DNA of 64,000 nt from an uncultured Gammaproteobacteria bacterium (GCA_942491555.1 CALOBN010000006.1:128505-192504), one strand, 5' to 3'. Positions 1 to 64,000 are shown, numbered from the stretch's first letter. Notes: a model not told the origin generated them from the letters alone. Made by a program: numbers and translations.

Positions 1-387
1 CGATAAGTCGATTGATATCAGCGTGCCTGATTGACAGCGGCGGTGACAGAAACCAGGCTGCCGGCTAATGCGCGGCTTATTTATGTGTACTTTACTTGCA
101 AGGCCGTCGCAAATTTTCCAGGTCAGGGATAAGCAGTGTAAGCCCTTGCCAACTGTCTGTTCCACCCATGAGCATGTATTTCATTTCCATAGGGTCGTCG
201 ATGCCATACCTTGAGCTTTTGCGCCCCGGGCCGGATACATTTTCAGCCAAGATCGCCACACCATCTCCGGCTCGGTCCCGCCAGGCGGACTTTGCTATTC
301 GGCCGCTTAAAGATTTATGATCCACGGTGGTTCGGGCATGTTCATGTCCCGGGAACATTGAGCCCACAAACTGGGGGTAATAAGACG

Positions 388-801
388 ATGGGAATGATGA
401 GTGAGTTTAAAGAATTCGCCATGCGCGGCAATGTCGTGGATATGGCGGTAGGCATCGTGATTGGTGCTGCTTTCGGCAAGATTGTGGCGGCTTTCGTTGA
501 TGGTGTGCTTATGCCGCCGCTCGGACTTGCCATTGGTGGTGTGGACTTCAGTAGCCTGGCTGTGACACTCAAGGCGGCGACGGATGGCCATGAGGCAGTG
601 ACGTTGAACTACGGCAGCTTTGTGCAAACCGTGGTGGACTTTACGATTATCGCTTTCGCCATATTCCTTGTCATCAAGGCAATGAATTCCATGAAGAAAA
701 AGGAAGAAAAAGCCCCCGAAAAACCGCCAGAACCTTCAACGGAAGAGAAGCTGCTGACCGAAATCCGTGACCTGTTGAAGCAGCAGCAAAGTTCGTCCTA
801 G
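388..801 (+). CDS. mscL: large-conductance mechanosensitive channel MscL
   Basis: Inner part of ORF 211..801. From ATG 388 the product [33 protein letters not shown]...[10 protein letters not shown] is collinear with E. coli MscL ([28 protein letters not shown]...[10 protein letters not shown]). Start may be 388, 394 or 397. Confidence 0.95.
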
Positions 802-845
802 CCGCCAACGCGCCAGGCCGTACGCCGGAAATTTATCCAGGTGCA

Positions 846-883
846 AAGGGCCGGACACCTTTAACAAAGAGTATCCGGCCCTT
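846..883. terminator. hairpin between convergent mscL and S9 peptidase genes (REP-like, probable bidirectional terminator)
   Basis: AAGGGCCGGA (846-855) pairs perfectly with TCCGGCCCTT (874-883) across an 18-nt loop. It lies between two convergent stop codons. The arm sequence belongs to the GGGCCGGATA repeat family. Confidence 0.6.
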
Positions 884-898
884 GTCTAAGTCCCCGTG

Positions 899-2926
899 CT
901 ATTCCTGCCCAGGCGGATAGCGCTCAAACCAGGCCAGGATATTGTCGACCTTGGCGATCAGCTGGGACGGCCGGGCGGCGATGCCGTGGTAGGCCTCGGG
1001 TACACGAATCAGAACCGTATCCACGCCGCGAATCTGCAGCGCCTGGTAGTACTCTTCTGACTGGCTCATGGGCGTGCGCAGATCCGCCTCACCGGTAAGC
1101 AGGGCCGTGGGGGTCGTGACATTACCGACCAGCGACAGTGGTGAACGGGCCCAATAACCCTCCGGGTCTTCCCAGGGCTGTTTTTCGAACCAGTAGCTTG
1201 AGTAATAGGGTGCCCCGTCGGAGGTCAGCGAGAAACTCGCCCAGTTGATCACCGGCTTGGCCACCACGGCGGCCCGGAAGCGGTCCGTGTTGCCGACAAT
1301 CCAGGCGGTGAGCACGCCGCCGCCGGAGCCGCCGGTCACATACAGCGCTTTCTCATCCACAAAGCCCATGGCGATAACTGCATCCACCCCGGACATGAGG
1401 TCATCGTAATCCTGACCCGGGTAGTTATGATGGATTTCGTTGGCAAAGCCGTAGCCGTAGCTGGTTGAGCCGCGCGGGTTGCTGTAGAGCACCACGTAAC
1501 CGGCGGCGGCAAACAGCTGCGCCTCGGCGGAGAACTGCGGCCCGTAAGCGGCGAAGGGGCCGCCGTGTATCTCCAGGATTAACGGGTATTGCCGGGTCGG
1601 ATCAAAGTCCGGCGGGGTCACGATCCAGCCCTGGATCTCCTGGCCATCGTAAGACGAGGCCCAGTTGACCTCCTGGACGGCGCCCATGGTCCGGTAGCCC
1701 AGCAGATCCTCGTTCAGATCCACAATGCGCTTTGGTGCCGCGTTACCCTTGCCCGTTGCCAGGCCGGCGGGTCGCAGCGGCTGGCCTGCAGTGTAGGCAT
1801 AGGCGCCATTTTGCGATGCGGAAAAGCTCCCGGAGGTGTAGGGCCGTCCCAGGGTCGTGCCGCCAAGATCATCGGCCAGGGTCTTGAGCGTGCCGCCGGT
1901 GGTAAGGCTGGCCAGGTAAGTCTTGCCATGGTCGTCATACTGCACGTAAAGGCGGTTTGAGCTGCCGGCCCACTGCACCTCGTCAACAGATCGGTCAAAG
2001 TCTGCAGTTAGAACCTTGATCGAGCCATCCTCCAGGTCGAGAACCGACACTTCACTGGTCTGGTAACCCATGAGTTTGTCTTCGAAGCCCAGGAAGGCCA
2101 GTTTGCTGCCATCCGGTGACACGGCCGGTGAGTTCTCAGGCCCGTCAATGTCGGTCAGTTTGGTGAGAGCTTTATTGCTTAGCTGCAGTGCCCAGATGGC
2201 ACTCTCTGCCCGGTCAAGCTGCCAGTCCGCATTGCGGTTGGCGGAAAAATAAATTGTCTCGCTGTCCGGGGACCAGGCAATCGGGCCGTTGTGGTTGAAC
2301 GCCCCGGATGTGAGCTGCCGCGGCGTACCGCCCTCAGCGGAAATCACGAATACCTGGGAAAAGCCGGTTTCCAGTTCGCCCTGCCCGTCCGCACGCCATG
2401 TCACCCGGTCGATGACCTTGACCGGCGGTGCCCATTCGGCCCCCTCGGGCGCTTTGGGCGGAGTGACCAGGCTGGCTGGTGTTTCCGGCACCAGCATAGT
2501 GAAGGCGATGCTCTGACCATCCGGTGACCAGCTCATGGAAGCAGGCGCGCGGCGCAGGTTGCTCAGAACGGCGGAATGTCCGTTGTCCATCCAGCGAAGG
2601 TGTATCTGCGCCCCGCGGCCATCAACGCTGGTCACATAGGCCAGCCGTGTGCCGTCCGGGGACCAGCGCGGGCTGCCATAGTTGTCCGGACCGGACAGCA
2701 AGGCCCGGTGATTGCTGCCATCCGCGTCAACGATCCAAAGGTTGGAAACTGCCTGGTCAGTCATGATGTCCATGGCACGTCGCACGTAAACCACCTGCGA
2801 ACCATCCGGAGAAATCTGCGTTTCCGCCACCAGTTCCAGCTCAAAAATATCCGTGTTTACCAACCGCTGGTCAGTGGCCAGAAGCGGAGTGCTGACAAGC
2901 AAAAGCATGAGAATCAATGGTCGCAT
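899..2926 (-). CDS. S9 family serine peptidase (prolyl oligopeptidase/dipeptidyl-peptidase type) with TolB-like propeller, exported
   Basis: ORF 899..3028; likely start ATG 2926 (MRPLILMLLLVSTPLLA signal peptide). Repeated SPDG/WSPDG propeller strands, then a C-terminal hydrolase domain with the GGSGGG nucleophile elbow, GEADLRTP and AYHGI (Ser-Asp-His order of S9). Confidence 0.85.
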   Translation of the reverse strand: MRPLILMLLLVSTPLLATDQRLVNTDIFELELVAETQISPDGSQVVYVRRAMDIMTDQAVSNLWIVDADGSNHRALLSGPDNYGSPRWSPDGTRLAYVTSVDGRGAQIHLRWMDNGHSAVLSNLRRAPASMSWSPDGQSIAFTMLVPETPASLVTPPKAPEGAEWAPPVKVIDRVTWRADGQGELETGFSQVFVISAEGGTPRQLTSGAFNHNGPIAWSPDSETIYFSANRNADWQLDRAESAIWALQLSNKALTKLTDIDGPENSPAVSPDGSKLAFLGFEDKLMGYQTSEVSVLDLEDGSIKVLTADFDRSVDEVQWAGSSNRLYVQYDDHGKTYLASLTTGGTLKTLADDLGGTTLGRPYTSGSFSASQNGAYAYTAGQPLRPAGLATGKGNAAPKRIVDLNEDLLGYRTMGAVQEVNWASSYDGQEIQGWIVTPPDFDPTRQYPLILEIHGGPFAAYGPQFSAEAQLFAAAGYVVLYSNPRGSTSYGYGFANEIHHNYPGQDYDDLMSGVDAVIAMGFVDEKALYVTGGSGGGVLTAWIVGNTDRFRAAVVAKPVINWASFSLTSDGAPYYSSYWFEKQPWEDPEGYWARSPLSLVGNVTTPTALLTGEADLRTPMSQSEEYYQALQIRGVDTVLIRVPEAYHGIAARPSQLIAKVDNILAWFERYPPGQE

Positions 2927-3291
2927 TGCGGTGTCCCTGTAATGAATGGTTTGCCCGACTGCCCGGAAGATGCCGGCAGAATCAGGGCGACAGTCTGCGA
3001 GTAATCCCGTTGGAAAGCAAAGGTGCATGACACCGCTACGGGCGCTGCGCCCGGTTCCGCTCTGAATGAGCGGGGGACTGCGCCAACCCCCAAAAGAAAT
3101 AGGCGGGCCGGATAGATTTTCTAATTGAACCCGATTCCTTTATCCAGTTTGCCATGATCCCGGAGCCGGGCCGATCGGTGCGTCTTTGACTCTGGCCATG
3201 TTGCTCCAAAATAAATGCACACACAATGCATATATGGACGAACTTCGTTGAGTTTAAAATAGAGCGATTAAAGGAGAATGGGTACTATCGA

Positions 3292-5973
3292 ATGGATTCG
3301 TGTCTTCGTCGAAATCGCTCAATATCGCATTTACTGCTGTTCGTATTATTAGCCTGTTTGGCCTCACAGTCCTCAGCAGAGGATTGTTCTGTTTCATCCA
3401 TTGAGCTTGAAACTCAAACGGATGTTGAGCAGTTTCAGTCTGTCTATGGACCCTGCGATCACATCACAGATTCGTTAGAAATAGCTCCCAGCCCGTTTGG
3501 TATGCATGACCACATCATCAACCTGGATGGACTTGCTGGGCTAGTGAGTGTTGGCGGTGCGCTCCGTATTACAGGTAACCCCTTACTTGGAGATTTGACT
3601 GGAATGTCTTCTCTTCGTGAGATTGGGACAACTGGAAACGGCGGGTTGACACTGGATTCCAACCCCCTGCTCGCTGACCTGTCCCCGCTTTCTGGTCTGA
3701 CCAGCATCTCGGGCAGCCTGCGCATTTTGCAGAATAACTCGTTGGTTAACCTTGATGGCTTTCAAGGGCTGTCAACAGTGGACGGTTTGCTTGAGGTTTG
3801 GAACAACCCTGCCCTGGAAAGTCTCGATGGCCTTGAAAACGTAGCGTCGATCGAAGGTAACCTTCGTCTTTCTCAGAATGTTGTTCTACGGAGTCTCGAT
3901 TCTTTTGAAAACCTGGCTTCAGTGGGCGGCTCGATTGAAGTAAAAGACAACAGCGTTTTGGGTGATCTCGACGGCTTGGCCGCTTTGCTTCGCGTAAATG
4001 GTGATCTGATACTTCAGGCCAACGCGTCGTTGGCGAATATTAACGGGCTGTCCAACATCAGCCAGGTAGATGGGGACCTTCGTTTCGCTCAGCTCCCTGC
4101 TTTGTCGGGACTTCAGGCACTGTCGTTACTGCAATCTGTTGATGGCAGTCTGGAAATCAACTCACTCCCTGCCCTGTCAAACCTCAGTGATCTTGCCGCT
4201 TTGGACGAAATTGGTGGTGAACTTCTGGTCAGCTATAACGATGCACTGCGGAGTCTCGACGGACTAAACAGTATTGACAGACTGCGAGCTATGAGCATCT
4301 TCAGCAACAACACGTTAGCCAGTTTGGACGGGCTTGGTAGTTTAACGAGCATCGAGAATGACCTGGTGGTCGGCGGCAACCCCGCACTCAAGGACTTGGT
4401 CGGCCTCGCAGCACTGAGTGAAGTGGGCGGTAACCTTTCTATCGATAACAACCGAATAATAAAAGATTTACAAGGTCTCGAAGTACTCGCTTCGGTCGGT
4501 GGGCTTACGATTATCGACAACCCCGCCCTCGAAAGCCTCTCTGGCTTGGACTCCCTGGAATCTATCACAGGGCGCTTTTGGGTCAATTCGAACCCGTCAT
4601 TGGTAAGCGTAAGTGGCCTGCCCGCGTTCACACGCGTCGGAGAGGTATGGATTGCACAGAATCCGGTTCTGGATCGCATTGAAGGTATGCCTAACCTGAC
4701 GAATCTGGAAGGGTTTCTGAGAATAGAGTCCAATGAAGCGTTAAGCAGTATCGATGCGTTCGATAAGTTAAATCAGATTGAGAGTCTTAGGATTTCCGGC
4801 AACCCCGCACTTTCAGAGATTCCGGGTTTTGCGACACTCACCTCAATTGACCAAGACTTGGTTCTGTCTGGCACAGCCTTGACCGACCTGACCGTCCTGG
4901 GGAATCTCGTTTCCATCGGATCGGGACTGCGAATTTCCGCTAACGCTGAACTGACGTCACTGGAGGGTCTGGATAATTTGACCCAATTAGAGAGCCTTAT
5001 GGTCACAGAGAACCGTTCGCTACTAAACCTGACTGGGATCGACCAAATCGACTTCGTTAGCGAGAGTCTCTCTGTATATGGGAACCCCGCCCTGCTCAAC
5101 ATTGATGGCTTAGGCTCACTGCTTTATGTCGGTGGACGCCTGATCATAGGCGAGAATGACTCGTTAATGAATATTGACGGCTTGGCCTTGCTGACTGATA
5201 TAGAACTGGGTTTAGCGATCGTGAACAACAGTCAATTAGCCAACGTGGACGGACTTTCCGGGGTTGAACGCATTGGCTCAAATCTAGCTGTGAGCGGTAA
5301 CGACGTGCTGGCCGATTTAAACGGCTTTGCTTCTCTCAACAGTCTGACAGGTGATCTGGAGATCACAAGAAACCCGATGCTTGCAGACCTGTCAGGCCTT
5401 GATGGTTTGTCATCAGTTGATGCGCTGGATATCCGGGACAATGAATCGCTGGAAAATCTGGATGGGCTTGCTTCGCTAAGCAGTATTGACTGGAGCCTCA
5501 ACCTCAGGCTCAACCCGCAATTGGCAAACTGCTCTGGCCTTGCCCCTGTGCTCGGTTGGCCGCTCACAATCCACGACGAGACACTGGATTCAGTGGGTGG
5601 TTGGATCTTGTTCGAATCAAACGCGACAGGCGCACAGACACCGGATGACTGCCTTGCTGCCTACGTTCCACACCCTCTCGCAGGTAACGTTACGGGTTTG
5701 ACCAGTGCCGGACTCGTACTACAAGTCAATACTGAAGACCCCATCGTTATTTCGCAAAACGGAGCTTTCGAATTTCCCCAGGGTTTTCTGGTGGGTACGA
5801 GGTACATGGTGAAGGTTTTGTCTCTTCCGCTTGAATCTAACCTGTCGTGTACTGTTTTGAACGGGACAGGCATCATGCCCAGCAGACCGGTAGAAAACAT
5901 CGTTGTCGATTGCCAGACTATCACTCCGAATAATCCGATTTTCATGGATGGATTCGAAGCCGATGACGCGTAA
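3292..5973 (+). CDS. secreted leucine-rich-repeat / receptor-L-domain-like repeat protein
   Basis: ORF 3226..5973; likely start ATG 3292 (MDSCLRRNRSISHLLLFVLLACLASQSSA signal). About 30 consecutive 22-24 aa units of the form L..L..I.G.L.I..N..L..L.GL (e.g. LTSISGSLRILQNNSLVNLDGFQG), then a ~140-aa non-repeat C-terminal domain. AT-rich relative to neighbours. Confidence 0.8.
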   Translation: MDSCLRRNRSISHLLLFVLLACLASQSSAEDCSVSSIELETQTDVEQFQSVYGPCDHITDSLEIAPSPFGMHDHIINLDGLAGLVSVGGALRITGNPLLGDLTGMSSLREIGTTGNGGLTLDSNPLLADLSPLSGLTSISGSLRILQNNSLVNLDGFQGLSTVDGLLEVWNNPALESLDGLENVASIEGNLRLSQNVVLRSLDSFENLASVGGSIEVKDNSVLGDLDGLAALLRVNGDLILQANASLANINGLSNISQVDGDLRFAQLPALSGLQALSLLQSVDGSLEINSLPALSNLSDLAALDEIGGELLVSYNDALRSLDGLNSIDRLRAMSIFSNNTLASLDGLGSLTSIENDLVVGGNPALKDLVGLAALSEVGGNLSIDNNRIIKDLQGLEVLASVGGLTIIDNPALESLSGLDSLESITGRFWVNSNPSLVSVSGLPAFTRVGEVWIAQNPVLDRIEGMPNLTNLEGFLRIESNEALSSIDAFDKLNQIESLRISGNPALSEIPGFATLTSIDQDLVLSGTALTDLTVLGNLVSIGSGLRISANAELTSLEGLDNLTQLESLMVTENRSLLNLTGIDQIDFVSESLSVYGNPALLNIDGLGSLLYVGGRLIIGENDSLMNIDGLALLTDIELGLAIVNNSQLANVDGLSGVERIGSNLAVSGNDVLADLNGFASLNSLTGDLEITRNPMLADLSGLDGLSSVDALDIRDNESLENLDGLASLSSIDWSLNLRLNPQLANCSGLAPVLGWPLTIHDETLDSVGGWILFESNATGAQTPDDCLAAYVPHPLAGNVTGLTSAGLVLQVNTEDPIVISQNGAFEFPQGFLVGTRYMVKVLSLPLESNLSCTVLNGTGIMPSRPVENIVVDCQTITPNNPIFMDGFEADDA

Positions 5974-6108
5974 TCACTAGGCTGACTGTGGCATAGCATG
6001 GCCTGATTTACCTGTCCGTCAAACTCCGCACAACTCAGAGTCAAAAAGGCCGGATGCGCTGCATCGGCGCTCATTCGCTCCTCTAAGTTTCGACTGGAAG
6101 ATTGTAGC

Positions 6109-6258
6109 AAAGGCGCAACTTGCACTCCCGCGCGCCACCATGGGCTTTCATGTTCAATGAGACGATGCGCTTGCCGGAGGCTCAAGGCGAATTTCAGCAT
6201 CTTTTATGTCCCGCGAGTCATGTCACAATGACCGCCTGCCAGGTGGAAGGCGATTTTT
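6109..6258 (+). promoter_or_regulatory. candidate lysine-responsive leader (L-box-like motifs plus terminator-like hairpin) upstream of lysC-lysA fusion
   Basis: The 300-nt leader contains AAAGGCGC (6109-6116), GCCGGAGG (6173-6180) and TGTCAC (6221-6226), in the same order as the conserved AGAGGCGC / CGCCGAGG / TTGTCAC blocks of lysine riboswitches. CGCCT..AGGCG followed by ATTTTT sits about 16 nt before ATG 6274. Not verifiable by eye. Confidence 0.3.
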
Positions 6259-6273
6259 GGGATACGTGCACAC

Positions 6274-8844
6274 ATGACGGGTAATGAAATGAGTTGGGTG
6301 GTTATGAAGTTCGGCGGCACCAGCGTAAGCACGGCGGAGCGCTGGCGCACCATCGCTGCGCGATGCGCACAGGAGCGGGCTGCGGGTCACCAGGTCATGG
6401 TGGTGGTTTCCGCCCTGAGCGGGGTCACCGACCTGCTGTTGCAGCTGGCCGCGGCGCTTCCCGGCGAAGCCCGGGAAACCCTGCTCGCCGGGCTTGATGC
6501 CCGCCATGCCGCCCTGGCGCAGGAACTCGCCGTGGAACCTGGAGCCCACTTCGAGGAAGAGCGCGAGCGTCTGCAGGTGCTGCTCGCACACCCGGACAAA
6601 GCGCTTGAAGGCGAGGCCTGGCTCGCGGAACTGCAGAGCTTTGGAGAGCGCCTGTCCTCGGCCCTCGGCGCACGTATTCTCGCGACCCTGGGGCAACAGC
6701 ATTGTGTGCTTGATTCGGCCATGGATTTGCTCGCCGTGGACCTGGACGCCAGCGCCGGCCCGCTGGCGGCCTATTGCCACGAGGAGGCCGATGAGGCCAT
6801 GGCCGCGCGCCTCGCTGCCGCCAGTCCGCTGCACATTACCCAGGGCTTTGTGGCCCGCGGACCCGAAGGTCGCCCCTGGCTGCTGGGCAGGGGCGGATCG
6901 GATACTTCCGCCGCGCTGCTCGCGGCACGCCTTCAGGCCCGGGAACTACAGATCTGGACCGATGTGCCCGGCGTGTTCAGCGCGGATCCGGGCATCGTGC
7001 CCGGTGCACGTCTGCTGCGGCAGCTGAGCTACAGCGAGGCCCAGGAGTTCGCGGCCATGGGCGCGCGGGTGTTGCATCCGCCGTGTATCGGTCCCCTGCG
7101 CCGGCATGCGATTGCCCTGTCCATCCGGGACACGAACCATCCACAAGCGGAGCATACCGTTGTCGGTCCGCGTTCGGCGCAGACCGAGGGCCTGGTCAAG
7201 GGCGTGATAAGCCGCAGCGGCATCACGATCATTAATATGGAAAGCGTTGCCATGTGGCACCAGCCCGGCTTTCTCGCCGATGCCTTTGGCGTGTTCAAAC
7301 GCCACGGCGTGTCCGTTGACCTGGTGTCCACTTCCGAATCCAGTGTCACCGTCAGCCTCGATCCGCGCCGCCCGGGGCGCGGACCCCAGCGGGGCCTCGA
7401 GGCCTGCCTGGCCGAGCTGTCGACACTGTGCGCGGTCAAGGTAAAAACCGGGCTGGTGGCCATCAGCCTGGTTGGTAACGCGATTCGCACGCTCCTTGGA
7501 CGCCTGTCCGACGCGCTCGATATCTTCGAGGACCGGACCATTCACATGGTTACCCAGTCGGCGAATGATCTGAACTTCACCCTGGTGGTCGACCCCGGGC
7601 AGGCCACGCGCCTGGTGCAGAAGCTACACGCACGACTGATCGCACCAATTGCGGATCACCGCGACGAATTTGGCGCCAGCTGGTCGGAGCTCACCGCACC
7701 CGGCGGTGGCCGGCCACCCGGCTGGTGGGAAGAGCGCGTGGACCAGTTAGAGGATATTGCGGCTGAAGGGCCGGCTTACGTCTACGACCTGGGCACCGTG
7801 CGCGCGGCAGCCCGGCGGCTGTTGGGGCTCAGCTCGGTGGACCGCGTGCTGTATGCGGTCAAGGCCAACCACCACCCGGCCATTCTGCGGGCCCTGTTTG
7901 CCGAGGGCGTGTACTTCGAATGCGTATCCCCGGGAGAAATCGAGCACATCCTCAGGGAAGTGCCCGATGCGACACCGGGGGATCTGCTGTTTACCCCCAA
8001 CTTTGCACCGCGCGGCGAGTATGTTGACGCCCTCGAGCGCGGCGTTCGACTCACCGTGGATAACCTGTATCCGCTGCAGGCCTGGCCCGAGGTCTTTGCA
8101 GGACGTGAGCTGTTCCTGCGCCTGGATCTTGACGCCGGCCACGGCCATCACCGCAAAGTGGTGACATCCGGTGCCGCTTCCAAGTTCGGTATTCCCCTGC
8201 ACCAGCTCGAGACCGTACGCGACATTGCCCGCGCGCAGCGGATCACCATTCGTGGCCTGCATGCGCACACGGGCAGTGGCGTCAGTGAGCCGGAAGTGTG
8301 GAAGCAGCAGCTGGAACGCTTTCTCGGGCTGCTCGGCGATTTCCCGGATGTCAGGGTCATCGACCTGGGCGGTGGGCTGGGTGTGCCGGAACGTCGCGAC
8401 CAGTCGCCTTTCGACCTGGCGGCCCTGGATGCGCTCCTGCAACAGCTGCCGGTACCCGAAGGCGTCGAGATCTGGCTGGAGCCCGGACGTTACCTCGTCT
8501 CGGAAGCCGGGGTGCTGTTGGCGCGGGTCTGTCAGACCAAGTCCAAGGGCGAGCAGGCGTACCTGGGGATCGACATTGGTATGAATTCGCTGATGCGACC
8601 GGCCCTTTACGGGGCCTACCATGACATCGTGAATCTCGGCCGTCGCGGTGAGCCTGCCAACCGGCGCTATACCGTGGTGGGACCCATCTGCGAGACCGGC
8701 GACATCCTCGGCGAGAGCCGGTTTTTACCGGAGAGCCAGGAAGGAGACGTGATACTGATTGCCAATGCCGGTGCCTACGGGCGGGTCATGGCATCCAACT
8801 ACAACCTGCGTGCGCCGGCCCGGGAAGTGATTCTGGAGGACTAG
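6274..8844 (+). CDS. bifunctional aspartate kinase / diaminopimelate decarboxylase (LysC-LysA fusion)
   Basis: The N-terminal half starts MKFGGTSVS (aspartokinase signature). The C-terminal half carries LYAVKANHHPAILRAL (PLP-lysine motif of LysA-type decarboxylases), GGGLGV and GPICETGD. Single uninterrupted 856-codon ORF. Start 6274, 6289 or 6304. Confidence 0.9.
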   Translation: MTGNEMSWVVMKFGGTSVSTAERWRTIAARCAQERAAGHQVMVVVSALSGVTDLLLQLAAALPGEARETLLAGLDARHAALAQELAVEPGAHFEEERERLQVLLAHPDKALEGEAWLAELQSFGERLSSALGARILATLGQQHCVLDSAMDLLAVDLDASAGPLAAYCHEEADEAMAARLAAASPLHITQGFVARGPEGRPWLLGRGGSDTSAALLAARLQARELQIWTDVPGVFSADPGIVPGARLLRQLSYSEAQEFAAMGARVLHPPCIGPLRRHAIALSIRDTNHPQAEHTVVGPRSAQTEGLVKGVISRSGITIINMESVAMWHQPGFLADAFGVFKRHGVSVDLVSTSESSVTVSLDPRRPGRGPQRGLEACLAELSTLCAVKVKTGLVAISLVGNAIRTLLGRLSDALDIFEDRTIHMVTQSANDLNFTLVVDPGQATRLVQKLHARLIAPIADHRDEFGASWSELTAPGGGRPPGWWEERVDQLEDIAAEGPAYVYDLGTVRAAARRLLGLSSVDRVLYAVKANHHPAILRALFAEGVYFECVSPGEIEHILREVPDATPGDLLFTPNFAPRGEYVDALERGVRLTVDNLYPLQAWPEVFAGRELFLRLDLDAGHGHHRKVVTSGAASKFGIPLHQLETVRDIARAQRITIRGLHAHTGSGVSEPEVWKQQLERFLGLLGDFPDVRVIDLGGGLGVPERRDQSPFDLAALDALLQQLPVPEGVEIWLEPGRYLVSEAGVLLARVCQTKSKGEQAYLGIDIGMNSLMRPALYGAYHDIVNLGRRGEPANRRYTVVGPICETGDILGESRFLPESQEGDVILIANAGAYGRVMASNYNLRAPAREVILED

Positions 8845-8908
8845 CGCCTCGAATCCAAACTGGTTGCGGAGTTCGGCAGACCTGTGCGTTGTCAGCGACA
8901 ATAGGCTC

Positions 8909-10204
8909 ATGACATTCATTCCATATCGAATTCTTTCCGGGCTGCTGATTTTTCTGGTTGCAGGCGAACTAATCGCGCACACGTCCACATCAACTTTTGC
9001 CAATAAGGTCATGCTGGACGTGCCCGCGCAGGCCACCAGCATGGCACCGCGGTTGACAGAACTATCCCCGGGGCGAGGCGTCCTGACATGGCTGGAGAAA
9101 AGTGACGCAGGCTACCATTTCCGATATGCGGTGTTCGATGGAACGCATTTTGGAAAACCCGGCACCATTTACGAGGGTGAAGGTTTTTTTGCCAACTGGG
9201 CGGATACACCCGGTCTGACGGTCGCCAGTAACGGCACCTGGCTTGCACACTGGCTGCAACGCTCCGGGGTCGGGAAATACGCTTATGACATCATGGCAGT
9301 TATCAGCAGTGACCAGGGTCAAAGCTGGTCTGCGCCATTCTCACCGCACGACGATCAGACCCCCACGGAACATGGTTTTGTGAGCTACTTTTCGACCAAC
9401 TCAGGTCAGACCGGCATGGTCTGGCTGGATGGCCGGATGACCCGCCCCGATACCGCTGATCACTCCGGCGAAGCGCACCATGCCATGAGCGGCGGGGCAA
9501 TGACCCTGCGGTCCGCGCTGGTCGACAGCAGCGGGCTTATCAGCGAAAGTGCACTGATCGATGCGCGGGTATGCGACTGCTGCAGCACGGCTGCCGGTCT
9601 TACCGATGAAGGCGTGGTGGTTATTTACCGCGACCGCAGCGAGACGGAAATTCGCGATATCAAGCTGGTGCGTAGAACTGCGGCGGGCTGGACCGAGCCG
9701 GTAGCAGTGCACGCGGATGGATGGAAAATCACCGGCTGCCCGGTCAACGGCCCGGCGCTTATTGCCCGCGGGAAGACTGTGATCGTCGCCTGGTTCACCA
9801 TGGCCGAAGATGTGCCGAAGGTGCGCATTGCCCGTTCTGAAGACAGCGGCCGAACCTTCGGGGCGCCTGTAGAACTGGACCCAGGTTCAGCGCTGGGGCG
9901 CGTTGACCTGGCCTGGACCGGCGATGGCTACGCCCTGAGCTGGCTTACCGAGTCTTCAGCAGGGCAAGGCGGCGAGGGCCTGATGCGCCTTGCACTTTTT
10001 GCAGAATCCGGCACGCTGAATTCGACGCTGAATCTGCTCCCTCTCAGCCATGATCGCAGTAGTGGATTCCCCAGGGTGCTGTATCTGGGCGAAGACCGCT
10101 TGCTGCTCACGTGGACCGGTCAGTCGGATGAGACTGGCGAGGCGCAGGTCAAGGCTGCCGTGCTGACGAAACCGGACCCCCAGGTGAAACCGTTACCTCA
10201 ATAA
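8909..10204 (+). CDS. BNR-repeat (sialidase-fold-like) exported protein
   Basis: ORF 8864..10204; likely start ATG 8909 (MTFIPYRILSGLLIFLVAG hydrophobic N-terminus). BNR motifs SSDQGQSWS and SEDSGRTFG. Confidence 0.65.
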   Translation: MTFIPYRILSGLLIFLVAGELIAHTSTSTFANKVMLDVPAQATSMAPRLTELSPGRGVLTWLEKSDAGYHFRYAVFDGTHFGKPGTIYEGEGFFANWADTPGLTVASNGTWLAHWLQRSGVGKYAYDIMAVISSDQGQSWSAPFSPHDDQTPTEHGFVSYFSTNSGQTGMVWLDGRMTRPDTADHSGEAHHAMSGGAMTLRSALVDSSGLISESALIDARVCDCCSTAAGLTDEGVVVIYRDRSETEIRDIKLVRRTAAGWTEPVAVHADGWKITGCPVNGPALIARGKTVIVAWFTMAEDVPKVRIARSEDSGRTFGAPVELDPGSALGRVDLAWTGDGYALSWLTESSAGQGGEGLMRLALFAESGTLNSTLNLLPLSHDRSSGFPRVLYLGEDRLLLTWTGQSDETGEAQVKAAVLTKPDPQVKPLPQ

Positions 10205-10233
10205 GCAGGGTCCGCAATTAAGGACCGGCGGAA

Positions 10234-11796
10234 TCAAAGGCCGGTCAACACCGCCGCATAGATTTCGATCGCATCCCACAGATTCTGCAGGCGCAGGTTT
10301 TCGTTGGCGCCGTGCTGGTTATTGTCGTGGTTTGCGATGGGCAGAATCAGCACCGGGGTCTCGAGCACCTCTTCCACCACGAAGATGGGCAGGCTGCCGC
10401 CCATGGTCGGGGTCTGCACCAGCGTATCGTCCGAGAGGCGGTTGAGCACCGCGGACACCTCCCTGGCCAGCGGATCGCTCATATCCGCCCGGTAGGCCGG
10501 GTAACCGCCGGGTACCGGCCAGTCCAGCCTGGCCAGCTTGCCGTGGCGCTGACGGTCCTCAGGCGATGGCACTTGCTGGCCGTCCGGCAGCAGCGTGTAG
10601 CCCTGGGCCTCGATATGCCGCACCACCGCCGCGCGCAGATATTCCGGGGTCTGGTCCGGCACCAGGCGCAGACCGATATTGGCGGTGGCGGAAGTCTGAA
10701 TCGCGTTGCGCGCGTCCGGCCCGACACCCCCGGATACGATCCCCTGCAGGTTGATCGCCGGACGCGAGATGGCGATCTCGACACGATCCTCCGTCTCCGG
10801 CTGCCCGATACCAAATTCGCCGACCAGGCGCTCGTCCATCACCGGGGATGCGGCAATGGCGGCAAGTTCTGCCTCGCTCAGGGGCCGCACCTGGTCGGTC
10901 AGGCCCTCGATAAGAATGTCCCCGTCGGGCGCACGCATGGTGCTGATCAGGGTCACGAGTTGCATAATCGGGTTAGGCGCCCAGTTGCCGTAATGCCCCG
11001 AATGGAGGGGCCGGTTGGCGCCGAACACGGTCAGGTCAAAGCCGACACTGCCCCGCACGCCGTACACCAGCTGCCAGCGACGGCTCTGGTGCATCGGGCC
11101 GTCGCAGAACAGCCACAGGTCCGAGGCGAGCTTGTCCCGGTGCTGCTCCAGCATGGCGCGCAGGTTGGGTGAGCCGGCTTCCTCCTCACCATCCATGAAG
11201 ACCTTCAGGTTAACGGTCGGCGCGATTCCCGCCTCCGCCAGCGCGGTCAGGGCGCCATGCAGGGCGATAATCGGTCCCTTGTCATCGCCGGCCGACCGGG
11301 CAAAAATCCGCCAGTCCGGGTCGAGCGGGGCTTTAAGCGCTACCTCGCGCCCACCGCTCTCCACCATGTCCGTGCGCAGTACCGGTGTCCACGGGTCCGA
11401 GGCCCAGGCCGATGGGTCCACCGGCTGGCCGTCATAGTGGACGTAGATAAGTACCGTGCGCTGCGCCCCGGGCACGAGAAGTTCACCGAACACCGCCGGA
11501 TTCGCGTCGGGCCGGCCGGGTATTTCGAGCAGCTCGGTGCGCATCCCGGCATCTGCCAGCAGGGCTGCTATGTGTTCAGCGTTGCGGCGAATATTGACCT
11601 GGTCACTGGCCACGTTGGGGATGCTCAGCAGCTCTTCGAAGCGTTCGACGATCTCCACCTCCTGGGTCTCGCGCCATTCGCGCGCGGCCGTCGCGGCGCT
11701 CACCGGATCGGCAGAAATTGACGGTGCAATCAGCAAGGTTGCGAGCAGCAGCCCCAGAGATGCACCGGGGCGGCACAGGTTCAATCGCAAGGTCAT
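10234..11796 (-). CDS. M20 family metallopeptidase (dipeptidase-like), exported
   Basis: ATG 11796; signal peptide LGLLLATLLIAPSISA. M20 metal-ligand blocks HYDGQPVD, SAGDDKGPI, DGEEEAGSP and a C-terminal NHDNNQHGANE. Confidence 0.85.
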   Translation of the reverse strand: MTLRLNLCRPGASLGLLLATLLIAPSISADPVSAATAAREWRETQEVEIVERFEELLSIPNVASDQVNIRRNAEHIAALLADAGMRTELLEIPGRPDANPAVFGELLVPGAQRTVLIYVHYDGQPVDPSAWASDPWTPVLRTDMVESGGREVALKAPLDPDWRIFARSAGDDKGPIIALHGALTALAEAGIAPTVNLKVFMDGEEEAGSPNLRAMLEQHRDKLASDLWLFCDGPMHQSRRWQLVYGVRGSVGFDLTVFGANRPLHSGHYGNWAPNPIMQLVTLISTMRAPDGDILIEGLTDQVRPLSEAELAAIAASPVMDERLVGEFGIGQPETEDRVEIAISRPAINLQGIVSGGVGPDARNAIQTSATANIGLRLVPDQTPEYLRAAVVRHIEAQGYTLLPDGQQVPSPEDRQRHGKLARLDWPVPGGYPAYRADMSDPLAREVSAVLNRLSDDTLVQTPTMGGSLPIFVVEEVLETPVLILPIANHDNNQHGANENLRLQNLWDAIEIYAAVLTGL

Positions 11797-11869
11797 CGGG
11801 TCAGCTCCGTTTATTAACTTCGGTCAGGGTAAGGTGCGAGACTAAAGCAAATTGCCTCAGAAACGTATT

Positions 11870-11952
11870 TGGGGCGCTGAAGCGATTACCGGTTTCTGCA
11901 TCTCCTGTGCCGCCCGCTCACCCACCGCCAAGGCTCCTTCAATAAGACCGCA
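11870..11952 (-). pseudogene. orphan diverged copy of the 3' end of the amine-oxidase gene
   Basis: 11904-11950 matches 12950-12996 (the 3' coding end of the gene at 12936..13997) at 39/47 nt by hand alignment. The minus-strand translation GLIEGALAVGERAAQEM compares with the intact GLIEGALAAGEMAAQGM. Homology stops exactly at the AATTGGATCCGACCCC motif. Confidence 0.65.
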
Positions 11953-11955
11953 GAA

Positions 11956-11971
11956 AATTGGATCCGACCCC
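11956..11971. repeat. AATTGGATCCGACCCC intergenic repeat unit
   Basis: The same 15-16-mer recurs as an inverted pair at 15940-15954 / 15990-16005. It shares the GACCCCTTWA core with 27895-27922 and 29733-29760. Confidence 0.6.
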
Positions 11972-12110
11972 TTAATACTTAATATAGATTAAGACTTCTT
12001 AACAATATGCTTAAACTTTGTTTTGCATCACGTATATTTTTATTACAAAACATCAGGCTATAAAGTGATACAGTGGCGGATGGTGTTAATTTTCAGGGAG
12101 GTCAAGAACA

Positions 12111-12785
12111 ATGAAAAAAGTAATCATCGTATTACTGTTAGCCCTATCCAGCTCAGTTTCAGCACAAATTGATGAAAAAGCATCTCAAAACCTCTCTAAC
12201 TCAGCCCCGATAGAAACACTGGAGGCTGCGGCTCCATTTTTTGGAAGTCTTGCCGGGGCGCCAACTTATAACCGAATTTTTGCTTCCGGTCCCTTCGTAG
12301 GATGTGATAACCCCAGCACTTTTTCGGCCACTGGCATCGGGATTTCTTTTGCATTGGTTCCGATCTACAGCCCCACAGGGGCAACACTGGTAGCAAGTCT
12401 TGACAACCCGGGCACTGACATCGGCGATCCCGTGCTCAGCGTCTACTGCGATCCGTTCGATGAATCAGATGCGTCGCTTAACCTGGCCGGCTATAACGAT
12501 GATTTCTTCGGGCTCATCAGTGCATTTGACGGCTCCGAAGGGATTGTTCTCGAGCCTAATACCCAATATTTTATGGTGGTCAGCCTTTTTGCTCCTGGCA
12601 GCATAGGCGGCGGCAACTTTGAACTCACGGTCGGTGCAACCTCACCTGGAGAAGACGTACTGTTTGGGTCACCGGCCTCGCTATCAGGGACTCAGCCAAT
12701 TCCAGTTAACAACCCGGCACTCCTGGCGCTGTTGATTGCGCTGATGGCTGGCCTCGGTGTGTTTGCGGTTCGTCGCTTCGCCTGA
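12111..12785 (+). CDS. small secreted protein with IPTL-CTERM/PEP-CTERM-like C-terminal sorting signal
   Basis: SD GGGAGG 9-15 nt upstream; signal peptide MKKVIIVLLLALSSSVSA. The C-terminus IPVNNPALLALLIALMAGLGVFAVRRFA is a short motif, then a TM helix, then a basic tail. The body has PPC-like LSVYCDPFD...NLAGYNDD. Very AT-rich context (16/60 G+C at 12001-12060). Confidence 0.7.
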   Translation: MKKVIIVLLLALSSSVSAQIDEKASQNLSNSAPIETLEAAAPFFGSLAGAPTYNRIFASGPFVGCDNPSTFSATGIGISFALVPIYSPTGATLVASLDNPGTDIGDPVLSVYCDPFDESDASLNLAGYNDDFFGLISAFDGSEGIVLEPNTQYFMVVSLFAPGSIGGGNFELTVGATSPGEDVLFGSPASLSGTQPIPVNNPALLALLIALMAGLGVFAVRRFA

Positions 12786-12810
12786 CGTTCCGGCTATTGG
12801 TTTGATTAGA

Positions 12811-12837
12811 AGGGCGACCATCGTGTCGCCCTTTTTC
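12811..12837 (+). terminator. rho-independent terminator
   Basis: AGGGCGAC (12811-18), loop CATCGT, GTCGCCCT (12825-32), then TTTTT; 26 nt after the stop at 12785. Confidence 0.8.
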
Positions 12838-12935
12838 ATTGCTTATGAACAAGCGTAAGTCAGTCGCTCTGGCTGTTATCTGCCGATGCAATAAAAATTG
12901 AATCGATCGGATGTTCCCGTGATTGTTCAAGCACC

Positions 12936-13997
12936 TTACCCCAGCATCCCCTGTGCCGCCATTTCACCCGCCGCGAGCGCCCCTTCAATAAGACCGGGAC
13001 TCAGGTTCGATGCCTCCGATACCGCAAACCGGAGGCGGCCGTCGAGCTGCGGCTGTCTGAGCACAGCAGGCCCCACGTCTGGATGCGCTCCCGCTTGTGC
13101 GAGGTCCAGATCAGTGACGATCCGGGGGTTTATGGCCCAGTCCTTGATGACCAGTTCCAGGGGCTGCGCCGCTTTGTCGCCAAAGCACTCGACCAGCTGA
13201 GCGAGGATCGCCTTTCTGAGCCCCGCCGGATCCCTTCGGCGTTGCTCCGGAGTCCAGCCAATGAAACCGAACAGCGCCGCCGGTTGATTGTCGATAGCCG
13301 AGTGATCGTGAACCTCTACGAGCGGTCCGCTGCGGCTGGCGACCCTGCCCGAAAGGCCCGCCTCGCGCCAAAATGGCCGTTCAAAGAGCGCCACGGCCTT
13401 GGCCTGGCTGGCCATCCAGGTCGGCGTCCCGCGCATGGCGCTGCGCAGACTTTCTGAAAGCCAGGGTAACTGCAGGGTTGCGAGGGCCACACGCAAAGGA
13501 ACAGAAACGATGACCCTTTGCGTTGTGATGATCTCCCCGGAGTCGAGATGGACGGCCAGGTGTTCCGAACCCGCTTCAAAAATACCGGTGACCGGGGTGT
13601 GGGTGGTGATATTGGCGCTGCCAACCCGCCGGGCAAGCTCGTCGATCATTGACACCGGCCCACCGACAATCCGCACCATGCCATCCTGTCCCGGCAACGG
13701 CTGGTACAGCGGCGCAGGACCATAACCGGTAATGACGGCATTGCCTTCATTAAATTGCGCAAAGGTCTCCAGGCCCAGCTTCGTCAGCCATCGCGCGACC
13801 ACCGGTTGGTATTTTGGCCAGACCCAGGTCGGGCCGAGGTCGGCAAGCGCGCGATGACTGAGCGGATCACGCAGGGAGCGAATGCGGCCGCCTAAATGGG
13901 CATCCGCCTCCACCACGCTCACGCCCGCTCCTGCCTCAACGAGTGTTGCGGCCGCGGTAAGCCCGGCAAGACCGGCGCCGATTACGACTACGTCCAT
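12936..13997 (-). CDS. FAD-dependent amine oxidase family oxidoreductase
   Basis: ORF 12936..14036; likely start ATG 13997 (MDVVVIGAGLAGLTAA Rossmann GxGxxG). Later EADAHLGGR, typical of flavin amine oxidases. Confidence 0.85.
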   Translation of the reverse strand: MDVVVIGAGLAGLTAAATLVEAGAGVSVVEADAHLGGRIRSLRDPLSHRALADLGPTWVWPKYQPVVARWLTKLGLETFAQFNEGNAVITGYGPAPLYQPLPGQDGMVRIVGGPVSMIDELARRVGSANITTHTPVTGIFEAGSEHLAVHLDSGEIITTQRVIVSVPLRVALATLQLPWLSESLRSAMRGTPTWMASQAKAVALFERPFWREAGLSGRVASRSGPLVEVHDHSAIDNQPAALFGFIGWTPEQRRRDPAGLRKAILAQLVECFGDKAAQPLELVIKDWAINPRIVTDLDLAQAGAHPDVGPAVLRQPQLDGRLRFAVSEASNLSPGLIEGALAAGEMAAQGMLG

Positions 13998-14022
13998 CAC
14001 TGAGCCCTTCACTGCGGGCGAG

Positions 14023-14778
14023 CTACTCCAGCCCACCCAGGGTCACGCTGATGGCCTGGCCGCTGACACCGCTGGATTCTTCGGTCGCAAGAAACGCGAT
14101 GAGCTCCGCCACCTCCCCCTGCGTGGGCACCCGGCCGGGCGGATACCCTGCAGCGCGCTCGGCCCATACCTCGTCAAACGTCATGCCGCGTCGCTCCGCT
14201 TCCGCTTCAGCCGAGCGGTCTGCCATCTCCGTGCGGACCCAGCCGGGCAGAACCGCATTGGAGGTAACCCCAAAAGGGCCGCCATCCAGGGCCACGGATC
14301 GCATCAAACCCAGCAAACCGTGCTTGGAGCTGGTGTAGGCACTGCCGGCATGTTCGGCGATCTCACCGGCGGTCGAGCTGGTGTAAACGACCCGGCCATA
14401 GCCCCGGTCCTTCATATCACCGACGACCAGGCGGGACAGGTAAAACGGCCCATCCAGATTGATGCGCAGAGTTTCGTGCCAGAGCTCCGGGTCCTGTTCC
14501 CAGATGACCCGCTCATGGGCGGAACCGATACCGTGATTACAGGCGAGGATGTCGATGGGCCCGAGGCGCTCAAGCGTCTCCCGGAATGCCTGCTCACAGC
14601 CTTCCGGACTGCCCAGGTCCGCCACCACGTAATCCAGACCCGTGGCAGCCAGCTCCGATTCAGTCCGGGCAACGCACATCACGCGGGCGCCGCGCGAGGC
14701 CAGCAGTTGCGCGACGGTCTTGCCGATACCCCTTCCTGCTCCGGTAACCAGTGCAACCCTGTTTTCAACTCCTGCCAT
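14023..14778 (-). CDS. SDR family oxidoreductase
   Basis: ORF 14023..14829; likely start ATG 14778 (MAGVENRVALVTGAGRGIGK, TGxxxGxG). Catalytic YTSSK (YxxxK) and an NAVLPG block. Confidence 0.9.
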   Translation of the reverse strand: MAGVENRVALVTGAGRGIGKTVAQLLASRGARVMCVARTESELAATGLDYVVADLGSPEGCEQAFRETLERLGPIDILACNHGIGSAHERVIWEQDPELWHETLRINLDGPFYLSRLVVGDMKDRGYGRVVYTSSTAGEIAEHAGSAYTSSKHGLLGLMRSVALDGGPFGVTSNAVLPGWVRTEMADRSAEAEAERRGMTFDEVWAERAAGYPPGRVPTQGEVAELIAFLATEESSGVSGQAISVTLGGLE

Positions 14779-14867
14779 GGCGTTCCGCCTCCCAGCTGTG
14801 TAATCCATCCAGGCACCTGCCCGGTACATCTCCGGATTCTACCCTGACGTCTCTATTCCGACGTGTA

Positions 14868-14910
14868 AAAGGGGCCGGATACCAGTAAATTTAACGTATC
14901 CGGCCCCTTT
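14868..14910. repeat. REP-like hairpin AAAGGGGCCGGATA / TATCCGGCCCCTTT
   Basis: Perfect 14-nt arms (14868-14881 and 14897-14910) with a 15-nt loop containing TTTAAC, like the 846-883 hairpin. It sits in a divergent promoter region, so it is not acting as a terminator here. Confidence 0.7.
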
Positions 14911-15024
14911 ATCACCCGCTATAAATCATGACATGCGTCACGTTACAGCGGCCCTGAGGGTCTATGCTTGGGAAGTAGATAAACCTGCAAAATAAATCGT
15001 TTTGCGCTACCCATTGGAGTCGTC

Positions 15025-15225
15025 ATGAAAACGAATATTCACCCCATTGAACGTGTTGTCCGGGTTCTTGCCGGCGCGGCCATTGTCAGCCTGGTCTTTA
15101 TCGGCCCGCAGTCTCCCTGGGGCTGGCTCGGCCTGGTGCCGATCGCCACGGGCCTGATCGGCTGGTGCCCACCTTATGCCTTGCTTGGTATCAGCACCTG
15201 CAAGACGACACCGAAGGTCGGCTGA
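15025..15225 (+). CDS. DUF2892 (YgaP-like) small membrane protein
   Basis: 66 aa. NIHPIERVVRVLAGAAIVSL...GLVPIATGLIGWCPPYALLGISTC matches the DUF2892 pattern (two TM helices, C-terminal GxCPxY..LG). Confidence 0.8.
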   Translation: MKTNIHPIERVVRVLAGAAIVSLVFIGPQSPWGWLGLVPIATGLIGWCPPYALLGISTCKTTPKVG

Positions 15226-15269
15226 TCGCGCAACGCACGTTTCGCTCGAGCGCCTCCATCATTTGCAAC

Positions 15270-15836
15270 CTATTCCGAAGTCATGTGATGCATGGTCTTC
15301 TTGTTGCTTACAGGTACCATGATGTGGGCATAGGGGGTGTCGCCCCACATCACGTATGGGCCGCCGCTACTTGGGTCGCTGGTGAGGCCCTCGAGCATTT
15401 CCTTTGGCACAACAATCATCAGGTGCGGTCCGGTCTCAACATAGTCTTCCGCATTGGCCCGGTCGGGATGGTAAGGGTCTGAATTACTGACACCAGAGCC
15501 AGGAGGCTCACCCTGCAACATGTAGGAAATCCCGATCTGGCTGGCGTGGAAATCTGCCTGCTGGCCAAAAGCACCTAACATCTCCATCCAGACAGCGTCA
15601 TTGCACATCGGCGCGTTGTCACCAGCGAATGTGTCAGGCAGGCACGTCCAGCCATTGCTGCCTGTCACCAGCACGGTCCCATCACTATCCACGATTGTGG
15701 CCTCCGAACTGATCGCATCAGGGGCCGCAGACCGGGCCTGCGCTATTCGATCGGCTTTATCGTCTCCGGCAAGCGCTGCCCCCATGAAACCAAGAATCAG
15801 AGCGCTCAGAAGCGTGGATTTGGTGAATGAATGCAT
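15270..15836 (-). CDS. hypothetical exported protein
   Basis: ATG 15836; signal peptide MHSFTKSTLLSALILGFMGAALA. Coding-like composition, no family recognised. Confidence 0.6.
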   Translation of the reverse strand: MHSFTKSTLLSALILGFMGAALAGDDKADRIAQARSAAPDAISSEATIVDSDGTVLVTGSNGWTCLPDTFAGDNAPMCNDAVWMEMLGAFGQQADFHASQIGISYMLQGEPPGSGVSNSDPYHPDRANAEDYVETGPHLMIVVPKEMLEGLTSDPSSGGPYVMWGDTPYAHIMVPVSNKKTMHHMTSE

Positions 15837-15939
15837 GACTAAGTCCTCATATCACCAACAAAATTGTTGGTGAACTCAAGCATAGGCTAGCCCACGGGCC
15901 TTTGCTCATGGCCAATCCTTTTATCCCATGCCCTAGAGT

Positions 15940-16005
15940 GGGTCGGATCCAATTAATCAGATCCAATTAGTCACTTTTGGCCGGCTTTCAATTTGGATCC
16001 GACCC
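15940..16005. repeat. inverted pair of GGGTCGGATCCAATT units
   Basis: GGGTCGGATCCAATT (15940-54) and AATTTGGATCCGACCC (15990-16005) are reverse complements apart from a 1-nt indel. There is an extra GATCCAATT copy between them. Confidence 0.65.
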
Positions 16006-16044
16006 CCTAAACCCGAAAACCGGTTCGTGATGCCGGGCTGATGT

Positions 16045-16389
16045 TCACCGCGCCCGGCGTACCGCCATAAACGACCGAATCATGAGCACAAGCAGCGCGC
16101 CGCATAATACGAGCATGCCGACGTTGACCGTCAGCGCAAGCGGGCTCATCTGCGCCGCCCGGATGACGAGTGTCGCGGCCGGGGCCAGTGCCCCGAGCAA
16201 CGCGACAACAGCGGCGACATGCATGAGATGACGTCGTCCGCCATCGAAGGCGAGCGCAAGCCCGCCGAGAATGCCGAGTGCGACCCCGACGTAGGCCGGC
16301 AGCAGCGCGGTGCGGCTACCTGAGAAAATAAAAGCGCTGACCCCGAGGGCAATCAGCAGAACGGCAAATAGCAGCGTCGGTTTTGGCAT
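16045..16389 (-). CDS. small integral membrane protein (hypothetical)
   Basis: ATG 16389; 114 aa, almost entirely hydrophobic helices (LLFAVLLIALGVSAFIF..., ALGILGGLALAF...). Confidence 0.6.
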   Translation of the reverse strand: MPKPTLLFAVLLIALGVSAFIFSGSRTALLPAYVGVALGILGGLALAFDGGRRHLMHVAAVVALLGALAPAATLVIRAAQMSPLALTVNVGMLVLCGALLVLMIRSFMAVRRAR

Positions 16390-16596
16390 AGTTCATATTC
16401 CCGGGAAGTGTTGATGGGTGGCGGGACCGCAGCCCCGAAAATAAAAGTTTATTTCTAACCCGAAGCGTACCTTGTCTATCCAGATACTGTCGTGAATGCC
16501 CGCGAGAAATCTGACCAAGGATCCCGTATGGGCCATGCCCTGCTGCGCTCGTCAATCGCCTATAATTCTTCGTCACGTCAGCCTCTGGTCCCTAAC

Positions 16597-17475
16597 ATGA
16601 ACGAATCACAAGCTTCGCCCGCGAAAATGGCCTGGCCGGAATCGCTGGCGCCTATCGCCAACCGCCTGTGCTGCCCGGTCTGCAGGAGCGAACTGAATTT
16701 TACGGGTGAGCACATCGCCTGTACCGGATGCGCCCAGAATTATCCCCTGCTGGAGGGTATGCCACTGCTGGCGAAAGAGGGCACGGTGGAGAACTGGGCC
16801 CCTGAAACCACGATCAGCGAGGACAGTACCGAGTACCAGCAGGCCTACCAGGAGGTCGCCGAGGCCGAATTCTATAATCGCGAATACGAGCGACATCTGT
16901 TCAAGCGCTGGAGCACCGCTACCGAGTACCGGCTTCTGAACCGGCTGCTGGGTAGCCAGGGCCGCAGCGAGATCATCCTGGATATCCCGAGTGGTGGTGG
17001 CCGCCTGAGCCCGGGCATCGCGCCGCATGCAGACCTGATCATTGAGGCGGATATCGCCCTGGGCCAGATTCTTTATGGCTCACGCAAACCCGCGCTGGAG
17101 ACTCCGCAGCTGTGGATGACCGCCTCAGCGTTTCACATCCCGCTTCGCGACAACGCCGTCGACGGTACGGTGTGCCCCCGGCTCAACCACCACCTGCCCA
17201 GTGCGGCCGAACGTGAGCGGCTCATCGAGGAACTGTTGCGGGTATCACGGCGCTTCGTGGTCATGACCTTCTTCGATTATCACTCGTTCAAGAACTGGTG
17301 GCGGCGGGCGCGGGCGCCATTCAACAAGAAGCCGCCGAAGCTGACCATGACCGTGCAGAGGGTGCGGGAACTGGCCGAGGCCAATGGTGCGCGCCTGGTG
17401 GAATACCCCATGCTTTCGGCCTTGTCCTCCGGGCATCGCTACGCGCTGATGGTAAAAGAGGATGCCCCGGGCTGA
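16597..17475 (+). CDS. class I SAM-dependent methyltransferase with N-terminal Trm112-like zinc ribbon
   Basis: ORF 16492..17475; likely start ATG 16597. CCPVCRSEL...IACTGCAQNYPLLEGMPLL zinc ribbon, then ILDIPSGGGRL (motif I) and a methyltransferase-like core. Confidence 0.75.
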   Translation: MNESQASPAKMAWPESLAPIANRLCCPVCRSELNFTGEHIACTGCAQNYPLLEGMPLLAKEGTVENWAPETTISEDSTEYQQAYQEVAEAEFYNREYERHLFKRWSTATEYRLLNRLLGSQGRSEIILDIPSGGGRLSPGIAPHADLIIEADIALGQILYGSRKPALETPQLWMTASAFHIPLRDNAVDGTVCPRLNHHLPSAAERERLIEELLRVSRRFVVMTFFDYHSFKNWWRRARAPFNKKPPKLTMTVQRVRELAEANGARLVEYPMLSALSSGHRYALMVKEDAPG

Positions 17476-17483
17476 CGCCGCGT

Positions 17484-18365
17484 TCAGCTCTCCAGAATGA
17501 CCGACGCAGTGTCCAGCCGCCGGTAGGATCCGCTAGCGACATCGTAGCGCCCGGCCTTCCCCGGGCTGCTGGAACCCATCAGCAGCTTGCGCAGGCGGCT
17601 CTTAAGCCGCCGTAGCCGCCAGGCATGATGATTTCGCAGCTTAATGCCCGCGTCCACATTCCGGGCCGCCGCGGCACTACCTTCACAGTAGGCCAGCACC
17701 AGCGCCTCCCGCTCCCCGCCAGTAAAGGCAAGGTCGCCGTTGCGCATGCGCAGCAGGCAGGCCAGGTCCAACGCCGCCTCATCGCTGCCGGTGATGTCAT
17801 GCGCCGCGAGCGTCGCGTAGGGAAAATCGATGGCCAGCACCGGTTCTTTATTCGCGTCCAGGGTTCGCAACAGGTTGCGCGGCGCAGCGGTCGCCCAGTA
17901 AAGGCCGGCGCGATGAAGGCGGCCCAGCAACGCTCCGGACCAGCCCGCCAGTTGCAAACGCTCCGCAGCCGACAGTTCCGGGCACCGCAATTCCTGCTCC
18001 AGGTCGCGCCCCTCTACGGGGTCAAGGGCCAGGGCACTGAAGCGCAGGCCACCCAGGACCCTATGCTCCAGCCAGTAAATCGGCCGGGCCACGGGCAGCC
18101 CGCGGCGATGGGCATTCATCATGACCGTGAATTCGCGGTTGGCCCGGGACGATACGCCCAGCGTGCGCAGGCCAAGGTGTGCGGGAACAGCGTAGATTTT
18201 CAGGATCTGGCCGGGACGGTCGGGGGCTTCGAGGCGCAGCACCCGCGAGCGGGGCTTGTCCTGCAGAATGGACCAGTGGGCATGATCGGCGACCCGGCCC
18301 CCGGCTGCTTGCCCGGTAGCTTGCCAGGCAGCCTCCAGGTTGGTCCACAGTAACAAGTCGCTCAT
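17484..18365 (-). CDS. lipopolysaccharide kinase (Kdo/WaaP/InaA) family protein
   Basis: ATG 18365; 293 aa. Pattern ...RVLRLE...ILKIY...REF..M......GLPV..P...LE...LGG...SAL..D.. with later LLGRLHRAGLYW..AAPRNLL, which resembles the LPS-kinase fold. By-eye call. Confidence 0.65.
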   Translation of the reverse strand: MSDLLLWTNLEAAWQATGQAAGGRVADHAHWSILQDKPRSRVLRLEAPDRPGQILKIYAVPAHLGLRTLGVSSRANREFTVMMNAHRRGLPVARPIYWLEHRVLGGLRFSALALDPVEGRDLEQELRCPELSAAERLQLAGWSGALLGRLHRAGLYWATAAPRNLLRTLDANKEPVLAIDFPYATLAAHDITGSDEAALDLACLLRMRNGDLAFTGGEREALVLAYCEGSAAAARNVDAGIKLRNHHAWRLRRLKSRLRKLLMGSSSPGKAGRYDVASGSYRRLDTASVILES

Positions 18366-18491
18366 GGCACTTCACTCTTCTCACTTCCGGGGTGTGAATC
18401 CGTTCGAACCTCCACAGGCCGCGCCCGCTGCCCGGGAATGTTAAACCATAGATGGTTTGTTGGTCAGTCGCCTTCACCTCAGGCAAGCGAT

Positions 18492-19385
18492 TCAGGTATT
18501 CGATGCCCTGAAGATACTCCCGATCGAACGGTCAAGCATATGGTTGAATTCTTCATCGGACTGCTGGACAAAAAGCCCCTCACTGAGGGCCCGCGAGAAG
18601 CTCGCAACCATGCCGTTTTGCTGTGCCAGACGAGTATTCGCTTCTTCGCGGCTGTAGCCTCCGGACAGTGCCACAACCCTTAATGTTTTGGGGTGCGCGA
18701 TACATTCGGCATAAAGATTGTTCCTTTCTGGCAAAGTCAGCTTGAGCATGACCAGCTCGCCATCATCCAGAGCATCAAGGTGCTTTTTGAGCTCTCTCAC
18801 CAAAAGGTCTTCGGCCTGCGCCTTGTCCGGACAGTGGATATCGATTTCCGGCTCAATAATGGGCACCAGGCCGGCGGCGAAAATATGGCGGGCGATCTCA
18901 AATTGCTGATTCACAATGGCGGCGATGCCTTCAGCGTTGGCCTGCTTGATGACCGAACGCATTTTGGTACCAAAAACGCCCTCCTCCCTGGCTTTCCCCA
19001 GCAATGTGTCCAGGTTGGGGATAGGTTTCATGAGTTGGACCCCGTTGTGTTCATCGGCCAGGCCTTTGTCTACTTTCAGGATCGGAACGACGTTCTTCTC
19101 CTCCCACAAGTAACGTGCGGTCGGCTTACCATCAATTTCGCGATCCAGGGTGTTTTCAAAAAGAATCGCGGCCAGGATACGGTCACCTCCAAATGCCGGA
19201 CTGGTGATGATGCGGGTCCGCATCTCATGCACCTTGTCAAACATTTCTTCGTCCGAGGTATAGGCATCCCCGGGCACCCCGTAGAGCTGGAGGGCTTTTG
19301 GCGTACTGCCGCCACTCTGGTCCAGGGCCGCAATGAACCCCGGCTGGGTTTTCATTTTTTCCAGCTGTTTATTGAATATGCTCAC
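18492..19385 (-). CDS. class I fructose-bisphosphate aldolase (Fda type)
   Basis: GTG 19385, with GGAG 6 nt upstream. [31 protein letters not shown]...LKVDKGLA...NGVQLMKPI...FGTKMRS...LVPIIEPE...[14 protein letters not shown] is near-collinear with the staphylococcal-type class I aldolase as I remember it. Confidence 0.9.
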
Positions 19386-19630
19386 ATTTGTCTCCGTCGG
19401 TTCCTCATTAATCCTGATTAAGAATAGTGCTAAAGGGATGCACCCCGCATGCCCTGCGTCAATGAATGGTCACTGGCTGGGAAGAAACACCCAAAATACA
19501 GCTTGCGCTACTGCTTCGCAGCAGTGCTGCACAAAATACCCCGCTGTCTCCTGCACCATCCACACTCCGCGGTCATGAGCGACTTAAGCGAAATGTATCC
19601 GGCCCCTTTTACTGGGCTTAGAATACGCCG

Positions 19631-20761
19631 ATGAAGCAACCCCTGGTAAATACACTGCCTTCAGCCTGGTATCTTGAAGATGGACATTTCCAACGCGAGC
19701 TCGAAGCGATCTGGCTGAAGCAATGGCTGTTTGTGGGTCATGTGAGCGAATGGCCTGAGCGCGGAAGTTACCGGGTGTTGGCCGTTGGTAACCAGCAGTT
19801 GGTGGTTACCAGGGATCGCGAAGCGCAGTTCCATGCGTTCCACAATACCTGCCGGCATCGCGGCTCACGATTGTGCGAAACCAGTGCCGGGCGCTTCCGC
19901 GGCGGTCGCATCGTGTGTCCATACCATGCCTGGGCTTACGGCCTGGATGGCGGGTTGCTGTCGGCCCCACGCATGGAAGAAATTGAGGGTTTTGACAAGC
20001 GTGCGTATGGCCTGTACCGCATTGCGGTGACTGAGATTGACGGCTTTGTCTTCGTCAACGCCGGTCAGCCGCATAACGCGGTTGCGGGCGAAGCGTTGCT
20101 GGAAGGGCTCAAGCCCGTTCAGCCCTGGCCGACCCGCGACCTGGCCGTGGCCTACCAGGAGCAGCACGATATCGCCTGCAACTGGAAAGTGTTCTGGGAG
20201 AACTTCCTGGAGTGTTATCACTGCCCCGGGGTGCACCCCGAACTGTGTCGCATCGTGCCCTTGTACCGTGAAAGCGTCAGTCACCCGGGCGAGCTGCCTG
20301 ACGGGCATGCGTGGAAGAAAGCTGAGCATGCGCCGCGGCTCCGCGAGGGTGCCGTAACCTGGAGCCCGGACGGCAGCACGGATTTACCCTTGTTCAAGAG
20401 CCTGGATAAAGAGCAGCAAACTGCCGGTATGACGTTTGGTGACGCCATTCCCTCGGTCTACCTGGTAGGGCATGTGGATTACTTTCGCACGGTACGTGTG
20501 ATGCCGGTCAGCGCCGCCGTTACACAACTGACCGTGACCTGGTATGTGCACGCTGACACCCTGGCGACCTCCACGCCGGATGTGCAGGCACTGACCGCTT
20601 TCGCCCGGCAGGTGGTCATGGAGGATGCGCGGGTCGCCGAACTTAACCAGCAGGGTCTGGGCTGCCGGGTACATGAACAAGGCGTGTTGTCGCCCGCGGA
20701 AGGCGATGTGGCTGCATTTCAGAACTGGGTCCGCGACCGTCTTGAACTGTCCAAGGACTGA
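19631..20761 (+). CDS. Rieske [2Fe-2S] aromatic-ring-hydroxylating oxygenase alpha subunit family
   Basis: ATG 19631. Rieske motif CRHRGSRLC...CPYHAWAYGLDG, then a C-terminal catalytic domain with ENFLECYHCPGVHP. Confidence 0.85.
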   Translation: MKQPLVNTLPSAWYLEDGHFQRELEAIWLKQWLFVGHVSEWPERGSYRVLAVGNQQLVVTRDREAQFHAFHNTCRHRGSRLCETSAGRFRGGRIVCPYHAWAYGLDGGLLSAPRMEEIEGFDKRAYGLYRIAVTEIDGFVFVNAGQPHNAVAGEALLEGLKPVQPWPTRDLAVAYQEQHDIACNWKVFWENFLECYHCPGVHPELCRIVPLYRESVSHPGELPDGHAWKKAEHAPRLREGAVTWSPDGSTDLPLFKSLDKEQQTAGMTFGDAIPSVYLVGHVDYFRTVRVMPVSAAVTQLTVTWYVHADTLATSTPDVQALTAFARQVVMEDARVAELNQQGLGCRVHEQGVLSPAEGDVAAFQNWVRDRLELSKD

Positions 20762-20788
20762 GCTGTACATCACCGCTAAACATGTTGT

Positions 20789-22057
20789 TCAGTTCGCCGA
20801 TGCCCTTCGATCGCGGGCACGCTCCACGGCAGACACGACCGGCATCTGCACCACCAGGCTGAACAGCGCCACGCCGTAGACCGTCGACTGAACGGCATAC
20901 CAGTGGGGCATATCCAGGTCGAGGGAGAGCGCCAGCGCAATGGCGACGGCTCCACGGGTGCCCCCCCAGAATACGATTCGCTGGTCGTCAAAGGTCAACG
21001 GCCCGGGCCCGGACCACCGCATCGCCTTGAGACGTGGCAGCCAGGATAGAGGACCTGCACCAGCGAAAACGATCAGCGCCCGGGATAACAGGGCGGCCAG
21101 GATGCCAATCACCATGGCCATCCAGTGCTGCTCGAACATCCCGACCGTGAAGCTCATGCCCACCAGGAAAAACAGCATGGCGTTGGCCAGAAAGCCCAAT
21201 ACGCGCCAACTGTCGATGGCAAAGGCAATGTCTTCTTCGCGACGTTGCCGACGTTGACGCCAGGCGATGGTCAGACCCGCCCCGAGCGTGGTCATGACGC
21301 CGGAAAGCTCCAGCAGGTGTTCGCCGATCCAGAAGCTTGTGAACGCCAGGACGAGGGTCGAGGCGGTGGCGACGATCTTGTCGTTCGCCGGATCGATGAT
21401 CAAGTCAAATAGCCAGCCGAGCGCCACACCGAGCGCGGCGCCCCCGACCAGAACCAGCACGAACTGCCCCAACGCGGCGGGCAGATCGACCTCGGCCTCC
21501 GGCATGAGCAGCAGGCCCGACACCACGGCGAACAGCGTAATCGTGGTGGCATCGTTGAGCATGCTCTCCCCCTCAAGAATGTCGCGGGCGCGGCAGGGGT
21601 TGGCGAGGCCTTCCCCAGCGGCTCCGGCACCCGTGCGCCGTGCCGGGTCCGTCGCGCAGATCATGGTACCGATCATCAGGGCGATCACCCAGTTATCGCC
21701 GAGGGTCTCGCCCATGAGCGCGTAAATCAGGCCGGCCGAAGTCAGGGCCGCCACCACCAGCAAGGGCACGGCCAGCGCGCCGATCAGAAGCGCTTCGCGC
21801 CGCAACCGTCCTACCCGAATCGTAACGGCCGCCTCAAAAATAAGAATTGGTACGAGCAGGTAAAACACCAGGTCGCGCAGAATTTGCCAGCGCAGGCCCG
21901 TGTCCCGCCCGAGGGCCACCCAGACCTCCGAGGAAACAAACCCGGCCAGCACCAGAACCACGGGCAGGCTCACCCAGCGCTGGCGTGCCAGCGGCCGGGA
22001 CAACACGGCGGCCAGCAGGATGCCGAACATCAGGAATGGCAGGAGCGTATTGATCAT
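20789..22057 (-). CDS. cation:proton (Na+/H+) antiporter, CPA1 family
   Basis: ATG 22057; 422 aa polytopic membrane protein. Blocks ATDPA, ILEGESMLNDATTI and WGGTRGAVAIALA are typical of NhaP-type exchangers. Confidence 0.85.
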   Translation of the reverse strand: MINTLLPFLMFGILLAAVLSRPLARQRWVSLPVVLVLAGFVSSEVWVALGRDTGLRWQILRDLVFYLLVPILIFEAAVTIRVGRLRREALLIGALAVPLLVVAALTSAGLIYALMGETLGDNWVIALMIGTMICATDPARRTGAGAAGEGLANPCRARDILEGESMLNDATTITLFAVVSGLLLMPEAEVDLPAALGQFVLVLVGGAALGVALGWLFDLIIDPANDKIVATASTLVLAFTSFWIGEHLLELSGVMTTLGAGLTIAWRQRRQRREEDIAFAIDSWRVLGFLANAMLFFLVGMSFTVGMFEQHWMAMVIGILAALLSRALIVFAGAGPLSWLPRLKAMRWSGPGPLTFDDQRIVFWGGTRGAVAIALALSLDLDMPHWYAVQSTVYGVALFSLVVQMPVVSAVERARDRRASAN

Positions 22058-22187
22058 GACACTGGTGTGGGTTCCCTCGGGGCGCCGGGACGCACTAACG
22101 CCCGGTCGTTACGAGAACAACAGACCGGAGCGAGGCCGATTGTCTTGCGTCGACGTCCAACTGCCCGGGAACCGGCCGGTGCCGGGT

Positions 22188-24365
22188 TCAGAGAACTGGC
22201 TGATCCTGGTGTTCCTCGTACCAGCGCCGCTGCCGGGCAATATCGGCCTCCAGCTCCGTAAGGGCATCGACCCACTCGGGGGACTCGAGCATGCCATTGA
22301 GGACAGGCCCACGCAGCCAGAACCAATTGAATCGCCAGCCGTTGTCCATGGCTGTCCGCAAGGCTTTGATTGCGGCCGGAGCATCACCTCGAGTGGCGTG
22401 AATAAAGATGGGTCCGACACGCGGTGGTGGTTGCGTCTCGTGCCAGGCGAGCAGCTGGTCCATAAGGTAGTTGGCGCGCTCCCGTTCGCCCGTGAACCAC
22501 AAGGCCTGAGCCGCCATCCCTACCCGATTATCGTTTTGATCGGTGACCTCCACCGGATCGTTACCCGCCAGAGCGGAAAAGTGTTCATCGACGATGGCGC
22601 GCGCCGCTTCGAAGTCTCCCACATTCATGTAGTTGAAGCCCAGCCCGACCTTGGGCCCGTCAAAGGGATAGCGTTTCGCGATTTCATGCATCAGTTCCAG
22701 GGCTTTTTCCCGGTCGCCACGCAAACTGTGAAGGTTCATTCGCGCACCAAAGGAGGCCTCCGGAAAGGCCTCTTCGGCGGCATCGTAGCAGCGCTCGGCC
22801 TCATCGGCGTCCCCCAGGTGGGTCCACATGTTGCATACCTGGACCGCGGCATCGGCCGCCGTGGCATCGAGGCCGGCATAGGCGCGTACCCAGAGCATGG
22901 CCTCCCCAAGGCGACCCTCAGAGCCAAGAAAACCCGCTCGCTGCATATAAAGGTTCGGCAACTCGGGGGTGAGCTCAAGCTGCCGAAGATTCATCGCATA
23001 GGCTTCTTCACGACGCTGCACTGACCACAGCGCGGCCGCCTTGTTCATGCCGAGTATCGGCGCGTTTGGGTCGAGCTCCAGGGCCCGGTCCAATTTCTCC
23101 AGGGACTCCTCGTTGCGGTCGAGTTCCTGCAGCAGAACTGCGTACCAGTGCCAGGCCGTGGCGTAGTTTGGATTCAGTTCGATGGCCTTCTGATACAGCG
23201 TTTCGGCCGCGTCATCCTTGTCCTGGTCCTGGCGGAGATTCGCCAGGGAGGTGTAGGCCTCACCGCTGTTGGCGTTAAGCGCCAGCGCCTTGTCAAGGGC
23301 GGCCTGGCGTGGGGCATAAGAGTCGAGGACGTACAGCTCGCCGTAGTTGACCTGCAGTGACAGGGTGTCGGCGAGACCCACGTAAGCGAGGGTGTATTCC
23401 GGATCGAGCTCGATGGCTTTTTCAAAATGCGTCTGGGCGCGGAGCAACGACTCGTTGGTGCGCTCGGCCATTTCCTGGCGCCCGATCACATATTCTCCGT
23501 AGGCCTCGAGGCTGTCGGTGGGTTGTTCCGCCAGCCGCGAGCTCTCATCGTCGGTGAGCGTGGCGCTCAGGACAGTAACGATCTCCCGGGAAATCTCGCT
23601 CTGAATCGTGAACAGGTTCTCGGCGGTCAGGGCCCGGTCGTAAAACTCCGCCCAGAGGTGTTCATCACTGCCGGCGTCGATCAGCTGCACATTGATGCGC
23701 ACCTGGTCTGCGGAGCGCTGAATGGCCCCCTCGAGCACCGCACTCACGCCGAGCTCTGCGGCAATATCCGGAATGGACATTTCCGTATCACGGTAGCGCA
23801 TGACCGAGGTGCGTGAGATCACCTTGAGATCGCCGACCTTGGCAAGACTCGTGAGCAGGTCGTCGTGAATGCCCTCGGCGAAAAATGCATCTTCCTCGCG
23901 GCTGCTGCGGTTAGCAAACGGCAGGACGGCGATCGATTTTCGATCGGGCGTCTCCACGGTAACCGGGGTTTCGGGGGCCACCTCCTGAACGACTGCTGGC
24001 TCTGTCTCCTGGGAAAAGGGACGGTGCGACACTTTGTCCCAGGCGAAATAGCCGAGGGCAACCACCAGCACAACGATAATCGTCCGATCGAGCTTGCGGC
24101 CCGTGACGGGCGTAATGGAGGCGCTGCGATCGACCTCTTTCTCTTTCTTGAGTCCTTCCGGCGTGAGCTCGAAGGCCCAGGCAATAACCAGCGTGACGGG
24201 AAAACCCACGGCCAGCGCCAGCATAAAGACCTGCATGATCCAGTCAGGCGCGTTGATGTTTTCCAGGACCAGGTCGACGACCTGCAGGAGCAGCCAGGCC
24301 GTGATCAAATAGGCGATACCCACACGGAAGACGTTTCTTCTTTTCAGCTCTTCGAAGAACGACAA
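22188..24365 (-). CDS. membrane-anchored TolB-N-like / TPR repeat protein
   Basis: ORF 22188..24446. Preferred start is TTG 24365 (LSFFEELKRRNVFRVGIAYLITAWLLLQV), with GGAG 7 nt upstream. A TM segment, SIAVLPFANRS (TolB-N-like module), then about 400 aa of TPR units. Confidence 0.75.
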   Translation of the reverse strand: MSFFEELKRRNVFRVGIAYLITAWLLLQVVDLVLENINAPDWIMQVFMLALAVGFPVTLVIAWAFELTPEGLKKEKEVDRSASITPVTGRKLDRTIIVVLVVALGYFAWDKVSHRPFSQETEPAVVQEVAPETPVTVETPDRKSIAVLPFANRSSREEDAFFAEGIHDDLLTSLAKVGDLKVISRTSVMRYRDTEMSIPDIAAELGVSAVLEGAIQRSADQVRINVQLIDAGSDEHLWAEFYDRALTAENLFTIQSEISREIVTVLSATLTDDESSRLAEQPTDSLEAYGEYVIGRQEMAERTNESLLRAQTHFEKAIELDPEYTLAYVGLADTLSLQVNYGELYVLDSYAPRQAALDKALALNANSGEAYTSLANLRQDQDKDDAAETLYQKAIELNPNYATAWHWYAVLLQELDRNEESLEKLDRALELDPNAPILGMNKAAALWSVQRREEAYAMNLRQLELTPELPNLYMQRAGFLGSEGRLGEAMLWVRAYAGLDATAADAAVQVCNMWTHLGDADEAERCYDAAEEAFPEASFGARMNLHSLRGDREKALELMHEIAKRYPFDGPKVGLGFNYMNVGDFEAARAIVDEHFSALAGNDPVEVTDQNDNRVGMAAQALWFTGERERANYLMDQLLAWHETQPPPRVGPIFIHATRGDAPAAIKALRTAMDNGWRFNWFWLRGPVLNGMLESPEWVDALTELEADIARQRRWYEEHQDQPVL

Positions 24366-24623
24366 ATCACTGCTCCGGCCCCTTTTAAAAAAGAGTACGC
24401 GATCGTCGGTCCATGTGCCACTTTCTTTATGACAAAAAGGCGGCACGGTGGCTAAGCGACATAGGAGTCAGAGCCCTTTTCTGGCGGGATAGTGGGGCAA
24501 ATTCGTTCATTTAGCGCTTCGCTTACGCGGCGAAACGCAGCGAGGCATCAATCACAGGAACGCGATGCGCTAAACTTTCGTCTTTGTCCGTTTCCGCACC
24601 CGGAGTTACAAGCTTTGACCCTC

Positions 24624-27600
24624 ATGATTCGCTCGACGTTCTGCCTTACCCTGCTGCTCACCCCCTTCCTGTATCTCACGAGTGCCGATGCGGCCGACTC
24701 AGCCACCGTGGAAAAAGCCGCCGAGGGCCTGGCCCTGCGGAGTATCGGGCCGGCACTGATGGGCGGCCGTATCGCCGATATTGCGATTCACCCCGACCAC
24801 GACGCGCTCTGGTATGTCGCGGTCGGTTCCGGCGGCGTCTGGAAGACCGACAATGCGGGCACCACCTGGACGCCCATCTTCGACGAGCAGGGGTCCTATT
24901 CCATCGGTGATGTGACCGTCGACCCGGGTAACCCACGCGTGGTCTGGGTCGGCACGGGCGAGAACGTGAGCGGGCGCCACGTGGGCTGGGGTGATGGTGT
25001 TTACCGCAGCGCCGATGGCGGCGGCACCTGGACCCGCATGGGCCTGGAGAACTCCGAACACATCGGCAAAATCCTCATTGATCCGCGCGACAGCGACGTC
25101 GTCTACGTGGCGGCGGAAGGACCGCTTTGGGCCGCCGGCGGCGATCGTGGCCTTTACAAAACCAGTGATGGCGGGCGCAGCTGGGAACGTGTTTTGTACG
25201 TCGACGAGAACACGGGCGTCACGGACATCGCGTTTCACCCGACGGATCCTGACGTGATCTACGCAGCCACCTATGACCGCCGGCGTCACGTGTGGGGCTT
25301 CATGGCCGGCGGCCCCGGCAGTGGTATCTACAAGACCATGGACGGCGGGACGAGCTGGGCGCGCAAAACCGCGGGGCTGCCCGAAGGTGATATGGGCAAG
25401 ATTGGGCTGGCGGTCACCGTGGCGAACCCCGACCTGGTCTACGCGACCATCGAGGCCGATGAAGACAGCCGGGGCTTCTATCGCTCCGATGACCGGGGCG
25501 AGAGCTGGTCCCGGAAAAACGAATATATCTCCGGTGGAACGGGACCACATTATTACCAGGAAATCGTGGCATCACCGCAGGACGAAGACCTGGTCATCCA
25601 GATGGACGTGTTCTTTCGCATCACCCGGGACGGCGGCGAGACTTTCTCCGTGCTGGGTACCGGCCGCGAAAAACACAGCGACAACCACGCACTCTGGATC
25701 GATCCGGAGGATGACCGTCACCTGATCGCCGGCTCCGACGCGGGGCTGTACGAAAGCTTCGACCAGGGCATGACCTGGCGGCATTTTCCGAACCTGCCCG
25801 TTTCACAGTTCTACAAGGTCGCGGTCGACAACAGCCTGCCCTTCTACAACATTTTGGCCGGCGCACAAGATCTGGGCACGTTGTTTGGGCCTTCCCGAAC
25901 GATGATCACCGAGGGCGTACGCAACCAGGATTGGTACGTGCCACTGGGCGCTGACGGCTACAGCGTGGTGTTCGATCCTATTGATAACAACATCAGCTAC
26001 ATGGAATACCAGCAGGGCTACATGTTTCGGCACCACCGGGACAGCAATGAGGTGGTGCATATCCAGCCGCAACCGGCGCCAGGCGACCCGCCGGAGCGCT
26101 GGAACTGGGACACACCGATCATCATCAGCCCCCATGATGCTTCCCGCCTGTACGTCGGCTCACAACGGGTCTGGCGCAGCGACGATCGCGGCAACTCCTG
26201 GCGCCCGGTCAGCGAAGACCTGACGTCAAATCAGAACCGTTATGAACTCGGCTACAGCGGCCGCGTCTGGAGCGTCGATGCGCTGCACGACAACGGCGCC
26301 ATGTCCAAGTACGCGACGATTACCTCAATCTCCGAATCGCCGGTGCGCGAAGGGACAATTTTCGTCGGCACCGATGACGGCCGGATTCATGCCACGACCG
26401 ACGGCGGCGAAAACTGGCTGCCTGCGGCCACGCTGCCCACCGAGGGAAAACCTGCGTTCGTCAACGACATCGTGGCGTCGCTGTATGACGCCGACACGGT
26501 TTTCGCCGTGGCGGATTCACACAAACTCGGGGATTTTGCGCCGTATGTCTTCGTCAGCGAAAATCTCGGTCGCAGTTGGCGCTCCATCAGCGGCGATCTG
26601 CCCGGCGACACCATCGCCTGGGCGATCCAGCAGGATCATGAAAATGAAAACCTGCTGTTTCTGGGTGCCGAGCACGGTGCCTGGTTCACGCTCAACCGCG
26701 GCGAGAACTGGCACGAGCTCACCGGCGCGCCAACGATTTCGTTTCGCGACATCACGCTTCAGCGTCGCGACGACGACTTCGTCGGCGCCACCTTTGGTCG
26801 CGGCATCTACATCCTTGACGATTACTCACCGCTGCGCAGCATGGCCGATCCGTCCTTCGGCGCCGCCCCCGTCATTTTTCCGGTTCGGGACGCCTGGTGG
26901 TACGTGCCGTCCGTTCCCTCGCAGGCCGAAGGCATGCCGACCCTGGGCAGCGACAGCTTCCGGACCCCGAACCCCGACTTCGGTGCCGTGATCAGCTACT
27001 ACCTTCCAACCTCGCTGGAATCCAGTAGCGACCAGCGTAAAAGCGAGGAGACAACCCTGCGCGAAGCGGGCAAGGATATCCCCTTCCCTGGCTGGAGCCG
27101 GCTGGAGGAGGAAGGTCAGGAGAGTGCCCCGCGCGTGCTGCTCCTGGTTCGCGATGCCGGAGAACGTCCGGTGCGGTGGATCGAAGGTCCGGGCGCGAAA
27201 GGTACCCACCGCGTGGCCTGGGATTTGCGTCTCGCGCCCCCGGACGCGGTCGATCTGAGCCAACCGGGTTTCGTACCACCGTGGGTGGGCGAACCGCAGG
27301 GACCGCTGGTGGCTCCCGGCGCGTACTCGGTGCAGCTGTATTCCATGGCTGAGGGCGTGGCGACGGAGTTGGCTGATCCACAACGCTTCGAGGTCAAACC
27401 CGTTAGTGAGGCCCCCGACGGTATCGACTACGCCGAGGTCGCCGCTTTCCAGCAAGAGACTGCCGAACTCCGCAAACAGATCGCGCATGCCAGCGAAGAG
27501 ATCGAACGCACCCGCGACCTGCTGAAGCACATGCAGGCGGCTGCAATTGAAGCGCCGGACGCCGACCCGTCCCTGTTTATCCGTCTCGATGAATTTGGCG

Positions 27601-27872
27601 TGGCCCTCGGAGAACTTGCGACCCGGCTCTCCGGCGACCGCATACGCCAGGGCCTGGACGAAGCCGCCAGCCCCTCGATCGCAAGCCGCGCCTACAATGC
27701 CGCCAACAACTGGAGCCAGACACTGCCCGCGACCCAGACCCAGCGAGCCGACTTCGACATCGCCAACGAAGACTTCGCCGTTTTCAGCCAGGATTTGCAG
27801 GCGCTACTGGAAACCGAGCTGACCCAGCTCGAAGCGGACCTGTTGGCCGCCGGCGCCCCGAGCTGGCGATAA
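24624..27872 (+). CDS. sortilin/VPS10-like BNR-repeat exported protein (glycosyl-hydrolase-like twin propeller)
   Basis: ORF 24492..27872; likely start ATG 24624 (MIRSTFCLTLLLTPFLYLTSADA). At least 10 BNR-type motifs (SADGGGTWT, TSDGGRSWE, TMDGGTSWA, SDDRGESWS, TRDGGETFS, SFDQGMTWR, SDDRGNSWR, TTDGGENWL, ...). Confidence 0.8.
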   Translation: MIRSTFCLTLLLTPFLYLTSADAADSATVEKAAEGLALRSIGPALMGGRIADIAIHPDHDALWYVAVGSGGVWKTDNAGTTWTPIFDEQGSYSIGDVTVDPGNPRVVWVGTGENVSGRHVGWGDGVYRSADGGGTWTRMGLENSEHIGKILIDPRDSDVVYVAAEGPLWAAGGDRGLYKTSDGGRSWERVLYVDENTGVTDIAFHPTDPDVIYAATYDRRRHVWGFMAGGPGSGIYKTMDGGTSWARKTAGLPEGDMGKIGLAVTVANPDLVYATIEADEDSRGFYRSDDRGESWSRKNEYISGGTGPHYYQEIVASPQDEDLVIQMDVFFRITRDGGETFSVLGTGREKHSDNHALWIDPEDDRHLIAGSDAGLYESFDQGMTWRHFPNLPVSQFYKVAVDNSLPFYNILAGAQDLGTLFGPSRTMITEGVRNQDWYVPLGADGYSVVFDPIDNNISYMEYQQGYMFRHHRDSNEVVHIQPQPAPGDPPERWNWDTPIIISPHDASRLYVGSQRVWRSDDRGNSWRPVSEDLTSNQNRYELGYSGRVWSVDALHDNGAMSKYATITSISESPVREGTIFVGTDDGRIHATTDGGENWLPAATLPTEGKPAFVNDIVASLYDADTVFAVADSHKLGDFAPYVFVSENLGRSWRSISGDLPGDTIAWAIQQDHENENLLFLGAEHGAWFTLNRGENWHELTGAPTISFRDITLQRRDDDFVGATFGRGIYILDDYSPLRSMADPSFGAAPVIFPVRDAWWYVPSVPSQAEGMPTLGSDSFRTPNPDFGAVISYYLPTSLESSSDQRKSEETTLREAGKDIPFPGWSRLEEEGQESAPRVLLLVRDAGERPVRWIEGPGAKGTHRVAWDLRLAPPDAVDLSQPGFVPPWVGEPQGPLVAPGAYSVQLYSMAEGVATELADPQRFEVKPVSEAPDGIDYAEVAAFQQETAELRKQIAHASEEIERTRDLLKHMQAAAIEAPDADPSLFIRLDEFGVALGELATRLSGDRIRQGLDEAASPSIASRAYNAANNWSQTLPATQTQRADFDIANEDFAVFSQDLQALLETELTQLEADLLAAGAPSWR

Positions 27873-27894
27873 ATACCGGGCCGTGAACAACTGG

Positions 27895-27922
27895 TTTAAG
27901 GGGTCCGGTTTAAGGGGTCAGA
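27895..27922. repeat. tandem 14-bp unit TTTAAGGGGTC(CGG/AGA) x2
   Basis: Two adjacent 14-nt units. The reverse complement matches 29730-29757 at 22/28 positions. Confidence 0.7.
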
Positions 27923-28159
27923 GCCCCAAGCGTCAGATTTTCTGGTGTCGGCGTCAGACGTCAGAGTCAGTCCGAAGTATTTTGATCCGGATTGAAACTC
28001 ATGGTGATTATCCCCGACCGGCAGCGCGGCCATCGCCTGAAGCAGCTTAAAAAAACTTTAAATATGGATATGACCCCATAATCCCGTAGTGATTGTCACT
28101 TTCATGCCCGGACTGAACAGATCTTGCGGTACGATTGTCAGATTGAAGCCAGCGGAAAG

Positions 28160-28900
28160 ATGTTACTCATGGTTTTTTCAGAACAGCTCAATGCAGATGA
28201 GTTACGCCATGAGGGCGTAACAGTTCTGAGCGGTCTTTTTGACAAGCGTACCGTTGCGAACGCGAGGCGCACGGTCCTTGAGAACCGGGGCCTTTTCAAG
28301 AATACCCGGTCTGCTCCATCTTCCGGACATCTTGCCGGCTTTCATCGGTTCCCTGCACTTGAGCCCCTGCATACCTTGTTGACCGGAAATCAACACATCA
28401 TCGATTTTCTTGGCCATATGCAAAAAGACGGCGGAGTACGCAGCATCGGGCTGAGCGATATCACTATCAACCGCTCACAGCATTGGCATAAGGATCTGCT
28501 GCGCGGGCAATACAAAACTTACCTGGACGGGGTGCTTGATTGGGAAGCCGATGGTGGTGGAGTCTACAAGGTGCTTTTGTACCTGCAGGACAGCGCAAGC
28601 CTCAAATATATAGAAGCTTCGCACACTATCCCGGTTTCACTCGATAGTGATCACAGCGCGGAACCGGCTGAAAATAGTGTGATTAAAACGGCAAAGGCAA
28701 ATGCGGGCGACGTCGTTATCATGGATATTCGTTGCTCACACAGAGGCGCCAGTGACGCCGCTTATGCTGATGGCCAGTGGGATGAAAATCCCCGGATTTT
28801 GGTGTCTACCGTGCTTGGCGGGGTTGCCAGAAAGCTGACAGGTGCAATGGAGAGAGGCAATTTCCACCGCTTGTCAGACTGGATGAATCTCCATCCCTGA
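28160..28900 (+). CDS. PhyH-like Fe(II)/2-oxoglutarate dioxygenase family protein
   Basis: ORF 28124..28900 starts at TTG; ATG 28160 is preferred. HWHKD (HxD) and a distal IMDIRCSHRG (His) fit the facial triad spacing of phytanoyl-CoA-dioxygenase-like enzymes. AT-rich. Confidence 0.6.
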   Translation: MLLMVFSEQLNADELRHEGVTVLSGLFDKRTVANARRTVLENRGLFKNTRSAPSSGHLAGFHRFPALEPLHTLLTGNQHIIDFLGHMQKDGGVRSIGLSDITINRSQHWHKDLLRGQYKTYLDGVLDWEADGGGVYKVLLYLQDSASLKYIEASHTIPVSLDSDHSAEPAENSVIKTAKANAGDVVIMDIRCSHRGASDAAYADGQWDENPRILVSTVLGGVARKLTGAMERGNFHRLSDWMNLHP

Positions 28901-28937
28901 TGGAGTTGCGTGATGCAATCAAAAGAAGGTTGGTTCG

Positions 28938-29675
28938 GTGATAAAAAAAGTTGCCAATATCTTCAATATCATTCTCAGTGACCCCGTGTTGTTTCGACAG
29001 AAAAACAGCACGCTCGACCTGAATATTCAGTCCTTTAAGACCTGTTATCCCAGTGCCAGCTACACACTTTATGACAATAAATCGACACAAAAAATCATTG
29101 CCAGTAACTTTGACAGTGATGTGCTCGATGCCTACAACCGGCTGGTTCCCTATGCTTACAAAGCTGACCTGGCAAGGTACTGCATTCTTTATCTGAGAGG
29201 TGGTGTTTATTCAGACATCTCGCATCTTCACATCAACCCCATGAAAATTCAAAAGGATACAAAGCTGGTATTTTTTAGAGATATTGCTTTCATACATCCT
29301 TCATTTGCAGTCAGCAACGGGGTTATTTACGCAGAGCCCGGAGAACAGGATCTGTATAACATCATCAACAGAATTGTAGAGAACTGTCATACCCGGTTTT
29401 ATGGACATCACCCGCTTGATCCGACAGGACCGTATCTACTGGGAAAGTACGTGGCCCAGCTGGACAGCCAAAAGCATATCGTTTTTGGCGATTCAACGGC
29501 CATCGTAGTGGGCGAAAACCCCGACGCTGCCCAGAGACATATTATTAAATTCACACCAGACGGGAACCTCATTGCATTTCGAAACAAGCGCAATGATTCA
29601 TCTATCGATGAATTTATAAGAGGGGGCAACAGCTATGCGGATCTATGGAGAGAAAGGAAGGTTTATGGTGAGTGA
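28938..29675 (+). CDS. glycosyltransferase, sugar-binding DXD-region (GT32/OCH1/TcdB-like) family
   Basis: GTG 28938. LVPYAYKADLARYCILYLRGGVYSDISHL matches the P.....D..RY..L...GG.Y.D.D block, but with DIS in place of DxD. 33% G+C at 28921-28980. Confidence 0.65.
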   Translation: MIKKVANIFNIILSDPVLFRQKNSTLDLNIQSFKTCYPSASYTLYDNKSTQKIIASNFDSDVLDAYNRLVPYAYKADLARYCILYLRGGVYSDISHLHINPMKIQKDTKLVFFRDIAFIHPSFAVSNGVIYAEPGEQDLYNIINRIVENCHTRFYGHHPLDPTGPYLLGKYVAQLDSQKHIVFGDSTAIVVGENPDAAQRHIIKFTPDGNLIAFRNKRNDSSIDEFIRGGNSYADLWRERKVYGE

Positions 29676-29732
29676 CAACATTTGCGCAGCGGTGGTGTCC
29701 ATGTCTGGTTCTGCCTGGTGAAGGGTGACTCT

Positions 29733-29760
29733 GACCCCTTTATTCCGACCCCTTTATTCC
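29733..29760. repeat. perfect tandem duplication GACCCCTTTATTCC x2
   Basis: 29733-29746 equals 29747-29760. It lies between convergent genes and is the inverted counterpart of 27895-27922. Confidence 0.75.
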
Positions 29761-29816
29761 TGACTCCGGATATTCATCCTGAACACGCACGCTGCTATGG
29801 CGTCTATCTATGTTGG

Positions 29817-30800
29817 CTAATCGCCGCGAAACAGACTTTGATTCTCGCGGATAATGTTCCAGTCAATAGGAATTCCTGGAAACGAGTCCGGTCCCGTGAC
29901 GATTTCGCGTTCTGGCTTAACTTCCTCCAAACGGCGAGAATCATTAATCCTGTGATTACCAATAACAACAGTGTTGGTTTCAGTTCCCAAATCGAAAAAA
30001 TGAGTATCACGCGACCAGCTTTCTGTTGATTCCTGACTGGCTATCGCTAAGTCAGAAAATCGTCTCCTGAAGCTTTTCAGCAAGGGCGTTCTAAAACCCA
30101 GGTCGTTCGTTGCCTGGTCTACAGCGAATTCTGCAACAGCATGATCAATGCCAAGCACGGACACATCGTAGGCTGGAAACCGACAACAGAGTGAGAATCC
30201 AACATTGGTTGGCCAAACTCCGAAGTCCCACCCAAGACCTTTTGAAGCACGATGCCATGCCGCCTTCCAACCCAGAGGGGCCTCGCGCGAAAACAGCATG
30301 TCCCACTGGACATAATTTTTGGTGGCCAGGATCTTAAAAGAGGGCAGTTCTCCAAGACGATACGCCAGGCGCACATTATCTTTCAGAGCACGGAAAAAGT
30401 TTTCAGGAAGCGTGTCATCGTCATCAACATTCGTTGTCAGCACGAAGTCTGGTGCGCTCCCTTCCCAGAATTGATTCAGCCAACGGATGTTCCCCAAGGG
30501 GAGTTCCACATCAAAATTGATCACGAATGTTCGAGGGCGATTCTGAATTAACCGACTCAATCGAGCCCTGTATGAATCGGGCAAATTCGGATCAACAACC
30601 AGAACCCAGTCAAAGTCCTGATCAGTCTGAGACAGTATGCCCGGGAGAGCTGTTGCCTCGAACAACACAAATCTCATATCGAGCCTGGAGGGACTTAAAG
30701 GATCATCTTTGCTATGCAAAACCGCACCTTCCTGGACAGAAGGAGGCCGGTAGCTGAACCTGGTAATGACAACGTGTCGTAGCGATAGATTTTGAGTCAT
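29817..30800 (-). CDS. putative glycosyl/rhamnosyl transferase family protein
   Basis: ATG 30800. The N-terminus HVVITRFSYR and the internal TTNVDDDDTLPENFF resemble the family annotated as putative rhamnosyl transferase. AT-rich. Confidence 0.6.
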   Translation of the reverse strand: MTQNLSLRHVVITRFSYRPPSVQEGAVLHSKDDPLSPSRLDMRFVLFEATALPGILSQTDQDFDWVLVVDPNLPDSYRARLSRLIQNRPRTFVINFDVELPLGNIRWLNQFWEGSAPDFVLTTNVDDDDTLPENFFRALKDNVRLAYRLGELPSFKILATKNYVQWDMLFSREAPLGWKAAWHRASKGLGWDFGVWPTNVGFSLCCRFPAYDVSVLGIDHAVAEFAVDQATNDLGFRTPLLKSFRRRFSDLAIASQESTESWSRDTHFFDLGTETNTVVIGNHRINDSRRLEEVKPEREIVTGPDSFPGIPIDWNIIRENQSLFRGD

Positions 30801-30917
30801 GGGCAGTTCGTTAGTGCGTAACTTTCAGATCTGTAAGCGTCGGAGCGGAAAGATTTCTCGAAAATGGCGTCGATGATGGCGCGGGTGTCAACCGGTTCGG
30901 GGCGCTTGCCCGCGCCC

Positions 30918-32951
30918 TCAGCTGTCGGCCGGGCTCAGCCCCAACAGGTCAATGAACCTCGGATGATGCCGAAGGTTTGTGAAAGCGGGATTGTGGGTCC
31001 ACCATGTGCCGCGATAGGGCGTTGGCGAGGACAGGATCTTCGCCATCGTGTCCAGCGCGCGGCGATCATCACCAACCCTGGCAAAGATCTCCGCAGCGCA
31101 ATAGGCAACGTCCGACCAGCGCAGGGCATCGCGCTGCCTGGGCATCATTGCCAACGCTCGCTCGGCCATTTCGATCGCCTCGTCGCGGTCGCCAAGATAC
31201 GCCAGCGCCAGGCCGAGACCGAGAATCATTCGTTCGTCAGTTGGGTTTTTCTCAGCCTCGCGACGCAGCAGGATCAGGGCCTCCTGCAGCATGGCGCGGC
31301 CCTCCAGTTCACGTCCGGTGGCCTCAAGCAGCATGCCCTGCACCAGTTCCACGGGCAGATAAACGTGCTGCATGACCAGCACCGCCTCCGGGTAGTTTTC
31401 GATACGCGCAAGTGCTTCTTCGGGCTTGCCTTCGAACGAGGACTGCAGAACCCAGAACCATGCCGGATAGGTGGACAGCGCGTCGGGAAAGCGAGATAAG
31501 TGCTCGCGCGCGCACGCCAGTGATGCGTCGCCACCGCCAGTCCAGCAAATCATGACGCCCATGAGGTAAGTCCACTCATCGTCGGGATTGATGGTCCGGG
31601 CCTTTCGGTTGATTTCCGCCGCATCCGCGTCCCGGCCAAGGAACAGGCGCGTGTAGGCAACCTCGTTCATCGTGTTAGCGTTAAGAGGGTCGAGCGCCAT
31701 GGAACGCTCCAGGGCCTCCAGACCCTGCTCAATCAGGCCCTGGCGACGCCACAAAAAGCCCAGCCGGGCCAGCACTTTGGCGTCGTTCGGTCGCTCGTTG
31801 TAGACCGCTGAGTACTCGATCAGGGCCGGATCCCAATCCCGCCGGCGATAGTGATACTCACCGAGGGCGAGTCGTGCGTCCTCACCTGAGGGGTCGATCT
31901 CCAACGCTCGCTCAACGGATTCCAGGCCACGTAATAGTTGTTCCGGTCGGGTATCGTAACCAAACCAGTAAAGACCAAAATCGGCCTCGGCAAGTGATAC
32001 CCACGCCGCTTTAAATACCGGATCCAGGGTGGTCGCCTGGGCAAGTAACAGTCGCGCCTGGCGAAAATCCTGCTCCGCCCCGTGGCCTTCCGGCAGTATC
32101 TGGATGCCCTTGAGGTACGCCTCCCACGCGAGCGCGCTCTGTGTCGGAGCGGTCCCCAGGTCGGCCCGCTCCGGCGCGGACAGGGTGATACGCAACTGCT
32201 CGGCCACCTCCAGCGCGATCTCCGACTGAACGGCAAGGGCGTTCTCGAAAGGCCGGTCCAGTTGCGCTGACCACACCTGCGTATTGTCAGCGACGCGTAT
32301 TACCTCCGGAATAACCCGCACCAATGCCTCGCCAACTTCATTGCGCTCCCAGAAAACGTTGCCAAGCAATACGTAATCGGCCCCCATCGCCAACCCGAAC
32401 TCACTCGGCGTCTGCGTCGAGCCCTTGAAGGCCTTGGCACTGGAGGGCGAAAGCAGCGCCAGCCCCCGAAGACCGGAAAGCCGGCTGCCCAACTCCGCAG
32501 TCAGACCGTCGGCGAGAAATGAGTCCGCAGGGGCACCGAGGTTCAAAAAGGCGAGTATCGCCAGGCGCGGGATGGTTTCAGACACTTCGATAAAGGGCGC
32601 TTGTGAAGGCAGCGCAGATGGTTCCGACACCGGCTTCCCGGGGCGATCTCCTGAACCCAGCGAGATCAGGGCGAATAATGTACCCGCAACGATCAGGGTC
32701 AGAATCGCCGCCTCGCTCCGCAGGACACGCTGATGGCCGCGCTCCCCATGAAACCAGGCAAGGGTGAGCACCAGTGGCAGGCCCCCGACAAGCAGCACGT
32801 GCAGGGCCCTCACCCCCGCCATTGGCAGGTTCCAGGGCTCGGCCACCACCTCGGCCACCTGCGCCACGACCCAGGCGGTAGCGACGTAGACCAGGGCCCA
32901 CTGGATGAGCTTGCGTTGTCGCAGTTTTTCGAGGGCGGACAATGCGGTCAT
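30918..32951 (-). CDS. membrane-anchored TolB-N-like / TPR repeat protein (paralogous architecture to 22188..24365)
   Basis: ATG 32951. LRQRKLIQWALVYVATAWVVAQV N-terminal TM region, RLAILAFLNLG module, then TPR repeats to the C-terminus. Confidence 0.75.
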   Translation of the reverse strand: MTALSALEKLRQRKLIQWALVYVATAWVVAQVAEVVAEPWNLPMAGVRALHVLLVGGLPLVLTLAWFHGERGHQRVLRSEAAILTLIVAGTLFALISLGSGDRPGKPVSEPSALPSQAPFIEVSETIPRLAILAFLNLGAPADSFLADGLTAELGSRLSGLRGLALLSPSSAKAFKGSTQTPSEFGLAMGADYVLLGNVFWERNEVGEALVRVIPEVIRVADNTQVWSAQLDRPFENALAVQSEIALEVAEQLRITLSAPERADLGTAPTQSALAWEAYLKGIQILPEGHGAEQDFRQARLLLAQATTLDPVFKAAWVSLAEADFGLYWFGYDTRPEQLLRGLESVERALEIDPSGEDARLALGEYHYRRRDWDPALIEYSAVYNERPNDAKVLARLGFLWRRQGLIEQGLEALERSMALDPLNANTMNEVAYTRLFLGRDADAAEINRKARTINPDDEWTYLMGVMICWTGGGDASLACAREHLSRFPDALSTYPAWFWVLQSSFEGKPEEALARIENYPEAVLVMQHVYLPVELVQGMLLEATGRELEGRAMLQEALILLRREAEKNPTDERMILGLGLALAYLGDRDEAIEMAERALAMMPRQRDALRWSDVAYCAAEIFARVGDDRRALDTMAKILSSPTPYRGTWWTHNPAFTNLRHHPRFIDLLGLSPADS

Positions 32952-33020
32952 AAAAGTTTCCTGGCCAGTGCCGGAAATATATCAGGCTTTTGTATCCGGG
33001 CCCATCAGCTGACTGGAGAT

Positions 33021-33135
33021 CTATCGCTGGTTCTGGCTTTCCCGGTTCAGGTTGTACTTCATGATGCGTCCGTGGCGATCGGTGATATCCCGCTCAAGGT
33101 CAAATACGTCCATGGCCTGGACCCGCATTTGCAAG
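33021..33135 (-). pseudogene. orphan 3'-end fragment of an aldo/keto reductase paralog
   Basis: 33046-33111 matches 35282-35347 (3' end of the intact AKR gene) at 54/66 nt. The minus-strand translation DVFDLERDITDRHGRIMKYNLNRES..* compares with the intact DVFDLERDKSGRHGRIMKYNLNED*. Confidence 0.75.
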
Positions 33136-33271
33136 CGAAATCGCTTTTGTGCTGGCGGACGAAGAGCCCAGCGGTGATCTTTGGCTATATGAAGCGGCTA
33201 GCGCACGACGACACCCTGGTCTGGCTCCAGCTCATCCACGACGGCAACCAGGAAATCTGGCAGGTTAATTA

Positions 33272-33473
33272 ATGCCCTCGAAAACGCAGACTTATGAGTC
33301 TCGAAAGAGAACTGGCGCTGCAGGTTACTGAGGAACACGAGGCTGGCGTCTCCGTTCCTGACATCACCCGTTGTCACGGCGTGGCTGAGAACAGCATCTG
33401 TCGATGGAGCGCGCACCATACCTCAGATGCATCGTTTGAGTGCATTCGATCCGTTTTACCCTGCTATCGGTAG
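33272..33473 (+). mobile_element. relic of IS3-family transposase orfA (HTH_Tnp_1), frameshifted and truncated
   Basis: The ATG 33272 frame gives MPSKTQTY, and a +1 shift continues SLERELALQVTEEHEAGVSVPDITRCHGVAENSICRW. This matches the IS3 OrfA pattern (E.EAG.SV.D..R.HG.S....YRW). It then degenerates, with no orfB and no inverted repeats seen. Confidence 0.7.
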
Positions 33474-33480
33474 TCTTACC

Positions 33481-35181
33481 CTAGTCCGCGCGCATCGTCT
33501 CATCACTGCGGCCATCCCAGTACAAACCAGTGATGCTGGCTACCCGCCCGGAATCGTCGCGGTTGAAGCGCATGCGAAACCAGTGCACGCCCTCGATGGT
33601 GAAGACGTCCTTATCCAGCGGTAGCAGCAGACTGTCCGATGACGCGCCCTGCCGGCTGTATATCAACCCTTCCCCGGAACTTCGGATCAGCCGAGGACCG
33701 AACTGGCCGACGTAGTCATTGAGTAATTCTGAATCCGGTTGGTAGGCCTTCTCCGCCGAAGCGAGTCCGTCCTGCAACCAGGCGAGACGCGGCACGATTG
33801 CTTCTTCGCGTGCGGGGTCTGCATCCAGCGCGGCCTCATAGTCTTCTACCGCGCCCGCATAATTGTTCATCCGGGTCCGAATGTCAGCACGACTCTCCAG
33901 CCACATCGCTCCCCCAAATCGATCCACGCCCCAATCCGCAATGCGCCCCGCCAGCACAAATTCGCCCTGCTCAACCAGGAAGGACCCAACGCGCTGAGCT
34001 TCATTGCCAGCAATGTCCTCCGGCAAATCGGACAAAATACCCTCAATGGCCTCGAATGCCTCATCCCCCGACAGCTGCGTCACCGCGTGGCGGAGCGCCT
34101 TGCGCGCCTGGAACCCCGGAGCGTCCCAGCGGTAATAGTCCAGGTAACGAAGGGCCCAGTAGGTGTCATCAAAGGCCAGGTCCAGCACGTCCTCGGTGAT
34201 CGACAACCCCAGCGAGGTGTTCGTGAAATAGACCAGGCCGTCTTTTGTTCCCGGATAGGCCAGCACGAAGCAGCGGAAGTTGCCGTTGTCACCCCAGTGC
34301 CAGATCGCGGGTTCGCCATCACCCTGCTGAAAGCCCCAGCCCAGGGTCCAGCCCAGGTATTCCCAGGTGCTCTCGTCACCCCAGCCGCCAATGTCCGACT
34401 GCTGCAACACCATGGCTTCGGCCAGTTCTGCAGGCAGACCTTCACCATCCATAACGGCGATCAGGAAACGCGCATAATCAAGCGCCGTGGTATGCAGACT
34501 GGCTGCGGCGTTCGCTGATTCAGGCCGCACTTTCTCAGCGGGCTGACCGCCCAGGTCATGCGGACTGGCTGCTTTTTGATCGTAGGCCCCGGTCCAGATG
34601 AAAGAAGAGGAAGACATGCCCAGCGGCTCGAAGACCTCCTCCCTGGCCAGTTCATTCAGGGTTTTACCCGTGCGTCGTTCGAGCATGGTGGCCAGGTACA
34701 CAAACCCTTCACCGGAGTAGTTCCAGGTGCTGCCCGGGTCATGATTCATTTCAAGAGGTGTGCCGCCCCAGTTGGGCAGCCCGGAGTTGTGGGTCAGAAC
34801 CATGCGCGCGGTGATTTCGCGGGCACGCGGATCATGGGCCAACCGTTCGTAACCCGCCTCGTCCCAGAGCGGTTTATCCAGATCCAGCAGCCCGCGCGCT
34901 GCCAGTTTCAGGGTGATGTAAGCGACCACGGGCTTGCTCAGCGAAGCGGCCTCGAACACCGTATCTTCGGTCACCGCCTCTTTGGTATTCCTGTCCTTGA
35001 CCCCAAGCGCGTAACTCCAGAGGATCTCGCCTTCTTGGATGCGTGCGATGCTCAAACCAGGAATCTCCGCCTGGCCCATCAGCTCGACAAGCGCCGGCGG
35101 CGGAGGGGTCGGCGTTTGAGCAGCAAGGCCTATGGGCAGTGCCATCATCAAGACGAGGCAAACAGCAGAGATATGATTCAT
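33481..35181 (-). CDS. beta-lactamase-fold serine hydrolase (class C/PBP4*-like) with extra C-terminal domain, exported
   Basis: ORF 33481..35271; likely start ATG 35181 (MNHISAVCLVLMMALPIGLAA). SxxK motif ASLSKPV, a YSGEG block, and a ~200-aa C-terminal extension. Confidence 0.8.
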   Translation of the reverse strand: MNHISAVCLVLMMALPIGLAAQTPTPPPPALVELMGQAEIPGLSIARIQEGEILWSYALGVKDRNTKEAVTEDTVFEAASLSKPVVAYITLKLAARGLLDLDKPLWDEAGYERLAHDPRAREITARMVLTHNSGLPNWGGTPLEMNHDPGSTWNYSGEGFVYLATMLERRTGKTLNELAREEVFEPLGMSSSSFIWTGAYDQKAASPHDLGGQPAEKVRPESANAAASLHTTALDYARFLIAVMDGEGLPAELAEAMVLQQSDIGGWGDESTWEYLGWTLGWGFQQGDGEPAIWHWGDNGNFRCFVLAYPGTKDGLVYFTNTSLGLSITEDVLDLAFDDTYWALRYLDYYRWDAPGFQARKALRHAVTQLSGDEAFEAIEGILSDLPEDIAGNEAQRVGSFLVEQGEFVLAGRIADWGVDRFGGAMWLESRADIRTRMNNYAGAVEDYEAALDADPAREEAIVPRLAWLQDGLASAEKAYQPDSELLNDYVGQFGPRLIRSSGEGLIYSRQGASSDSLLLPLDKDVFTIEGVHWFRMRFNRDDSGRVASITGLYWDGRSDETMRAD

Positions 35182-35271
35182 TGGCGGGTGTCCTTTCAAG
35201 TATAAAAAGTATAAATCGCCGTTGTGGACAATCGGCCATGATAAAGGAGTCTTTGCCGTGGCCTGAAGCAA

Positions 35272-36327
35272 TCAGTCCTCGTTGAGGTTGTACTTCATAA
35301 TGCGGCCGTGGCGGCCGGATTTATCCCGCTCCAGGTCGAAGACATCCCCGGGCGGTACGTTCATTTGCTGTTGCACGCGGTTAAGCGCCTCCAGGTCCTG
35401 CTTGCGAAGACTAAAACGGAACAGCTCTGCATAGCGGTGCAAATGGGCCCGGTTACGCGCGCCGATAATGACCGCAGCCACGCGGGGTTGCTCCAGCACC
35501 CATCGACAGGCCACCGAGGCAAGACTGACGTTGTGATGATCGCCAATCATTCTGAGAGTCTCGAGCAGTGACTGAAACAGATCCCAGCCCCCGGCCTCTT
35601 CAATCACCAGGCGGTATTTCACCAGTGAGCGGTTTTCCAGCAGTGAAACCTCCGCCTGGGTCTCGGTAACCCCAAGCCAGCGATCGCTCAGAAAGCCCCC
35701 GGCGAGCGTGCCGTAACACAACAGGTGCAGCCCATGCCCTGCACAGAGTTCTACCAGGCCTTTTTCGGGCCGGGTATCGAGCAGCGAATACTGAACCTGG
35801 GTGGTGGTCAGGGAAATGCCCGACTCGATAATCTCCCCGGTAACCTGCCGGTTGAAGTTGGTCAGGGACAGGCGGTCAATCTTGCCTGCCTGCCTCAGGT
35901 CCTGCAGCCAGCCCGCCGCTTCCAGGTAGCCGGGAATGTCCGTGTTCCACCAGTGAAACTGCACCATGTCCAGGCGTTCCTGGCGCAGGCGGTGCAGCGA
36001 GCGGTCAATAATGCGTTCCACGTCGCCGCGACGCAGGGTGCCGAGCTGGGCGTAGTCCGGGACATATTTGCTGTGAACCTTCACCGGAAGCGGGTGGTCG
36101 CTGGCGCGGTTTGCCGCGAGAAAGTCCCCGATCAGTGCCTCAACACCGGTGTAGATATCCGCGCAGTCAAAGGTGTCGATACCCAGCTCCGCAAAGGCAC
36201 GCATATCCCCCAGGGGATCCTGCAATCCCTGCTCACTGTGTCCCTCGGCAAGCTGCCAGCCGCCCTTGATAACTCGTGATATGGCGTAGTCCGGGTCGAG
36301 GTGGAAACGTTCGATCATTCTTTCCAC
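35272..36327 (-). CDS. aldo/keto reductase
   Basis: 351 aa. GIDTFDCADIYTG, MVQFHWW, LSLTNF and CYGTLAGGFLS blocks are typical of the AKR superfamily. Confidence 0.9.
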   Translation of the reverse strand: MERMIERFHLDPDYAISRVIKGGWQLAEGHSEQGLQDPLGDMRAFAELGIDTFDCADIYTGVEALIGDFLAANRASDHPLPVKVHSKYVPDYAQLGTLRRGDVERIIDRSLHRLRQERLDMVQFHWWNTDIPGYLEAAGWLQDLRQAGKIDRLSLTNFNRQVTGEIIESGISLTTTQVQYSLLDTRPEKGLVELCAGHGLHLLCYGTLAGGFLSDRWLGVTETQAEVSLLENRSLVKYRLVIEEAGGWDLFQSLLETLRMIGDHHNVSLASVACRWVLEQPRVAAVIIGARNRAHLHRYAELFRFSLRKQDLEALNRVQQQMNVPPGDVFDLERDKSGRHGRIMKYNLNED

Positions 36328-36668
36328 GGATTATCGTCGGGCAAAGGTTCAATGGTGGTTTCATCACGGTTCACCACCTGTTTACCAATGCGACTGATGC
36401 GGAACCGGCCGCCACAATGCGGGTCCGGGCAGGCGATCACGTGATCGGTGGCCATCCAGTCATATTCATTCAGGGGCCGCTGTTTGGTGGGCAGGAGCGG
36501 CAGCAGTGCCGCCAGGGCGTACATGGAAAACGGCTTGCCGGTCTCGAAATGGAGGTTCTCACCACGAACCTCGAAAGAACTACCCACCTCATGGCGGCAC
36601 ACGAAGGGACGATCGCCTTCAATGGTCTCCACGCGGAGGTCGTAAAGGGTAAACTGCGGATCATTCAT
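36315..36668 (-). CDS. small Cys/His-containing protein (TIGR04076-like, tentative)
   Basis: ORF 36315..36686; ATG 36668 (MNDPQFTLYDLRVETIEG...). Contains CRHEVG and CPDPHCGG motifs. Its last 13 nt overlap the AKR start, which suggests translational coupling. Confidence 0.5.
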   Translation of the reverse strand: MNDPQFTLYDLRVETIEGDRPFVCRHEVGSSFEVRGENLHFETGKPFSMYALAALLPLLPTKQRPLNEYDWMATDHVIACPDPHCGGRFRISRIGKQVVNRDETTIEPLPDDNPWKE

Positions 36669-36767
36669 GAATCTACCTGCATGCATGTGGTGCCCCCAAT
36701 TATGACTCCAAACTCATCGCTGAACACTCACCGCTCCACTCCGCCGCTGACAGCCCGGGTAATAACA

Positions 36768-37448
36768 GTGAAAAAGCAGCTGCTTACGCTGTTCTTGCTC
36801 ACCAGCCTGTCCCTGCTGTCTCTATCGACAAATGCCCGTGCCAATAGCGCGGCAGAAGCCGTGGTGGAGAACTACATTTCCGCATGGAAAGCGTTCTACC
36901 CCAGCCGCGCCTTTGCCTACGGAGACGCGGAAAGCGCTGACGCCTTTGAAAACTTTTCCGGGGAAAAAGTCCCCGGGTGGCTCGAGTTGAATGCCCGCAC
37001 CGCCAACCAGGCCCGGACCTTGCTTGACGATGCCGAACTTGACGATCGTGTTCTCGACATAGAAACACGAACCAACCTCCTCGTGCTGCATGGACAGGCG
37101 GTGAATGAGCAGGCCACCTGGCGCGAGGATGAACCACTCACCCGGCAGCCGCAGTGGTACGCGGGACAGGTTTCCCAGGCCCTGACCCACTTGATGGTCC
37201 GTGACCAGCTGTCGGCTGCTGCACGACAACAGGCCCTCGTGACACGGCTCAATGGGGTCGCAGCACTGTGCCAGCTGGGCGCTGAACAGCTCACCGGGGG
37301 CAATGCGCTGCGCACGCAACGCGCCATTCGCACCCTGGCTGGCACGCGGTCGTTCTATGCGGATGACCTCCCTGCCCTGGTTGAACGCTGGAATGAAGAA
37401 ACAGAATCGGCATCTGACCCCGCCACGACGCAGGCCATTGGCCATTAA
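36768..37448 (+). CDS. DUF885 family protein, N-terminal part (ends at in-frame TAA)
   Basis: The coding part of ORF 36276..37448 begins at GTG 36768 (VKKQLLTLFLLTSLSLLSLSTNARA signal peptide). The upstream part of the ORF is antisense to two real genes. Stop TAA at 37446-48. Confidence 0.65.
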   Translation: MKKQLLTLFLLTSLSLLSLSTNARANSAAEAVVENYISAWKAFYPSRAFAYGDAESADAFENFSGEKVPGWLELNARTANQARTLLDDAELDDRVLDIETRTNLLVLHGQAVNEQATWREDEPLTRQPQWYAGQVSQALTHLMVRDQLSAAARQQALVTRLNGVAALCQLGAEQLTGGNALRTQRAIRTLAGTRSFYADDLPALVERWNEETESASDPATTQAIGH

Positions 37449-37454
37449 CAGGCG

Positions 37455-38537
37455 GTGGACGCCATCACCGCCCTGGAAGCACGGCTCAACGCCCTGCTCC
37501 CCTCGCTCCCGGAAGACCCGGCCATGGGCGCCGACCTCTACGCCGCCAAACTGGCACGGCGCATTGGCCCGGAGCTGACACCCGACCAGCTTCTCGCGCG
37601 TGCGCTGGAAGAAATGCGCCAGGTGCGGGCGCTCATGGTGGCCGAGTCCTGGCGCTGGTATCAAAACCTTGATTCAGCAGATCCGGCAACCGGCGAAAAC
37701 CCGGAACTGTCCAATGAAGAGGTACTGACGCTGGCCCTGGAGGCCATGGAAGCTGCCCGGGTAGACAACCAGGCGGATTTTCTCGCCCAGTTTGAATTCC
37801 TCACCGCCGCCTCGGAACGCTTCGTGGTGGAAAACGCCATTGCCACGGTGCCCACACCCACCACCTTGTACGTCGCCTTGTCCCCGGCCCATTTCAGCGG
37901 CGCCGCCGTGGGCGGTGTGTACCCCAGCGGCCCCTTTGACCCGCAGGCAGACACGCTGTTTTATATTCCCTCCGTTCCCGACGATGCACCCCAGGAAGCG
38001 CGGGACGGCTTCTATCGTTCCTTCAACGATCACTTCAATGCCATGATCATTTCCCACGAGATGTTCCCGGGGCACTATCTGCAATACAAGGTGGCGGTCA
38101 GTGAAGCACCGCCGATCCGGTCCCTGTTCTCCAATGGTGCCTATACCGAGGGCTGGGGGAGCTTTGTTGAAGAACTTCTGCTGGACGCAGGATGGGCCGA
38201 CAACGCGCCCCTGACGCGCCTGGCGCATTTGCGTAAACGACTGGAAAACGCCACCCGCGCCACCGTGAGTGTGCAGGTGCATACCGCCGGGTGGGATCGC
38301 GAGCAGGTGCTTGAATTTGCCCGGGAAGAAGGACTGCTGGCGCCCCAGTTTGCTGAGAACCTGTGGCAACGCGTGGTGAACTCGCCGCTGCAGATCACCA
38401 CCTATTTTGTCGGCTGGACCCAATTCCAGGAACTCTTTGCGCAGCGCCCGGAAGGCCCGCTGATGCCCTGGGTGGATGGCGTACTTCGAGCGGGCCCGGT
38501 GCCCATGAATTTGCTGCCGCCACTGCTGGCCAAATGA
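37455..38537 (+). CDS. DUF885 family protein, C-terminal part (HExxPGH metallopeptidase-like motif)
   Basis: Same reading frame as 36768..37448, resuming 2 codons after the TAA. ISHEMFPGHYLQY matches the DUF885 HE..PGH.LQ block. No SD before GTG 37455. Confidence 0.7.
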   Translation: MDAITALEARLNALLPSLPEDPAMGADLYAAKLARRIGPELTPDQLLARALEEMRQVRALMVAESWRWYQNLDSADPATGENPELSNEEVLTLALEAMEAARVDNQADFLAQFEFLTAASERFVVENAIATVPTPTTLYVALSPAHFSGAAVGGVYPSGPFDPQADTLFYIPSVPDDAPQEARDGFYRSFNDHFNAMIISHEMFPGHYLQYKVAVSEAPPIRSLFSNGAYTEGWGSFVEELLLDAGWADNAPLTRLAHLRKRLENATRATVSVQVHTAGWDREQVLEFAREEGLLAPQFAENLWQRVVNSPLQITTYFVGWTQFQELFAQRPEGPLMPWVDGVLRAGPVPMNLLPPLLAK

Positions 38538-38552
38538 TCCCGGGCTGACTGC

Positions 38553-39860
38553 TTGAAGTCTCCCATCACGCTGTTTCGTGAGCTCGTCGGCCCCGCTGCG
38601 GTTATGGCAGCGGGCACCATGGGCGCAGGGGCCCTGGCCTCTTTTCTGCTGGCCGGTGCCTGGTTTCGCTATGACCTGCTGTGGGTCATTTTGCTGATGC
38701 TGCCGGTGTTCGTGGTCTCCGCGGACAGCGCATCGCGCATTGGCGCCCTGAACCCCGACCGGGGCATGTTCACCCTGGTGCGGGAGCGCATAAACCCTTT
38801 ACTGGCCTGGTTCATCCTGTTGCTGGTCGTCCCGGTGCATTTTCTTGTCACCATGGGACAGCTGTCGGTGATGGTAGCGGCGTTCAAATCCCTGGTTCCG
38901 TGGGACGCCCTTACCCCTCAATCCGGCGCCCTGGGCTGGGATGTGGGATTGAGTATGGGGCTTGCCGCTGCAACGCTCTGGTTGTTGTTCTCCCGGGGTT
39001 ATCAGCGCATGGAGCGGGCCATGACCCTGCTCATGGTCCTGATGCTGATCTGTTTCTTTGTGGTGGCACTGCGGGGCCTGGTGGAATGGCGCGCCATTCT
39101 TGACGGGTTCCTGCCCTCGCTACCGGCTGATTTGCCCATCGCTGACAGCGGGCAGTCTCGTGTGGCGTCGAGTTCCATCATCGCCATGGTCGGTGCGGCG
39201 ATCGCTCCGGCGGCATTGCTGGGGCTGCCTTACCTGTGTGCCGATGCCGGCAACGATCGTCATGAGCTGAAGAGTGCCTTGCGCAAGGCGGTGATCAACC
39301 TGGGCGTTATCTTTGGGGCCTATGCGGTGCTGGTGGTGGTTGCCGGAGGCTATGCACTCTACCCCCTGCCCAACCACGCCAGCCTGGCGGATGTTGGCGA
39401 GGCCTCGGCGGTGTTTCGGGACGCGCTGCCCGGCGTGTTTGCTGCCCTGGGGCCATTGCTGTTCAACATTGGGCTGTTCACCGCAGCGCTCACCACCATG
39501 GTGGTCGCCGCCCAGGTCACCGTGTATTTCATCCTGGACCAGCTGGGCCTGGATTGGCGTTTCACTGAGCAAAACAGGCGCTTTACCGTGCTCCTGTCGG
39601 TCTTTGTGCTCGGCGCAGCAGCGCTGGCACCCCTATGGGACTTTCCCGCGCTGCTCAAGGTCATCCTGCTGATGGGCATCAACGTCGTGGTGATCCCCGT
39701 GGTCTACCTGGTGGTCATTGTGCTGTGCAACAGCAAAGCGGTGATGAGCGGGGTTAGAACCGAGCCCTGGCGCAACGCGATTCTGCTTATCGGTCTGCTG
39801 GCTTCCCTGACGCTGGCTGTGATCAAGGCACCGGGGTATTTTCAGATTCTTGTGGGATGA
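38553..39860 (+). CDS. NRAMP-family divalent metal cation transporter
   Basis: TTG 38553 (or a downstream ATG); 435 aa polytopic protein. The N-terminal GPAAVMAAGTMGAGALASFLLAGAWFRYDLLWV resembles the NRAMP DPGN/first-TM region. Confidence 0.75.
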   Translation: MKSPITLFRELVGPAAVMAAGTMGAGALASFLLAGAWFRYDLLWVILLMLPVFVVSADSASRIGALNPDRGMFTLVRERINPLLAWFILLLVVPVHFLVTMGQLSVMVAAFKSLVPWDALTPQSGALGWDVGLSMGLAAATLWLLFSRGYQRMERAMTLLMVLMLICFFVVALRGLVEWRAILDGFLPSLPADLPIADSGQSRVASSSIIAMVGAAIAPAALLGLPYLCADAGNDRHELKSALRKAVINLGVIFGAYAVLVVVAGGYALYPLPNHASLADVGEASAVFRDALPGVFAALGPLLFNIGLFTAALTTMVVAAQVTVYFILDQLGLDWRFTEQNRRFTVLLSVFVLGAAALAPLWDFPALLKVILLMGINVVVIPVVYLVVIVLCNSKAVMSGVRTEPWRNAILLIGLLASLTLAVIKAPGYFQILVG

Positions 39861-40187
39861 GTGTAAATACCGTTGAAAATGCCCAGGCAAGGAGTGCACT
39901 CCCGGCCAAAATCCCCACAGGCAGGTAATGCCACACAGAGCAGCGGCCCAGGGAAGATCACGGCGCGAGGTTTGGAACGAGAGGCACAGCCCTGTGATGA
40001 GAAGAGGAACGAGCAGCTACATCCAAACCGGCTCGACCGGATCAGCGAGCGGCATTGTGCCGCTCTGCATGTGCTGCAACAGATCGCCCGGCTGAGCCAG
40101 CTTGTTGAGATCAACGCCCGGCGCCGGTGTCGCTCTAAACTCGACTCGCTGAGGTGAACCCGTATCGACGGGCCGCGAGCCCACAGG

Positions 40188-41531
40188 CTATTCCAGCGTG
40201 TTCTTGTAGATGACACCGTCTTTCATAATGATGACGAAGTTCGTATGTGGGTCGGCGATCAGGTCGATGTTCTCGAGCGGATTGCCGTCGACCAGCAGCA
40301 GGTCGGCATACGCGCCCTCCCGAACCACACCGTTGTCACCGGGGTAGGGATCGCGCGGCCCGGAGCGCTTGAAGATCTCGTAGTTCTGGCTGGTCGCCAT
40401 CTTCAGCACTTCCCAGGGCTCGTAATAGCGGGTGAGCTTGGCCAGCTGCGCCCCCTGACGCTCGGCGAGCGCGGGTGAACCCTGGGTGTCAGTGCCGAAC
40501 CCGATGAGCAGGTCGTATTTATCCGCTAACTCGTAGGCTGTATCCGTTCCAGAGATCAGCAATTGGTACTTTTGTTCCTGAAACGAGCCGGCAGGTAACG
40601 GGATCGCATCCTCATCGTCATAGAAGGGCTGCAGGCAGATCGACGTATTCGTCTCCTGCATCAGTTCTGCAGTTTCCTCGTCAATCATCTGGCCATGCTC
40701 GACATTCCGGACACCGCCGCGAATCGCATTCTGGATCGCCTTAGCGGAGTAGGAGTGAACTGTCACGTAGGTGCCCCAGTTCTCCGCCACTTCGACCGCC
40801 GCCTCGATTTCCTCGATGGTGTATTGCGACACGTCGAGCGGATCCGAGGGCGAGGCGACCCCGCCCCCACCCATGAGCTTAATGAAGACCGCCCCCCGCA
40901 TCAGGTTCTCGCGCACGCGCTGCATGACTTGCGCCTTGCCGTCCGCGATGGCGACCGACCCCATCCTTTCCTGCGGGATGAGATCCCTCGAATAGCTCGA
41001 AGGTATCTCAATCGGGCTCCGGAAATCTGCATGGCCCGACGTTTGGGAAATCATCGACCCCGCAGCGTACATCCGGGGACCAACATACATACCCTCATCG
41101 ATCACCGCCTTTAGATCGAAGACATTGCCGCCCATGTCCCTGATCGTGGTGAAGCCCCGCATAAGCGTCTTTTCCGCTCCATCGGCCGCCACAAGGTTCA
41201 GCTTGCCCTCACCAAGCGCGAACGCGTTGCCACCATAATTCGCGGCCATGCTGTGCCAATGACAATCTGTAAGGCCAGGCATCAGCGTGCGCCCGCCACC
41301 GTCGATGACCGTGCCACCGGCGACAGCAAGCGGTTCGGTCGACACGGCGGTGATCAGGTTGTCCATCACCACCACGTTGGCGTTTTCGATCAGGGCTTCG
41401 TTTACGCCGTCAAAGACGTTGACGTTCGTGAACAGGATCGGCCCGGAGGCGTCCTGGGCAACCGCCGGCTGGGCGACACTCAGAGCGACGGCAAGCGCCG
41501 CGGTCAAGATCCTGGTGTTTAGTTTCGGCAT
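40188..41531 (-). CDS. exported amidohydrolase family protein (COG1228-type metal-dependent hydrolase)
   Basis: ORF 40188..41711; likely start ATG 41531 (MPKLNTRILTAALAVALSVAQPAVA). GLTDCHWH (HxH), VTVHSY and GFGTD blocks. Starts 10 nt after the stop of the upstream gene. Confidence 0.85.
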   Translation of the reverse strand: MPKLNTRILTAALAVALSVAQPAVAQDASGPILFTNVNVFDGVNEALIENANVVVMDNLITAVSTEPLAVAGGTVIDGGGRTLMPGLTDCHWHSMAANYGGNAFALGEGKLNLVAADGAEKTLMRGFTTIRDMGGNVFDLKAVIDEGMYVGPRMYAAGSMISQTSGHADFRSPIEIPSSYSRDLIPQERMGSVAIADGKAQVMQRVRENLMRGAVFIKLMGGGGVASPSDPLDVSQYTIEEIEAAVEVAENWGTYVTVHSYSAKAIQNAIRGGVRNVEHGQMIDEETAELMQETNTSICLQPFYDDEDAIPLPAGSFQEQKYQLLISGTDTAYELADKYDLLIGFGTDTQGSPALAERQGAQLAKLTRYYEPWEVLKMATSQNYEIFKRSGPRDPYPGDNGVVREGAYADLLLVDGNPLENIDLIADPHTNFVIIMKDGVIYKNTLE

Positions 41532-41541
41532 TGGATTTCTC

Positions 41542-42540
41542 TTATTGAGGATTGGACGCGGGAGACAAGTAGAAGTAGTCGAACAGCGTGCGGGCGATCT
41601 CGGCAATTGCCCGATCCCTGTCCGCCGTGGATGTCTCGCTGCTGTTCGTGAACACGGCGATAGCGAACCGCCGACCGTCGGGGAGCGTGACATAACCGGC
41701 GTCGTTGGCAACTCCGCCTAAGGTTCCGGTCTTGTGCGCGACGGGCGTTCCCTTCGGCAAGAGCCCCTTAATACGGCCATCGCCGGTGCGCGTGCGCGAC
41801 ATGACGCCCAGCAGGAACTCGCGGCTTTCCGGGCTCATCGCCGTGCCACCGTCGATGGCAAGCAGGAGTTTCAGATACGCATTGGGCGTTGTGTGGTCGC
41901 GGGGATCCGCCTCGAAGTCCGGATTGGGATCAAGCTGGGCCGCCACCAGTGCCGGGTTGTTGCTGATGGCCTCAGCGACAGCTTCTGGGGTGACCGATGG
42001 CACGCCGTAGAAATCCATGAGAATCCCGCGGACAGGCCGATCGACCCTGAAGTCGGTGATCCCGAGCCTGCGCAGGTTCTCGGTCACCGCCGCTGGTCCA
42101 CCTGCCAGCCCCATAAGGACGTCGGTCGCCGTGTTGTCACTCTCTGTGATCATCGGATATATCAAGTTCGCCAACGAGAACTGGACCCCGGAGTAGGGGA
42201 ATCTCTCGGCAATCGCAACTACGCCGGCGACATACATGTCTTGCGGGACGTCGACCATTTGGTCGAGACTGAGTTCTCCCTTGTCCACAAGATCCATCAC
42301 TTTCGTGGCAATCGCAACCTTGTAGGTGCTGGCCATGGCGAAGGTCTCATCGCCATTGAACGAGATGACCTCGTCGCCGCCGATTTCCTGCGCCGCGAAG
42401 CCTATGCGCCCGGCAAGCGGCGACGCGATCTGTCCGATCGCCTCTCCAACGGACTGTTCTTGCGTTGTCTGGCCGTATGCCGGGCCGAAGGCAGCCGCCG
42501 CAGAAATCGCGAGGGCTACGATAACTTTACGTAATTTCAT
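41542..42540 (-). CDS. class A beta-lactamase-related serine hydrolase, exported
   Basis: ORF 41542..42885; likely start ATG 42540 (MKLRKVIVALAISAAAAFGPAYG). STYK (SxxK), ESDN (SDN) and HKTGT (KTG) are present. The omega-loop Glu appears absent (see findings). Confidence 0.8.
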   Translation of the reverse strand: MKLRKVIVALAISAAAAFGPAYGQTTQEQSVGEAIGQIASPLAGRIGFAAQEIGGDEVISFNGDETFAMASTYKVAIATKVMDLVDKGELSLDQMVDVPQDMYVAGVVAIAERFPYSGVQFSLANLIYPMITESDNTATDVLMGLAGGPAAVTENLRRLGITDFRVDRPVRGILMDFYGVPSVTPEAVAEAISNNPALVAAQLDPNPDFEADPRDHTTPNAYLKLLLAIDGGTAMSPESREFLLGVMSRTRTGDGRIKGLLPKGTPVAHKTGTLGGVANDAGYVTLPDGRRFAIAVFTNSSETSTADRDRAIAEIARTLFDYFYLSPASNPQ

Positions 42541-42703
42541 TTTTGGATTCTCCTTTTGCGAGATGAGGTTTGGGACTGTCCACTGGGAAGGGCAGGTGCA
42601 ACTTGGGCATCCCCGTCGAGAACTCGGCATTCTCCAATGACAGCGGCGACGCGAAGCGCCGCTCGCTGCAACCAATTGCCAGGTATGACAAAGTTTATTT
42701 GCC

Positions 42704-44125
42704 TTATGCTCCGTTGAGCATTTTCGCCGCGTTGCGCAGATATCCCGGCGAATGATCGATCCCTGAGATTTCATCCGGGTTGGGCGCCAAGCCGAAGTAC
42801 ATGCCACAGAAATCACGGGCCGGGTCGACATAGATACCCTGCCCCATGTTGCCGTGTTTGAACATGGCGCCGTCGCTGAAGACATGGTCCCACTGGGCCG
42901 AGTTGTAGGCAGGGACTTCGCCGAACCAGTCGGTGCCGTATTGCTCTTCGGTCGAGCCCTTGTAGGCCTCGGGATTGCCCATGGTCTGGATGCTTTTCAG
43001 CAGCCTGTCCGAGATGATCTGCTCATCCGACACGACATTCCAACTGGGCGTGTAAATCAACGTGTAGCGCAACAGGTCCTCGGGCGTCGTGTTGTGCAAA
43101 CCGGCGGCCAGAGGAGTTCCGTCCGGCGCGAGCCCGCAAATGAAAGGGTTCTTCGATCCGATCTTCGACCAGACCCTCTCGTTCCAATAGTCCTGCCACC
43201 GCATTCCAGACACATATTGCGTCGCCAGCACCAGCGTCTGGGTATTCGCGCCGGAATAGCGGAAACGTTCGCCTGCGGATTCACCCGGCAATGGCTCGGC
43301 GTTCTTGGACATCTCGCGGAAATCGCCCTTGTTCGGCTCGAAACCGGCCGTGAACCAGTTTGCGATCCACGAATCAGGGTTCAGCAGGTTCTCGATGGTT
43401 TCCTCAATATTGAGGCCGGAGGACATGTTCATCACGTTCCTGACCGTCGCCTGCTCCCAGGCCGACCCTCTGATCTCGGGCACGTAGGTCGGGACCGGCT
43501 TGTCCAGATCGATCTTGCCCTCATCAGCAAGCATTGCGACAAGCAGGCCAACCGTCGGTTTGGATGCCGACATCCAGATGTGAATATCGGTGGGATTCAT
43601 GCCCGGATAGACCTCGAAGACGACTTTGCCCTTGTGGGCCATCATCATCGCCTGAACCTGGCGCTTGCCGACCAGATATTCCTTCAGCGGCGGCGTGGGT
43701 GTACCGTCAGCAGCCGTATAGGTCAGATCCAGAATTGACGGATCGATTGCCCTCTCGAGCCTGGAAAACTCCTGCGGCGGAGGGACGTAGGAGCAGTGGA
43801 AGAACTCGGGGATATTGAGGTTGTAGTAGATGGAATCTTCGTTGCCCGACTGCCAGTTGGGAAAACTGTAGTTCTTGGTCGCCTTGGCGATGAATTCCGG
43901 GGACTGGGGCTTTTTCCACCTGGCCATCGGGCTGTCGACTTCAAGCGGCTCGAAACCCGATGCGCCAACCCGGACTGGCCCGCTCGTTTGTGCCGCGACA
44001 GGCCGGATGGGCAGCCCGAGCCCGGCTGCACCCGCCGCCGCTCCGACAGCCACTCCACTCGCCATAAAGCTGCGCCGTGAAAGACCCTTTGGGGCGTCGT
44101 AATCTTTGTCGTGTTTCGTGTTCAT
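42704..44125 (-). CDS. beta-lactamase-fold serine hydrolase with Tat signal
   Basis: ATG 44125. Twin-arginine signal SRRSFMASGVAVGAAAGAAGL; SxxK motif MSASKPTVG; YSGANT block. Confidence 0.8.
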   Translation of the reverse strand: MNTKHDKDYDAPKGLSRRSFMASGVAVGAAAGAAGLGLPIRPVAAQTSGPVRVGASGFEPLEVDSPMARWKKPQSPEFIAKATKNYSFPNWQSGNEDSIYYNLNIPEFFHCSYVPPPQEFSRLERAIDPSILDLTYTAADGTPTPPLKEYLVGKRQVQAMMMAHKGKVVFEVYPGMNPTDIHIWMSASKPTVGLLVAMLADEGKIDLDKPVPTYVPEIRGSAWEQATVRNVMNMSSGLNIEETIENLLNPDSWIANWFTAGFEPNKGDFREMSKNAEPLPGESAGERFRYSGANTQTLVLATQYVSGMRWQDYWNERVWSKIGSKNPFICGLAPDGTPLAAGLHNTTPEDLLRYTLIYTPSWNVVSDEQIISDRLLKSIQTMGNPEAYKGSTEEQYGTDWFGEVPAYNSAQWDHVFSDGAMFKHGNMGQGIYVDPARDFCGMYFGLAPNPDEISGIDHSPGYLRNAAKMLNGA

Positions 44126-44239
44126 TGGTATGTCCTCTCGCTATTTGAGGCTTGAAACAATCTAATTGGCGTGCCTGACCCTACAGGGGGTATTTGTCTT
44201 GTGCCGCCGAATAATCTTGGCGAGGGGTGCATGAGCTGC

Positions 44240-44773
44240 TTAGGTTGCATGTTTCGCCATCGACCTTAGCGACAACATTGTCACGCCCACAAACACGAGC
44301 TTGATGCCGAGGAACACCCCAATCGCAACCGTCCCGGCCAGCGGAAAGCCGATAAAAAGCATGATGCCCAGGAGCACCGTCACCACGGCGTCGAACAGCA
44401 GCCAGCCTTTACCCTCCTGTATTGAGAATGCGGCGAAGAACTCGGAGAGGCCATCGACGAAGAAGTAGATACTCAGCATGATGGTCAGGATTGCTGAAGA
44501 CATCAGTGGACTCGCGACAACGGCAAAGCCCGCCAGCAAGGTCAAGACACCGATCAGGAACACCAGGATACCCTTGCCCAGGCTGCCAGCCTTGAAGGCC
44601 CAGATCATGCGCATGATACCTGCGGCGATGACCAGTGCGCCGACCAACAGCAGAATCGATTGACCTGCAATCCAGGGCATGGCGATCGCCACGGCACCTA
44701 AAATGATGGACAGCCAGCCCATGAGTCTCATGCTGCTGCTCACTTTCTGTAAATTGGGAGTTTCTGCATTCAT
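44240..44773 (-). CDS. HdeD/DUF308 family membrane protein
   Basis: ATG 44773; 177 aa with six hydrophobic helices. GWLSIILGAVAIAMP...GALVIAAGIMRMIWAF pattern. Paralog of 57294..57842. Confidence 0.8.
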   Translation of the reverse strand: MNAETPNLQKVSSSMRLMGWLSIILGAVAIAMPWIAGQSILLLVGALVIAAGIMRMIWAFKAGSLGKGILVFLIGVLTLLAGFAVVASPLMSSAILTIMLSIYFFVDGLSEFFAAFSIQEGKGWLLFDAVVTVLLGIMLFIGFPLAGTVAIGVFLGIKLVFVGVTMLSLRSMAKHAT

Positions 44774-44828
44774 TGTTTTGTCCTTTTAATGGGTGAAATT
44801 GATCTGACGTCGCACAGGTTTCTCGCCC

Positions 44829-46472
44829 TCAGTTTTCGATTGTCTGGGGAAAGGCACCCGTGAAGTCTGTGGGCATAGGCATACCGGTCGAGAATTCGGC
44901 ATTCCACGCCTCTTCCGAGATCGGCTCGAAGCGCGGCTTGTCTTCCGGTTCAAACCGGACCGGCTGACCGGGGAAGACAGGAAGCAGCTCATCGTCACGC
45001 ACAACGATCTGACCGTTGACGATCACGGCTTCCATGCCCGTCGAAGGGACAGCGCCCTTTTCGTAGGTCGAATTGTCCGTGAAGGTTTCGGGGTCAAAGA
45101 CCACGATATCGGCAACCATCCCAGTCTGGATGCGGCCGCGCTCCTGCATGAACCTCAGCCCCGTATCGCCAAGATGCTTGGCCGCGTTGTAGCTGAGAAT
45201 CGACATCAGCTGCATCATCGGGATGTCGTGTTCCCGACCAAGACTTATCGTTTTGGCTCGGGTGCCAGCCGTCCGCGGATGGGTGCCGCCCAGTTGGTCC
45301 ATCGGGAAATCCCACGGTGCGTCGTACGGTGTGGCTACAGTTGCGTCACTGGCCACGGTCACACCCTTCAGCGTCAGCCACTTAGGCTCGTTTTCTTCGG
45401 GCTGCTTGAAGATGACGATTAGCGTGGACGGATCGGATGCGACGGTTTCCTTGTAGGTCTCCAAGGTGTAGAACTCATTCGTTTCCGGATCCAGCATGGT
45501 ATCTTCATAGCGTTTGCCAAAACCGTCGATCCAGCTCTCAGGCTCCAGGAACTCGGCATTGATCGTGGTGGAACCCGCAGCGTAGGGATAGACTTCACCC
45601 CAGATGTTGTGTCCCTGTTCCTGAAGCTCAATAATCATCTGGTGTGCAAGCCGCCAGCCGTCATTGTTGAAGTGCAGCACGATCGCCGGGGCGCCAAGCG
45701 CCACGGCGTTGGCAATGAGTTCCTGCGCGCCGTTGTTCTCCGTCGTGTCGGTGCCGAGCGTATAGCGTGTATGAGCACCCGTCGGGCGGTCATAGCGCGC
45801 ACCGACTTTCTGTACCTCGAACATCTCCCGTGAAGAGACGCCCTCTCTCATGTAGCCTACGGTGCTGCCGATGCCGGGGGCGCCAGCCTGCAGGCCCTTG
45901 TCAATCTCCTCGAGAATCGCGTTGCCCTGTTCCAAAGTCGGGCGCGTCACGCTCCAGCCGGTTTGCTTGCGGGTTTCAAGCGCGGCTATGGGGCCATCTA
46001 TCAGGTAATCGGCGCCGTCTGACCCGTCGATGACCATCGCGCGGGCTAACTCGTGGCTAACCGCACAGCCGTAGTTGGCCTGGGTCACACCGGCACGCGC
46101 TTCGTACCAGTCGGCCATATAGGATCCCGCACAGCCCAATTCGAAATCTATGCTGCTGGTCAACCCGTCGCGCAAGCCGAGGGAATAGCCGGCCGGCATC
46201 TGAAAGTGGAAATGCGTGTCGATAAAGCCCGGTGCGACGATCTTGCCGGTGGCGTCAACGGTCTCGGCGCCCTGCAGCGGCTTTTTGCTGATCATGACGA
46301 TGCGACCGTCGGTGATGCCGACATTCGCGATATCGTCGTACATCGTTTCGGGATCAATGACGCGTCCATTGTTAATAACGAGGTCGTAGTCCTTCGCCAT
46401 GGCTGGCATGGCAAAAGTTGTCAGGCCAAGGAGCAATCCCAGCCCAAAAGAAAGTGTTTTTCTGGTTTCCAT
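44829..46472 (-). CDS. exported amidohydrolase, D-aminoacylase-like (amidohydrolase 3 family)
   Basis: ORF 44829..46514; likely start ATG 46472 (METRKTLSFGLGLLLGLTTFAMPAMA). DLVINNGRVIDPE...GITDGRIVMI...APGFIDTHFH is the typical N-terminus of N-acyl-D-amino-acid deacylase-like enzymes. Confidence 0.8.
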   Translation of the reverse strand: METRKTLSFGLGLLLGLTTFAMPAMAKDYDLVINNGRVIDPETMYDDIANVGITDGRIVMISKKPLQGAETVDATGKIVAPGFIDTHFHFQMPAGYSLGLRDGLTSSIDFELGCAGSYMADWYEARAGVTQANYGCAVSHELARAMVIDGSDGADYLIDGPIAALETRKQTGWSVTRPTLEQGNAILEEIDKGLQAGAPGIGSTVGYMREGVSSREMFEVQKVGARYDRPTGAHTRYTLGTDTTENNGAQELIANAVALGAPAIVLHFNNDGWRLAHQMIIELQEQGHNIWGEVYPYAAGSTTINAEFLEPESWIDGFGKRYEDTMLDPETNEFYTLETYKETVASDPSTLIVIFKQPEENEPKWLTLKGVTVASDATVATPYDAPWDFPMDQLGGTHPRTAGTRAKTISLGREHDIPMMQLMSILSYNAAKHLGDTGLRFMQERGRIQTGMVADIVVFDPETFTDNSTYEKGAVPSTGMEAVIVNGQIVVRDDELLPVFPGQPVRFEPEDKPRFEPISEEAWNAEFSTGMPMPTDFTGAFPQTIEN

Positions 46473-46603
46473 AATCGTCTCATTGCTTGATGATAGTTTT
46501 TGAACTCGACACAAGTCATCATGACCTGGTGAGGTTTGCTGAGCGCTCGATTCCTAACGGACAGTCGTTAATCTTTGAGCATAGTTCGGATATCCATGCC
46601 GCG

Positions 46604-46623
46604 ACCTGATGAAAATATGATGA
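46604..46623 (-). promoter_or_regulatory. conserved 20-bp box (TCATCA-N5-TCATCA-GGT), copy 1
   Basis: The plus strand ACCTGATGAAAATATGATGA is identical to 48305-48324. It lies 132 nt upstream of ATG 46472 in the TCATCA...AGGT orientation and abuts the 10-bp palindrome ATGACGTCAT. Confidence 0.5.
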
Positions 46624-46659
46624 CGTCATTCAACATTAAATCGTCTGCCCCGGCGACAC

Positions 46660-48123
46660 TCAAAATGAGTACTTGGCCATCAACTGGAGGCGCGTGGCGG
46701 TCCCGGTTGCGTCGTTTTGTACCCGCGTCTTGCCATACATGATCTCCGCACCGGTCGAAAAATTGCCCTGTTTGGGGCTCCAGATAATATTCAGATGCCC
46801 GATCCCACCAGTCTTCAGCTCGAAAGGGCCGCGCGCCTCCGGCGTGTCCAGCACACCGTAGGCGTAAGATCCTTGTGTGGTCAAGGTCGGTGACCAGTCA
46901 TAGCCAAATCCAAGCACGGCGGCGAATGACGGAAACGTAGTGAGAGTACCGTCGGCCTCCAGGATCGCGTTGGCGTCGGTACCAGCGAAGGCCATGATGT
47001 TTTCACCAGCACCCTCCGTGTAGGTGAGGTGGTAAGTCATGAACGCCCTATCGCCGATGTTTTGGCGGCCGCCGACCAGGAATGCGAGTTGCACCGCGCT
47101 GTCCGAGGGTTCGTCCTCAAAGCCATCCCAGTGAAGCTGACCGATGCTCGCTCCAAAGGAAACAATACCGCCGTCGTAGTCGTAGTCGGCCCGCGCAGCG
47201 AACATCGGCCACTGCGTTGTGGCTTTGCCGGGAAGGTCGTTCAAATTTTGTATACCGAGAAACTGCAAGTCCTCTGCAGAAACCGCAAATGTCCAGCGAT
47301 CGTTCAGTGGCCTGGTGTAGCGTATCTGTGCTGCGCGGCCGCCGAACAGGGCGTCTCCTGCGGCAAAGTCAATCATGATCGGTATTGCCTCCAGGAACGT
47401 GAGGTTTGTCCAGGTCTGACCGATAATAAAATCGCCTGCTGTTATATAGGCCTGGCGCAGGCGAAACTTGTCGTCGGGCGTAAAGAAGTCCCCCTCGATG
47501 AAGCCCCTGAGGGGCACCGCCCCGGGGATGATCCGGCGGATGTCGAGATTGAATCGCGTGTCATTGGCAAAGAAATCGACGTAGGGATCGCCACCAAACT
47601 CAGGCATCCCCTCAACCGGAATGGTTCGCATAAGAAACTGTCGAGGGTCGAGCGTGCCGTCAAAATCGGCGACAAAATCGCCTTTAATATAGCCGCCGAT
47701 TTTCATCCGCGTGTTAGTGCCAAACATCGGCCAGGAAGCCGGGAACTCGTCTGAGATCAGATCATCACTTGTCATAATCTGATGCGTCTCGCGCACACCC
47801 CCGTTCAGTCCCTCTACCTGACCGGAATGTATGTCAGAATCTTCCAGGGGCGTCGAACCGGTCATCGCCAGGCTCTCGTCACTCTCTACAAGCTCGCTAC
47901 TCACTAACGCATCGCTGCTCTGCGCAACCTCGTCACTCTCTGCAACCTCGCCACTCATTGTCTCGAGCTCGAGTTGCTCAATGCGTTTTTCCAGTTGCTT
48001 CACAAGCTTCTGCAGTTCGAGTATGCGCTCGTCCTGTTCCGAATCCTCGCTCTGCAAATCCTGCGCCTGGACCAGCGATGCAGCCGACAGCGCGAGAGCG
48101 GCAACCGTAACGCATACTGCCAT
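46660..48123 (-). CDS. outer-membrane porin with N-terminal coiled coil (DcaP-like)
   Basis: ORF 46660..48150; ATG 48123 gives MAVCVTVAALALSAASLVQA. Coiled coil ILELQKLVKQLEKRIEQLELE, alternating beta-strand pattern, C-terminal ...LMAKYSF. Confidence 0.75.
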   Translation of the reverse strand: MAVCVTVAALALSAASLVQAQDLQSEDSEQDERILELQKLVKQLEKRIEQLELETMSGEVAESDEVAQSSDALVSSELVESDESLAMTGSTPLEDSDIHSGQVEGLNGGVRETHQIMTSDDLISDEFPASWPMFGTNTRMKIGGYIKGDFVADFDGTLDPRQFLMRTIPVEGMPEFGGDPYVDFFANDTRFNLDIRRIIPGAVPLRGFIEGDFFTPDDKFRLRQAYITAGDFIIGQTWTNLTFLEAIPIMIDFAAGDALFGGRAAQIRYTRPLNDRWTFAVSAEDLQFLGIQNLNDLPGKATTQWPMFAARADYDYDGGIVSFGASIGQLHWDGFEDEPSDSAVQLAFLVGGRQNIGDRAFMTYHLTYTEGAGENIMAFAGTDANAILEADGTLTTFPSFAAVLGFGYDWSPTLTTQGSYAYGVLDTPEARGPFELKTGGIGHLNIIWSPKQGNFSTGAEIMYGKTRVQNDATGTATRLQLMAKYSF

Positions 48124-48304
48124 CCGGAAACTATTCACTTGCCAGGTCACCTGTGACTGGACCAGGGCAAGGTTTGGGGTTTTCGATTTGAATGATACTT
48201 GCTTCCTTTGAAGCCAGGAGGGATCAGGAATTTACCCTGCACTACACGGACCGGGGCAAGCCAGACGTTTAGCCTAAAAGTGATAACACGGGGCTCGGTA
48301 ATAA

Positions 48305-48324
48305 ACCTGATGAAAATATGATGA
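48305..48324 (-). promoter_or_regulatory. conserved 20-bp box, copy 2
   Basis: ACCTGATGAAAATATGATGA, 6 nt after the regulator stop codon and 155-182 nt upstream of the porin start. Confidence 0.5.
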
Positions 48325-48329
48325 GGCGT

Positions 48330-49643
48330 TCAGCCGTAAAGCGACTTCCAGCGCTGGTCGTCCCGCAGCACAGCCAGCCGGGGGTCAACTTTGGCGCCGT
48401 AAAACCAGGGGCATTGCTCGACGCGTGCTTCATTCAGCAAAGACAATGCCTCGTCAGTTCTGCCCAGGGCCACAAGTGCGGGCGCCATGATCGGACGCGG
48501 ACACCGTGGCAGCTGAGCGCTGTAGGCCTTCTCGAGCAGGTCGGCGGCTTCGTCCGTCTTGCCGCAGACCGCCAGAGGCCAGGCCACAAAGGCCCTGGTA
48601 GCGGGTATATCCGGCGCCAGGGCCAACGCTTTGTGTGCAAATTCCAGCGCCTGCGGATAGTCGCCGAGCGTGGCGAGGAAAATGCTGATAAACGCGTGGG
48701 CAAGATCTTCCTTCGGGTGGTGTTCCAGAATCTGGCGTTCGAAATCCAGGGCCTCATTGACCCTGCCCGCGAGAAACAGGGTGATATCGTGCACTGCAGA
48801 ATTATACCGGGAGTGCGGATCCAGTCCGACGGCGCGGGCGGCGGACGCTAGCGCCGCTTGCAGATTGCCCTCGGCGCGGTGAACCAGGGCCTCATAGGCG
48901 TAGCTGCGCGAATACCCGGGATCGAGACGCTGTGCGTGAGCGAGAGATTTCTTTCCCGTCTCCATCTCGCCTTGTTGCAGCGCCTCGAACAAGCCACGCA
49001 CACCCAGGGCCTGGACGATGTTGGGGTCTATGCTTTGCGCCGCATGGCAGGCATCGAGGCCCACCCGTAAACCCTCCTGTGGCTGGATGAACCCCCGAAA
49101 GCACTGGATCATGCTCACTTCGGCTATGGCCGCGTGCGCTGCGGCGTAATCCGGGTCGACTCGCACAGACTCTCTGAACCAATGGAGGGCCCGTTCCATG
49201 GAGTCCGGATCGGGGTAATTGGCAGCGGCCAGTCCTGCCTGAAAGTGCGAATAAGCCTGTGGTTTGGTTTGAATCGTACTTTCCAGTGCCGACCGGTGGG
49301 AGCTCATCCATGAACGGTCGGCCGGAACCACCAGTCTATACCCCCGCTTCGGAATGGTCCTGATGTATTCGCGCCCTTCAGGTTTCAGGGCATTTCGCAA
49401 TGAATAGACGCAACGGACCAGGGATTGGTAGCCGACCGACTGACGCGGCCAGAGATGACGATAGATGGTTTCGTGTTCAACGACCTCACCGTGGTTGAGA
49501 GCCAGCAATTCCAGCAGCGCCATTTCTTTGGGAGGTAAGTGAACTTCACGATCATCGCGCCACAACCCAACGCCGACTTTCAGTCGGAAGGGTCCAAATT
49601 GTTGATGGACGTCTGTGGACATCGGATGCACCGGCGAACCCAT
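48330..49643 (-). CDS. winged-helix (OmpR/CadC-type DNA-binding domain) transcriptional regulator fused to TPR repeats
   Basis: ATG 49643. FGPFRLKVG...REVHLPPKEMALLELLALNHGEVVEHETIYRHLWP...IRTIPKRGYRLV is a trans_reg_C wHTH domain, followed by about 300 aa of TPR. No TM segment. Confidence 0.8.
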   Translation of the reverse strand: MGSPVHPMSTDVHQQFGPFRLKVGVGLWRDDREVHLPPKEMALLELLALNHGEVVEHETIYRHLWPRQSVGYQSLVRCVYSLRNALKPEGREYIRTIPKRGYRLVVPADRSWMSSHRSALESTIQTKPQAYSHFQAGLAAANYPDPDSMERALHWFRESVRVDPDYAAAHAAIAEVSMIQCFRGFIQPQEGLRVGLDACHAAQSIDPNIVQALGVRGLFEALQQGEMETGKKSLAHAQRLDPGYSRSYAYEALVHRAEGNLQAALASAARAVGLDPHSRYNSAVHDITLFLAGRVNEALDFERQILEHHPKEDLAHAFISIFLATLGDYPQALEFAHKALALAPDIPATRAFVAWPLAVCGKTDEAADLLEKAYSAQLPRCPRPIMAPALVALGRTDEALSLLNEARVEQCPWFYGAKVDPRLAVLRDDQRWKSLYG

Positions 49644-49815
49644 TGGTGTCAGGGCAGTATCAAAGCGCTTTTTGCGCGAATCAATGGATCATAGCATCGC
49701 CGCCCATTCAGCTGGATCATTACCCCTGCCCCTTTCCGCCTGGAGGTCACCACTTTCACAATACACCCGTGATCGGGGTTCTCTGTACAGTTGGTTGTAA
49801 CGCAAATATGCGTCG

Positions 49816-49850
49816 TGATGGAAAATTTACTGGGCTAATATGATGATCGT
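49816..49850 (-). promoter_or_regulatory. split/degenerate copy of the 20-bp box in the regulator-cls divergent region
   Basis: The minus strand reads TCATCATATT[agcccagtaa]ATTTTCCATCA, i.e. both halves of the box separated by about 10 nt. It lies 173 nt upstream of regulator ATG 49643. Confidence 0.3.
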
Positions 49851-49939
49851 TTTATCCTGACCTAAGTGAAACTCGTGAGAAAAATCAGAAGAAAAACCCC
49901 GGTCACATGGATTGCTTTGGCCTTCTGTGTGATCAGCAA

Positions 49940-51403
49940 ATGACCGGGAACAACGAAATACCCGTTCCGAAGAAGCGCAAAAGGCGCCGGATAATTTCAG
50001 CAATTATTATCCTTTTTCACGTTCTGGGCCTGTTGTCTTCGATTGACGCCATCATGAGCACGCGCACCGAACAGGGCGCCGTCGCATGGGCGGTTTCGTT
50101 GAACACGATCCCCTACGTGGCGGTGCCGGCGTACTGGGTACTGGGAAGAAGCAGGTTCCAGGGTTACGTCAGCGCGCGGCAGGACGAGATGGAGGAGATC
50201 GCCGGACTGGAACAGGCGGCCATCGAGCAGGCTCTCGACTACGCTCTGCCGATGGATCAGATCAGCCCTGCTGCCCGGGCGGCGGTCGGCCTCGCGGGCC
50301 TGCCGTATCTGCGCGGCAACTCCCTGGAGCTTCTGATCGATGGCGACAACACCTTTGCCAGCCTTCTCAAGGGAATCGATGCCGCCGAAGAGTACATCCT
50401 TTTCCAGTTCTTCATCGTCAAAGACGACGAGATCGGGCGACAGGTCAAAGCACACCTTGTCAAAAAGGCTCAGGCCGGGGTGCGGGTTTTTTTCCTCTAC
50501 GACGAGATGGGCAGCCATGACCTTCCCCAGGCTTACATGGATGATCTGCGTCAGGCCGGTGTCGAGGTCTACAACTTCCATAGCCAGAAAGGGCCCGGTA
50601 ACCGGTTCCAGATCAACTTCCGCAACCACCGCAAGATCGTGGTGGTGGACGGCAAGGAGGCATGGGTCGGCGGCCTTAACGTGGGCGACGAGTACCTGGG
50701 CCGTGATCCGAAGTTCGGTCATTGGCGTGACACTCATATGCGGATCGAGGGCCCGGCAGCACTCGGTGCTCAGCTCTCATTCGCTGAGGACTGGTATTGG
50801 GCGAGCGAACACTGGCTGGATCTGTCGTGGAATCCGGTGCCCTCCGGGGACGGTGATATCCCGGTCCTGATCCTTCCCACCGGCCCAGCCGACGAACTCG
50901 AGACCGCCAATCTGATGTTCGTGCATGCGATCAACAGCGCGCAGGAACGTATCTGGATTGCCAGCCCCTATTTCGTCCCCGACCGGCCCGTGATCACCGC
51001 GCTCCAGCTCGCCGGCCTGCGCGGGGTCGATGTACGAATCCTGATCCCCGACACACCTGACCACCTTGCAACCTGGCTGGCCGCCTTTTCATACTTCGAC
51101 GAGTCCGCCAGCACCGGCGTCGACTTCTACCGCTACCAGGACGGCTTCCTGCACCAGAAAGTGATGCTGGTCGACGACGAGGTTTCCACCGTCGGCACGG
51201 CCAACTTCGACAACCGCTCCTTCCGTCTCAACTTCGAGATCACCGCGCTGATCGAAGATGGCGATTTCGCGGCCGAGATCGAGCACATGCTCGAGGCCGA
51301 CTTCGCCAGGTCAAGGCTGATGCAGCCCGGCGAGTATGACAACAAGCCGTGGTGGTTCCGCTTCGCGGTCAAACTCGCGCGGCTGACGGCACCGATTCAG
51401 TGA
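49940..51403 (+). CDS. cls: cardiolipin synthase
   Basis: ORF 49907..51403; ATG 49940. N-terminal TM helices and two HKD motifs, NHRKIVVVDG...GGLNVGDEY and LHQKVMLVDD...GTANFDNRSF. Confidence 0.9.
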   Translation: MTGNNEIPVPKKRKRRRIISAIIILFHVLGLLSSIDAIMSTRTEQGAVAWAVSLNTIPYVAVPAYWVLGRSRFQGYVSARQDEMEEIAGLEQAAIEQALDYALPMDQISPAARAAVGLAGLPYLRGNSLELLIDGDNTFASLLKGIDAAEEYILFQFFIVKDDEIGRQVKAHLVKKAQAGVRVFFLYDEMGSHDLPQAYMDDLRQAGVEVYNFHSQKGPGNRFQINFRNHRKIVVVDGKEAWVGGLNVGDEYLGRDPKFGHWRDTHMRIEGPAALGAQLSFAEDWYWASEHWLDLSWNPVPSGDGDIPVLILPTGPADELETANLMFVHAINSAQERIWIASPYFVPDRPVITALQLAGLRGVDVRILIPDTPDHLATWLAAFSYFDESASTGVDFYRYQDGFLHQKVMLVDDEVSTVGTANFDNRSFRLNFEITALIEDGDFAAEIEHMLEADFARSRLMQPGEYDNKPWWFRFAVKLARLTAPIQ

Positions 51404-51583
51404 ACTCATGCCGGGTTGAAACGGCCATATTGCCCAGGATGCTGTCCGTGGCGGCGGAGGGGCTTGCGATTCCGGCCACGGGTATTCAAACTCCGGTGAT
51501 GAACTCGCCGTCAGAAGAATCACCGGCGCCATCGACAGGGTTCGGGTCACTCGCCTGGCTGCGCCCCGTAACGGGCAAACGCC

Positions 51584-52627
51584 ATGACCGCTGAAGCCAC
51601 GCAGCGCGCATTCTTCAGCATTCTGCTGCTGATCGTCACGCTCGCTTTCTTCTGGGTGATTGGCGGATTCATTCAGCCGATCTTCTGGGCGACTGTGCTC
51701 GGGATCGTTTTCTTCCCGGCCTACAACTCCATCAAGGGTCGGTTGGGAGGACGCGAGACCGTCGCATCTGGCGTGACGCTCGTCGTCGTTTTGCTTGTCG
51801 CGATTATCCCCATTACGTGGATCGTTTCGGTCGTCGCCAGCCAGGCCGCCGGGTTGTACGTCAATATCCGCAGCGGCGAAATCGATGTCGGCGCCGTTTT
51901 CGACTGGTTCAATGCGAAACTCCCCGTCGTGGTGTCATGGCTCGAATCGATGGGCATTGACGCCGAGAAAATGCGTGCCATGGCATCGTCGTTCGGCCTG
52001 CGGGTGAGCCAGTTCCTGGCCAACATCCTGGTGGGCTTTGGCCAGAACATCGTGCGGTTCTCGCTCATGTTCACGCTGATGCTCTACATCCTGTTTTTCG
52101 TGTTCCGTGACGGCCAACGCATTCTCGACGCAGCGATCCTGGCCGTTCCGCTCGACGAAGACAAGAAGCAGGAGTTGCTCATGCGCTTTGCCGAGGTTTC
52201 ACGTGCGACGATAAAGGGCACAGCCATCATTGGCGTCGTCCAGGGAGGGATCGGCGGCATCGCCTTCGCGGCGCTTGGTATTCCCTCGGCGGCGCTCTGG
52301 GGTGTGCTCATGGTGCTCCTGAGCGTCGTGCCCGCCGTTGGCCCAGCCCTGGTGTGGATGCCGGCCACTCTTTACTTTTTCGCAGTCGGGCAGTATGTCC
52401 AGGGTGCCATCCTGCTCATTGTCGGCGGTGTTTTCATCAGCTTGGCGGACAACGTGCTGCGCCCGGTTCTTGTCGGCCGCGACACGCGTATGCCCGACTA
52501 CCTGGTGCTCGTTTCTACCCTCGGGGGGCTCCTCCTGTTCGGGCTCGCCGGTGTAGTCATCGGCCCGATGATTGCTGCCTTGTTCATCTCTGTCTGGGGC
52601 ATGGCAGCGAAGGAATACGGAGAATGA
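51584..52627 (+). CDS. AI-2E family transporter (PerM/UPF0118)
   Basis: ATG 51584; 347 aa with about 8 TM helices. The C-terminal LADNVLRPVLVG block is typical of the family. Stop at 52625-27, and the next gene's ATG is at 52629. Confidence 0.85.
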   Translation: MTAEATQRAFFSILLLIVTLAFFWVIGGFIQPIFWATVLGIVFFPAYNSIKGRLGGRETVASGVTLVVVLLVAIIPITWIVSVVASQAAGLYVNIRSGEIDVGAVFDWFNAKLPVVVSWLESMGIDAEKMRAMASSFGLRVSQFLANILVGFGQNIVRFSLMFTLMLYILFFVFRDGQRILDAAILAVPLDEDKKQELLMRFAEVSRATIKGTAIIGVVQGGIGGIAFAALGIPSAALWGVLMVLLSVVPAVGPALVWMPATLYFFAVGQYVQGAILLIVGGVFISLADNVLRPVLVGRDTRMPDYLVLVSTLGGLLLFGLAGVVIGPMIAALFISVWGMAAKEYGE

Positions 52628-52628
52628 A

Positions 52629-54509
52629 ATGTCGAAAGTGAATAACCAACCAAAAGAAAGAAATGACGGGCACCCATCGATGGCATGGGCCCTGGTGCTG
52701 GCCGGATTGATGGCGTTCGTGCTCCAGGCCTGTGAAAAGAGCGTCGCACCGACCTGCGAAGGAGACACCATGACCGATAACAATTGCCCTGAACCCGGAG
52801 CGGTCGACGACCCCTTCATTACGGAACTGGCGAAACGACGCCAGTGGTACGATTCCCGGGAACTCGGAGAGGTCGGAATCGAACCCGCCGAAGTGGCACG
52901 CACGTTCGATTTGCCAGTCAGTAACGCGGTCGGGAAGGTGATTCCGCCCACGGACGACGGCTCCCAGGATTCTCTCGCGCTGAAGATCTGGATGATCGAG
53001 CAGGCGCGCCATACGGTGGATGCGATCTACTACATCTACAAAGACGATCTTGCCGGACAGGCGGTGCTGGGCGCCTTGTGCGACGCCGTGATTCGTGGCG
53101 TGGACGTTCGCCTCGTCGTTGATGCAGTGGGGTCCTTCAGCTTTCCAAAGTCGGCCCTGAGGATGCTGGATGCCTGTGAGGAAGACGCCGGGTACATCAG
53201 GAATGCCGAGGGCCAGCCGACGCGACAACGTGCGCGCGTCCAGGTTGCCGTCTTCAATGCGCTGACCAACCTGTCCGCCAGCCCCAACCGTCGCTCACAT
53301 GACAAGCTGCTGATTACGGACGGGGACTTTGCAGACAAAGCACTGCTTATCACGGGGGGACGGAACATTGCCCTCGACTACTACGGGCTCACCGAAACCG
53401 GTGAGTTCGACCCCCGGACCTATCGCGATGTGGAGCTGCTGTTACGTCCCGCCGACACTCCCGGGAAAGACGATATCGGCGTATTGACCAGTGGATACTT
53501 CGGCGCGCTGTTCCTGTTCAAGGGCAATGACCTGCTCGAGGCGCACCACAGTAAGCCCGCCCGGGCAAGGTACCGTTCGAAGCGGACCCACGCGAGCGAG
53601 GCGCTGGCAAAACTCAAGCAGTTTCCAGCGATGCGGGAACGGTTCGCGAAAATGCCTGAGTACACGAGCGAGGGCTTCGTGGAGACCGGGGTCCGGCTGG
53701 TAGAACAGTTGTCGCATGTCGTCGACAAGCGGGTTGTACGCAATGCGGTGGACAACTATCTGAACAGCCCCAACTCCGTCCTGTTCGTTCTCAATGAGGT
53801 CCTGAGCCAGACATCCGCCGGCGGGCAATCGCGTATCTGCTCGCCCTACCTCTTTCTGGCGCGCTACGAGGACTCGGACGGCCAGGTCGTCGTAGACGAA
53901 GCGGAGGCGATCCGGGCGTACATCGAAGCGAATCCGGATGCCGAGATCGAAATTATGACCAATTCGGCGATGACCTCGGACAACTTTCCGGCACAGTCCG
54001 TCATCGACTTCGACACGGCGCCGCGACTGCTCCTGGATGAAGAACTGCGCCAGCGCTGGCTGGACCTGGGATCAGAAGACGAAACGCTTGCCGAGTTAAC
54101 CAACAGCGACGCCTGGAAGCAGCAGGTCAACCATCCGCGAATACGCATCTACCAGACCGGCCTTAACGACTCCGACCTGTTCCCGGGGGGAACAGAGACT
54201 TATGGCAAGCTGCATGCCAAGTTCTGGCAAGCCGAACCCTACGGATTCATCGGCACGACCAACTTCGACTACCGATCGAGGTTGTACAACAGCGAGATGG
54301 GCTACTTCTTCGAAGCCGAGCCGCTGGCGGAAGATCTGAATACCGTGTTCGAGGAACTGAAATCGCAGTCCTACCGCTGGGGTTCTCCGGAGTGGCTGCA
54401 AATGCGCGAGAACATGAAAGCCGCGGGTGGGATTAAAGGCCAGACGCTGCGCCGGCAGCGAGCCATATTCAAAACTTTGCGGGCCACCGGGCTCGAATGG
54501 GAGTTTTGA
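52629..54509 (+). CDS. phospholipase D (HKD) family lipoprotein, paralog A
   Basis: ORF 52572..54509; ATG 52629. Lipobox-like FVLQAC. HKD-1 RRSHDKLLITDG...ITGGRNIALDY and HKD-2 GKLHAKFWQAE...GTTNFDYRS. Confidence 0.85.
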   Translation: MSKVNNQPKERNDGHPSMAWALVLAGLMAFVLQACEKSVAPTCEGDTMTDNNCPEPGAVDDPFITELAKRRQWYDSRELGEVGIEPAEVARTFDLPVSNAVGKVIPPTDDGSQDSLALKIWMIEQARHTVDAIYYIYKDDLAGQAVLGALCDAVIRGVDVRLVVDAVGSFSFPKSALRMLDACEEDAGYIRNAEGQPTRQRARVQVAVFNALTNLSASPNRRSHDKLLITDGDFADKALLITGGRNIALDYYGLTETGEFDPRTYRDVELLLRPADTPGKDDIGVLTSGYFGALFLFKGNDLLEAHHSKPARARYRSKRTHASEALAKLKQFPAMRERFAKMPEYTSEGFVETGVRLVEQLSHVVDKRVVRNAVDNYLNSPNSVLFVLNEVLSQTSAGGQSRICSPYLFLARYEDSDGQVVVDEAEAIRAYIEANPDAEIEIMTNSAMTSDNFPAQSVIDFDTAPRLLLDEELRQRWLDLGSEDETLAELTNSDAWKQQVNHPRIRIYQTGLNDSDLFPGGTETYGKLHAKFWQAEPYGFIGTTNFDYRSRLYNSEMGYFFEAEPLAEDLNTVFEELKSQSYRWGSPEWLQMRENMKAAGGIKGQTLRRQRAIFKTLRATGLEWEF

Positions 54510-54587
54510 CCTGTTATCAGAGCCCCCGTCCGGGCCGTGATTCGCCCCAATCGTGCCCCGAACCGCAACCTGGCTTGCCTGCGCAGA

Positions 54588-55187
54588 TCAGTCTGATGGC
54601 CGTACCAGATCTGAGATGGTGTCCATCTGCTCGCCCCAGGTCGCGTAGCACCCGGCCCAGGCGCCGGTTTCGCAGGTTTTCTTGCCTTCGCGTTTAAGTG
54701 CGAAGATACGCTGTGGGCTTATTCCGGCGCTCGCATAGGCTTCAAAATCGGAGCTGGAGTCGCCGTAGGCGGCGACGAAGTCACAGCCGCCCGCTTCATA
54801 GGACTCCAGCACACGTTCTTTGAACGCGGCGTGATCCTTCCGGTCGTCGCGCGATTCGGTCAGGTGCAGCCTGCCCGGCGGAAATTCGTTCTCGTCGAGC
54901 CAATCGCGAATACCTCCCCGCAACCCCCGAATTCGGGCGCTAAGGTAGACGATAAGGTATCCCGAATCGGCAAACGCACGAACAGCGGTTGCAGCGCCCT
55001 CCCGAGCGGTCTTAATGGACAGGACATCCGGCGTAAGGGTTCCGTCGATGTCAAACACCACGCATTCTGACTGCACAGCCGTTGCCAGCTCCGGCTGGTC
55101 GACGCTGCGGATTATCGCTACGCCCACCATGAGCAAAAGCATAAAGAGTAACAGCCAGCCCACTGCCGGAATTTTTATGGTGTGCAT
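54588..55187 (-). CDS. membrane-anchored LNS2 (lipin/Ned1/Smp2)-like DxDxT phosphatase
   Basis: ORF 54588..55331; ATG 55187 (MHTIKIPAVGWLLLFMLLLMVGVAII TM anchor). VVFDIDGTLT (lipin catalytic DIDGT), GYLIVYLSAR, FPPGRL and AAYGDSSSDFEAYASAGISPQRIFAL are collinear with LNS2 blocks. Confidence 0.7.
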   Translation of the reverse strand: MHTIKIPAVGWLLLFMLLLMVGVAIIRSVDQPELATAVQSECVVFDIDGTLTPDVLSIKTAREGAATAVRAFADSGYLIVYLSARIRGLRGGIRDWLDENEFPPGRLHLTESRDDRKDHAAFKERVLESYEAGGCDFVAAYGDSSSDFEAYASAGISPQRIFALKREGKKTCETGAWAGCYATWGEQMDTISDLVRPSD

Positions 55188-55302
55188 GACCCCGGGCCCG
55201 ACCCGCACTGCAGGCGCCGACGGACAAACACGGCCGTCGGGTGCGGTACGGGCCTGCCGAAAAATATCATGGCAAGGCGTCGACCTGCCAATTCCGCCGG
55301 AT

Positions 55303-57183
55303 TCAGAATTGCCATTGGAGCCCCGTGGCACGCAAGGTCTTGAATATGGTGCGCTGCTTGCGCAGCGTCCATCCTTTCATACCATCCAGCTCCATCAGAT
55401 TTTTGCGCATTTGCAGCCATTCCGGTGAACCCCAGCGGTAGGACCGCGATTTCAGTTCCTCGAACACGGAACCCAGGTCTTCGGCCAGCGGCCCGGCGTG
55501 GAAGAAATAGCCCATTTCGCTGTTATACAGCCGTGAGCGGTAGTCGAAGTTGGTCGTGCCGACAAATCCGTAAGGCTCGGCCACCCAGAACTTGGCATGC
55601 AGCTTGCCGTAAGTCTGGGTACCGCCCGGGAACAGGTCAGAGTCATTAAGACCCGTCTGGTAGATGCGTATTCGCGGGTGGTTCACCTGTCGCCGCCACT
55701 CGTCGCTGCTGGTCAGCTCGGCGGTCGTTTCATCCTCCGATTTCAGATCCAGCCAACGCTCCTGCAATTCCGGATCGAGCAGCAGGCGGGGCGCCATGTC
55801 GAAATCGATGACGGACTGAGCCGGAAAGTTGTCGGACGTCAATGCAGAATTCGTCACAATCTCGATCTCGGCATCCGGGTTTGAATCGATATAGGCCCGA
55901 ATCGAGGCTGCCTCGTCGAGGATCACCGTGCCATCGGAGTCCTCGTAGCGCGCCAGAAACAGGTAGGGCGAGCAGATGCGCGAGTTTCCGGCAGCGTCCG
56001 TTCTGTCCAGGATTTCATTCAGGACGAAAAGCACGGAATTGGGACTACGCTGGAGGTTCACGATTGCGTCGCGCACGACGCGCTTGTCGACTACGTTCGA
56101 CATTTGCTGGGCCAGCAGAACGTCCGCCGGCAAAAAACCCTCGGACATGAAATCCGGAATCTCTGCGAAGCGTTGCTGCATTATCGGGAAGCTTTTCAGT
56201 TTCGCCAACGCCTCACGTGCCCGGGCGCGCTCCGATTGGTAAATGATGCGGGCATTATCGGTATTGACCGCCTCGAGCAGGCGGTTAGCCTTGAACAGGA
56301 ACAGCAGGCTGAAGTACCCACTGGTCAGGTCCCCGACACCTTGCTCATCGGGAACCTCTACGGGCCGCAACAATATTTCGAGATCGCGGTAGGCCTTGGG
56401 ATCAAATTCGCCGTCTTCGGTGAGCCCGTAGTAGTCGAGCGCGATGTTCCGCCCTCCCGTGATGAGGTATGCCTGCTCCCCGAATTGCCCATCCGTAATC
56501 AGCAACTTGTCGTGGGAACGGCGATTGGGGCTGGCGGAAAAATTGGTCAGCGCGTTGAACACAACGACCTGGACGCGGGCACGTTGCCGGGTCGGAAGGC
56601 CCTCGGCGTTCGTCATGTATCCGGCGTCCTCCTCGCAGGAGTCCAGCATTCTGAGCGCGGGCTTTGGAAAACTGAATGAACCGCCTGCGTCGACAATCAG
56701 GCGGACGTCTACGCCGCGAATCACTGCATCGCAAAGCGCGCCCAGCACGGCATAACCGGCGAGGTCGTCACTGAAAATATAGTAGGCCGCGTCCACGGTA
56801 TGACGTGCCTGCTCGATCATCCAGATCTTCAGCGCCAGCGAGTCAAGTGCTCCGGTATCGGTCGGCGGCACCAGTTTACCGACGGCGTTCTGTATCGGAG
56901 TTTCGTATGTCCGGGCCGTTTCCGTGGGCTCAATCTCGAGCTCGCGGAGGTCCCGGGACGAATACCACTGGCGTCGGTCGAGCAGTTCCGAGATGAATGC
57001 ATCGTCTACCGCGCCCGGTGCGGGGCAACTGGCCGCGGGCAATGTACCTGCTTCGCAGGACGGTGCGGGCGTCGTGGCACAGGCTTGCAACAAAACCGCC
57101 ACGACCCCGGCCAGGAACACGGCAAGCAGTTTCTTCAGAGGGCTGATGATGCTGTCCTCAGGTTGGCGCGTTGGATGTGGCAT
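55303..57183 (-). CDS. phospholipase D (HKD) family lipoprotein, paralog B
   Basis: ORF 55303..57288; ATG 57183 (or 57222). Lipobox-like VLLQAC. The same two HKD blocks as paralog A (RRSHDKLLITDG, GKLHAKFWVAE...GTTNFDYRS). High aa identity to A by eye; the last 150 nt are about 80% identical. Confidence 0.85.
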   Translation of the reverse strand: MPHPTRQPEDSIISPLKKLLAVFLAGVVAVLLQACATTPAPSCEAGTLPAASCPAPGAVDDAFISELLDRRQWYSSRDLRELEIEPTETARTYETPIQNAVGKLVPPTDTGALDSLALKIWMIEQARHTVDAAYYIFSDDLAGYAVLGALCDAVIRGVDVRLIVDAGGSFSFPKPALRMLDSCEEDAGYMTNAEGLPTRQRARVQVVVFNALTNFSASPNRRSHDKLLITDGQFGEQAYLITGGRNIALDYYGLTEDGEFDPKAYRDLEILLRPVEVPDEQGVGDLTSGYFSLLFLFKANRLLEAVNTDNARIIYQSERARAREALAKLKSFPIMQQRFAEIPDFMSEGFLPADVLLAQQMSNVVDKRVVRDAIVNLQRSPNSVLFVLNEILDRTDAAGNSRICSPYLFLARYEDSDGTVILDEAASIRAYIDSNPDAEIEIVTNSALTSDNFPAQSVIDFDMAPRLLLDPELQERWLDLKSEDETTAELTSSDEWRRQVNHPRIRIYQTGLNDSDLFPGGTQTYGKLHAKFWVAEPYGFVGTTNFDYRSRLYNSEMGYFFHAGPLAEDLGSVFEELKSRSYRWGSPEWLQMRKNLMELDGMKGWTLRKQRTIFKTLRATGLQWQF

Positions 57184-57293
57184 CTGCTTATCCTGCCCGA
57201 TCAGGCTGTAATTTTCGATCATCTCGCACCTAAGATATTCATTATTCCGTATCCCCGGGTTAGCTACCTGGGGGCCTATCATGCGCACCGTGA

Positions 57294-57842
57294 CTAGGAA
57301 CCCTGCACCTTCATCAGATTATGCAGGGTGGTGCCCAGCAGCAAGGCGATCAATCCGATAAAAATCAGTTTAACGCCCATCAGGACGCCGATGGCGATTA
57401 CGCCTGAAAACGGCGCCTGGAAAAAAAGCAGGCAGGCCAGCAGAACCGAAAGCACACCGCCGGCAAACAGCCAGCCCTTCCCCTTGCTGCCCTCGAGAGT
57501 GATGGCCACGATGATTTCCACCAGGCCGTCCATGAACAGGTAGCTTGCAAGGACAATGGTCAAAACGCCGCTGGCCAGAAGCGGATGTCCAACGATGAAA
57601 ACACCCGCCAGCAAGGTAAGCACCCCCACCAGGAATTTCCAGGCACCACTTCCGAAGGAATCGGCCCGGAATACCCAGATCATACGTAAGACACCAGCCA
57701 CCGTGACCACCAGCCCCACGAACAGCAACATCGACTCACCGACCACGAACGGAGCGGCCAGGGCCGCGATGCCGAGAATGATCGTAACGATGCCGATGAC
57801 TTTTGCGCTGGCGGAGGCGTCCGATTCGCTTGCGGTATTCAT
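57294..57842 (-). CDS. HdeD/DUF308 family membrane protein
   Basis: ORF 57294..57917; ATG 57842 (MNTASESDASASAKVIGIVTIILGIAALAAPF...). Paralog of 44240..44773. Confidence 0.8.
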   Translation of the reverse strand: MNTASESDASASAKVIGIVTIILGIAALAAPFVVGESMLLFVGLVVTVAGVLRMIWVFRADSFGSGAWKFLVGVLTLLAGVFIVGHPLLASGVLTIVLASYLFMDGLVEIIVAITLEGSKGKGWLFAGGVLSVLLACLLFFQAPFSGVIAIGVLMGVKLIFIGLIALLLGTTLHNLMKVQGS

Positions 57843-58014
57843 AGCTCTTCTCCCTGCCCGCATCACGAAAACTTTTGTCTCGTCGTCGGGTTCCTGGTTG
57901 TGGATTGACAGATGCACGCGAGTGTAAATGATTTGGTCGGTTTCCGAGTAGCTCCGGGCTCACCCAACAAGATGCCGTCTGCAAAACCTGTATACAAAAT
58001 CTGCTTTATAAGGT

Positions 58015-59520
58015 TTAAAGCTGGTTCTCAGGCGCAATTCTCAGAAACCAGGCGGAAAACCGGCGCCACCACGAAGCCAGCGGCTCTTTCGTCTCCACGA
58101 CTTCCTCACCATCAATATTGGCGTGCCAGCGCAGTTTTCCCTGCTCATTCAATGTGACACGGTAGGTCCATTGGGGAAGGCTGCTGAACAATTGTTCCGA
58201 CAGGCTTTCTGTCATTTCAGGCGAAAAGACCACCACGCCCATTTCCGAGTTGATCGCGATTGACCGGGGGTCCAGGTTCAGTGATCCCACGAACACGCTT
58301 TCGCGGTCAAATAGCATGGCCTTGGTATGCATGGTCATGGTCTGGTCTTCAGCAGCAACCGCATCGGCGCGCGCTTCAAATAACTCGACGCCCGCCCGGA
58401 TGATGTCTTTACGATACCTGGCATAACCCGAATGGACTGCCGTGTGGTTATTGGCTGCCAGGGAATTGGTGACAATGACAACTCGCACACCCTTGTCCAC
58501 GATGGAGCGCCAGAAATCAACGCCTGCCTCGCCGGGAATAAAGTAGGGTGTCATGATCACCACTTCAGAAGTGACTTCAGTGACAACTTCGGTCAGCGCC
58601 TTGACCAGCAGCCTGTTGTCAACATCAATCGCGGTGACGAGCTTGTCCGGATCATCCGTGATGACAATGGCATCAGCCGAGTAAAACCGGGTTTCCTGTT
58701 GACCGATACTCAGCATCAGATCCGAGTCGAACGCGTCCTGGTAGTGTTTGCGGGCCGCCTCAAGTTTTTCGCGAGAGAGAGTGTTGCGGAAATCCGCCAA
58801 TTCCTGCTCGGAAATGCGCCCCACCACGGCCTCTGCCGGCACCGAACGTTCGTGATTCCAATAACGGTCAAACTCAACGGACAGGGCCTCGGAAACCTCA
58901 CCAAAGATGAGCATATCGAAGTCCAGGAACTCGCCTTCCTGATTCAGGTTGAAATACTCATCGGCAATGTTTCGGCCACCCACAACGGCGGCAGCATTAT
59001 CAACAATAAATGACTTGTTATGCATTCGCCGGTTGGCGCGACTGAAGTCGCCCAGGTAGTTAAGCCCTTTGATTCCGGTTCTGGAAACCGGGTTGTACAA
59101 ACGCAACTCGATATTGGGGTGACCATCGATGATGGTCATTGCCTCATCCCCCACGGTGGTGAAAATATCGTCCAGCAGGAAGCGGACGCGAACACCCCGG
59201 TCGGCGGCGGCGAACAGCGCCGAGGCAAAAACCTGCCCGGCCAGGTCGTTTTTCATCAGAAAATACTGCGCGTCGATGGTTTTTTCCGCGGCTTCGATCA
59301 GGCGCAAGCGCGCACCCAGGGCATCGGTTCCGTCGACGAGCGGGTAGAAACCGGAAGGGCCGGGATTGATTGCCTGCCATGTCTCAATTGTCTGTTTCAG
59401 CGCTGTGGATTCACTGGCATCCATGGCAAAACTGGCCTCACGGGGCGTGTCAAAATCGACCGTTGCACAGCCAGCCAGCGCTGCAAAACAAAGAATGAGT
59501 AAATGATTGTTAATGCGCAT
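58015..59520 (-). CDS. phospholipase D family lipoprotein (ClsC-like architecture)
   Basis: ATG 59520. Canonical lipobox LAGC. HKD motifs MHNKSFIVDN...GGRNIADEY and MHTKAMLFDR...GSLNLDPRS. Confidence 0.85.
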   Translation of the reverse strand: MRINNHLLILCFAALAGCATVDFDTPREASFAMDASESTALKQTIETWQAINPGPSGFYPLVDGTDALGARLRLIEAAEKTIDAQYFLMKNDLAGQVFASALFAAADRGVRVRFLLDDIFTTVGDEAMTIIDGHPNIELRLYNPVSRTGIKGLNYLGDFSRANRRMHNKSFIVDNAAAVVGGRNIADEYFNLNQEGEFLDFDMLIFGEVSEALSVEFDRYWNHERSVPAEAVVGRISEQELADFRNTLSREKLEAARKHYQDAFDSDLMLSIGQQETRFYSADAIVITDDPDKLVTAIDVDNRLLVKALTEVVTEVTSEVVIMTPYFIPGEAGVDFWRSIVDKGVRVVIVTNSLAANNHTAVHSGYARYRKDIIRAGVELFEARADAVAAEDQTMTMHTKAMLFDRESVFVGSLNLDPRSIAINSEMGVVVFSPEMTESLSEQLFSSLPQWTYRVTLNEQGKLRWHANIDGEEVVETKEPLASWWRRFSAWFLRIAPENQL

Positions 59521-59552
59521 CCGGAGAAAACTCCTCTTGAACGATCATTTTA

Positions 59553-59574
59553 CGGGCTCGAATGGGAGCTTTGA
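59553..59574 (+). pseudogene. orphan copy of the last codons and stop of PLD paralog A
   Basis: CGGGCTCGAATGGGAGCTTTGA matches 54488-54509 (CGGGCTCGAATGGGAGTTTTGA) at 21/22 nt. It reads GLEWEL* against the intact GLEWEF*. Intergenic, on the opposite strand to both neighbours. Confidence 0.6.
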
Positions 59575-59593
59575 GCTACACGCGGCTGGCGGT

Positions 59594-60469
59594 TCATTCC
59601 CACCCGGCGCGGGGTCCGATTTCGGCATAAATCGCAAGATGATCGGCGACGATGTCCGGCAAGACCTGGTGGTCTATAAACTCGAGGTCCTTTGAAATCA
59701 GGATCCAGTCCAGTCGCTTGCCGTTACGCCCCTTGTAGGTGCCCATGCCTTCTTTGCCAGGCGCATGGGCGTGAAGGTCGAGTTTATCGGCCAACCGCCT
59801 CACCTGTGACTCCGGATCGTTCCACTCGCTGTTGAAATCGCCCATGACGACAAGCGGACCATCGATCTTCGCGAGCACGTCAGAGAGCTCATCGATCTGC
59901 CGATCGCGGACACCGTCACGCAGGAAGTCCAGGTGAAGCGAGGCAAAAGTGATGGACCGGACCCTGCCGCTAACCTGCCAATCGAAGGTTGCCCAGACAA
60001 ACCCTTTTCGCTTGGAAGGCCAGGACGGTTCAAAAGTCACCGACGCGTAAGCGCTCGGCCGGCTGCTCGTCAATAGCGCGGTGCCGTAGTTCGAAATCCA
60101 GGTCTGTGAGTGAAGTCCGTGCAACCGGCATTGGTAACCGGCGCGCTCAGCGATACGCTCGACATGGTCGAAGTTACCGCTCCAACGCGACGGCGCGTCC
60201 GCCTCCTGAAATGCAACCACGTCCGGGCCCTGATCGACGAGCAGCGCAGCAATCTCGTCGAGGTTAGCGTGGGTGTTGTCCTGGCTGACAAACAGCTGGT
60301 TGAGTGCGGTGCTGCGCCCATGGCTGATATTCAGGCTGAGCACACGGATGCGGTCCGCCGGCAGCGATGCAATTTCGTCCTCCGGTTCACACCATTTTAA
60401 TGACTCGCTTTGAGACTGTGTTGCCAGGGGCAATATCATCAAAAGGGCTGAACCCAGGATTCGAAACAT
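59594..60469 (-). CDS. endonuclease/exonuclease/phosphatase (EEP) family protein, secreted
   Basis: ORF 59594..60529; ATG 60469 (MFRILGSALLMILPLATQSQS). Blocks RVLSLNISHG, VVAFQEAD, VVMGDFNSEW and DHLAIYAEI are typical of the EEP fold (sphingomyelinase/phosphodiesterase type). Confidence 0.8.
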   Translation of the reverse strand: MFRILGSALLMILPLATQSQSESLKWCEPEDEIASLPADRIRVLSLNISHGRSTALNQLFVSQDNTHANLDEIAALLVDQGPDVVAFQEADAPSRWSGNFDHVERIAERAGYQCRLHGLHSQTWISNYGTALLTSSRPSAYASVTFEPSWPSKRKGFVWATFDWQVSGRVRSITFASLHLDFLRDGVRDRQIDELSDVLAKIDGPLVVMGDFNSEWNDPESQVRRLADKLDLHAHAPGKEGMGTYKGRNGKRLDWILISKDLEFIDHQVLPDIVADHLAIYAEIGPRAGWE

Positions 60470-60605
60470 CGCTGATACTCCCGCATAATTGGCTTTGCCG
60501 GGTTTGGGTAAGACGATCAACATGACCATCTCTGGGTTGCCGCCCCCAAACCTTGATCCGGTGCGGGCGTTTCAGGGCGACCTGTCCGGGACCGGCCGTG
60601 TGAAC

Positions 60606-61424
60606 CTAGCGCTTGCAACCACCAAAGCAAAAGCGCGGTTCGGTAAAGTAGATGAAACCGATTTCAAACCCCGCACCCCCGGAGCCGTCAAAGGCATCCG
60701 AGTAGGTCGCGGCCCAGACCCATTTCTTTCCTTCCCAGCGAACGCCAGCCCGGTAGCTTGGCGGTGCATAGGCCTCGCCAGCGGTGCCAAAGACCTCGGC
60801 GACAATCGCCGACTGGGGGATCACATCGTAGATCGCGAGTCTTGAGGCGTAGGTAAAACCCCAGGCGGTTTCACCCGTGTCGCCCTGGTCGAGGTTGACC
60901 TGAACCCCGGGTATTACGTCGAGCAGGACGCGGTCATTATTCCAGCCATAGGTAGCGGTCAGTGTCGAAAAATAGGAATCAAAGGCCTGGGTGACCACGC
61001 CCTGTTCGAGATAGTCCGGGTTGACGCCCGTTCCGACAAAGAGGGAGTAACCGGTGGTTTTTGCATCGTTCTCTGAGAGTCGGAATTTGGCGTAATAACT
61101 GGCGGCGGTATGGGATTCCGTCGAGTCGCGGGGGTCGTCATAGTAGTGAAAAAACTGCGCGTTTAACTCCAGGCCTTCTTTGGCGGCAAGCACAAATATG
61201 TAGGTAGAATATTCCTCACCGACCGAGCCGGCCTGGGTGGACACGCCATGCGGCGCCGTCCACTGGTTGTCTCCCATAAACTGCTGCGCCTGCGCGGGCG
61301 CCACCAGGACCAGCATTGCAAAAGCACCGATTAGCCAGGGACCAAACCGGGCTGGTGTGATTCTTGCCAAAGAAATTTTAAACACATTGGTTGCCTTCGT
61401 TTCGGGTTTGTCTGTGATCTTCAT
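60606..61424 (-). CDS. probable outer-membrane beta-barrel protein (hypothetical)
   Basis: ATG 61424. Signal-like LIGAFAMLVLVAPAQA, then alternating aromatic/hydrophilic strand pattern (YSTYIFVLAA, GYSLFVGTGV, GFTYASRLAIY). Family not recognised. Confidence 0.55.
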   Translation of the reverse strand: MKITDKPETKATNVFKISLARITPARFGPWLIGAFAMLVLVAPAQAQQFMGDNQWTAPHGVSTQAGSVGEEYSTYIFVLAAKEGLELNAQFFHYYDDPRDSTESHTAASYYAKFRLSENDAKTTGYSLFVGTGVNPDYLEQGVVTQAFDSYFSTLTATYGWNNDRVLLDVIPGVQVNLDQGDTGETAWGFTYASRLAIYDVIPQSAIVAEVFGTAGEAYAPPSYRAGVRWEGKKWVWAATYSDAFDGSGGAGFEIGFIYFTEPRFCFGGCKR

Positions 61425-61465
61425 GTTAAATCAAAAGGCCTGGCCGTCTATCCACCGCGGCGGCG

Positions 61466-61485
61466 TGATTATATTTTCATCAGGT
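61466..61485 (+). promoter_or_regulatory. conserved 20-bp box, copy 3
   Basis: The reverse complement ACCTGATGAAAATATAATCA matches copies 1 and 2 at 18/20. It lies 152 nt upstream of ATG 61637 in the same relative orientation, and about 40 nt upstream of the divergent ATG 61424. Confidence 0.45.
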
Positions 61486-61636
61486 TAAACAAATGTCCCG
61501 GTGCTATGTTTTCAAGCCCTCGACCCGTCTCGAGTTTACGTTACACCGTCAATTGTGATGGTCTGCTGAACCCAAACAGGGGTTTCAGCCGGGCGCGAGG
61601 AATTTAGCACTTATTAACAGCGAAAAGGAGAAGGAA

Positions 61637-61969
61637 ATGGGACTTGGATACCAGGAACACAGGGTTTACGTCGACATCGCGAAAGGTTTTCGGGAAATTC
61701 GACGCGCTGAGAATGCTTTTTACAAGGATAAGCTGGACAGTGGCCTCAATCACCTTACTAAAGCCCTGAATGATTTCAGCGCGGCCGTGGACCATGCGGA
61801 AAAAGCTGCGGACGATGCGTACGACAAGGCGGCCAAAGACATCGACAAAGGTAACGCTGAGCTGCAGAAAAGCATTGATGCGTATGCTGATGACGATAGC
61901 GACAAGGCTGCGACGCATTACGATCGGGCGGTGGCCCATTTCGACGATGCGTTGGATTTAATCTCCTAG
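61637..61969 (+). CDS. small acidic Ala/Asp/Lys-rich helical protein (hypothetical)
   Basis: Strong SD AAGGAG 8-13 nt before the ATG. 110 aa with no signal peptide and repeated DxAxKAxxDxxD-type helical segments. Followed by a strong terminator. Confidence 0.6.
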   Translation: MGLGYQEHRVYVDIAKGFREIRRAENAFYKDKLDSGLNHLTKALNDFSAAVDHAEKAADDAYDKAAKDIDKGNAELQKSIDAYADDDSDKAATHYDRAVAHFDDALDLIS

Positions 61970-62004
61970 CGTTTAGCGGTTCTCCATAGGTTTATTATGG
62001 TCGG

Positions 62005-62035
62005 AAAAACCAGTGGCAGCTTGCCACTGGTTTTT
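62005..62035. terminator. rho-independent terminator (A-tract/T-tract flanked, potentially bidirectional)
   Basis: AAAAA-CCAGTGGCA-gct-TGCCACTGG-TTTTT; a perfect 9-bp stem 36 nt after the stop at 61969. Confidence 0.85.
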
Positions 62036-62142
62036 ACGCTCCAGACGCCGAAACATCAGCTTGGTTATTCGACCGTTGGCCGCGTTCAAGCTCACAGCCG
62101 TGGCACAATGATGTGTCCCTAACCCCGCTATAGGACCAGGTC

Positions 62143-63330
62143 ATGATCAAACTCCGAGTTACCGCTCTGCTGCTTGCCTGTGGCCTGTCGCCGCTCACAT
62201 TCGCCGAAAACTGGCAGCCCATTACGGGCGCTGACGCCCTGCGCGACATAATTTCCGGGGCCGTGGTCGAGGTAAAGCTGAAAGCCGGCGTCACCTCCAT
62301 TGCCACTTATTCGGCTGACGGTACCGCGGTGGTCAAGGCCTGGGGCGAGTCCTTCCAGCGCACCTGGCAGATCGTGGGAGATGACCAGGTCTGCTACACG
62401 GATATCGAGACCAACTGCTTTACCCTGGAGCGGAATGCGGATGATCCGGGAGCGCTCAGAGCCACTGATGTGGAGAGCGGCGAGGTCTTCATGGCGCAGA
62501 TCTCCGGATCCGCTGGCGCTGAATTTATCGTGGAAGAACCGGCGGGCAGCGAGGGCGCGCTGGGTGAACCCTCTGCAGCGGAAGTTGCCGCTGCCCTGCT
62601 GGATCCGAACAGCACCTTGGGCACCCTGAATTTTAATCTTGATTACGTTTCTTACGAGGGTGATATTCCCGGAGCTGGCAGCGCGGAAGCCTGGCGCATG
62701 GTCTTTCAGCCCGTGTTGCCTTATTCGTTATCCGAATCCACCAACCTCTTTGTGCGTCCGGCGATTCCGGTAATTTTTTCCCAGGACGTACCGCGGGCGG
62801 GCGGCGGCTTCAGCTCCGAGGGGGTTGAACTGGGTGATATCGGCTTTGATGTAGCGGTGGGCAAAACCCTGCCCGGTGGAATCGTGGTGCTCGGGGGCGT
62901 TGTAGGCGCCTTGCCAACGGCCACCAATGATGCGCTCGGACTGGATCAATGGCTGCTGGGCCCGGAGTTCGCCATCGCCAAGCTGGCGGATTGGGGTGTT
63001 GTGGGCGTGCTCCTGACGCACCAGTGGGATATCGCCGGCGAGGACGACTTCGACACCAGCATTACCGGTGGTCAATACTCCTATGCCTTCAACCTTGAGA
63101 ACGGCTGGCAGATCTTCAGCGCACCGACCTTTTCGTACAACCATGAGGCCAGTAGCGGCAACAAGTGGACGCTCCCCGTGGGGGTCGGTGTCGCCAAGAC
63201 TTCGATCATCAGCGGCCGGCCCTGGAAATTCACTGCCCAGTACTGGCAGTACGTGAAAACCCCGGAAGACTTTGGGCCTGACTTCCAGTTGCGTTTCACC
63301 ATTACGCCGGTGGTTAGTCTGCCCTGGTGA
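62143..63330 (+). CDS. exported protein with C-terminal beta-barrel-like domain (hypothetical)
   Basis: ATG 62143. Signal peptide MIKLRVTALLLACGLSPLTFA, a ~100-aa N-terminal domain, then beta-strand-rich sequence ending ...LRFTITPVVSLPW. Confidence 0.55.
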   Translation: MIKLRVTALLLACGLSPLTFAENWQPITGADALRDIISGAVVEVKLKAGVTSIATYSADGTAVVKAWGESFQRTWQIVGDDQVCYTDIETNCFTLERNADDPGALRATDVESGEVFMAQISGSAGAEFIVEEPAGSEGALGEPSAAEVAAALLDPNSTLGTLNFNLDYVSYEGDIPGAGSAEAWRMVFQPVLPYSLSESTNLFVRPAIPVIFSQDVPRAGGGFSSEGVELGDIGFDVAVGKTLPGGIVVLGGVVGALPTATNDALGLDQWLLGPEFAIAKLADWGVVGVLLTHQWDIAGEDDFDTSITGGQYSYAFNLENGWQIFSAPTFSYNHEASSGNKWTLPVGVGVAKTSIISGRPWKFTAQYWQYVKTPEDFGPDFQLRFTITPVVSLPW

Positions 63331-63405
63331 GCGTAATGCCGGGTGGCTTTAAAACGCCAGTGATGAAGCGTGTGCCTGTCGGGGAAGCTTAAGGACTAAT
63401 TGGAT

Positions 63406-64000
63406 TTAGTTTTTTTCGTAGACCAGCTGTCCTTCTTTGATGGTTTCGAGCACTTTTATCGTATGAATCTTCATGGGATCAATTGTTAACGGGTTTTGGT
63501 CCAAAATCACGAAATCAGCCAGTTTGCCAACGGCGAGCGTTCCTTTGTGGTCTTCTTCAAAATACTGGTAAGCACCCCAACGAGTTTGGGTAAGCAAAGC
63601 TTCATACGGCGTCGTTCTCTGCCCGGGGCCGAGTACCAACCCACTTCGGGTCACCCTGTTTGTGGTGGCATCGATTATTCTCAATGAATTGGGTGGTATC
63701 ACCGGGCAGTCTGAGTGACTGGTCAGATTGATTCCCGCATCTATCAGGTCTCTCGTGGGGGAGATGTACTCGGCCCGCGGTGAGCCCAGCACGGAGTTTA
63801 GATGCCAGTCTCCCCAATAGAAGGTATGTGCGGCGTACTCGGAAGCGAGCACGTTCAGGTCGGCGATTTTCTGGATCTGGTCTTTTCTGATCACCTGCCC
63901 ATGAATTATTACTGAACGATGATCATCGTATCCATGATTTGACAGGGCTTCATTGATGAAAAAGAGAAAGTCATCTACCGCAGCATCTCCGTTGGTGTGA
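63406..64000 (-). CDS. amidohydrolase family protein (YtcJ-like), 5'-partial at window edge
   Basis: The frame stays open upstream of the listed ORF (63406..63894) to the window end (HTNGDAAVDDFLFFINEALSNHGYDDHRSVIIHGQVI...). HSDCPV and GTLAVGKLADFVILD blocks are typical of amidohydrolase 3. Confidence 0.7.
   Translation of the reverse strand, partial: HTNGDAAVDDFLFFINEALSNHGYDDHRSVIIHGQVIRKDQIQKIADLNVLASEYAAHTFYWGDWHLNSVLGSPRAEYISPTRDLIDAGINLTSHSDCPVIPPNSLRIIDATTNRVTRSGLVLGPGQRTTPYEALLTQTRWGAYQYFEEDHKGTLAVGKLADFVILDQNPLTIDPMKIHTIKVLETIKEGQLVYEKN

Follow-up and report, generated by a model that had tools for sequence, protein, structure and literature searches.

Co-oriented orphan copies of gene 3′ ends behind three intact genes in a fluid region of an uncultured gammaproteobacterial genome

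Genes and direct repeats in the window

The window, i.e. the whole stretch of 64,000 nt (64 kb) of DNA that was analysed, comes from an uncultured Gammaproteobacteria bacterium and contains three loci at which an intact gene is followed by a block of intervening DNA and then by a second copy of the gene's own 3′ end (Table 1). The genes concerned encode a flavin amine oxidase (case 1), an aldo/keto reductase (AKR; case 2) and a phospholipase D family protein, PLD-A (case 3). PLD paralogues are abundant in the window. In all three cases the repeat consists of the last codons of the intact gene, and the second copy, the orphan, is co-oriented with it and located at the far side of the block, with start-to-start spacings of 1046, 2236 and 5065 nt for cases 1, 2 and 3, respectively. 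Three arrangements of this kind, with co-oriented orphans at the distal end of the block, had been claimed in a sequence-only reading of the region, and self-BLAST of the window recovered all of them as direct repeats of the 3′ end of a gene that is itself intact. The orphans lie where that reading had put them (11904-11950, 33046-33111 and 59553-59574) and turned out to be slightly longer than it stated (11898-11950, 33040-33132 and 59553-59577).

In the self-BLAST, the two copies agree at 44/53 positions in case 1 (83%, 53 nt, E 3e-8), at 71/93 in case 2 (76%, 93 nt, E 8e-15) and at 23/25 in case 3 (E 0.15). An exhaustive scan of the window for 25-mer pairs with at most 2 mismatches on both strands (4e9 comparisons) returned nothing but cases 2 and 3 and true PLD paralogy; since about 0.02 chance matches are estimated at this stringency, the case 3 repeat must be real, as was later proved by empty sites. 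These three cases are the only non-paralogue repeats of comparable strength in the window, and the AKR and amine-oxidase orphans are the only intergenic gene fragments found when all window proteins were compared with the window by tblastn. The three repeats exist, and none of them is due to chance.

Table 1. Positions of the features at the three loci in the window
Feature	Position	Strand	Evidence or description
M20 peptidase gene	10234-11796	-	Orphan 1 lies ~100 nt upstream
Orphan 1, amine-oxidase C-terminal codons	11898-11950	-	GLIEGALAVGERAAQEM; self-BLAST
Solo arm of hairpin-forming inverted-repeat element	11950-11975	-	TTAAGGGGTCGGATCCAATTTTCTGC; 26-nt match to L001 2543-2568
Case 1 intervening block	11976-12935	.	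GC ~50% vs ~62% in flanks
Single ORF of case 1 block	12111-12785	+	224 aa; signal peptide, C-terminal hydrophobic anchor
Flavin amine oxidase, intact	12936-14036	-	Pfam Amino_oxidase 2.8e-38
Proximal copy, repeat 1	12944-12996	-	53 nt just before the final two codons of the amine oxidase
TPR gene	30918-32951	-	Orphan 2 lies ~70 nt upstream
Orphan 2, last 31 AKR codons	33021-33132	-	Self-BLAST; tblastn E 5e-9
Possible relic, N-terminal HTH of IS3-family OrfA	33297-33470	+	HTH_Tnp_1 E 2.3e-3, HTH_23 E 1.7e-3, both below Pfam cut-off
Serine hydrolase, case 2 intervening gene	33481-35181	-	566 aa, secreted, beta-lactamase/PBP family; Pfam Beta-lactamase 2.6e-49
Aldo/keto reductase (AKR), intact	35272-36327	-	Pfam Aldo_ket_red 1.6e-56
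Proximal copy, repeat 2	35276-35368	-	Inside the AKR gene
PLD-A, phospholipase D family, intact	52572-54509	+	645 aa; Pfam PLDc_2
Proximal copy, repeat 3	54488-54512	+	Last 7 codons of PLD-A, stop and 3 nt
Case 3 insert	54513-59552	.	5,040 bp
LNS2 phosphatase, case 3 insert	54588-55331	-	Pfam
PLD-B, case 3 insert	55303-57288	-	Pfam
DUF308, case 3 insert	57294-57917	-	Pfam
PLD-3, case 3 insert	58015-59520	-	Pfam
Orphan 3, original PLD-A end	59553-59577	+	Three-way alignments; 25-mer scan
EEP, phosphatase-family gene, convergent	59594-60529	-	3′ end contiguous with orphan 3, exactly as in relatives

Case histories and regional plasticity

The comparison of relatives for empty sites, which the sequence-only reading had proposed, was successful for case 3 only; the searches for cases 1 and 2 yielded no informative relative. 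In five relatives (L169, L171, L172, L173 and L174) PLD-A and EEP abut tail to tail, the insert is absent at that position and the sequence runs uninterrupted as ...GGGCTCGAATGGGAGTTTTGAGCTACACGCGG... In the window, the insert is flanked by a 22-25 bp duplication of the last codons of PLD-A, the repeat includes a 16-nt identical stretch, and both copies are native-like, with no divergent surrogate end, and have in common a C at a position occupied by T or A in the relatives. By alignment with the relatives, 5,040 bp are shown to have been inserted at the last 7 codons of PLD-A with a 22-25 bp duplication, and the distal copy to be the original end of PLD-A, which has kept its place. Alignment likewise shows that the lineage's own PLD-B/LNS2 DNA makes up part of the insert, whose PLD-B/LNS2 portion is 93.8% identical to L169 12723-15403, a segment that is located 5′ of PLD-A in that relative. 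PLD-A itself is 91.7% and 92.9% identical at the nucleotide level to its counterparts in L169 and L173, and the similarity profile shows no clear break. Neither terminal inverted repeats nor any terminal repeat besides the 25-mer were found in the insert, and the only microhomology at the junctions, if any, is the 6-nt TTTTGA of a weak alignment. Since the insert extends 33 nt upstream from the start codon of PLD-3, its four genes now come after EEP in the same orientation.

In case 1, the amine oxidase is called in the database with a start at 13997 and a length of 353 aa, and P0001 matches it at 100% over 353 aa. The block consists, as a correction to the earlier description, of one low-GC ORF on the strand opposite to the amine oxidase; searches of Pfam and NCBIfam gave no family match for the ORF, and no plasmid match was obtained for the block. 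It is the only one of the three blocks that is compositionally atypical, those of cases 2 and 3 being genome-typical. Orphan 1 is identical to L001 at 48/53 positions and to L163 at 47/53, compared with 45/53 and 42/53 for the intact tail, and the 17 residues that it encodes are exactly those of the orthologues. The last 100 nt of the amine oxidase carry window-unique differences at 12/28 informative sites, as against 45/191 over the whole gene. Leaving aside the 15 identical nucleotides at the 5′ edge of the repeat, the intact tail matches L001 at 30/38 positions, a value as low as that being found in 14% of gene windows; because it falls inside the gene-wide identity spread, the lean in polarity is not significant. 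Case 1 would fit a displaced original end, with the e14-like polarity predicted for it, only weakly, and we infer that it arose like case 3, with a low-GC single-gene block.

The block of case 2, also to be corrected, is mainly one complete gene for a 566-aa serine hydrolase, which is co-oriented with the AKR gene, has a genome-typical GC3 of 0.70 and gives only sub-threshold class C and esterase matches in NCBIfam. The IS3 relic reported earlier from this block is represented only by a sub-threshold HTH_Tnp_1 match (E 2e-3); the putative relic breaks off within 10 nt of the stop codon of the hydrolase gene, and ~140 nt separate it from the broken edge of orphan 2. In the orphan, the homologous part (33040-33132) is followed by five further in-frame codons up to a TAG at 33021-33023. 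Compared with the intact tail it shows 8 synonymous codons, all at family-conserved residues, and 9 replacements, and therefore evolved within a working gene under purifying selection. The AKR gene is uniformly similar to that of L003, the closest orthologue, with 85-90% identity along its length, and at every informative site but one L003 agrees with the intact tail, leaving the orphan as the outlier. Judged by these sites, it is the end of the intact AKR gene that was inherited vertically, and orphan 2 is an outgroup copy shaped by selection. Orphan 2 is more readily understood as what remains of a divergent second AKR homologue, long functional, of which only the last ~31 codons would have survived next to an IS insertion. 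The case 2 repeat has no identical core of more than 14 nt, and the relatives of the TPR gene have upstream neighbours different from those in the window.

The surroundings of the three loci vary considerably among relatives. Synteny of the close relatives L001 and L003 with the window stops within a few nucleotides of stop codons, and the comparison with L001 reveals an 8-kb indel and an internally deleted SDR gene. Upstream of EEP, L171 has an intact cls-like gene (481 aa), which is represented by a 3′ fragment of 157-168 aa in L173, L175 and L176 and is reduced to a stump of ~109 aa in L169. Upstream of PLD-A, L173 in addition carries what is left of a PLD-B-like gene, a 3′ stump of 219 aa. 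Both in L169 and in L173 the 3′ relics of PLD paralogues are found directly upstream of co-oriented genes. Going by these gene comparisons, paralogue or allele decay is directly documented in the relatives. PLD-A and PLD-B/LNS2 are cyclically permuted between the window and L169, and the adjacency of AI-2E and PLD-A is conserved in L171 and L172.

Recombinase searches and the hairpin element

Pfam scans of every window ORF of at least 80 aa detected no integrase, resolvase, transposase or excisionase domain in any block or in the whole 64-kb window, which confirms the earlier statement that no integrase is present in any block and extends it to the entire window. The only hint of a mobile element in the window is the sub-threshold IS3 HTH fragment. 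A transposon generating a target-site duplication was rejected on the grounds that the block ends have no inverted repeats, that there is no transposase and that the duplications measure 22-93 bp as opposed to 2-14 bp. Integron gene cassettes were rejected as well, since the hairpin repeats described below have, on inspection only, no RYYYAAC/GTTRRRY attC boxes and the window contains no integrase. No element with the hairpin motif or the case 3 repeat was found in IMG/VR, and an 18-nt IMG/VR match to the case 1 core was dismissed as a chance match inside an unrelated ORF.

Orphan 1 is joined directly at its 5′ edge, with no gap between them, to a 26-nt solo arm of a hairpin-forming inverted-repeat element. 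In elements of this type the arm reads (A/T)AAGGGGTCGGATCCAATT, with GGGGTCAGAG variants. No partner arm or hairpin accompanies the copy at 11950-11975; full hairpin pairs fold at 15937-16008 and in L001. Such elements occur at the junction of case 1 and at that of the 8-kb indel; others separate small gene blocks in L001, flank a low-GC two-gene block at 27.9-29.7 kb or are located just past the AKR stop in two relatives. They could be the recombination sites of an undescribed, non-integron cassette-shuffling system, in which a trans-acting recombinase encoded elsewhere in the genome would both insert and exchange blocks of a single gene at the 3′ ends of resident genes, with displaced gene ends as the remnants, a scenario that we regard as very unlikely.

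Origin of the orphan ends and comparison with known systems

Taken as they stand, the copies look like what ordinary local insertions, replacements and gene losses leave behind in a highly fluid region, and not like the products of one phage-like integration system. We give an even chance to the orphans being recombination scars at 3′ gene boundaries, formed without a dedicated integrase in a mosaic, fast-rearranging region, with histories that are not all alike and with case 2 as a decayed gene copy. A segment would enter from a related genome, or be copied from elsewhere in the same genome, and pair with a resident gene over homologous sequence, and its far, non-homologous end would be joined illegitimately, or via a very short match, just inside the last codons of the resident gene. 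With the illegitimate joint inside the last codons, a complete gene end would precede the new DNA and the resident end would be displaced to the far side. Such ‘3′-end displacement’ is the process that has been proposed for Rhs and T6SS effector loci and would correspond to homology-facilitated illegitimate recombination; its expectation is matched by co-oriented orphan 3′ fragments that lie downstream of an intact homologue with no recombinase. That the orphan is the former end of the resident gene, contiguous with the resident downstream flank, is shown for case 3 alone and is compatible with case 1. The homologous anchor and the illegitimate joint are what we infer, since no donor arrangement was found for any of the three cases. 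Because case 2 needs a separate story, one mechanism explains the recurring architecture only partly. As for the 3′ bias of the relics, seen also in the relatives, deletions would plausibly have to spare the signals of the next downstream gene; the orphans gave no sigma-70-like sites in a simple promoter scan, so that this argument is so far without support.

A flanking repeat of 22-25 bp is equally expected from a site-specific crossover in a short core. The sequence-only reading had seen in all three loci the footprint of an element that integrates into a gene's 3′ end and brings a surrogate end, as e14 and phage 21 do, and had named decayed islets, a trans-acting recombinase and paralogue decay as candidate mechanisms. 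In an e14/phage-21-type integration, small islets, now without an integrase or mobilised in trans like CIMEs, would recombine in a short core inside a gene's 3′ end, bringing a surrogate end and leaving the native one as the distal orphan. Insertion into the 3′ end of a gene, with the old end pushed to the far side, is borne out by the empty sites of case 3. Integration of this type would further agree with the co-oriented direct repeats of gene ends that bound each block, with the clean empty site and the 16-nt identical stretch of case 3, and with case 1, which combines a 15-nt identical block at the 5′ edge of its repeat, a low-GC block, an orphan nearer to the orthologues and an arm of the repeated hairpin element exactly at its junction. 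As a common cause, however, e14/phage-21-type integration is not supported and is in our view unlikely: neither the blocks nor the window hold an integrase, an excisionase or another mobile-element gene, three target genes would require three specificities, and IMG/VR contains no element bearing the motif or the case 3 repeat. Moreover, the polarity of case 2 is reversed and its repeat has no identical core of more than 14 nt, the polarity of case 1 is weak, the case 3 insert is native chromosomal DNA between two native-like copies, and the blocks of cases 2 and 3 are of genome-typical composition.

It could also be that two nearby copies existed, through tandem or segmental duplication or acquisition of a second allele, and that one was deleted from its 5′ side to a 3′ stump beside the downstream gene, the ‘insert’ being the DNA between the copies. 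The stepwise cls-like and PLD-B-like 3′ stumps in the relatives are a direct precedent, orphan 2 represents a distinct homologue under purifying selection near a weak IS relic, the window has many PLD paralogues, and the cyclically permuted order that PLD-A and PLD-B/LNS2 show in the window relative to L169 would be expected from a tandem duplication with reciprocal losses. We consider this possible, if doubtful, as a general explanation: no second AKR or amine-oxidase copy was seen in the relatives, and case 3 would take three events, the AI-2E/PLD-A adjacency in L171 and L172 favouring a simple insertion. Recent duplication within the genome is excluded for case 1, because orphan 1 is nearer to orthologues in other organisms (~90%) than to its own intact copy (83%). 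That the repeats are random matches, or the product of a chimeric metagenome assembly joining strain variants, is hardly credible, even if the window apparently comes from a poorly sampled, probably metagenome-derived contig of 224 kb and case 3 rests on 25 nt with a BLAST E of 0.15. The E values of cases 1 and 2 are 3e-8 and 8e-15 and their divergence is of the coding type, case 3 is the sole non-homologous 25-mer pair in 4e9 comparisons and sits exactly at the relatives' PLD-A end, the flanking ORFs are all intact, and the repeats are 8-24% diverged, unlike an assembly join at a shared k-mer.

The structure of e14 is described in PMC13626634 (citing Hill et al. 1989). In E. coli icd, carrying e14 or phage 21 (icd, prophage, icdC), the intact gene end lies at one edge of the insert and a co-oriented C-terminal pseudogene fragment at the other, as is the case here; a further likeness is that in cases 1 and 2 many of the differences between the copies are synonymous. 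However, e14 is a 15-kb prophage that has its own integrase and excises on SOS induction, whereas the present blocks measure 1, 2.2 and 5 kb and contain no recombinase or phage gene. Here, in addition, three unrelated genes are hit, the polarity of case 2 is reversed and case 3 has no divergent surrogate. At Rhs, CDI and T6SS effector loci, one-sided homologous recombination has been described as displacing 3′ ends: a segment anchored in the conserved gene body installs a new 3′ end with its cargo and the old end shifts downstream, resulting in strings of co-oriented ‘orphaned’ 3′ regions with no integrase (PMC5361080, citing Jackson et al. 2009). Those loci encode polymorphic toxins whose variable tips and immunity genes are kept by selection, whereas the genes concerned here encode ordinary enzymes (amine oxidase, AKR and phospholipase D), the orphans are stumps of 25-93 nt with no cargo of their own and no donor was identified. 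CIMEs, or decayed integrative islets, are att-flanked elements that have no recombination genes, such as those at the 3′ end of fda in Streptococcus thermophilus; as here, they contain nothing but cargo, and the direct repeats at their borders include the 3′ end of a gene. They adjoin or derive from identifiable ICEs with cognate integrases and have att sequences in common with them, but no partner ICE or shared att was seen in our case. Relics of decaying paralogues are comparable too, in that PLD paralogues of the relatives have been 5′-truncated stepwise to 3′ stumps upstream of co-oriented genes and orphan 2 lies near a possible IS relic. Random decay does not, however, by itself predict a co-oriented full-length homologue immediately upstream, with its stop codon at the block edge, three times in 64 kb.

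The region offers a compact set of dated examples, in the form of repeats that are 92%, 83% and 76% identical and stepwise relics in relatives, which can be used to study gene-order change in an uncultured gammaproteobacterial lineage. Its practical value is modest unless the hairpin repeat proves to be a recombination site. If integrase-free 3′-end displacement does hold for ordinary metabolic genes, it would constitute a simple route by which genes are added or swapped right behind a gene without breaking that gene. In case 3, it would have brought four genes of lipid metabolism into a position behind EEP, in the same orientation, and the orphan ends would be natural markers of the site and order of displacement events.

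Direct repeats of gene ends in the window

The sequence-only reading had described three places in which an intact gene is followed by a block of intervening DNA and then by an orphan copy of that gene's own 3′ end. This recurring architecture is real, and insertion into a gene 3′ end is proven for one case. Self-comparison of the window, a chromosome segment of 60% GC that its nearest database relatives, MAGs labelled Lysobacterales (Halieaceae matches being more distant), place in an uncultured gammaproteobacterium, returned three direct repeats, at the amine oxidase (case 1), AKR (case 2) and PLD-A (case 3) genes. All three consist of the last codons of an intact gene, and in all three the second copy is co-oriented and lies beyond intervening DNA. 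An exhaustive 25-mer scan of the window (at most two mismatches, both strands) recovered case 2, case 3 and true PLD paralogy only; with about 0.02 chance matches estimated at this stringency, noise can be dismissed for the case 3 repeat. In protein comparisons, the two orphans of the amine oxidase and AKR genes were the only intergenic fragments of window genes. The blocks had been described as devoid of an integrase, and this extends to the entire window, in which no ORF carries a recombinase or transposase domain. Scans with Rfam and for tRNAs turned up neither an RNA gene as target nor a known motif, consensus searches for promoters and terminators at the orphans and junctions yielded no hits above background, and an exact-sequence look-up of the window amine oxidase and EEP proteins returned no records and thus led to no second assembly of the same strain.

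Features of the three cases and of the surrounding region (window positions unless a relative's locus is named)
Feature	Position	Details
Repeat 1, amine oxidase	12944-12996 vs 11898-11950	44/53, E 3e-8; self-comparison of window
Repeat 2, AKR	35276-35368 vs 33040-33132	71/93, E 8e-15; self-comparison of window
Repeat 3, PLD-A	54488-54512 vs 59553-59577	23/25, E 0.15; self-comparison of window
Case 1 block		single low-GC ORF for a secreted protein, opposite strand
Case 2 block		essentially one complete 566-aa beta-lactamase-family serine-hydrolase gene
Case 3 insert cargo		PLD-3, DUF308 gene, PLD-B, LNS2 phosphatase
Lipid-remodelling cluster	49907-60529	cardiolipin synthase, AI-2E-family transporter, three further PLD-family genes, LNS2/lipin-like phosphatase, DUF308 gene, EEP-family phosphatase/nuclease
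Hairpin-forming element, complete copies	15937-16008; L001 2546-2645, 3877-4097, 4878-4950
Hairpin element, solo arm	11950-11975
8-kb segment absent from L001	16501-24462 (L001 1927-2012)	six genes, including Rieske oxygenase, Na+/H+ exchanger, TPR paralogue
Genes of the low-GC 1.8-kb block	28124-28900; 28938-29675	the second a DXD-motif glycosyltransferase
TGATGA-N5-TGATGA sites	46604-46625 (+); 48305-48326 (+); 61464-61485 (-)

Insertion into the 3′ end of PLD-A

A homologue search with the phosphatase-family gene EEP (59594-60529) led to L169, on a 760-kb contig of a close relative with 94% protein identity, and further to the EEP loci of L171 and L172 (72%) and of L173 and L174 (>90%). In all five relatives PLD-A and EEP are convergent and about 20 nt apart, the uninterrupted junction reading ...GGGCTCGAATGGGAGTTTTGAGCTACACGCGG..., and it is exactly at this junction that the homology between the window and the relatives splits: window PLD-A retains ...GGGAGTTTTGA and then runs into new sequence, and orphan 3 picks up at CGGGCTCGAATGGGAGCTTTGAGCTACACGCGG, 5,040 bp further on. 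As far as the insertion of DNA into a gene 3′ end is concerned, the earlier proposal is borne out here by five relatives with an empty site. Case 3 is a real insertion in the last seven codons of PLD-A, with a 22-25 bp duplication on its flanks, and the distal copy is the original PLD-A end with its native flank still attached. Both window copies of the repeat share a C, at the first position, against T or A in every relative, which argues that the duplicated stretch is the lineage's own and not a divergent, element-borne surrogate. No terminal inverted repeats were found on the insert. Its PLD-B/LNS2 part is 93.8% identical to an L169 segment lying on the 5′ side of PLD-A, and its edge lies 33 nt before the start codon of PLD-3. 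As a result, the four genes of the insert now come after EEP, on the strand of EEP.

In relatives, 3′ stumps of PLD paralogues immediately precede co-oriented genes (L169 9514-9840; L173 6209-6535 and 9541-10197). Of the cls-like gene that precedes EEP, L171 has an intact copy, L173, L175 and L176 have 157-168 aa, and L169 has about 109 aa; in L173 a further stump, 219 aa of a PLD-B-like gene, precedes PLD-A. Together with the intact L171 gene these stumps form a truncation series, and they document that gene copies in this lineage are lost from the 5′ side with their 3′ ends left behind, a process independent of insertion. The 3′ stumps may persist by carrying signals for the next gene; a promoter consensus scan of the stumps found nothing. 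In the lipid-remodelling cluster, where the cardiolipin synthase assignment scores above the NCBIfam cut-off, identity to L171 is uneven from gene to gene (AI-2E 96.5%, PLD-A 89%, EEP 71%, cls 65%), a pattern suggestive of mosaic recombination.

Three intergenic regions of the phospholipase/phosphatase cluster share a 20-nt conserved site with the direct repeat TGATGA-N5-TGATGA (CCTGATGAAAATATGATGA), a possible candidate for a response-regulator (Pho-box-like) operator. Within the gene for a DcaP-like outer-membrane protein (46660-48150), the 5′ region contains an imperfect tandem repeat with a 54-nt period (47875-47957).

The amine-oxidase and AKR orphans

Orphan 1 translates as GLIEGALAVGERAAQEM, identical to the two closest orthologues (P0002 of L001 and P0003 of L163), and the intact amine-oxidase tail shows three replacements relative to them over the matching residues; the DNA of the orphan is identical to L001 and L163 at 48/53 and 47/53 positions, against 45/53 and 42/53 for the DNA of the intact tail. 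Over its final 100 nt the intact gene has an excess of window-specific differences (12/28 informative sites vs 45/191 overall). Judged by its identity to L001, however, the intact tail does not stand out as foreign, the value lying inside the gene-wide spread. Orphan 1 may be the displaced original end, a reading with which these comparisons are weakly compatible. The case 1 block, with a GC content of 50%, is compositionally foreign. Beyond three close relatives, most of the nearest homologues of the amine oxidase (12936-14036), at 60-70%, belong to Rhodobacteraceae or to other alphaproteobacteria, which suggests that the SDR/amine-oxidase pair itself may have been acquired horizontally by this gammaproteobacterial lineage.

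For case 2, the closest AKR orthologue (L003; 89% protein and 86% DNA identity) agrees with the intact tail at every position that separates tail and orphan except one, more distant relatives likewise favour the intact tail, and the gene shows even identity to L003 over its length. The intact AKR end is therefore vertically inherited, and the evenness of the identity to L003 speaks against a chimeric gene. The e14-like polarity that had been read into this case is thus reversed, the intact tail being of the inherited type. Orphan 2 is about equidistant (70-78%) from every AKR retrieved and differs from the intact tail by eight synonymous codons, all at family-conserved residues, and by nine replacements elsewhere; synonymous changes at conserved residues indicate that it once belonged to a functional AKR homologue evolving on its own, which was truncated later. 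The block had been described as carrying an IS3 relic: what it holds is essentially the hydrolase gene, and the relic comes down to a sub-threshold HTH_Tnp_1 match. This possible IS3 OrfA fragment lies about 140 nt from the broken edge of orphan 2 and itself ends abruptly, no more than 10 nt from the stop codon of the hydrolase gene.

The region around the repeats is exceptionally fluid. Similarity of L001 and L003 to the window ends within a few bases of the amine-oxidase and AKR stop codons, respectively. A metagenome scan via the M20 peptidase gene downstream of orphan 1 gave no empty site for case 1 (best relatives 67% identical, without synteny), and relatives of the TPR gene downstream of orphan 2 gave none for case 2, the closest (69%, 54% and 51%) having other upstream genes and no AKR tail; at more distant AKR loci synteny is lost at the stop codon. 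The intervening DNA of neither case had a match in the plasmid database. L001 also has an internal 624-nt deletion in the SDR gene that lies upstream of the amine oxidase (window 14023-14829; L001 4959-5100), in which window 14110-14733 is missing and the first and last codons are joined into a 41-aa ORF.

Motifs of the GGGGTCAGAGTC type follow immediately on the AKR stop codon in L003 (2492-2530) and L068 (9077-9106), forming a perfect palindrome, GGGGTCAGAGTCATGCATGACTCTGACCCC, in L068 and being followed by tandem CAGAGTCAAGTGC repeats in L003. The DUF885 homologue at window 36276-38537 seems split: ORF 37455-38537 matches profile positions 188-529 only, and for the 390-aa ORF before it (36276-37448), which aligns in two frames to L003, Pfam gives no match. 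A frameshift or gene fusion could account for this.

A hairpin repeat and the origin of the architecture

The 5′ edge of orphan 1 is joined gaplessly to one 26-nt inverted-repeat arm of a hairpin-forming element, which separates small gene blocks within a variable region and of which the variable part of L001 has three complete copies. The arms of the element read (A/T)AAGGGGTCGGATCCAATT and its loops span 35-185 nt. A partner arm enclosing orphan 1 was sought, and no hairpin formed (z = +1.0). The element is absent from Rfam and has no exact arm copy in IMG/VR, where neither the arm nor the case 3 repeat nor the case 1 core had a genuine match; a single 18-nt match (L180) was discarded as lying inside an unrelated ORF. 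A tRNA 3′ fragment, an integron attC, a Tn3-type inverted repeat and a dif-like site were rejected by inspection, the defining boxes or symmetries being absent. The element could be MITE/REPIN-like or a recombination site. The breakpoint of the 8-kb indel relative to L001 coincides with a AAAGGGGTCAGAGCCC-type motif (window ~24464-24480, L001 1909-1930). Elsewhere, inverted 26-nt repeats (AAGGGGTCnGnnTnAAGGGGTCAGAG, 22/26) at 27896-27925 (+) and 29727-29756 (-) bound a 1.8-kb low-GC block that looks like a transposase-less cassette, followed by a third low-GC gene, a rhamnosyltransferase-like ORF (29817-30800).

In E. coli e14/icd the intact gene end lies inside the element and a C-terminal pseudogene at its far end (PMC13626634). 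The geometry of all three cases matches, and to that extent the e14/icd-type footprint proposed earlier stands; in content it does not, as there is no recombinase here, the three targets are unrelated, polarity is reversed in one case, and another has native-like copies and native cargo. Site-specific integration by a recombinase since lost, or acting in trans, is improbable. A closer precedent is the 3′-end (C-terminal) displacement proposed for Rhs/T6SS effector loci, which leaves strings of orphaned 3′ regions and in which the conserved gene body would pair by homology and the other end would be joined illegitimately (PMC5361080). Our preferred reading, held with about even confidence, is that cases 3 and 1 arose by a mechanism of this type, for which one-sided or short homology would suffice and no integrase would be needed, and that in case 2 a second AKR homologue decayed next to an IS. 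Duplication followed by reciprocal loss, which would also account for PLD-A and PLD-B/LNS2 being cyclically permuted in the window relative to L169, is a tentative and rather unlikely alternative; that the repeats reflect chance or an assembly artefact is very unlikely indeed.

The architecture is best classed as adding examples to the recombination scars of known kinds and not as a new integration system, and the recurrence of the hairpin repeat at several breakpoints is the sole lead that could raise its importance.

Follow-up and report, generated by a model that had tools for sequence, protein, structure and literature searches.

Between positions 49940 and 61424 of the window (the whole stretch of 64,000 nucleotides that was analysed), a gammaproteobacterium of the marine-sediment type carries four PLD-family genes, a gene for a lipin-like phosphatase and one for a secreted phosphoesterase side by side. 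The nine genes of the cluster are real open reading frames. A sequence-only reading of this DNA had placed them in named families and in two convergent strings meeting at 54509/54588; the junction is correct, and so are the family assignments, as judged from the frames and from profile matches (PLDc_2, LNS2, PF03372, PF03729 and PF01594). Intergenic gaps measure 73-115 nt and the surrounding region is rich in exported hydrolases. PLDc_2 was matched twice in each of cls, PLD-A, PLD-B and the ClsC-like protein, which places them in the two-HKD PLD superfamily, defined by two HxK(x)4D(x)6G(G/S)xN motifs in one chain. According to profile matches and alignments, catalytic motifs are intact in all enzymes of the cluster.

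On the plus strand, cls (49907-51403) encodes a ClsA-type cardiolipin synthase with two HKD motifs (TIGR04265 405 bits, cutoff 290; PLDc_2 E 2e-42) and two N-terminal TM helices seen in the translation; the three other PLDs reach 44-110 bits with TIGR04265, below the cutoff of 290. Divergent from cls lies a gene for an OmpR/CadC-type winged-helix and TPR transcription regulator (48330-49643, minus strand; Trans_reg_C E 3e-16, TPR repeats), which adjoins cls in two relatives as well (L004, L005) and is possibly a local regulator. Being of the common ClsA type and having a divergent regulator to itself, cls need not belong to the module in which it had been included, although its ClsA-type identity holds. 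Probably cls has a housekeeping role, and it and its regulator are probably just neighbours. The AI-2E family permease (51584-52627, plus strand; PF01594 145.6 bits) is translationally coupled to PLD-A. Its TGA occupies 52625-52627, and a single base separates this stop from the ATG of PLD-A at 52629, which has GGAG upstream, in agreement with the earlier reading; the order AI-2E then PLD-A is kept in L005, L006 and L090.

PLD-A (52629-54509, plus strand) and PLD-B (55303-57183, minus strand) are 626-aa lipoproteins with the lipobox LQAC and two HKD motifs each (PLDc_2, 56-58 bits). They are paralogues, 72% identical over 629 aa. The 3´ parts of their genes form an inverted duplication revealed by repeat search (52923-56889), the arms of which (52923-54509 and 55303-56889, 76-77% nucleotide identity) enclose the LNS2 gene. 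In the alignment of the long-PLD family, to which both belong, the two HKD motifs are invariant and cysteines are conserved. The second motif (HAKFWxxE) does not hold strictly to D at its acidic position; such variation is known. By sequence, the long PLDs come closest to ClsC (E 3e-14) and to the cardiolipin-synthase model, matched by PLD-A with E 5e-13 and by PLD-B with 1.6e-11. The sole PDB sequence matches are PLD3/4 exonucleases (E 1.7e-5), with the second HKD motif alone covered. The AlphaFold model of PLD-B (pLDDT 81) has its best folds in PssA and Streptomyces PLD; along with further PLDs that act on lipids, these are placed higher than the PLD3/4 nucleases. With PssA and the secreted PLDs of Streptomyces and Moritella, the top fold matches, the long PLD shares the two-HKD bilobed fold (TM-scores 0.4-0.67, identity 11-15%), but it differs from them in a helical insert, a lipid anchor and its usual EEP neighbour.

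The gene between the two arms (54588-55187, minus strand) encodes an exported LNS2-type HAD phosphatase of 199 aa (PF24694 95.6 bits; PF08235 34.9 bits, cutoff 32.3), composed of a signal or anchor sequence and the HAD core only, with a mature part of about 150 aa. Its DIDGT and HAD motifs I-IV are intact, the alignment contains two invariant C-terminal cysteines, and DIDGT is invariant in 24 LNS2 homologues. The closest solved relatives, according to PDB profile matches, are the phosphatidate-sensing LNS2 domain of Nir2/PITPNM1 (9jtz, E 2e-18) and lipin Pah2 (6tzy, E 4e-6). Nir2 LNS2 binds the phosphate of phosphatidate via residues at HAD motif positions (PMC12582312), and from the profile alignment with 9jtz and 6tzy we infer that these positions would map onto the motifs of the bacterial protein. 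The LNS2-type HAD core, DIDGT, the YLSAR serine, the motif III lysine and the motif IV aspartates are all shared with lipin/Pah1 and Nir2/PITPNM; unlike lipin/Pah1, the bacterial protein has neither N-LIP/Ig-like domain nor amphipathic helix, and it is exported. Since its nearest solved relatives handle phosphatidate and the bacterial family keeps DIDGT, we consider it a candidate phosphatidate phosphatase. The bacterial LNS2 family (58 clusters at 50% identity, E <= 1e-30) consists mostly of lipoproteins with a conserved C-terminal cysteine pair, and a literature search found no paper on bacterial LNS2 proteins. In the 115 nt separating LNS2 from PLD-B, a consensus scan located a terminator-like hairpin with a T-run (55270-55290, minus strand), after the stop of PLD-B and ahead of the start of LNS2. 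Co-transcription of LNS2 with PLD-B may thus be incomplete, but the hairpin is weak evidence, because terminator-like matches in the region are no more numerous than in shuffles.

Further along the minus strand lies a gene for a multi-pass inner-membrane protein (57294-57917; PF03729 62 bits), formerly called HdeD. The DUF308 domain is confirmed; the HdeD identity is not, since the NCBIfam equivalog gives 51.9 bits against a cutoff of 189, and we therefore speak of a DUF308 (HdeD-like) protein. DUF308 genes adjoin LNS2 also in L004 and L056. The ClsC-like two-HKD lipoprotein (58015-59520, minus strand; 501 aa, lipobox LAGC; PLDc_2 E 1e-34) is 37% identical to E. coli ClsC (YmdC) over 456 aa (E 4e-96), both HKD motifs included. 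ClsC makes cardiolipin from PE and PG in E. coli. The cluster protein departs from it in the lipoprotein signal and a linker of about 30 aa, and whereas ymdB precedes clsC in E. coli, here an EEP gene stands upstream and the profile search of the cluster proteins gave no macrodomain. The ClsC-like gene adjoins EEP/long PLD in L128, L130 and L162 and lies nearby in L056. The outermost gene (60606-61424, minus strand) encodes an exported 272-aa protein whose translation has a hydrophobic N-terminus and a conserved C-terminal CxGGC; earlier it had been read as an OM beta-barrel, which is putative at most, as it has no match in Pfam, NCBIfam or PDB. It is 58% identical to a Seongchinamella homologue, which adjoins the ClsC-like gene there.

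The secreted EEP-family phosphoesterase (59594-60469, minus strand; PF03372 57.5 bits, cutoff 24.5) has a hydrophobic N-terminus as well. Its family alignment holds a complete catalytic set (invariant N45, E87, H177, D179, N211, D252, D274 and H275) together with two invariant cysteines. A fold search with the predicted model (pLDDT 82.8) confirmed the EEP fold, with generic matches that include neutral sphingomyelinases, TDP2, CNOT6L and Nocturnin; lipid enzymes were not singled out by it. An extracytoplasmic location is likely for the enzymes of the cluster. This is suggested by the lipoboxes LQAC (PLD-A, PLD-B) and LAGC (ClsC-like protein) and the hydrophobic N-termini of the EEP, LNS2 and 272-aa proteins, all in line with what had been read from the sequence before, and by the conserved cysteine pairs, seen in the family alignments of EEP, LNS2 and the long PLD and consistent with export.

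At 57 of the 63 informative loci (at least 1100 bp of sequence ahead of the long PLD), EEP is the gene immediately upstream and has the same orientation; the most frequent spacing is -8 or -4 nt, i.e. the genes usually overlap by 8 or 4 nt. EEP followed by a two-HKD lipoprotein of about 615 aa is a conserved unit: in most contigs of marine-sediment gammaproteobacteria the two genes adjoin each other with translational coupling. The coupled unit had been overlooked previously. In the cluster itself, EEP and PLD-B share the strand with two genes between them (ClsC-like and DUF308). A similar order, with an EEP gene directly upstream of and overlapping a two-HKD gene, occurs in E. coli ybhP-clsB-ybhN, in which YbhP is a protein of unknown function (bioRxiv 10.1101/2022.03.11.483950). 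The EEP family aligns with YbhP over the full length (hhalign probability 95%), but the cluster EEP is only 23-26% identical to it, so that it is at most a putative orthologue. YbhP and ClsB have no signal peptide or lipobox; their counterparts here are exported, some of them as lipoproteins, and carry conserved disulfide cysteines. ClsB is shorter than the long PLD by about 200 aa and resembles it only weakly (E 3e-4), a YbhN/PplT gene is not present, and EEP and PLD-B are set apart as described. The earlier statement that no described system has this composition is literally true, but it passed over these parallels, ybhP-clsB-ybhN and clsC.

The whole cluster was found in close relatives only (L003-L006), rearranged and with variable content. 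Relatives that are 88-95% identical still differ in gene order, in the PLD copies (two or three), in a second EEP and in whether HdeD, ClsC-like and OMP genes are present. Conservation of the neighbourhood as a whole, which the earlier reading had made a refuting test, thus largely fails. Across 79 LNS2 loci no neighbouring gene is conserved and LNS2 is usually alone, about 72 of them containing no PLD-family gene within 10 kb. In the remaining 7, representing about four lineages (the clade of the cluster, L008, Ketobacter L027 and Seongchinamella L056), it adjoins a PLD-family gene; in Seongchinamella LNS2 is followed by a long PLD, in Ketobacter it stands beside cls. Such adjacency should be far above chance expectation, for which about 0.15 is a rough estimate based on about 4 HKD genes per 4000-gene genome. 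Among 85 long-PLD loci, LNS2 is nearby in 1, AI-2E in 2 and ClsC-like or cls in 6. Because EEP and the lipoprotein PLD are the only widely conserved pair, the cluster looks like a lineage-specific build-up round this two-gene unit, not one fixed system. The envelope-lipid module proposed before is partly supported, in the families and the likely export.

We suggest, with somewhat less than even confidence, that the build-up gathered exported enzymes of phospholipid head groups round the EEP-long PLD unit. In this lineage, the long PLD would have been duplicated to give PLD-A and PLD-B as inverted arms round the LNS2 gene, one copy would have become coupled to the AI-2E permease, and the ClsC-like lipoprotein, the DUF308 membrane protein and the exported LNS2/HAD phosphatase would have been added. 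Acting in the periplasm or at the outer membrane, the PLDs might remove or swap the head groups of phospholipids, yielding phosphatidate and a free alcohol; the EEP enzyme might cut a related phosphodiester or phosphomonoester, and the LNS2 enzyme might convert phosphatidate to diacylglycerol and phosphate. The succession of PLD and phosphatidate phosphatase, which had been proposed already, seems chemically reasonable, with all four HAD catalytic motifs kept in LNS2. The most likely purpose would be turnover or scavenging of phospholipid, from detrital membrane or from the own envelope, and a fixed biosynthesis is less likely, since paralogues have multiplied (relatives hold up to three PLDs and two EEPs) and exported hydrolases abound nearby, which fits catabolism. 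Woeseiales have been proposed to subsist on membranes and cell walls of detrital origin (PMC7082342), and detrital membrane lipids are possibly scavenged here by PLD and then PA phosphatase. Against scavenging, outer-membrane-anchored periplasmic enzymes leave the access to exogenous phospholipid without explanation; against a hydrolase role, PLD-family enzymes are as easily synthases (ClsB, ClsC, PssA).

The build-up has to be weighed against a mosaic, in which a rearrangement-prone spot brought separate units together by chance (regulator-clsA, AI-2E-PLD-A, LNS2, EEP...PLD-B, the ClsC-like gene and DUF308), sharing only a general link to the envelope. We hold this for rather unlikely, but several observations speak for it: order and content vary even among close relatives, LNS2 lacks a conserved neighbour, few long-PLD loci include LNS2, AI-2E, ClsC-like or cls genes, and the gaps measure 73-115 nt, with the terminator-like hairpin before LNS2. 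Against the build-up stand the confinement of the full cluster to close relatives, the usual occurrence of LNS2 alone and of the long PLD without it, the two genes between EEP and PLD-B, and the 115 nt with the hairpin between PLD-B and LNS2. Chance alone accounts poorly for the immediate adjacency of LNS2 and a PLD-family gene in about four lineages, or for Seongchinamella, which belongs to a different taxonomic order and shares DUF308, LNS2, long PLD, ClsC-like PLD and the 272-aa protein with the stretch; both favour the build-up. Moreover, four PLD-family genes would hardly come to lie within 10 kb unless by selection or local duplication.

The same enzymes could also serve biosynthetic remodelling. 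The lipoprotein PLDs would then be ClsB/ClsC-like transphosphatidylases that produce cardiolipin, PG or another lipid in the periplasmic leaflet or in the outer membrane, EEP would assist as an accessory subunit, a role that YbhP may have with ClsB, and LNS2 would trim phosphatidate. The overlapping EEP-then-two-HKD order in E. coli, the clear ClsC homologue, the ClsC/Cls models as best sequence relatives of the long PLD, its top fold match to PssA (a synthase) and the report that the ClsA active site faces the periplasm (PMC8027125) are consistent with this. We nevertheless consider it unlikely, as several diverging paralogues amid exported hydrolases look more catabolic, a profile search of the cluster proteins gave no YbhN/PplT or YmdB partner, and EEP is so distant from YbhP. 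Least probable, and by our estimate quite improbable, is the scavenging of non-lipid phosphoesters, in which the proteins of PLD and EEP fold would attack DNA, RNA or glycerophosphodiesters as periplasmic nucleases or phosphodiesterases and the HAD protein would be a nucleotidase or acid phosphatase resembling class B/C enzymes. Both superfamilies do include nucleases, as the PLD3/4 exonuclease matches of the long PLD and the TDP2, CNOT6L and Nocturnin matches of EEP illustrate, and LNS2 proteins match Acid_phosphat_B weakly (26.7 bits for the cluster protein, 36.4 bits for that of Ketobacter). However, the cluster protein scores 95.6 bits with the LNS2 model, the long PLD scores higher with ClsC/Cls models than with any nuclease model and is closest to lipid enzymes in fold too, which favours a lipid role, and the genomic links are to cls and ClsC-like genes. 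PADLOC, relevant for a DISARM DrmC-like anti-phage defence, gave generic HKD cross-matches only, strongest for cls, and no other components.

The cluster had been likened to PlcP-based remodelling of marine bacteria under phosphate limitation. The proposed net chemistry, from phospholipid to diacylglycerol with phosphorus released, would be alike. PlcP is a single metallophosphoesterase PLC, whereas here PLD, HAD phosphatase and EEP would act, apparently in the periplasm or at the outer membrane, and neither a PlcP-like enzyme nor a glycosyltransferase partner was present among the genes scanned in the interval. With the E. coli consensus, no Pho box was found at 48-63 kb with up to 3 mismatches, and the three matches in the rest of the window are no more than chance would give; nothing therefore ties the cluster to phosphate limitation. 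The missing Pho box and the generic EEP fold matches also weigh against the build-up itself. The resemblance to Seongchinamella extends beyond the enzymes discussed here, as DcaP porins, amidohydrolases and a beta-lactamase-fold gene are likewise shared with the stretch.

The region between 49.9 and 61.4 kb of the window contains nine real genes, and the ORFs confirm them at the coordinates proposed by the sequence-only reading. On the plus strand, a ClsA-type cardiolipin synthase gene, cls (49907-51403; TIGR04265, 405 bits, well above the cutoff of 290), is followed by genes of an AI-2E permease (51584-52627) and of PLD-A, a 626-aa PLD-family protein (52629-54509). A single base separates the permease stop from the ATG of PLD-A, with GGAG upstream. 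The minus strand encodes a 199-aa LNS2/HAD protein (54588-55187; PF24694, 95.6 bits; PF08235, 34.9 bits, barely over cutoff), PLD-B, also a 626-aa PLD-family protein (55303-57183), a DUF308 membrane protein (57294-57917), a 501-aa ClsC-like PLD-family protein (58015-59520; 456 residues align with ClsC of E. coli at 37% identity, E 4e-96), an EEP protein (endonuclease/exonuclease/phosphatase family, 59594-60469) and an exported 272-aa protein matching no family (60606-61424). The AI-2E, PLD-A, PLD-B, DUF308 and EEP assignments come from Pfam/NCBIfam, which supported the proposed family calls except that "HdeD" can be reduced only to DUF308 (equivalog model 51.9, cutoff 189). Nor could the label "OM beta-barrel" be verified for the 272-aa protein, which has no match in Pfam, NCBIfam or PDB and stands only as an exported protein. 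PDB sequence searches with this protein and with EEP gave no meaningful match, and Rfam and tRNA scans of the whole window were empty. Look-ups of the exact sequences of PLD-B, of another window protein and of one homologue retrieved no record; similarity places the source organism with uncultured Gammaproteobacteria and Woeseiaceae MAGs.

These products carry signals for export or membrane insertion. Their translations contain lipoboxes (LQAC in PLD-A and PLD-B, LAGC in the ClsC-like protein), hydrophobic signal or anchor sequences (EEP, LNS2, 272-aa protein) or transmembrane helices (ClsA, AI-2E, DUF308). Family alignments show a lipobox in most LNS2 homologues and two invariant C-terminal cysteines in all of them, two invariant cysteines in EEPs, and four or five conserved cysteines in the family of PLD-A and PLD-B (hereafter long PLDs). 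Judged from sequence, the combination of export signals and conserved cysteines fits the pattern of periplasm-folding proteins.

PLD-A and PLD-B share 72% identity as proteins. Their nucleotide sequences (76-77% identity) constitute an inverted repeat of about 1.6 kb, whose arms (52923-54509 and 55303-56889) both stop exactly at the PLD stop codons. The LNS2 gene lies inside the 793-nt spacer, and recombination between the arms could invert it.

The sequence-only reading had interpreted the cluster as one phospholipid-remodelling module. Its family calls hold; cluster-wide co-conservation largely does not. We collected 85 long-PLD loci; an EEP homologue is found upstream of the long PLD in 69 of them. 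In 63 loci the sequence extends 1100 bp or more upstream, and 57 of these have EEP directly upstream on the same strand. The commonest spacing from EEP stop to the nearest long-PLD start codon is -8 or -4 nt, and the gene calls of two loci (L082, L085) show the 8-nt overlap. The other members of the cluster are rarely present at the 85 loci: LNS2 in only 1, AI-2E in 2, ClsC-like or cls genes in 6. The coupling of AI-2E to PLD-A is specific to the clade of the window (L005, L006, L090). More than 885 long-PLD homologues were found, with marine sediments as the main source.

The reciprocal survey, an LNS2-profile scan of one genome per species, yielded 79 loci from many phyla, which were then searched with all window proteins. 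A long PLD occurs near LNS2 only in four close relatives (L003-L006, uncultured Gammaproteobacteria and a Woeseiaceae MAG) and in Seongchinamella unica (L056), and a cls gene adjoins LNS2 in Ketobacter (L027) and in L008. These loci with long PLD or cls account for all HKD ORFs detected by motif scan within 10 kb of LNS2 (7/79). If a genome of 4000 genes is assumed to contain about 4 HKD genes, chance would by a rough estimate produce about 0.15 LNS2-PLD adjacencies. The link between LNS2 and PLD, confined though it is to a minority of loci in about four lineages, is real. Neighbour clustering across the 79 loci gave no family-wide LNS2 partner, response regulators appearing in 9 and long PLD in 5. 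Taken together, the two surveys define EEP followed by long PLD as the conserved unit. The short LNS2 proteins, about 190 aa long, make up a small family of 58 clusters (50% identity, E <= 1e-30). Protein searches place an LNS2-like domain also at the C-terminus of many longer proteins of 300-450 aa (E 1e-20 to 1e-28). The response regulators are of the OmpR family, lie within about 600 bp (median) of LNS2 in different taxa (L011, L013, L039, L040, L043, L064, L068, L071, L080) and represent its sole recurrent neighbour besides PLD-family genes.

Among close relatives the region is rearranged: the long PLD exists in two or three copies, a second EEP occurs, and the genes for DUF308, the ClsC-like protein and the 272-aa protein are found in some relatives and missing from others. 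Such variability is what a mosaic of genes without functional connection would look like, and if that were the right reading, the cluster would be an ordinary, rearrangement-prone envelope-gene neighbourhood. The best-supported explanation, in our opinion, is that exported phospholipid-head-group enzymes accreted around the EEP-long-PLD unit in this particular lineage. An E. coli parallel exists in ybhP (an EEP), clsB and ybhN, arranged in series with 4-nt overlaps. The function of YbhP is not known (bioRxiv 10.1101/2022.03.11.483950), and the window-type EEP family aligns with it over the whole length at 26% identity, any orthology being putative. The window, too, would combine lipid enzymes of the PLD/Cls type with an EEP, in this case exported, duplicated and accompanied by a predicted LNS2 phosphatase. 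A biosynthetic role like that of ClsB or ClsC could be envisaged as well: by sequence, ClsC (E 3e-14) and the cardiolipin-synthase model are nearer to long PLDs than any nuclease model. A review describes the active site of ClsA as facing the periplasm and counts both function and topology of ClsB and ClsC among the open questions (PMC8027125).

The third alternative, scavenging of non-lipid phosphoesters, touches on the substrates of these enzymes. In the long-PLD alignment neither HKD motif varies, and the full catalytic set is kept among EEPs. In a fold search with the PLD-B model (pLDDT 81), phosphatidylserine synthase, Streptomyces PLD and other lipid-acting PLDs outrank the PLD3/4 nucleases. 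The EEP model (pLDDT 82.8) resembles many EEP subfamilies about equally, its matches including uncharacterised bacterial proteins, Nocturnin, human neutral sphingomyelinase, TDP2 and B. cereus sphingomyelinase, so that sphingomyelinase/PLC-like enzymes could not be separated from nuclease or phosphatase subfamilies. LNS2 homologues retain DIDGT, the YLSAR serine, the motif III lysine and GDSSxD, and the solved structures closest to their profile are the LNS2 domain of Nir2/PITPNM1 (9jtz, E 2e-18) and lipin Pah2 (6tzy, E 4e-6). Nir2 LNS2 binds the phosphate of phosphatidate via S1025, T1065, K1103 and K1126 (PMC12582312). By our inferred mapping, these residues appear to fall at HAD motif positions of the bacterial alignment, where the bacterial proteins appear to carry catalytic residues, e.g. 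Asp in place of the Ser of Nir2. Because the window protein lacks the lipin N-LIP region, it is a predicted LNS2-domain phosphatase, not a lipin.

We favour scavenging or turnover as the role of the cluster, given the expansion of paralogues, the exported-hydrolase context and the lifestyle on detrital membranes and cell walls proposed for Woeseiales (PMC7082342). The enzymatic steps are all ones that we infer: PLDs would act first on phospholipid, and LNS2, plausibly a phosphatidate phosphatase downstream of them, would then dephosphorylate the phosphatidate. A bolder proposal, which we consider rather unlikely, is that short bacterial LNS2 proteins are the first bacterial lipin-type (HAD, DxDxT) phosphatidate phosphatases, extracytoplasmic, and that together with the EEP-lipoprotein-PLD pair they convert phospholipid through phosphatidate to diacylglycerol and phosphate, mining detrital membranes in marine-sediment Gammaproteobacteria; by analogy, a role would follow for YbhP as EEP partner of Cls-type enzymes. 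Our literature searches on bacterial LNS2/lipin homologues found no paper, and those on Woeseiaceae phospholipases and on periplasmic PLD-plus-PAP phosphorus scavenging found nothing specific. A defence system was considered and rejected, since PADLOC yields generic HKD cross-matches only.

The main attraction lies in the conserved, uncharacterised EEP-PLD pair and in the candidate bacterial lipin-like phosphatase. If our assumptions are true, secreted EEP and lipoprotein PLD represent two large, paired families not yet characterised, which would degrade phospholipid outside the cell or in the periplasm and so bear on necromass and phosphorus cycling in sediments, and LNS2 becomes a specific candidate for a phosphatidate phosphatase of lipin-like type in bacteria. 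They would also offer a handle on the role of the EEP protein encoded with ClsB, and on why bacteria keep several Cls/PLD paralogues of unknown topology (PMC8027125).

As to regulation, no Pho box was found in the cluster (E. coli consensus, up to 3 mismatches), and a scan for sigma-70 promoters and terminators gave no more matches than shuffled sequence. A single hairpin resembling a terminator is present in the gap between PLD-B and LNS2. The gene divergent from cls encodes an OmpR-type regulator with TPR repeats and accompanies cls in relatives as well.

In L003, L004 and L005 a second, diverged EEP (39-44% identity to that of the window) is located directly downstream of a PLD-A copy, where the window has only 78 nt between the PLD-A and LNS2 stops; this copy seems to have been lost in the window. 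Several genes of L004 and L005 (long-PLD copies; in L004 the TPR regulator) align as two overlapping or adjacent, frameshift-like pieces, which could be pseudogenes or indel errors of long-read MAG assemblies.

Except for EEP, cls and AI-2E, much of what window 40-63 kb encodes recurs at the S. unica locus: DcaP-type porins, an orf62143-like protein, amidohydrolases, two DUF308 genes, a class A beta-lactamase-fold gene, a ClsC-like lipoprotein, the 272-aa protein and a long PLD 308 nt after LNS2. In Ketobacter, a beta-lactamase-fold gene and an amidohydrolase lie just upstream of LNS2-cls. The content of both loci points to a broader exported-hydrolase neighbourhood common to different orders. 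In the window, a run of exported hydrolases precedes the cluster (33481-46514), comprising three beta-lactamase-fold proteins (33481-35271, 41542-42885, 42704-44125), two amidohydrolases (40188-41711, 44829-46514) and a DUF885 protein, and is followed by a DcaP-type porin (46660-48150).

Beyond the 272-aa protein gene, a small ORF on the plus strand (61637-61969) has a strong Shine-Dalgarno sequence, AAGGAGAAGGAAATG; its product of 110 aa is acidic and helical, rich in Ala, Asp and Lys, and lacks a signal peptide. Next to it, orf62143 (62143-63330, plus strand) encodes an exported protein of 395 aa that matches nothing in Pfam. It ends in an aromatic residue (...VVSLPW) and may be located in the outer membrane; its identity is 59% to a Seongchinamella protein of the syntenic region and 89-93% to those of L003 and L005. 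Further upstream, the GC content dips to 0.48 at 28001-30000, against about 0.58-0.63 elsewhere. The dip, which adjoins a putative rhamnosyltransferase gene (29817-30800), may mark acquired DNA.
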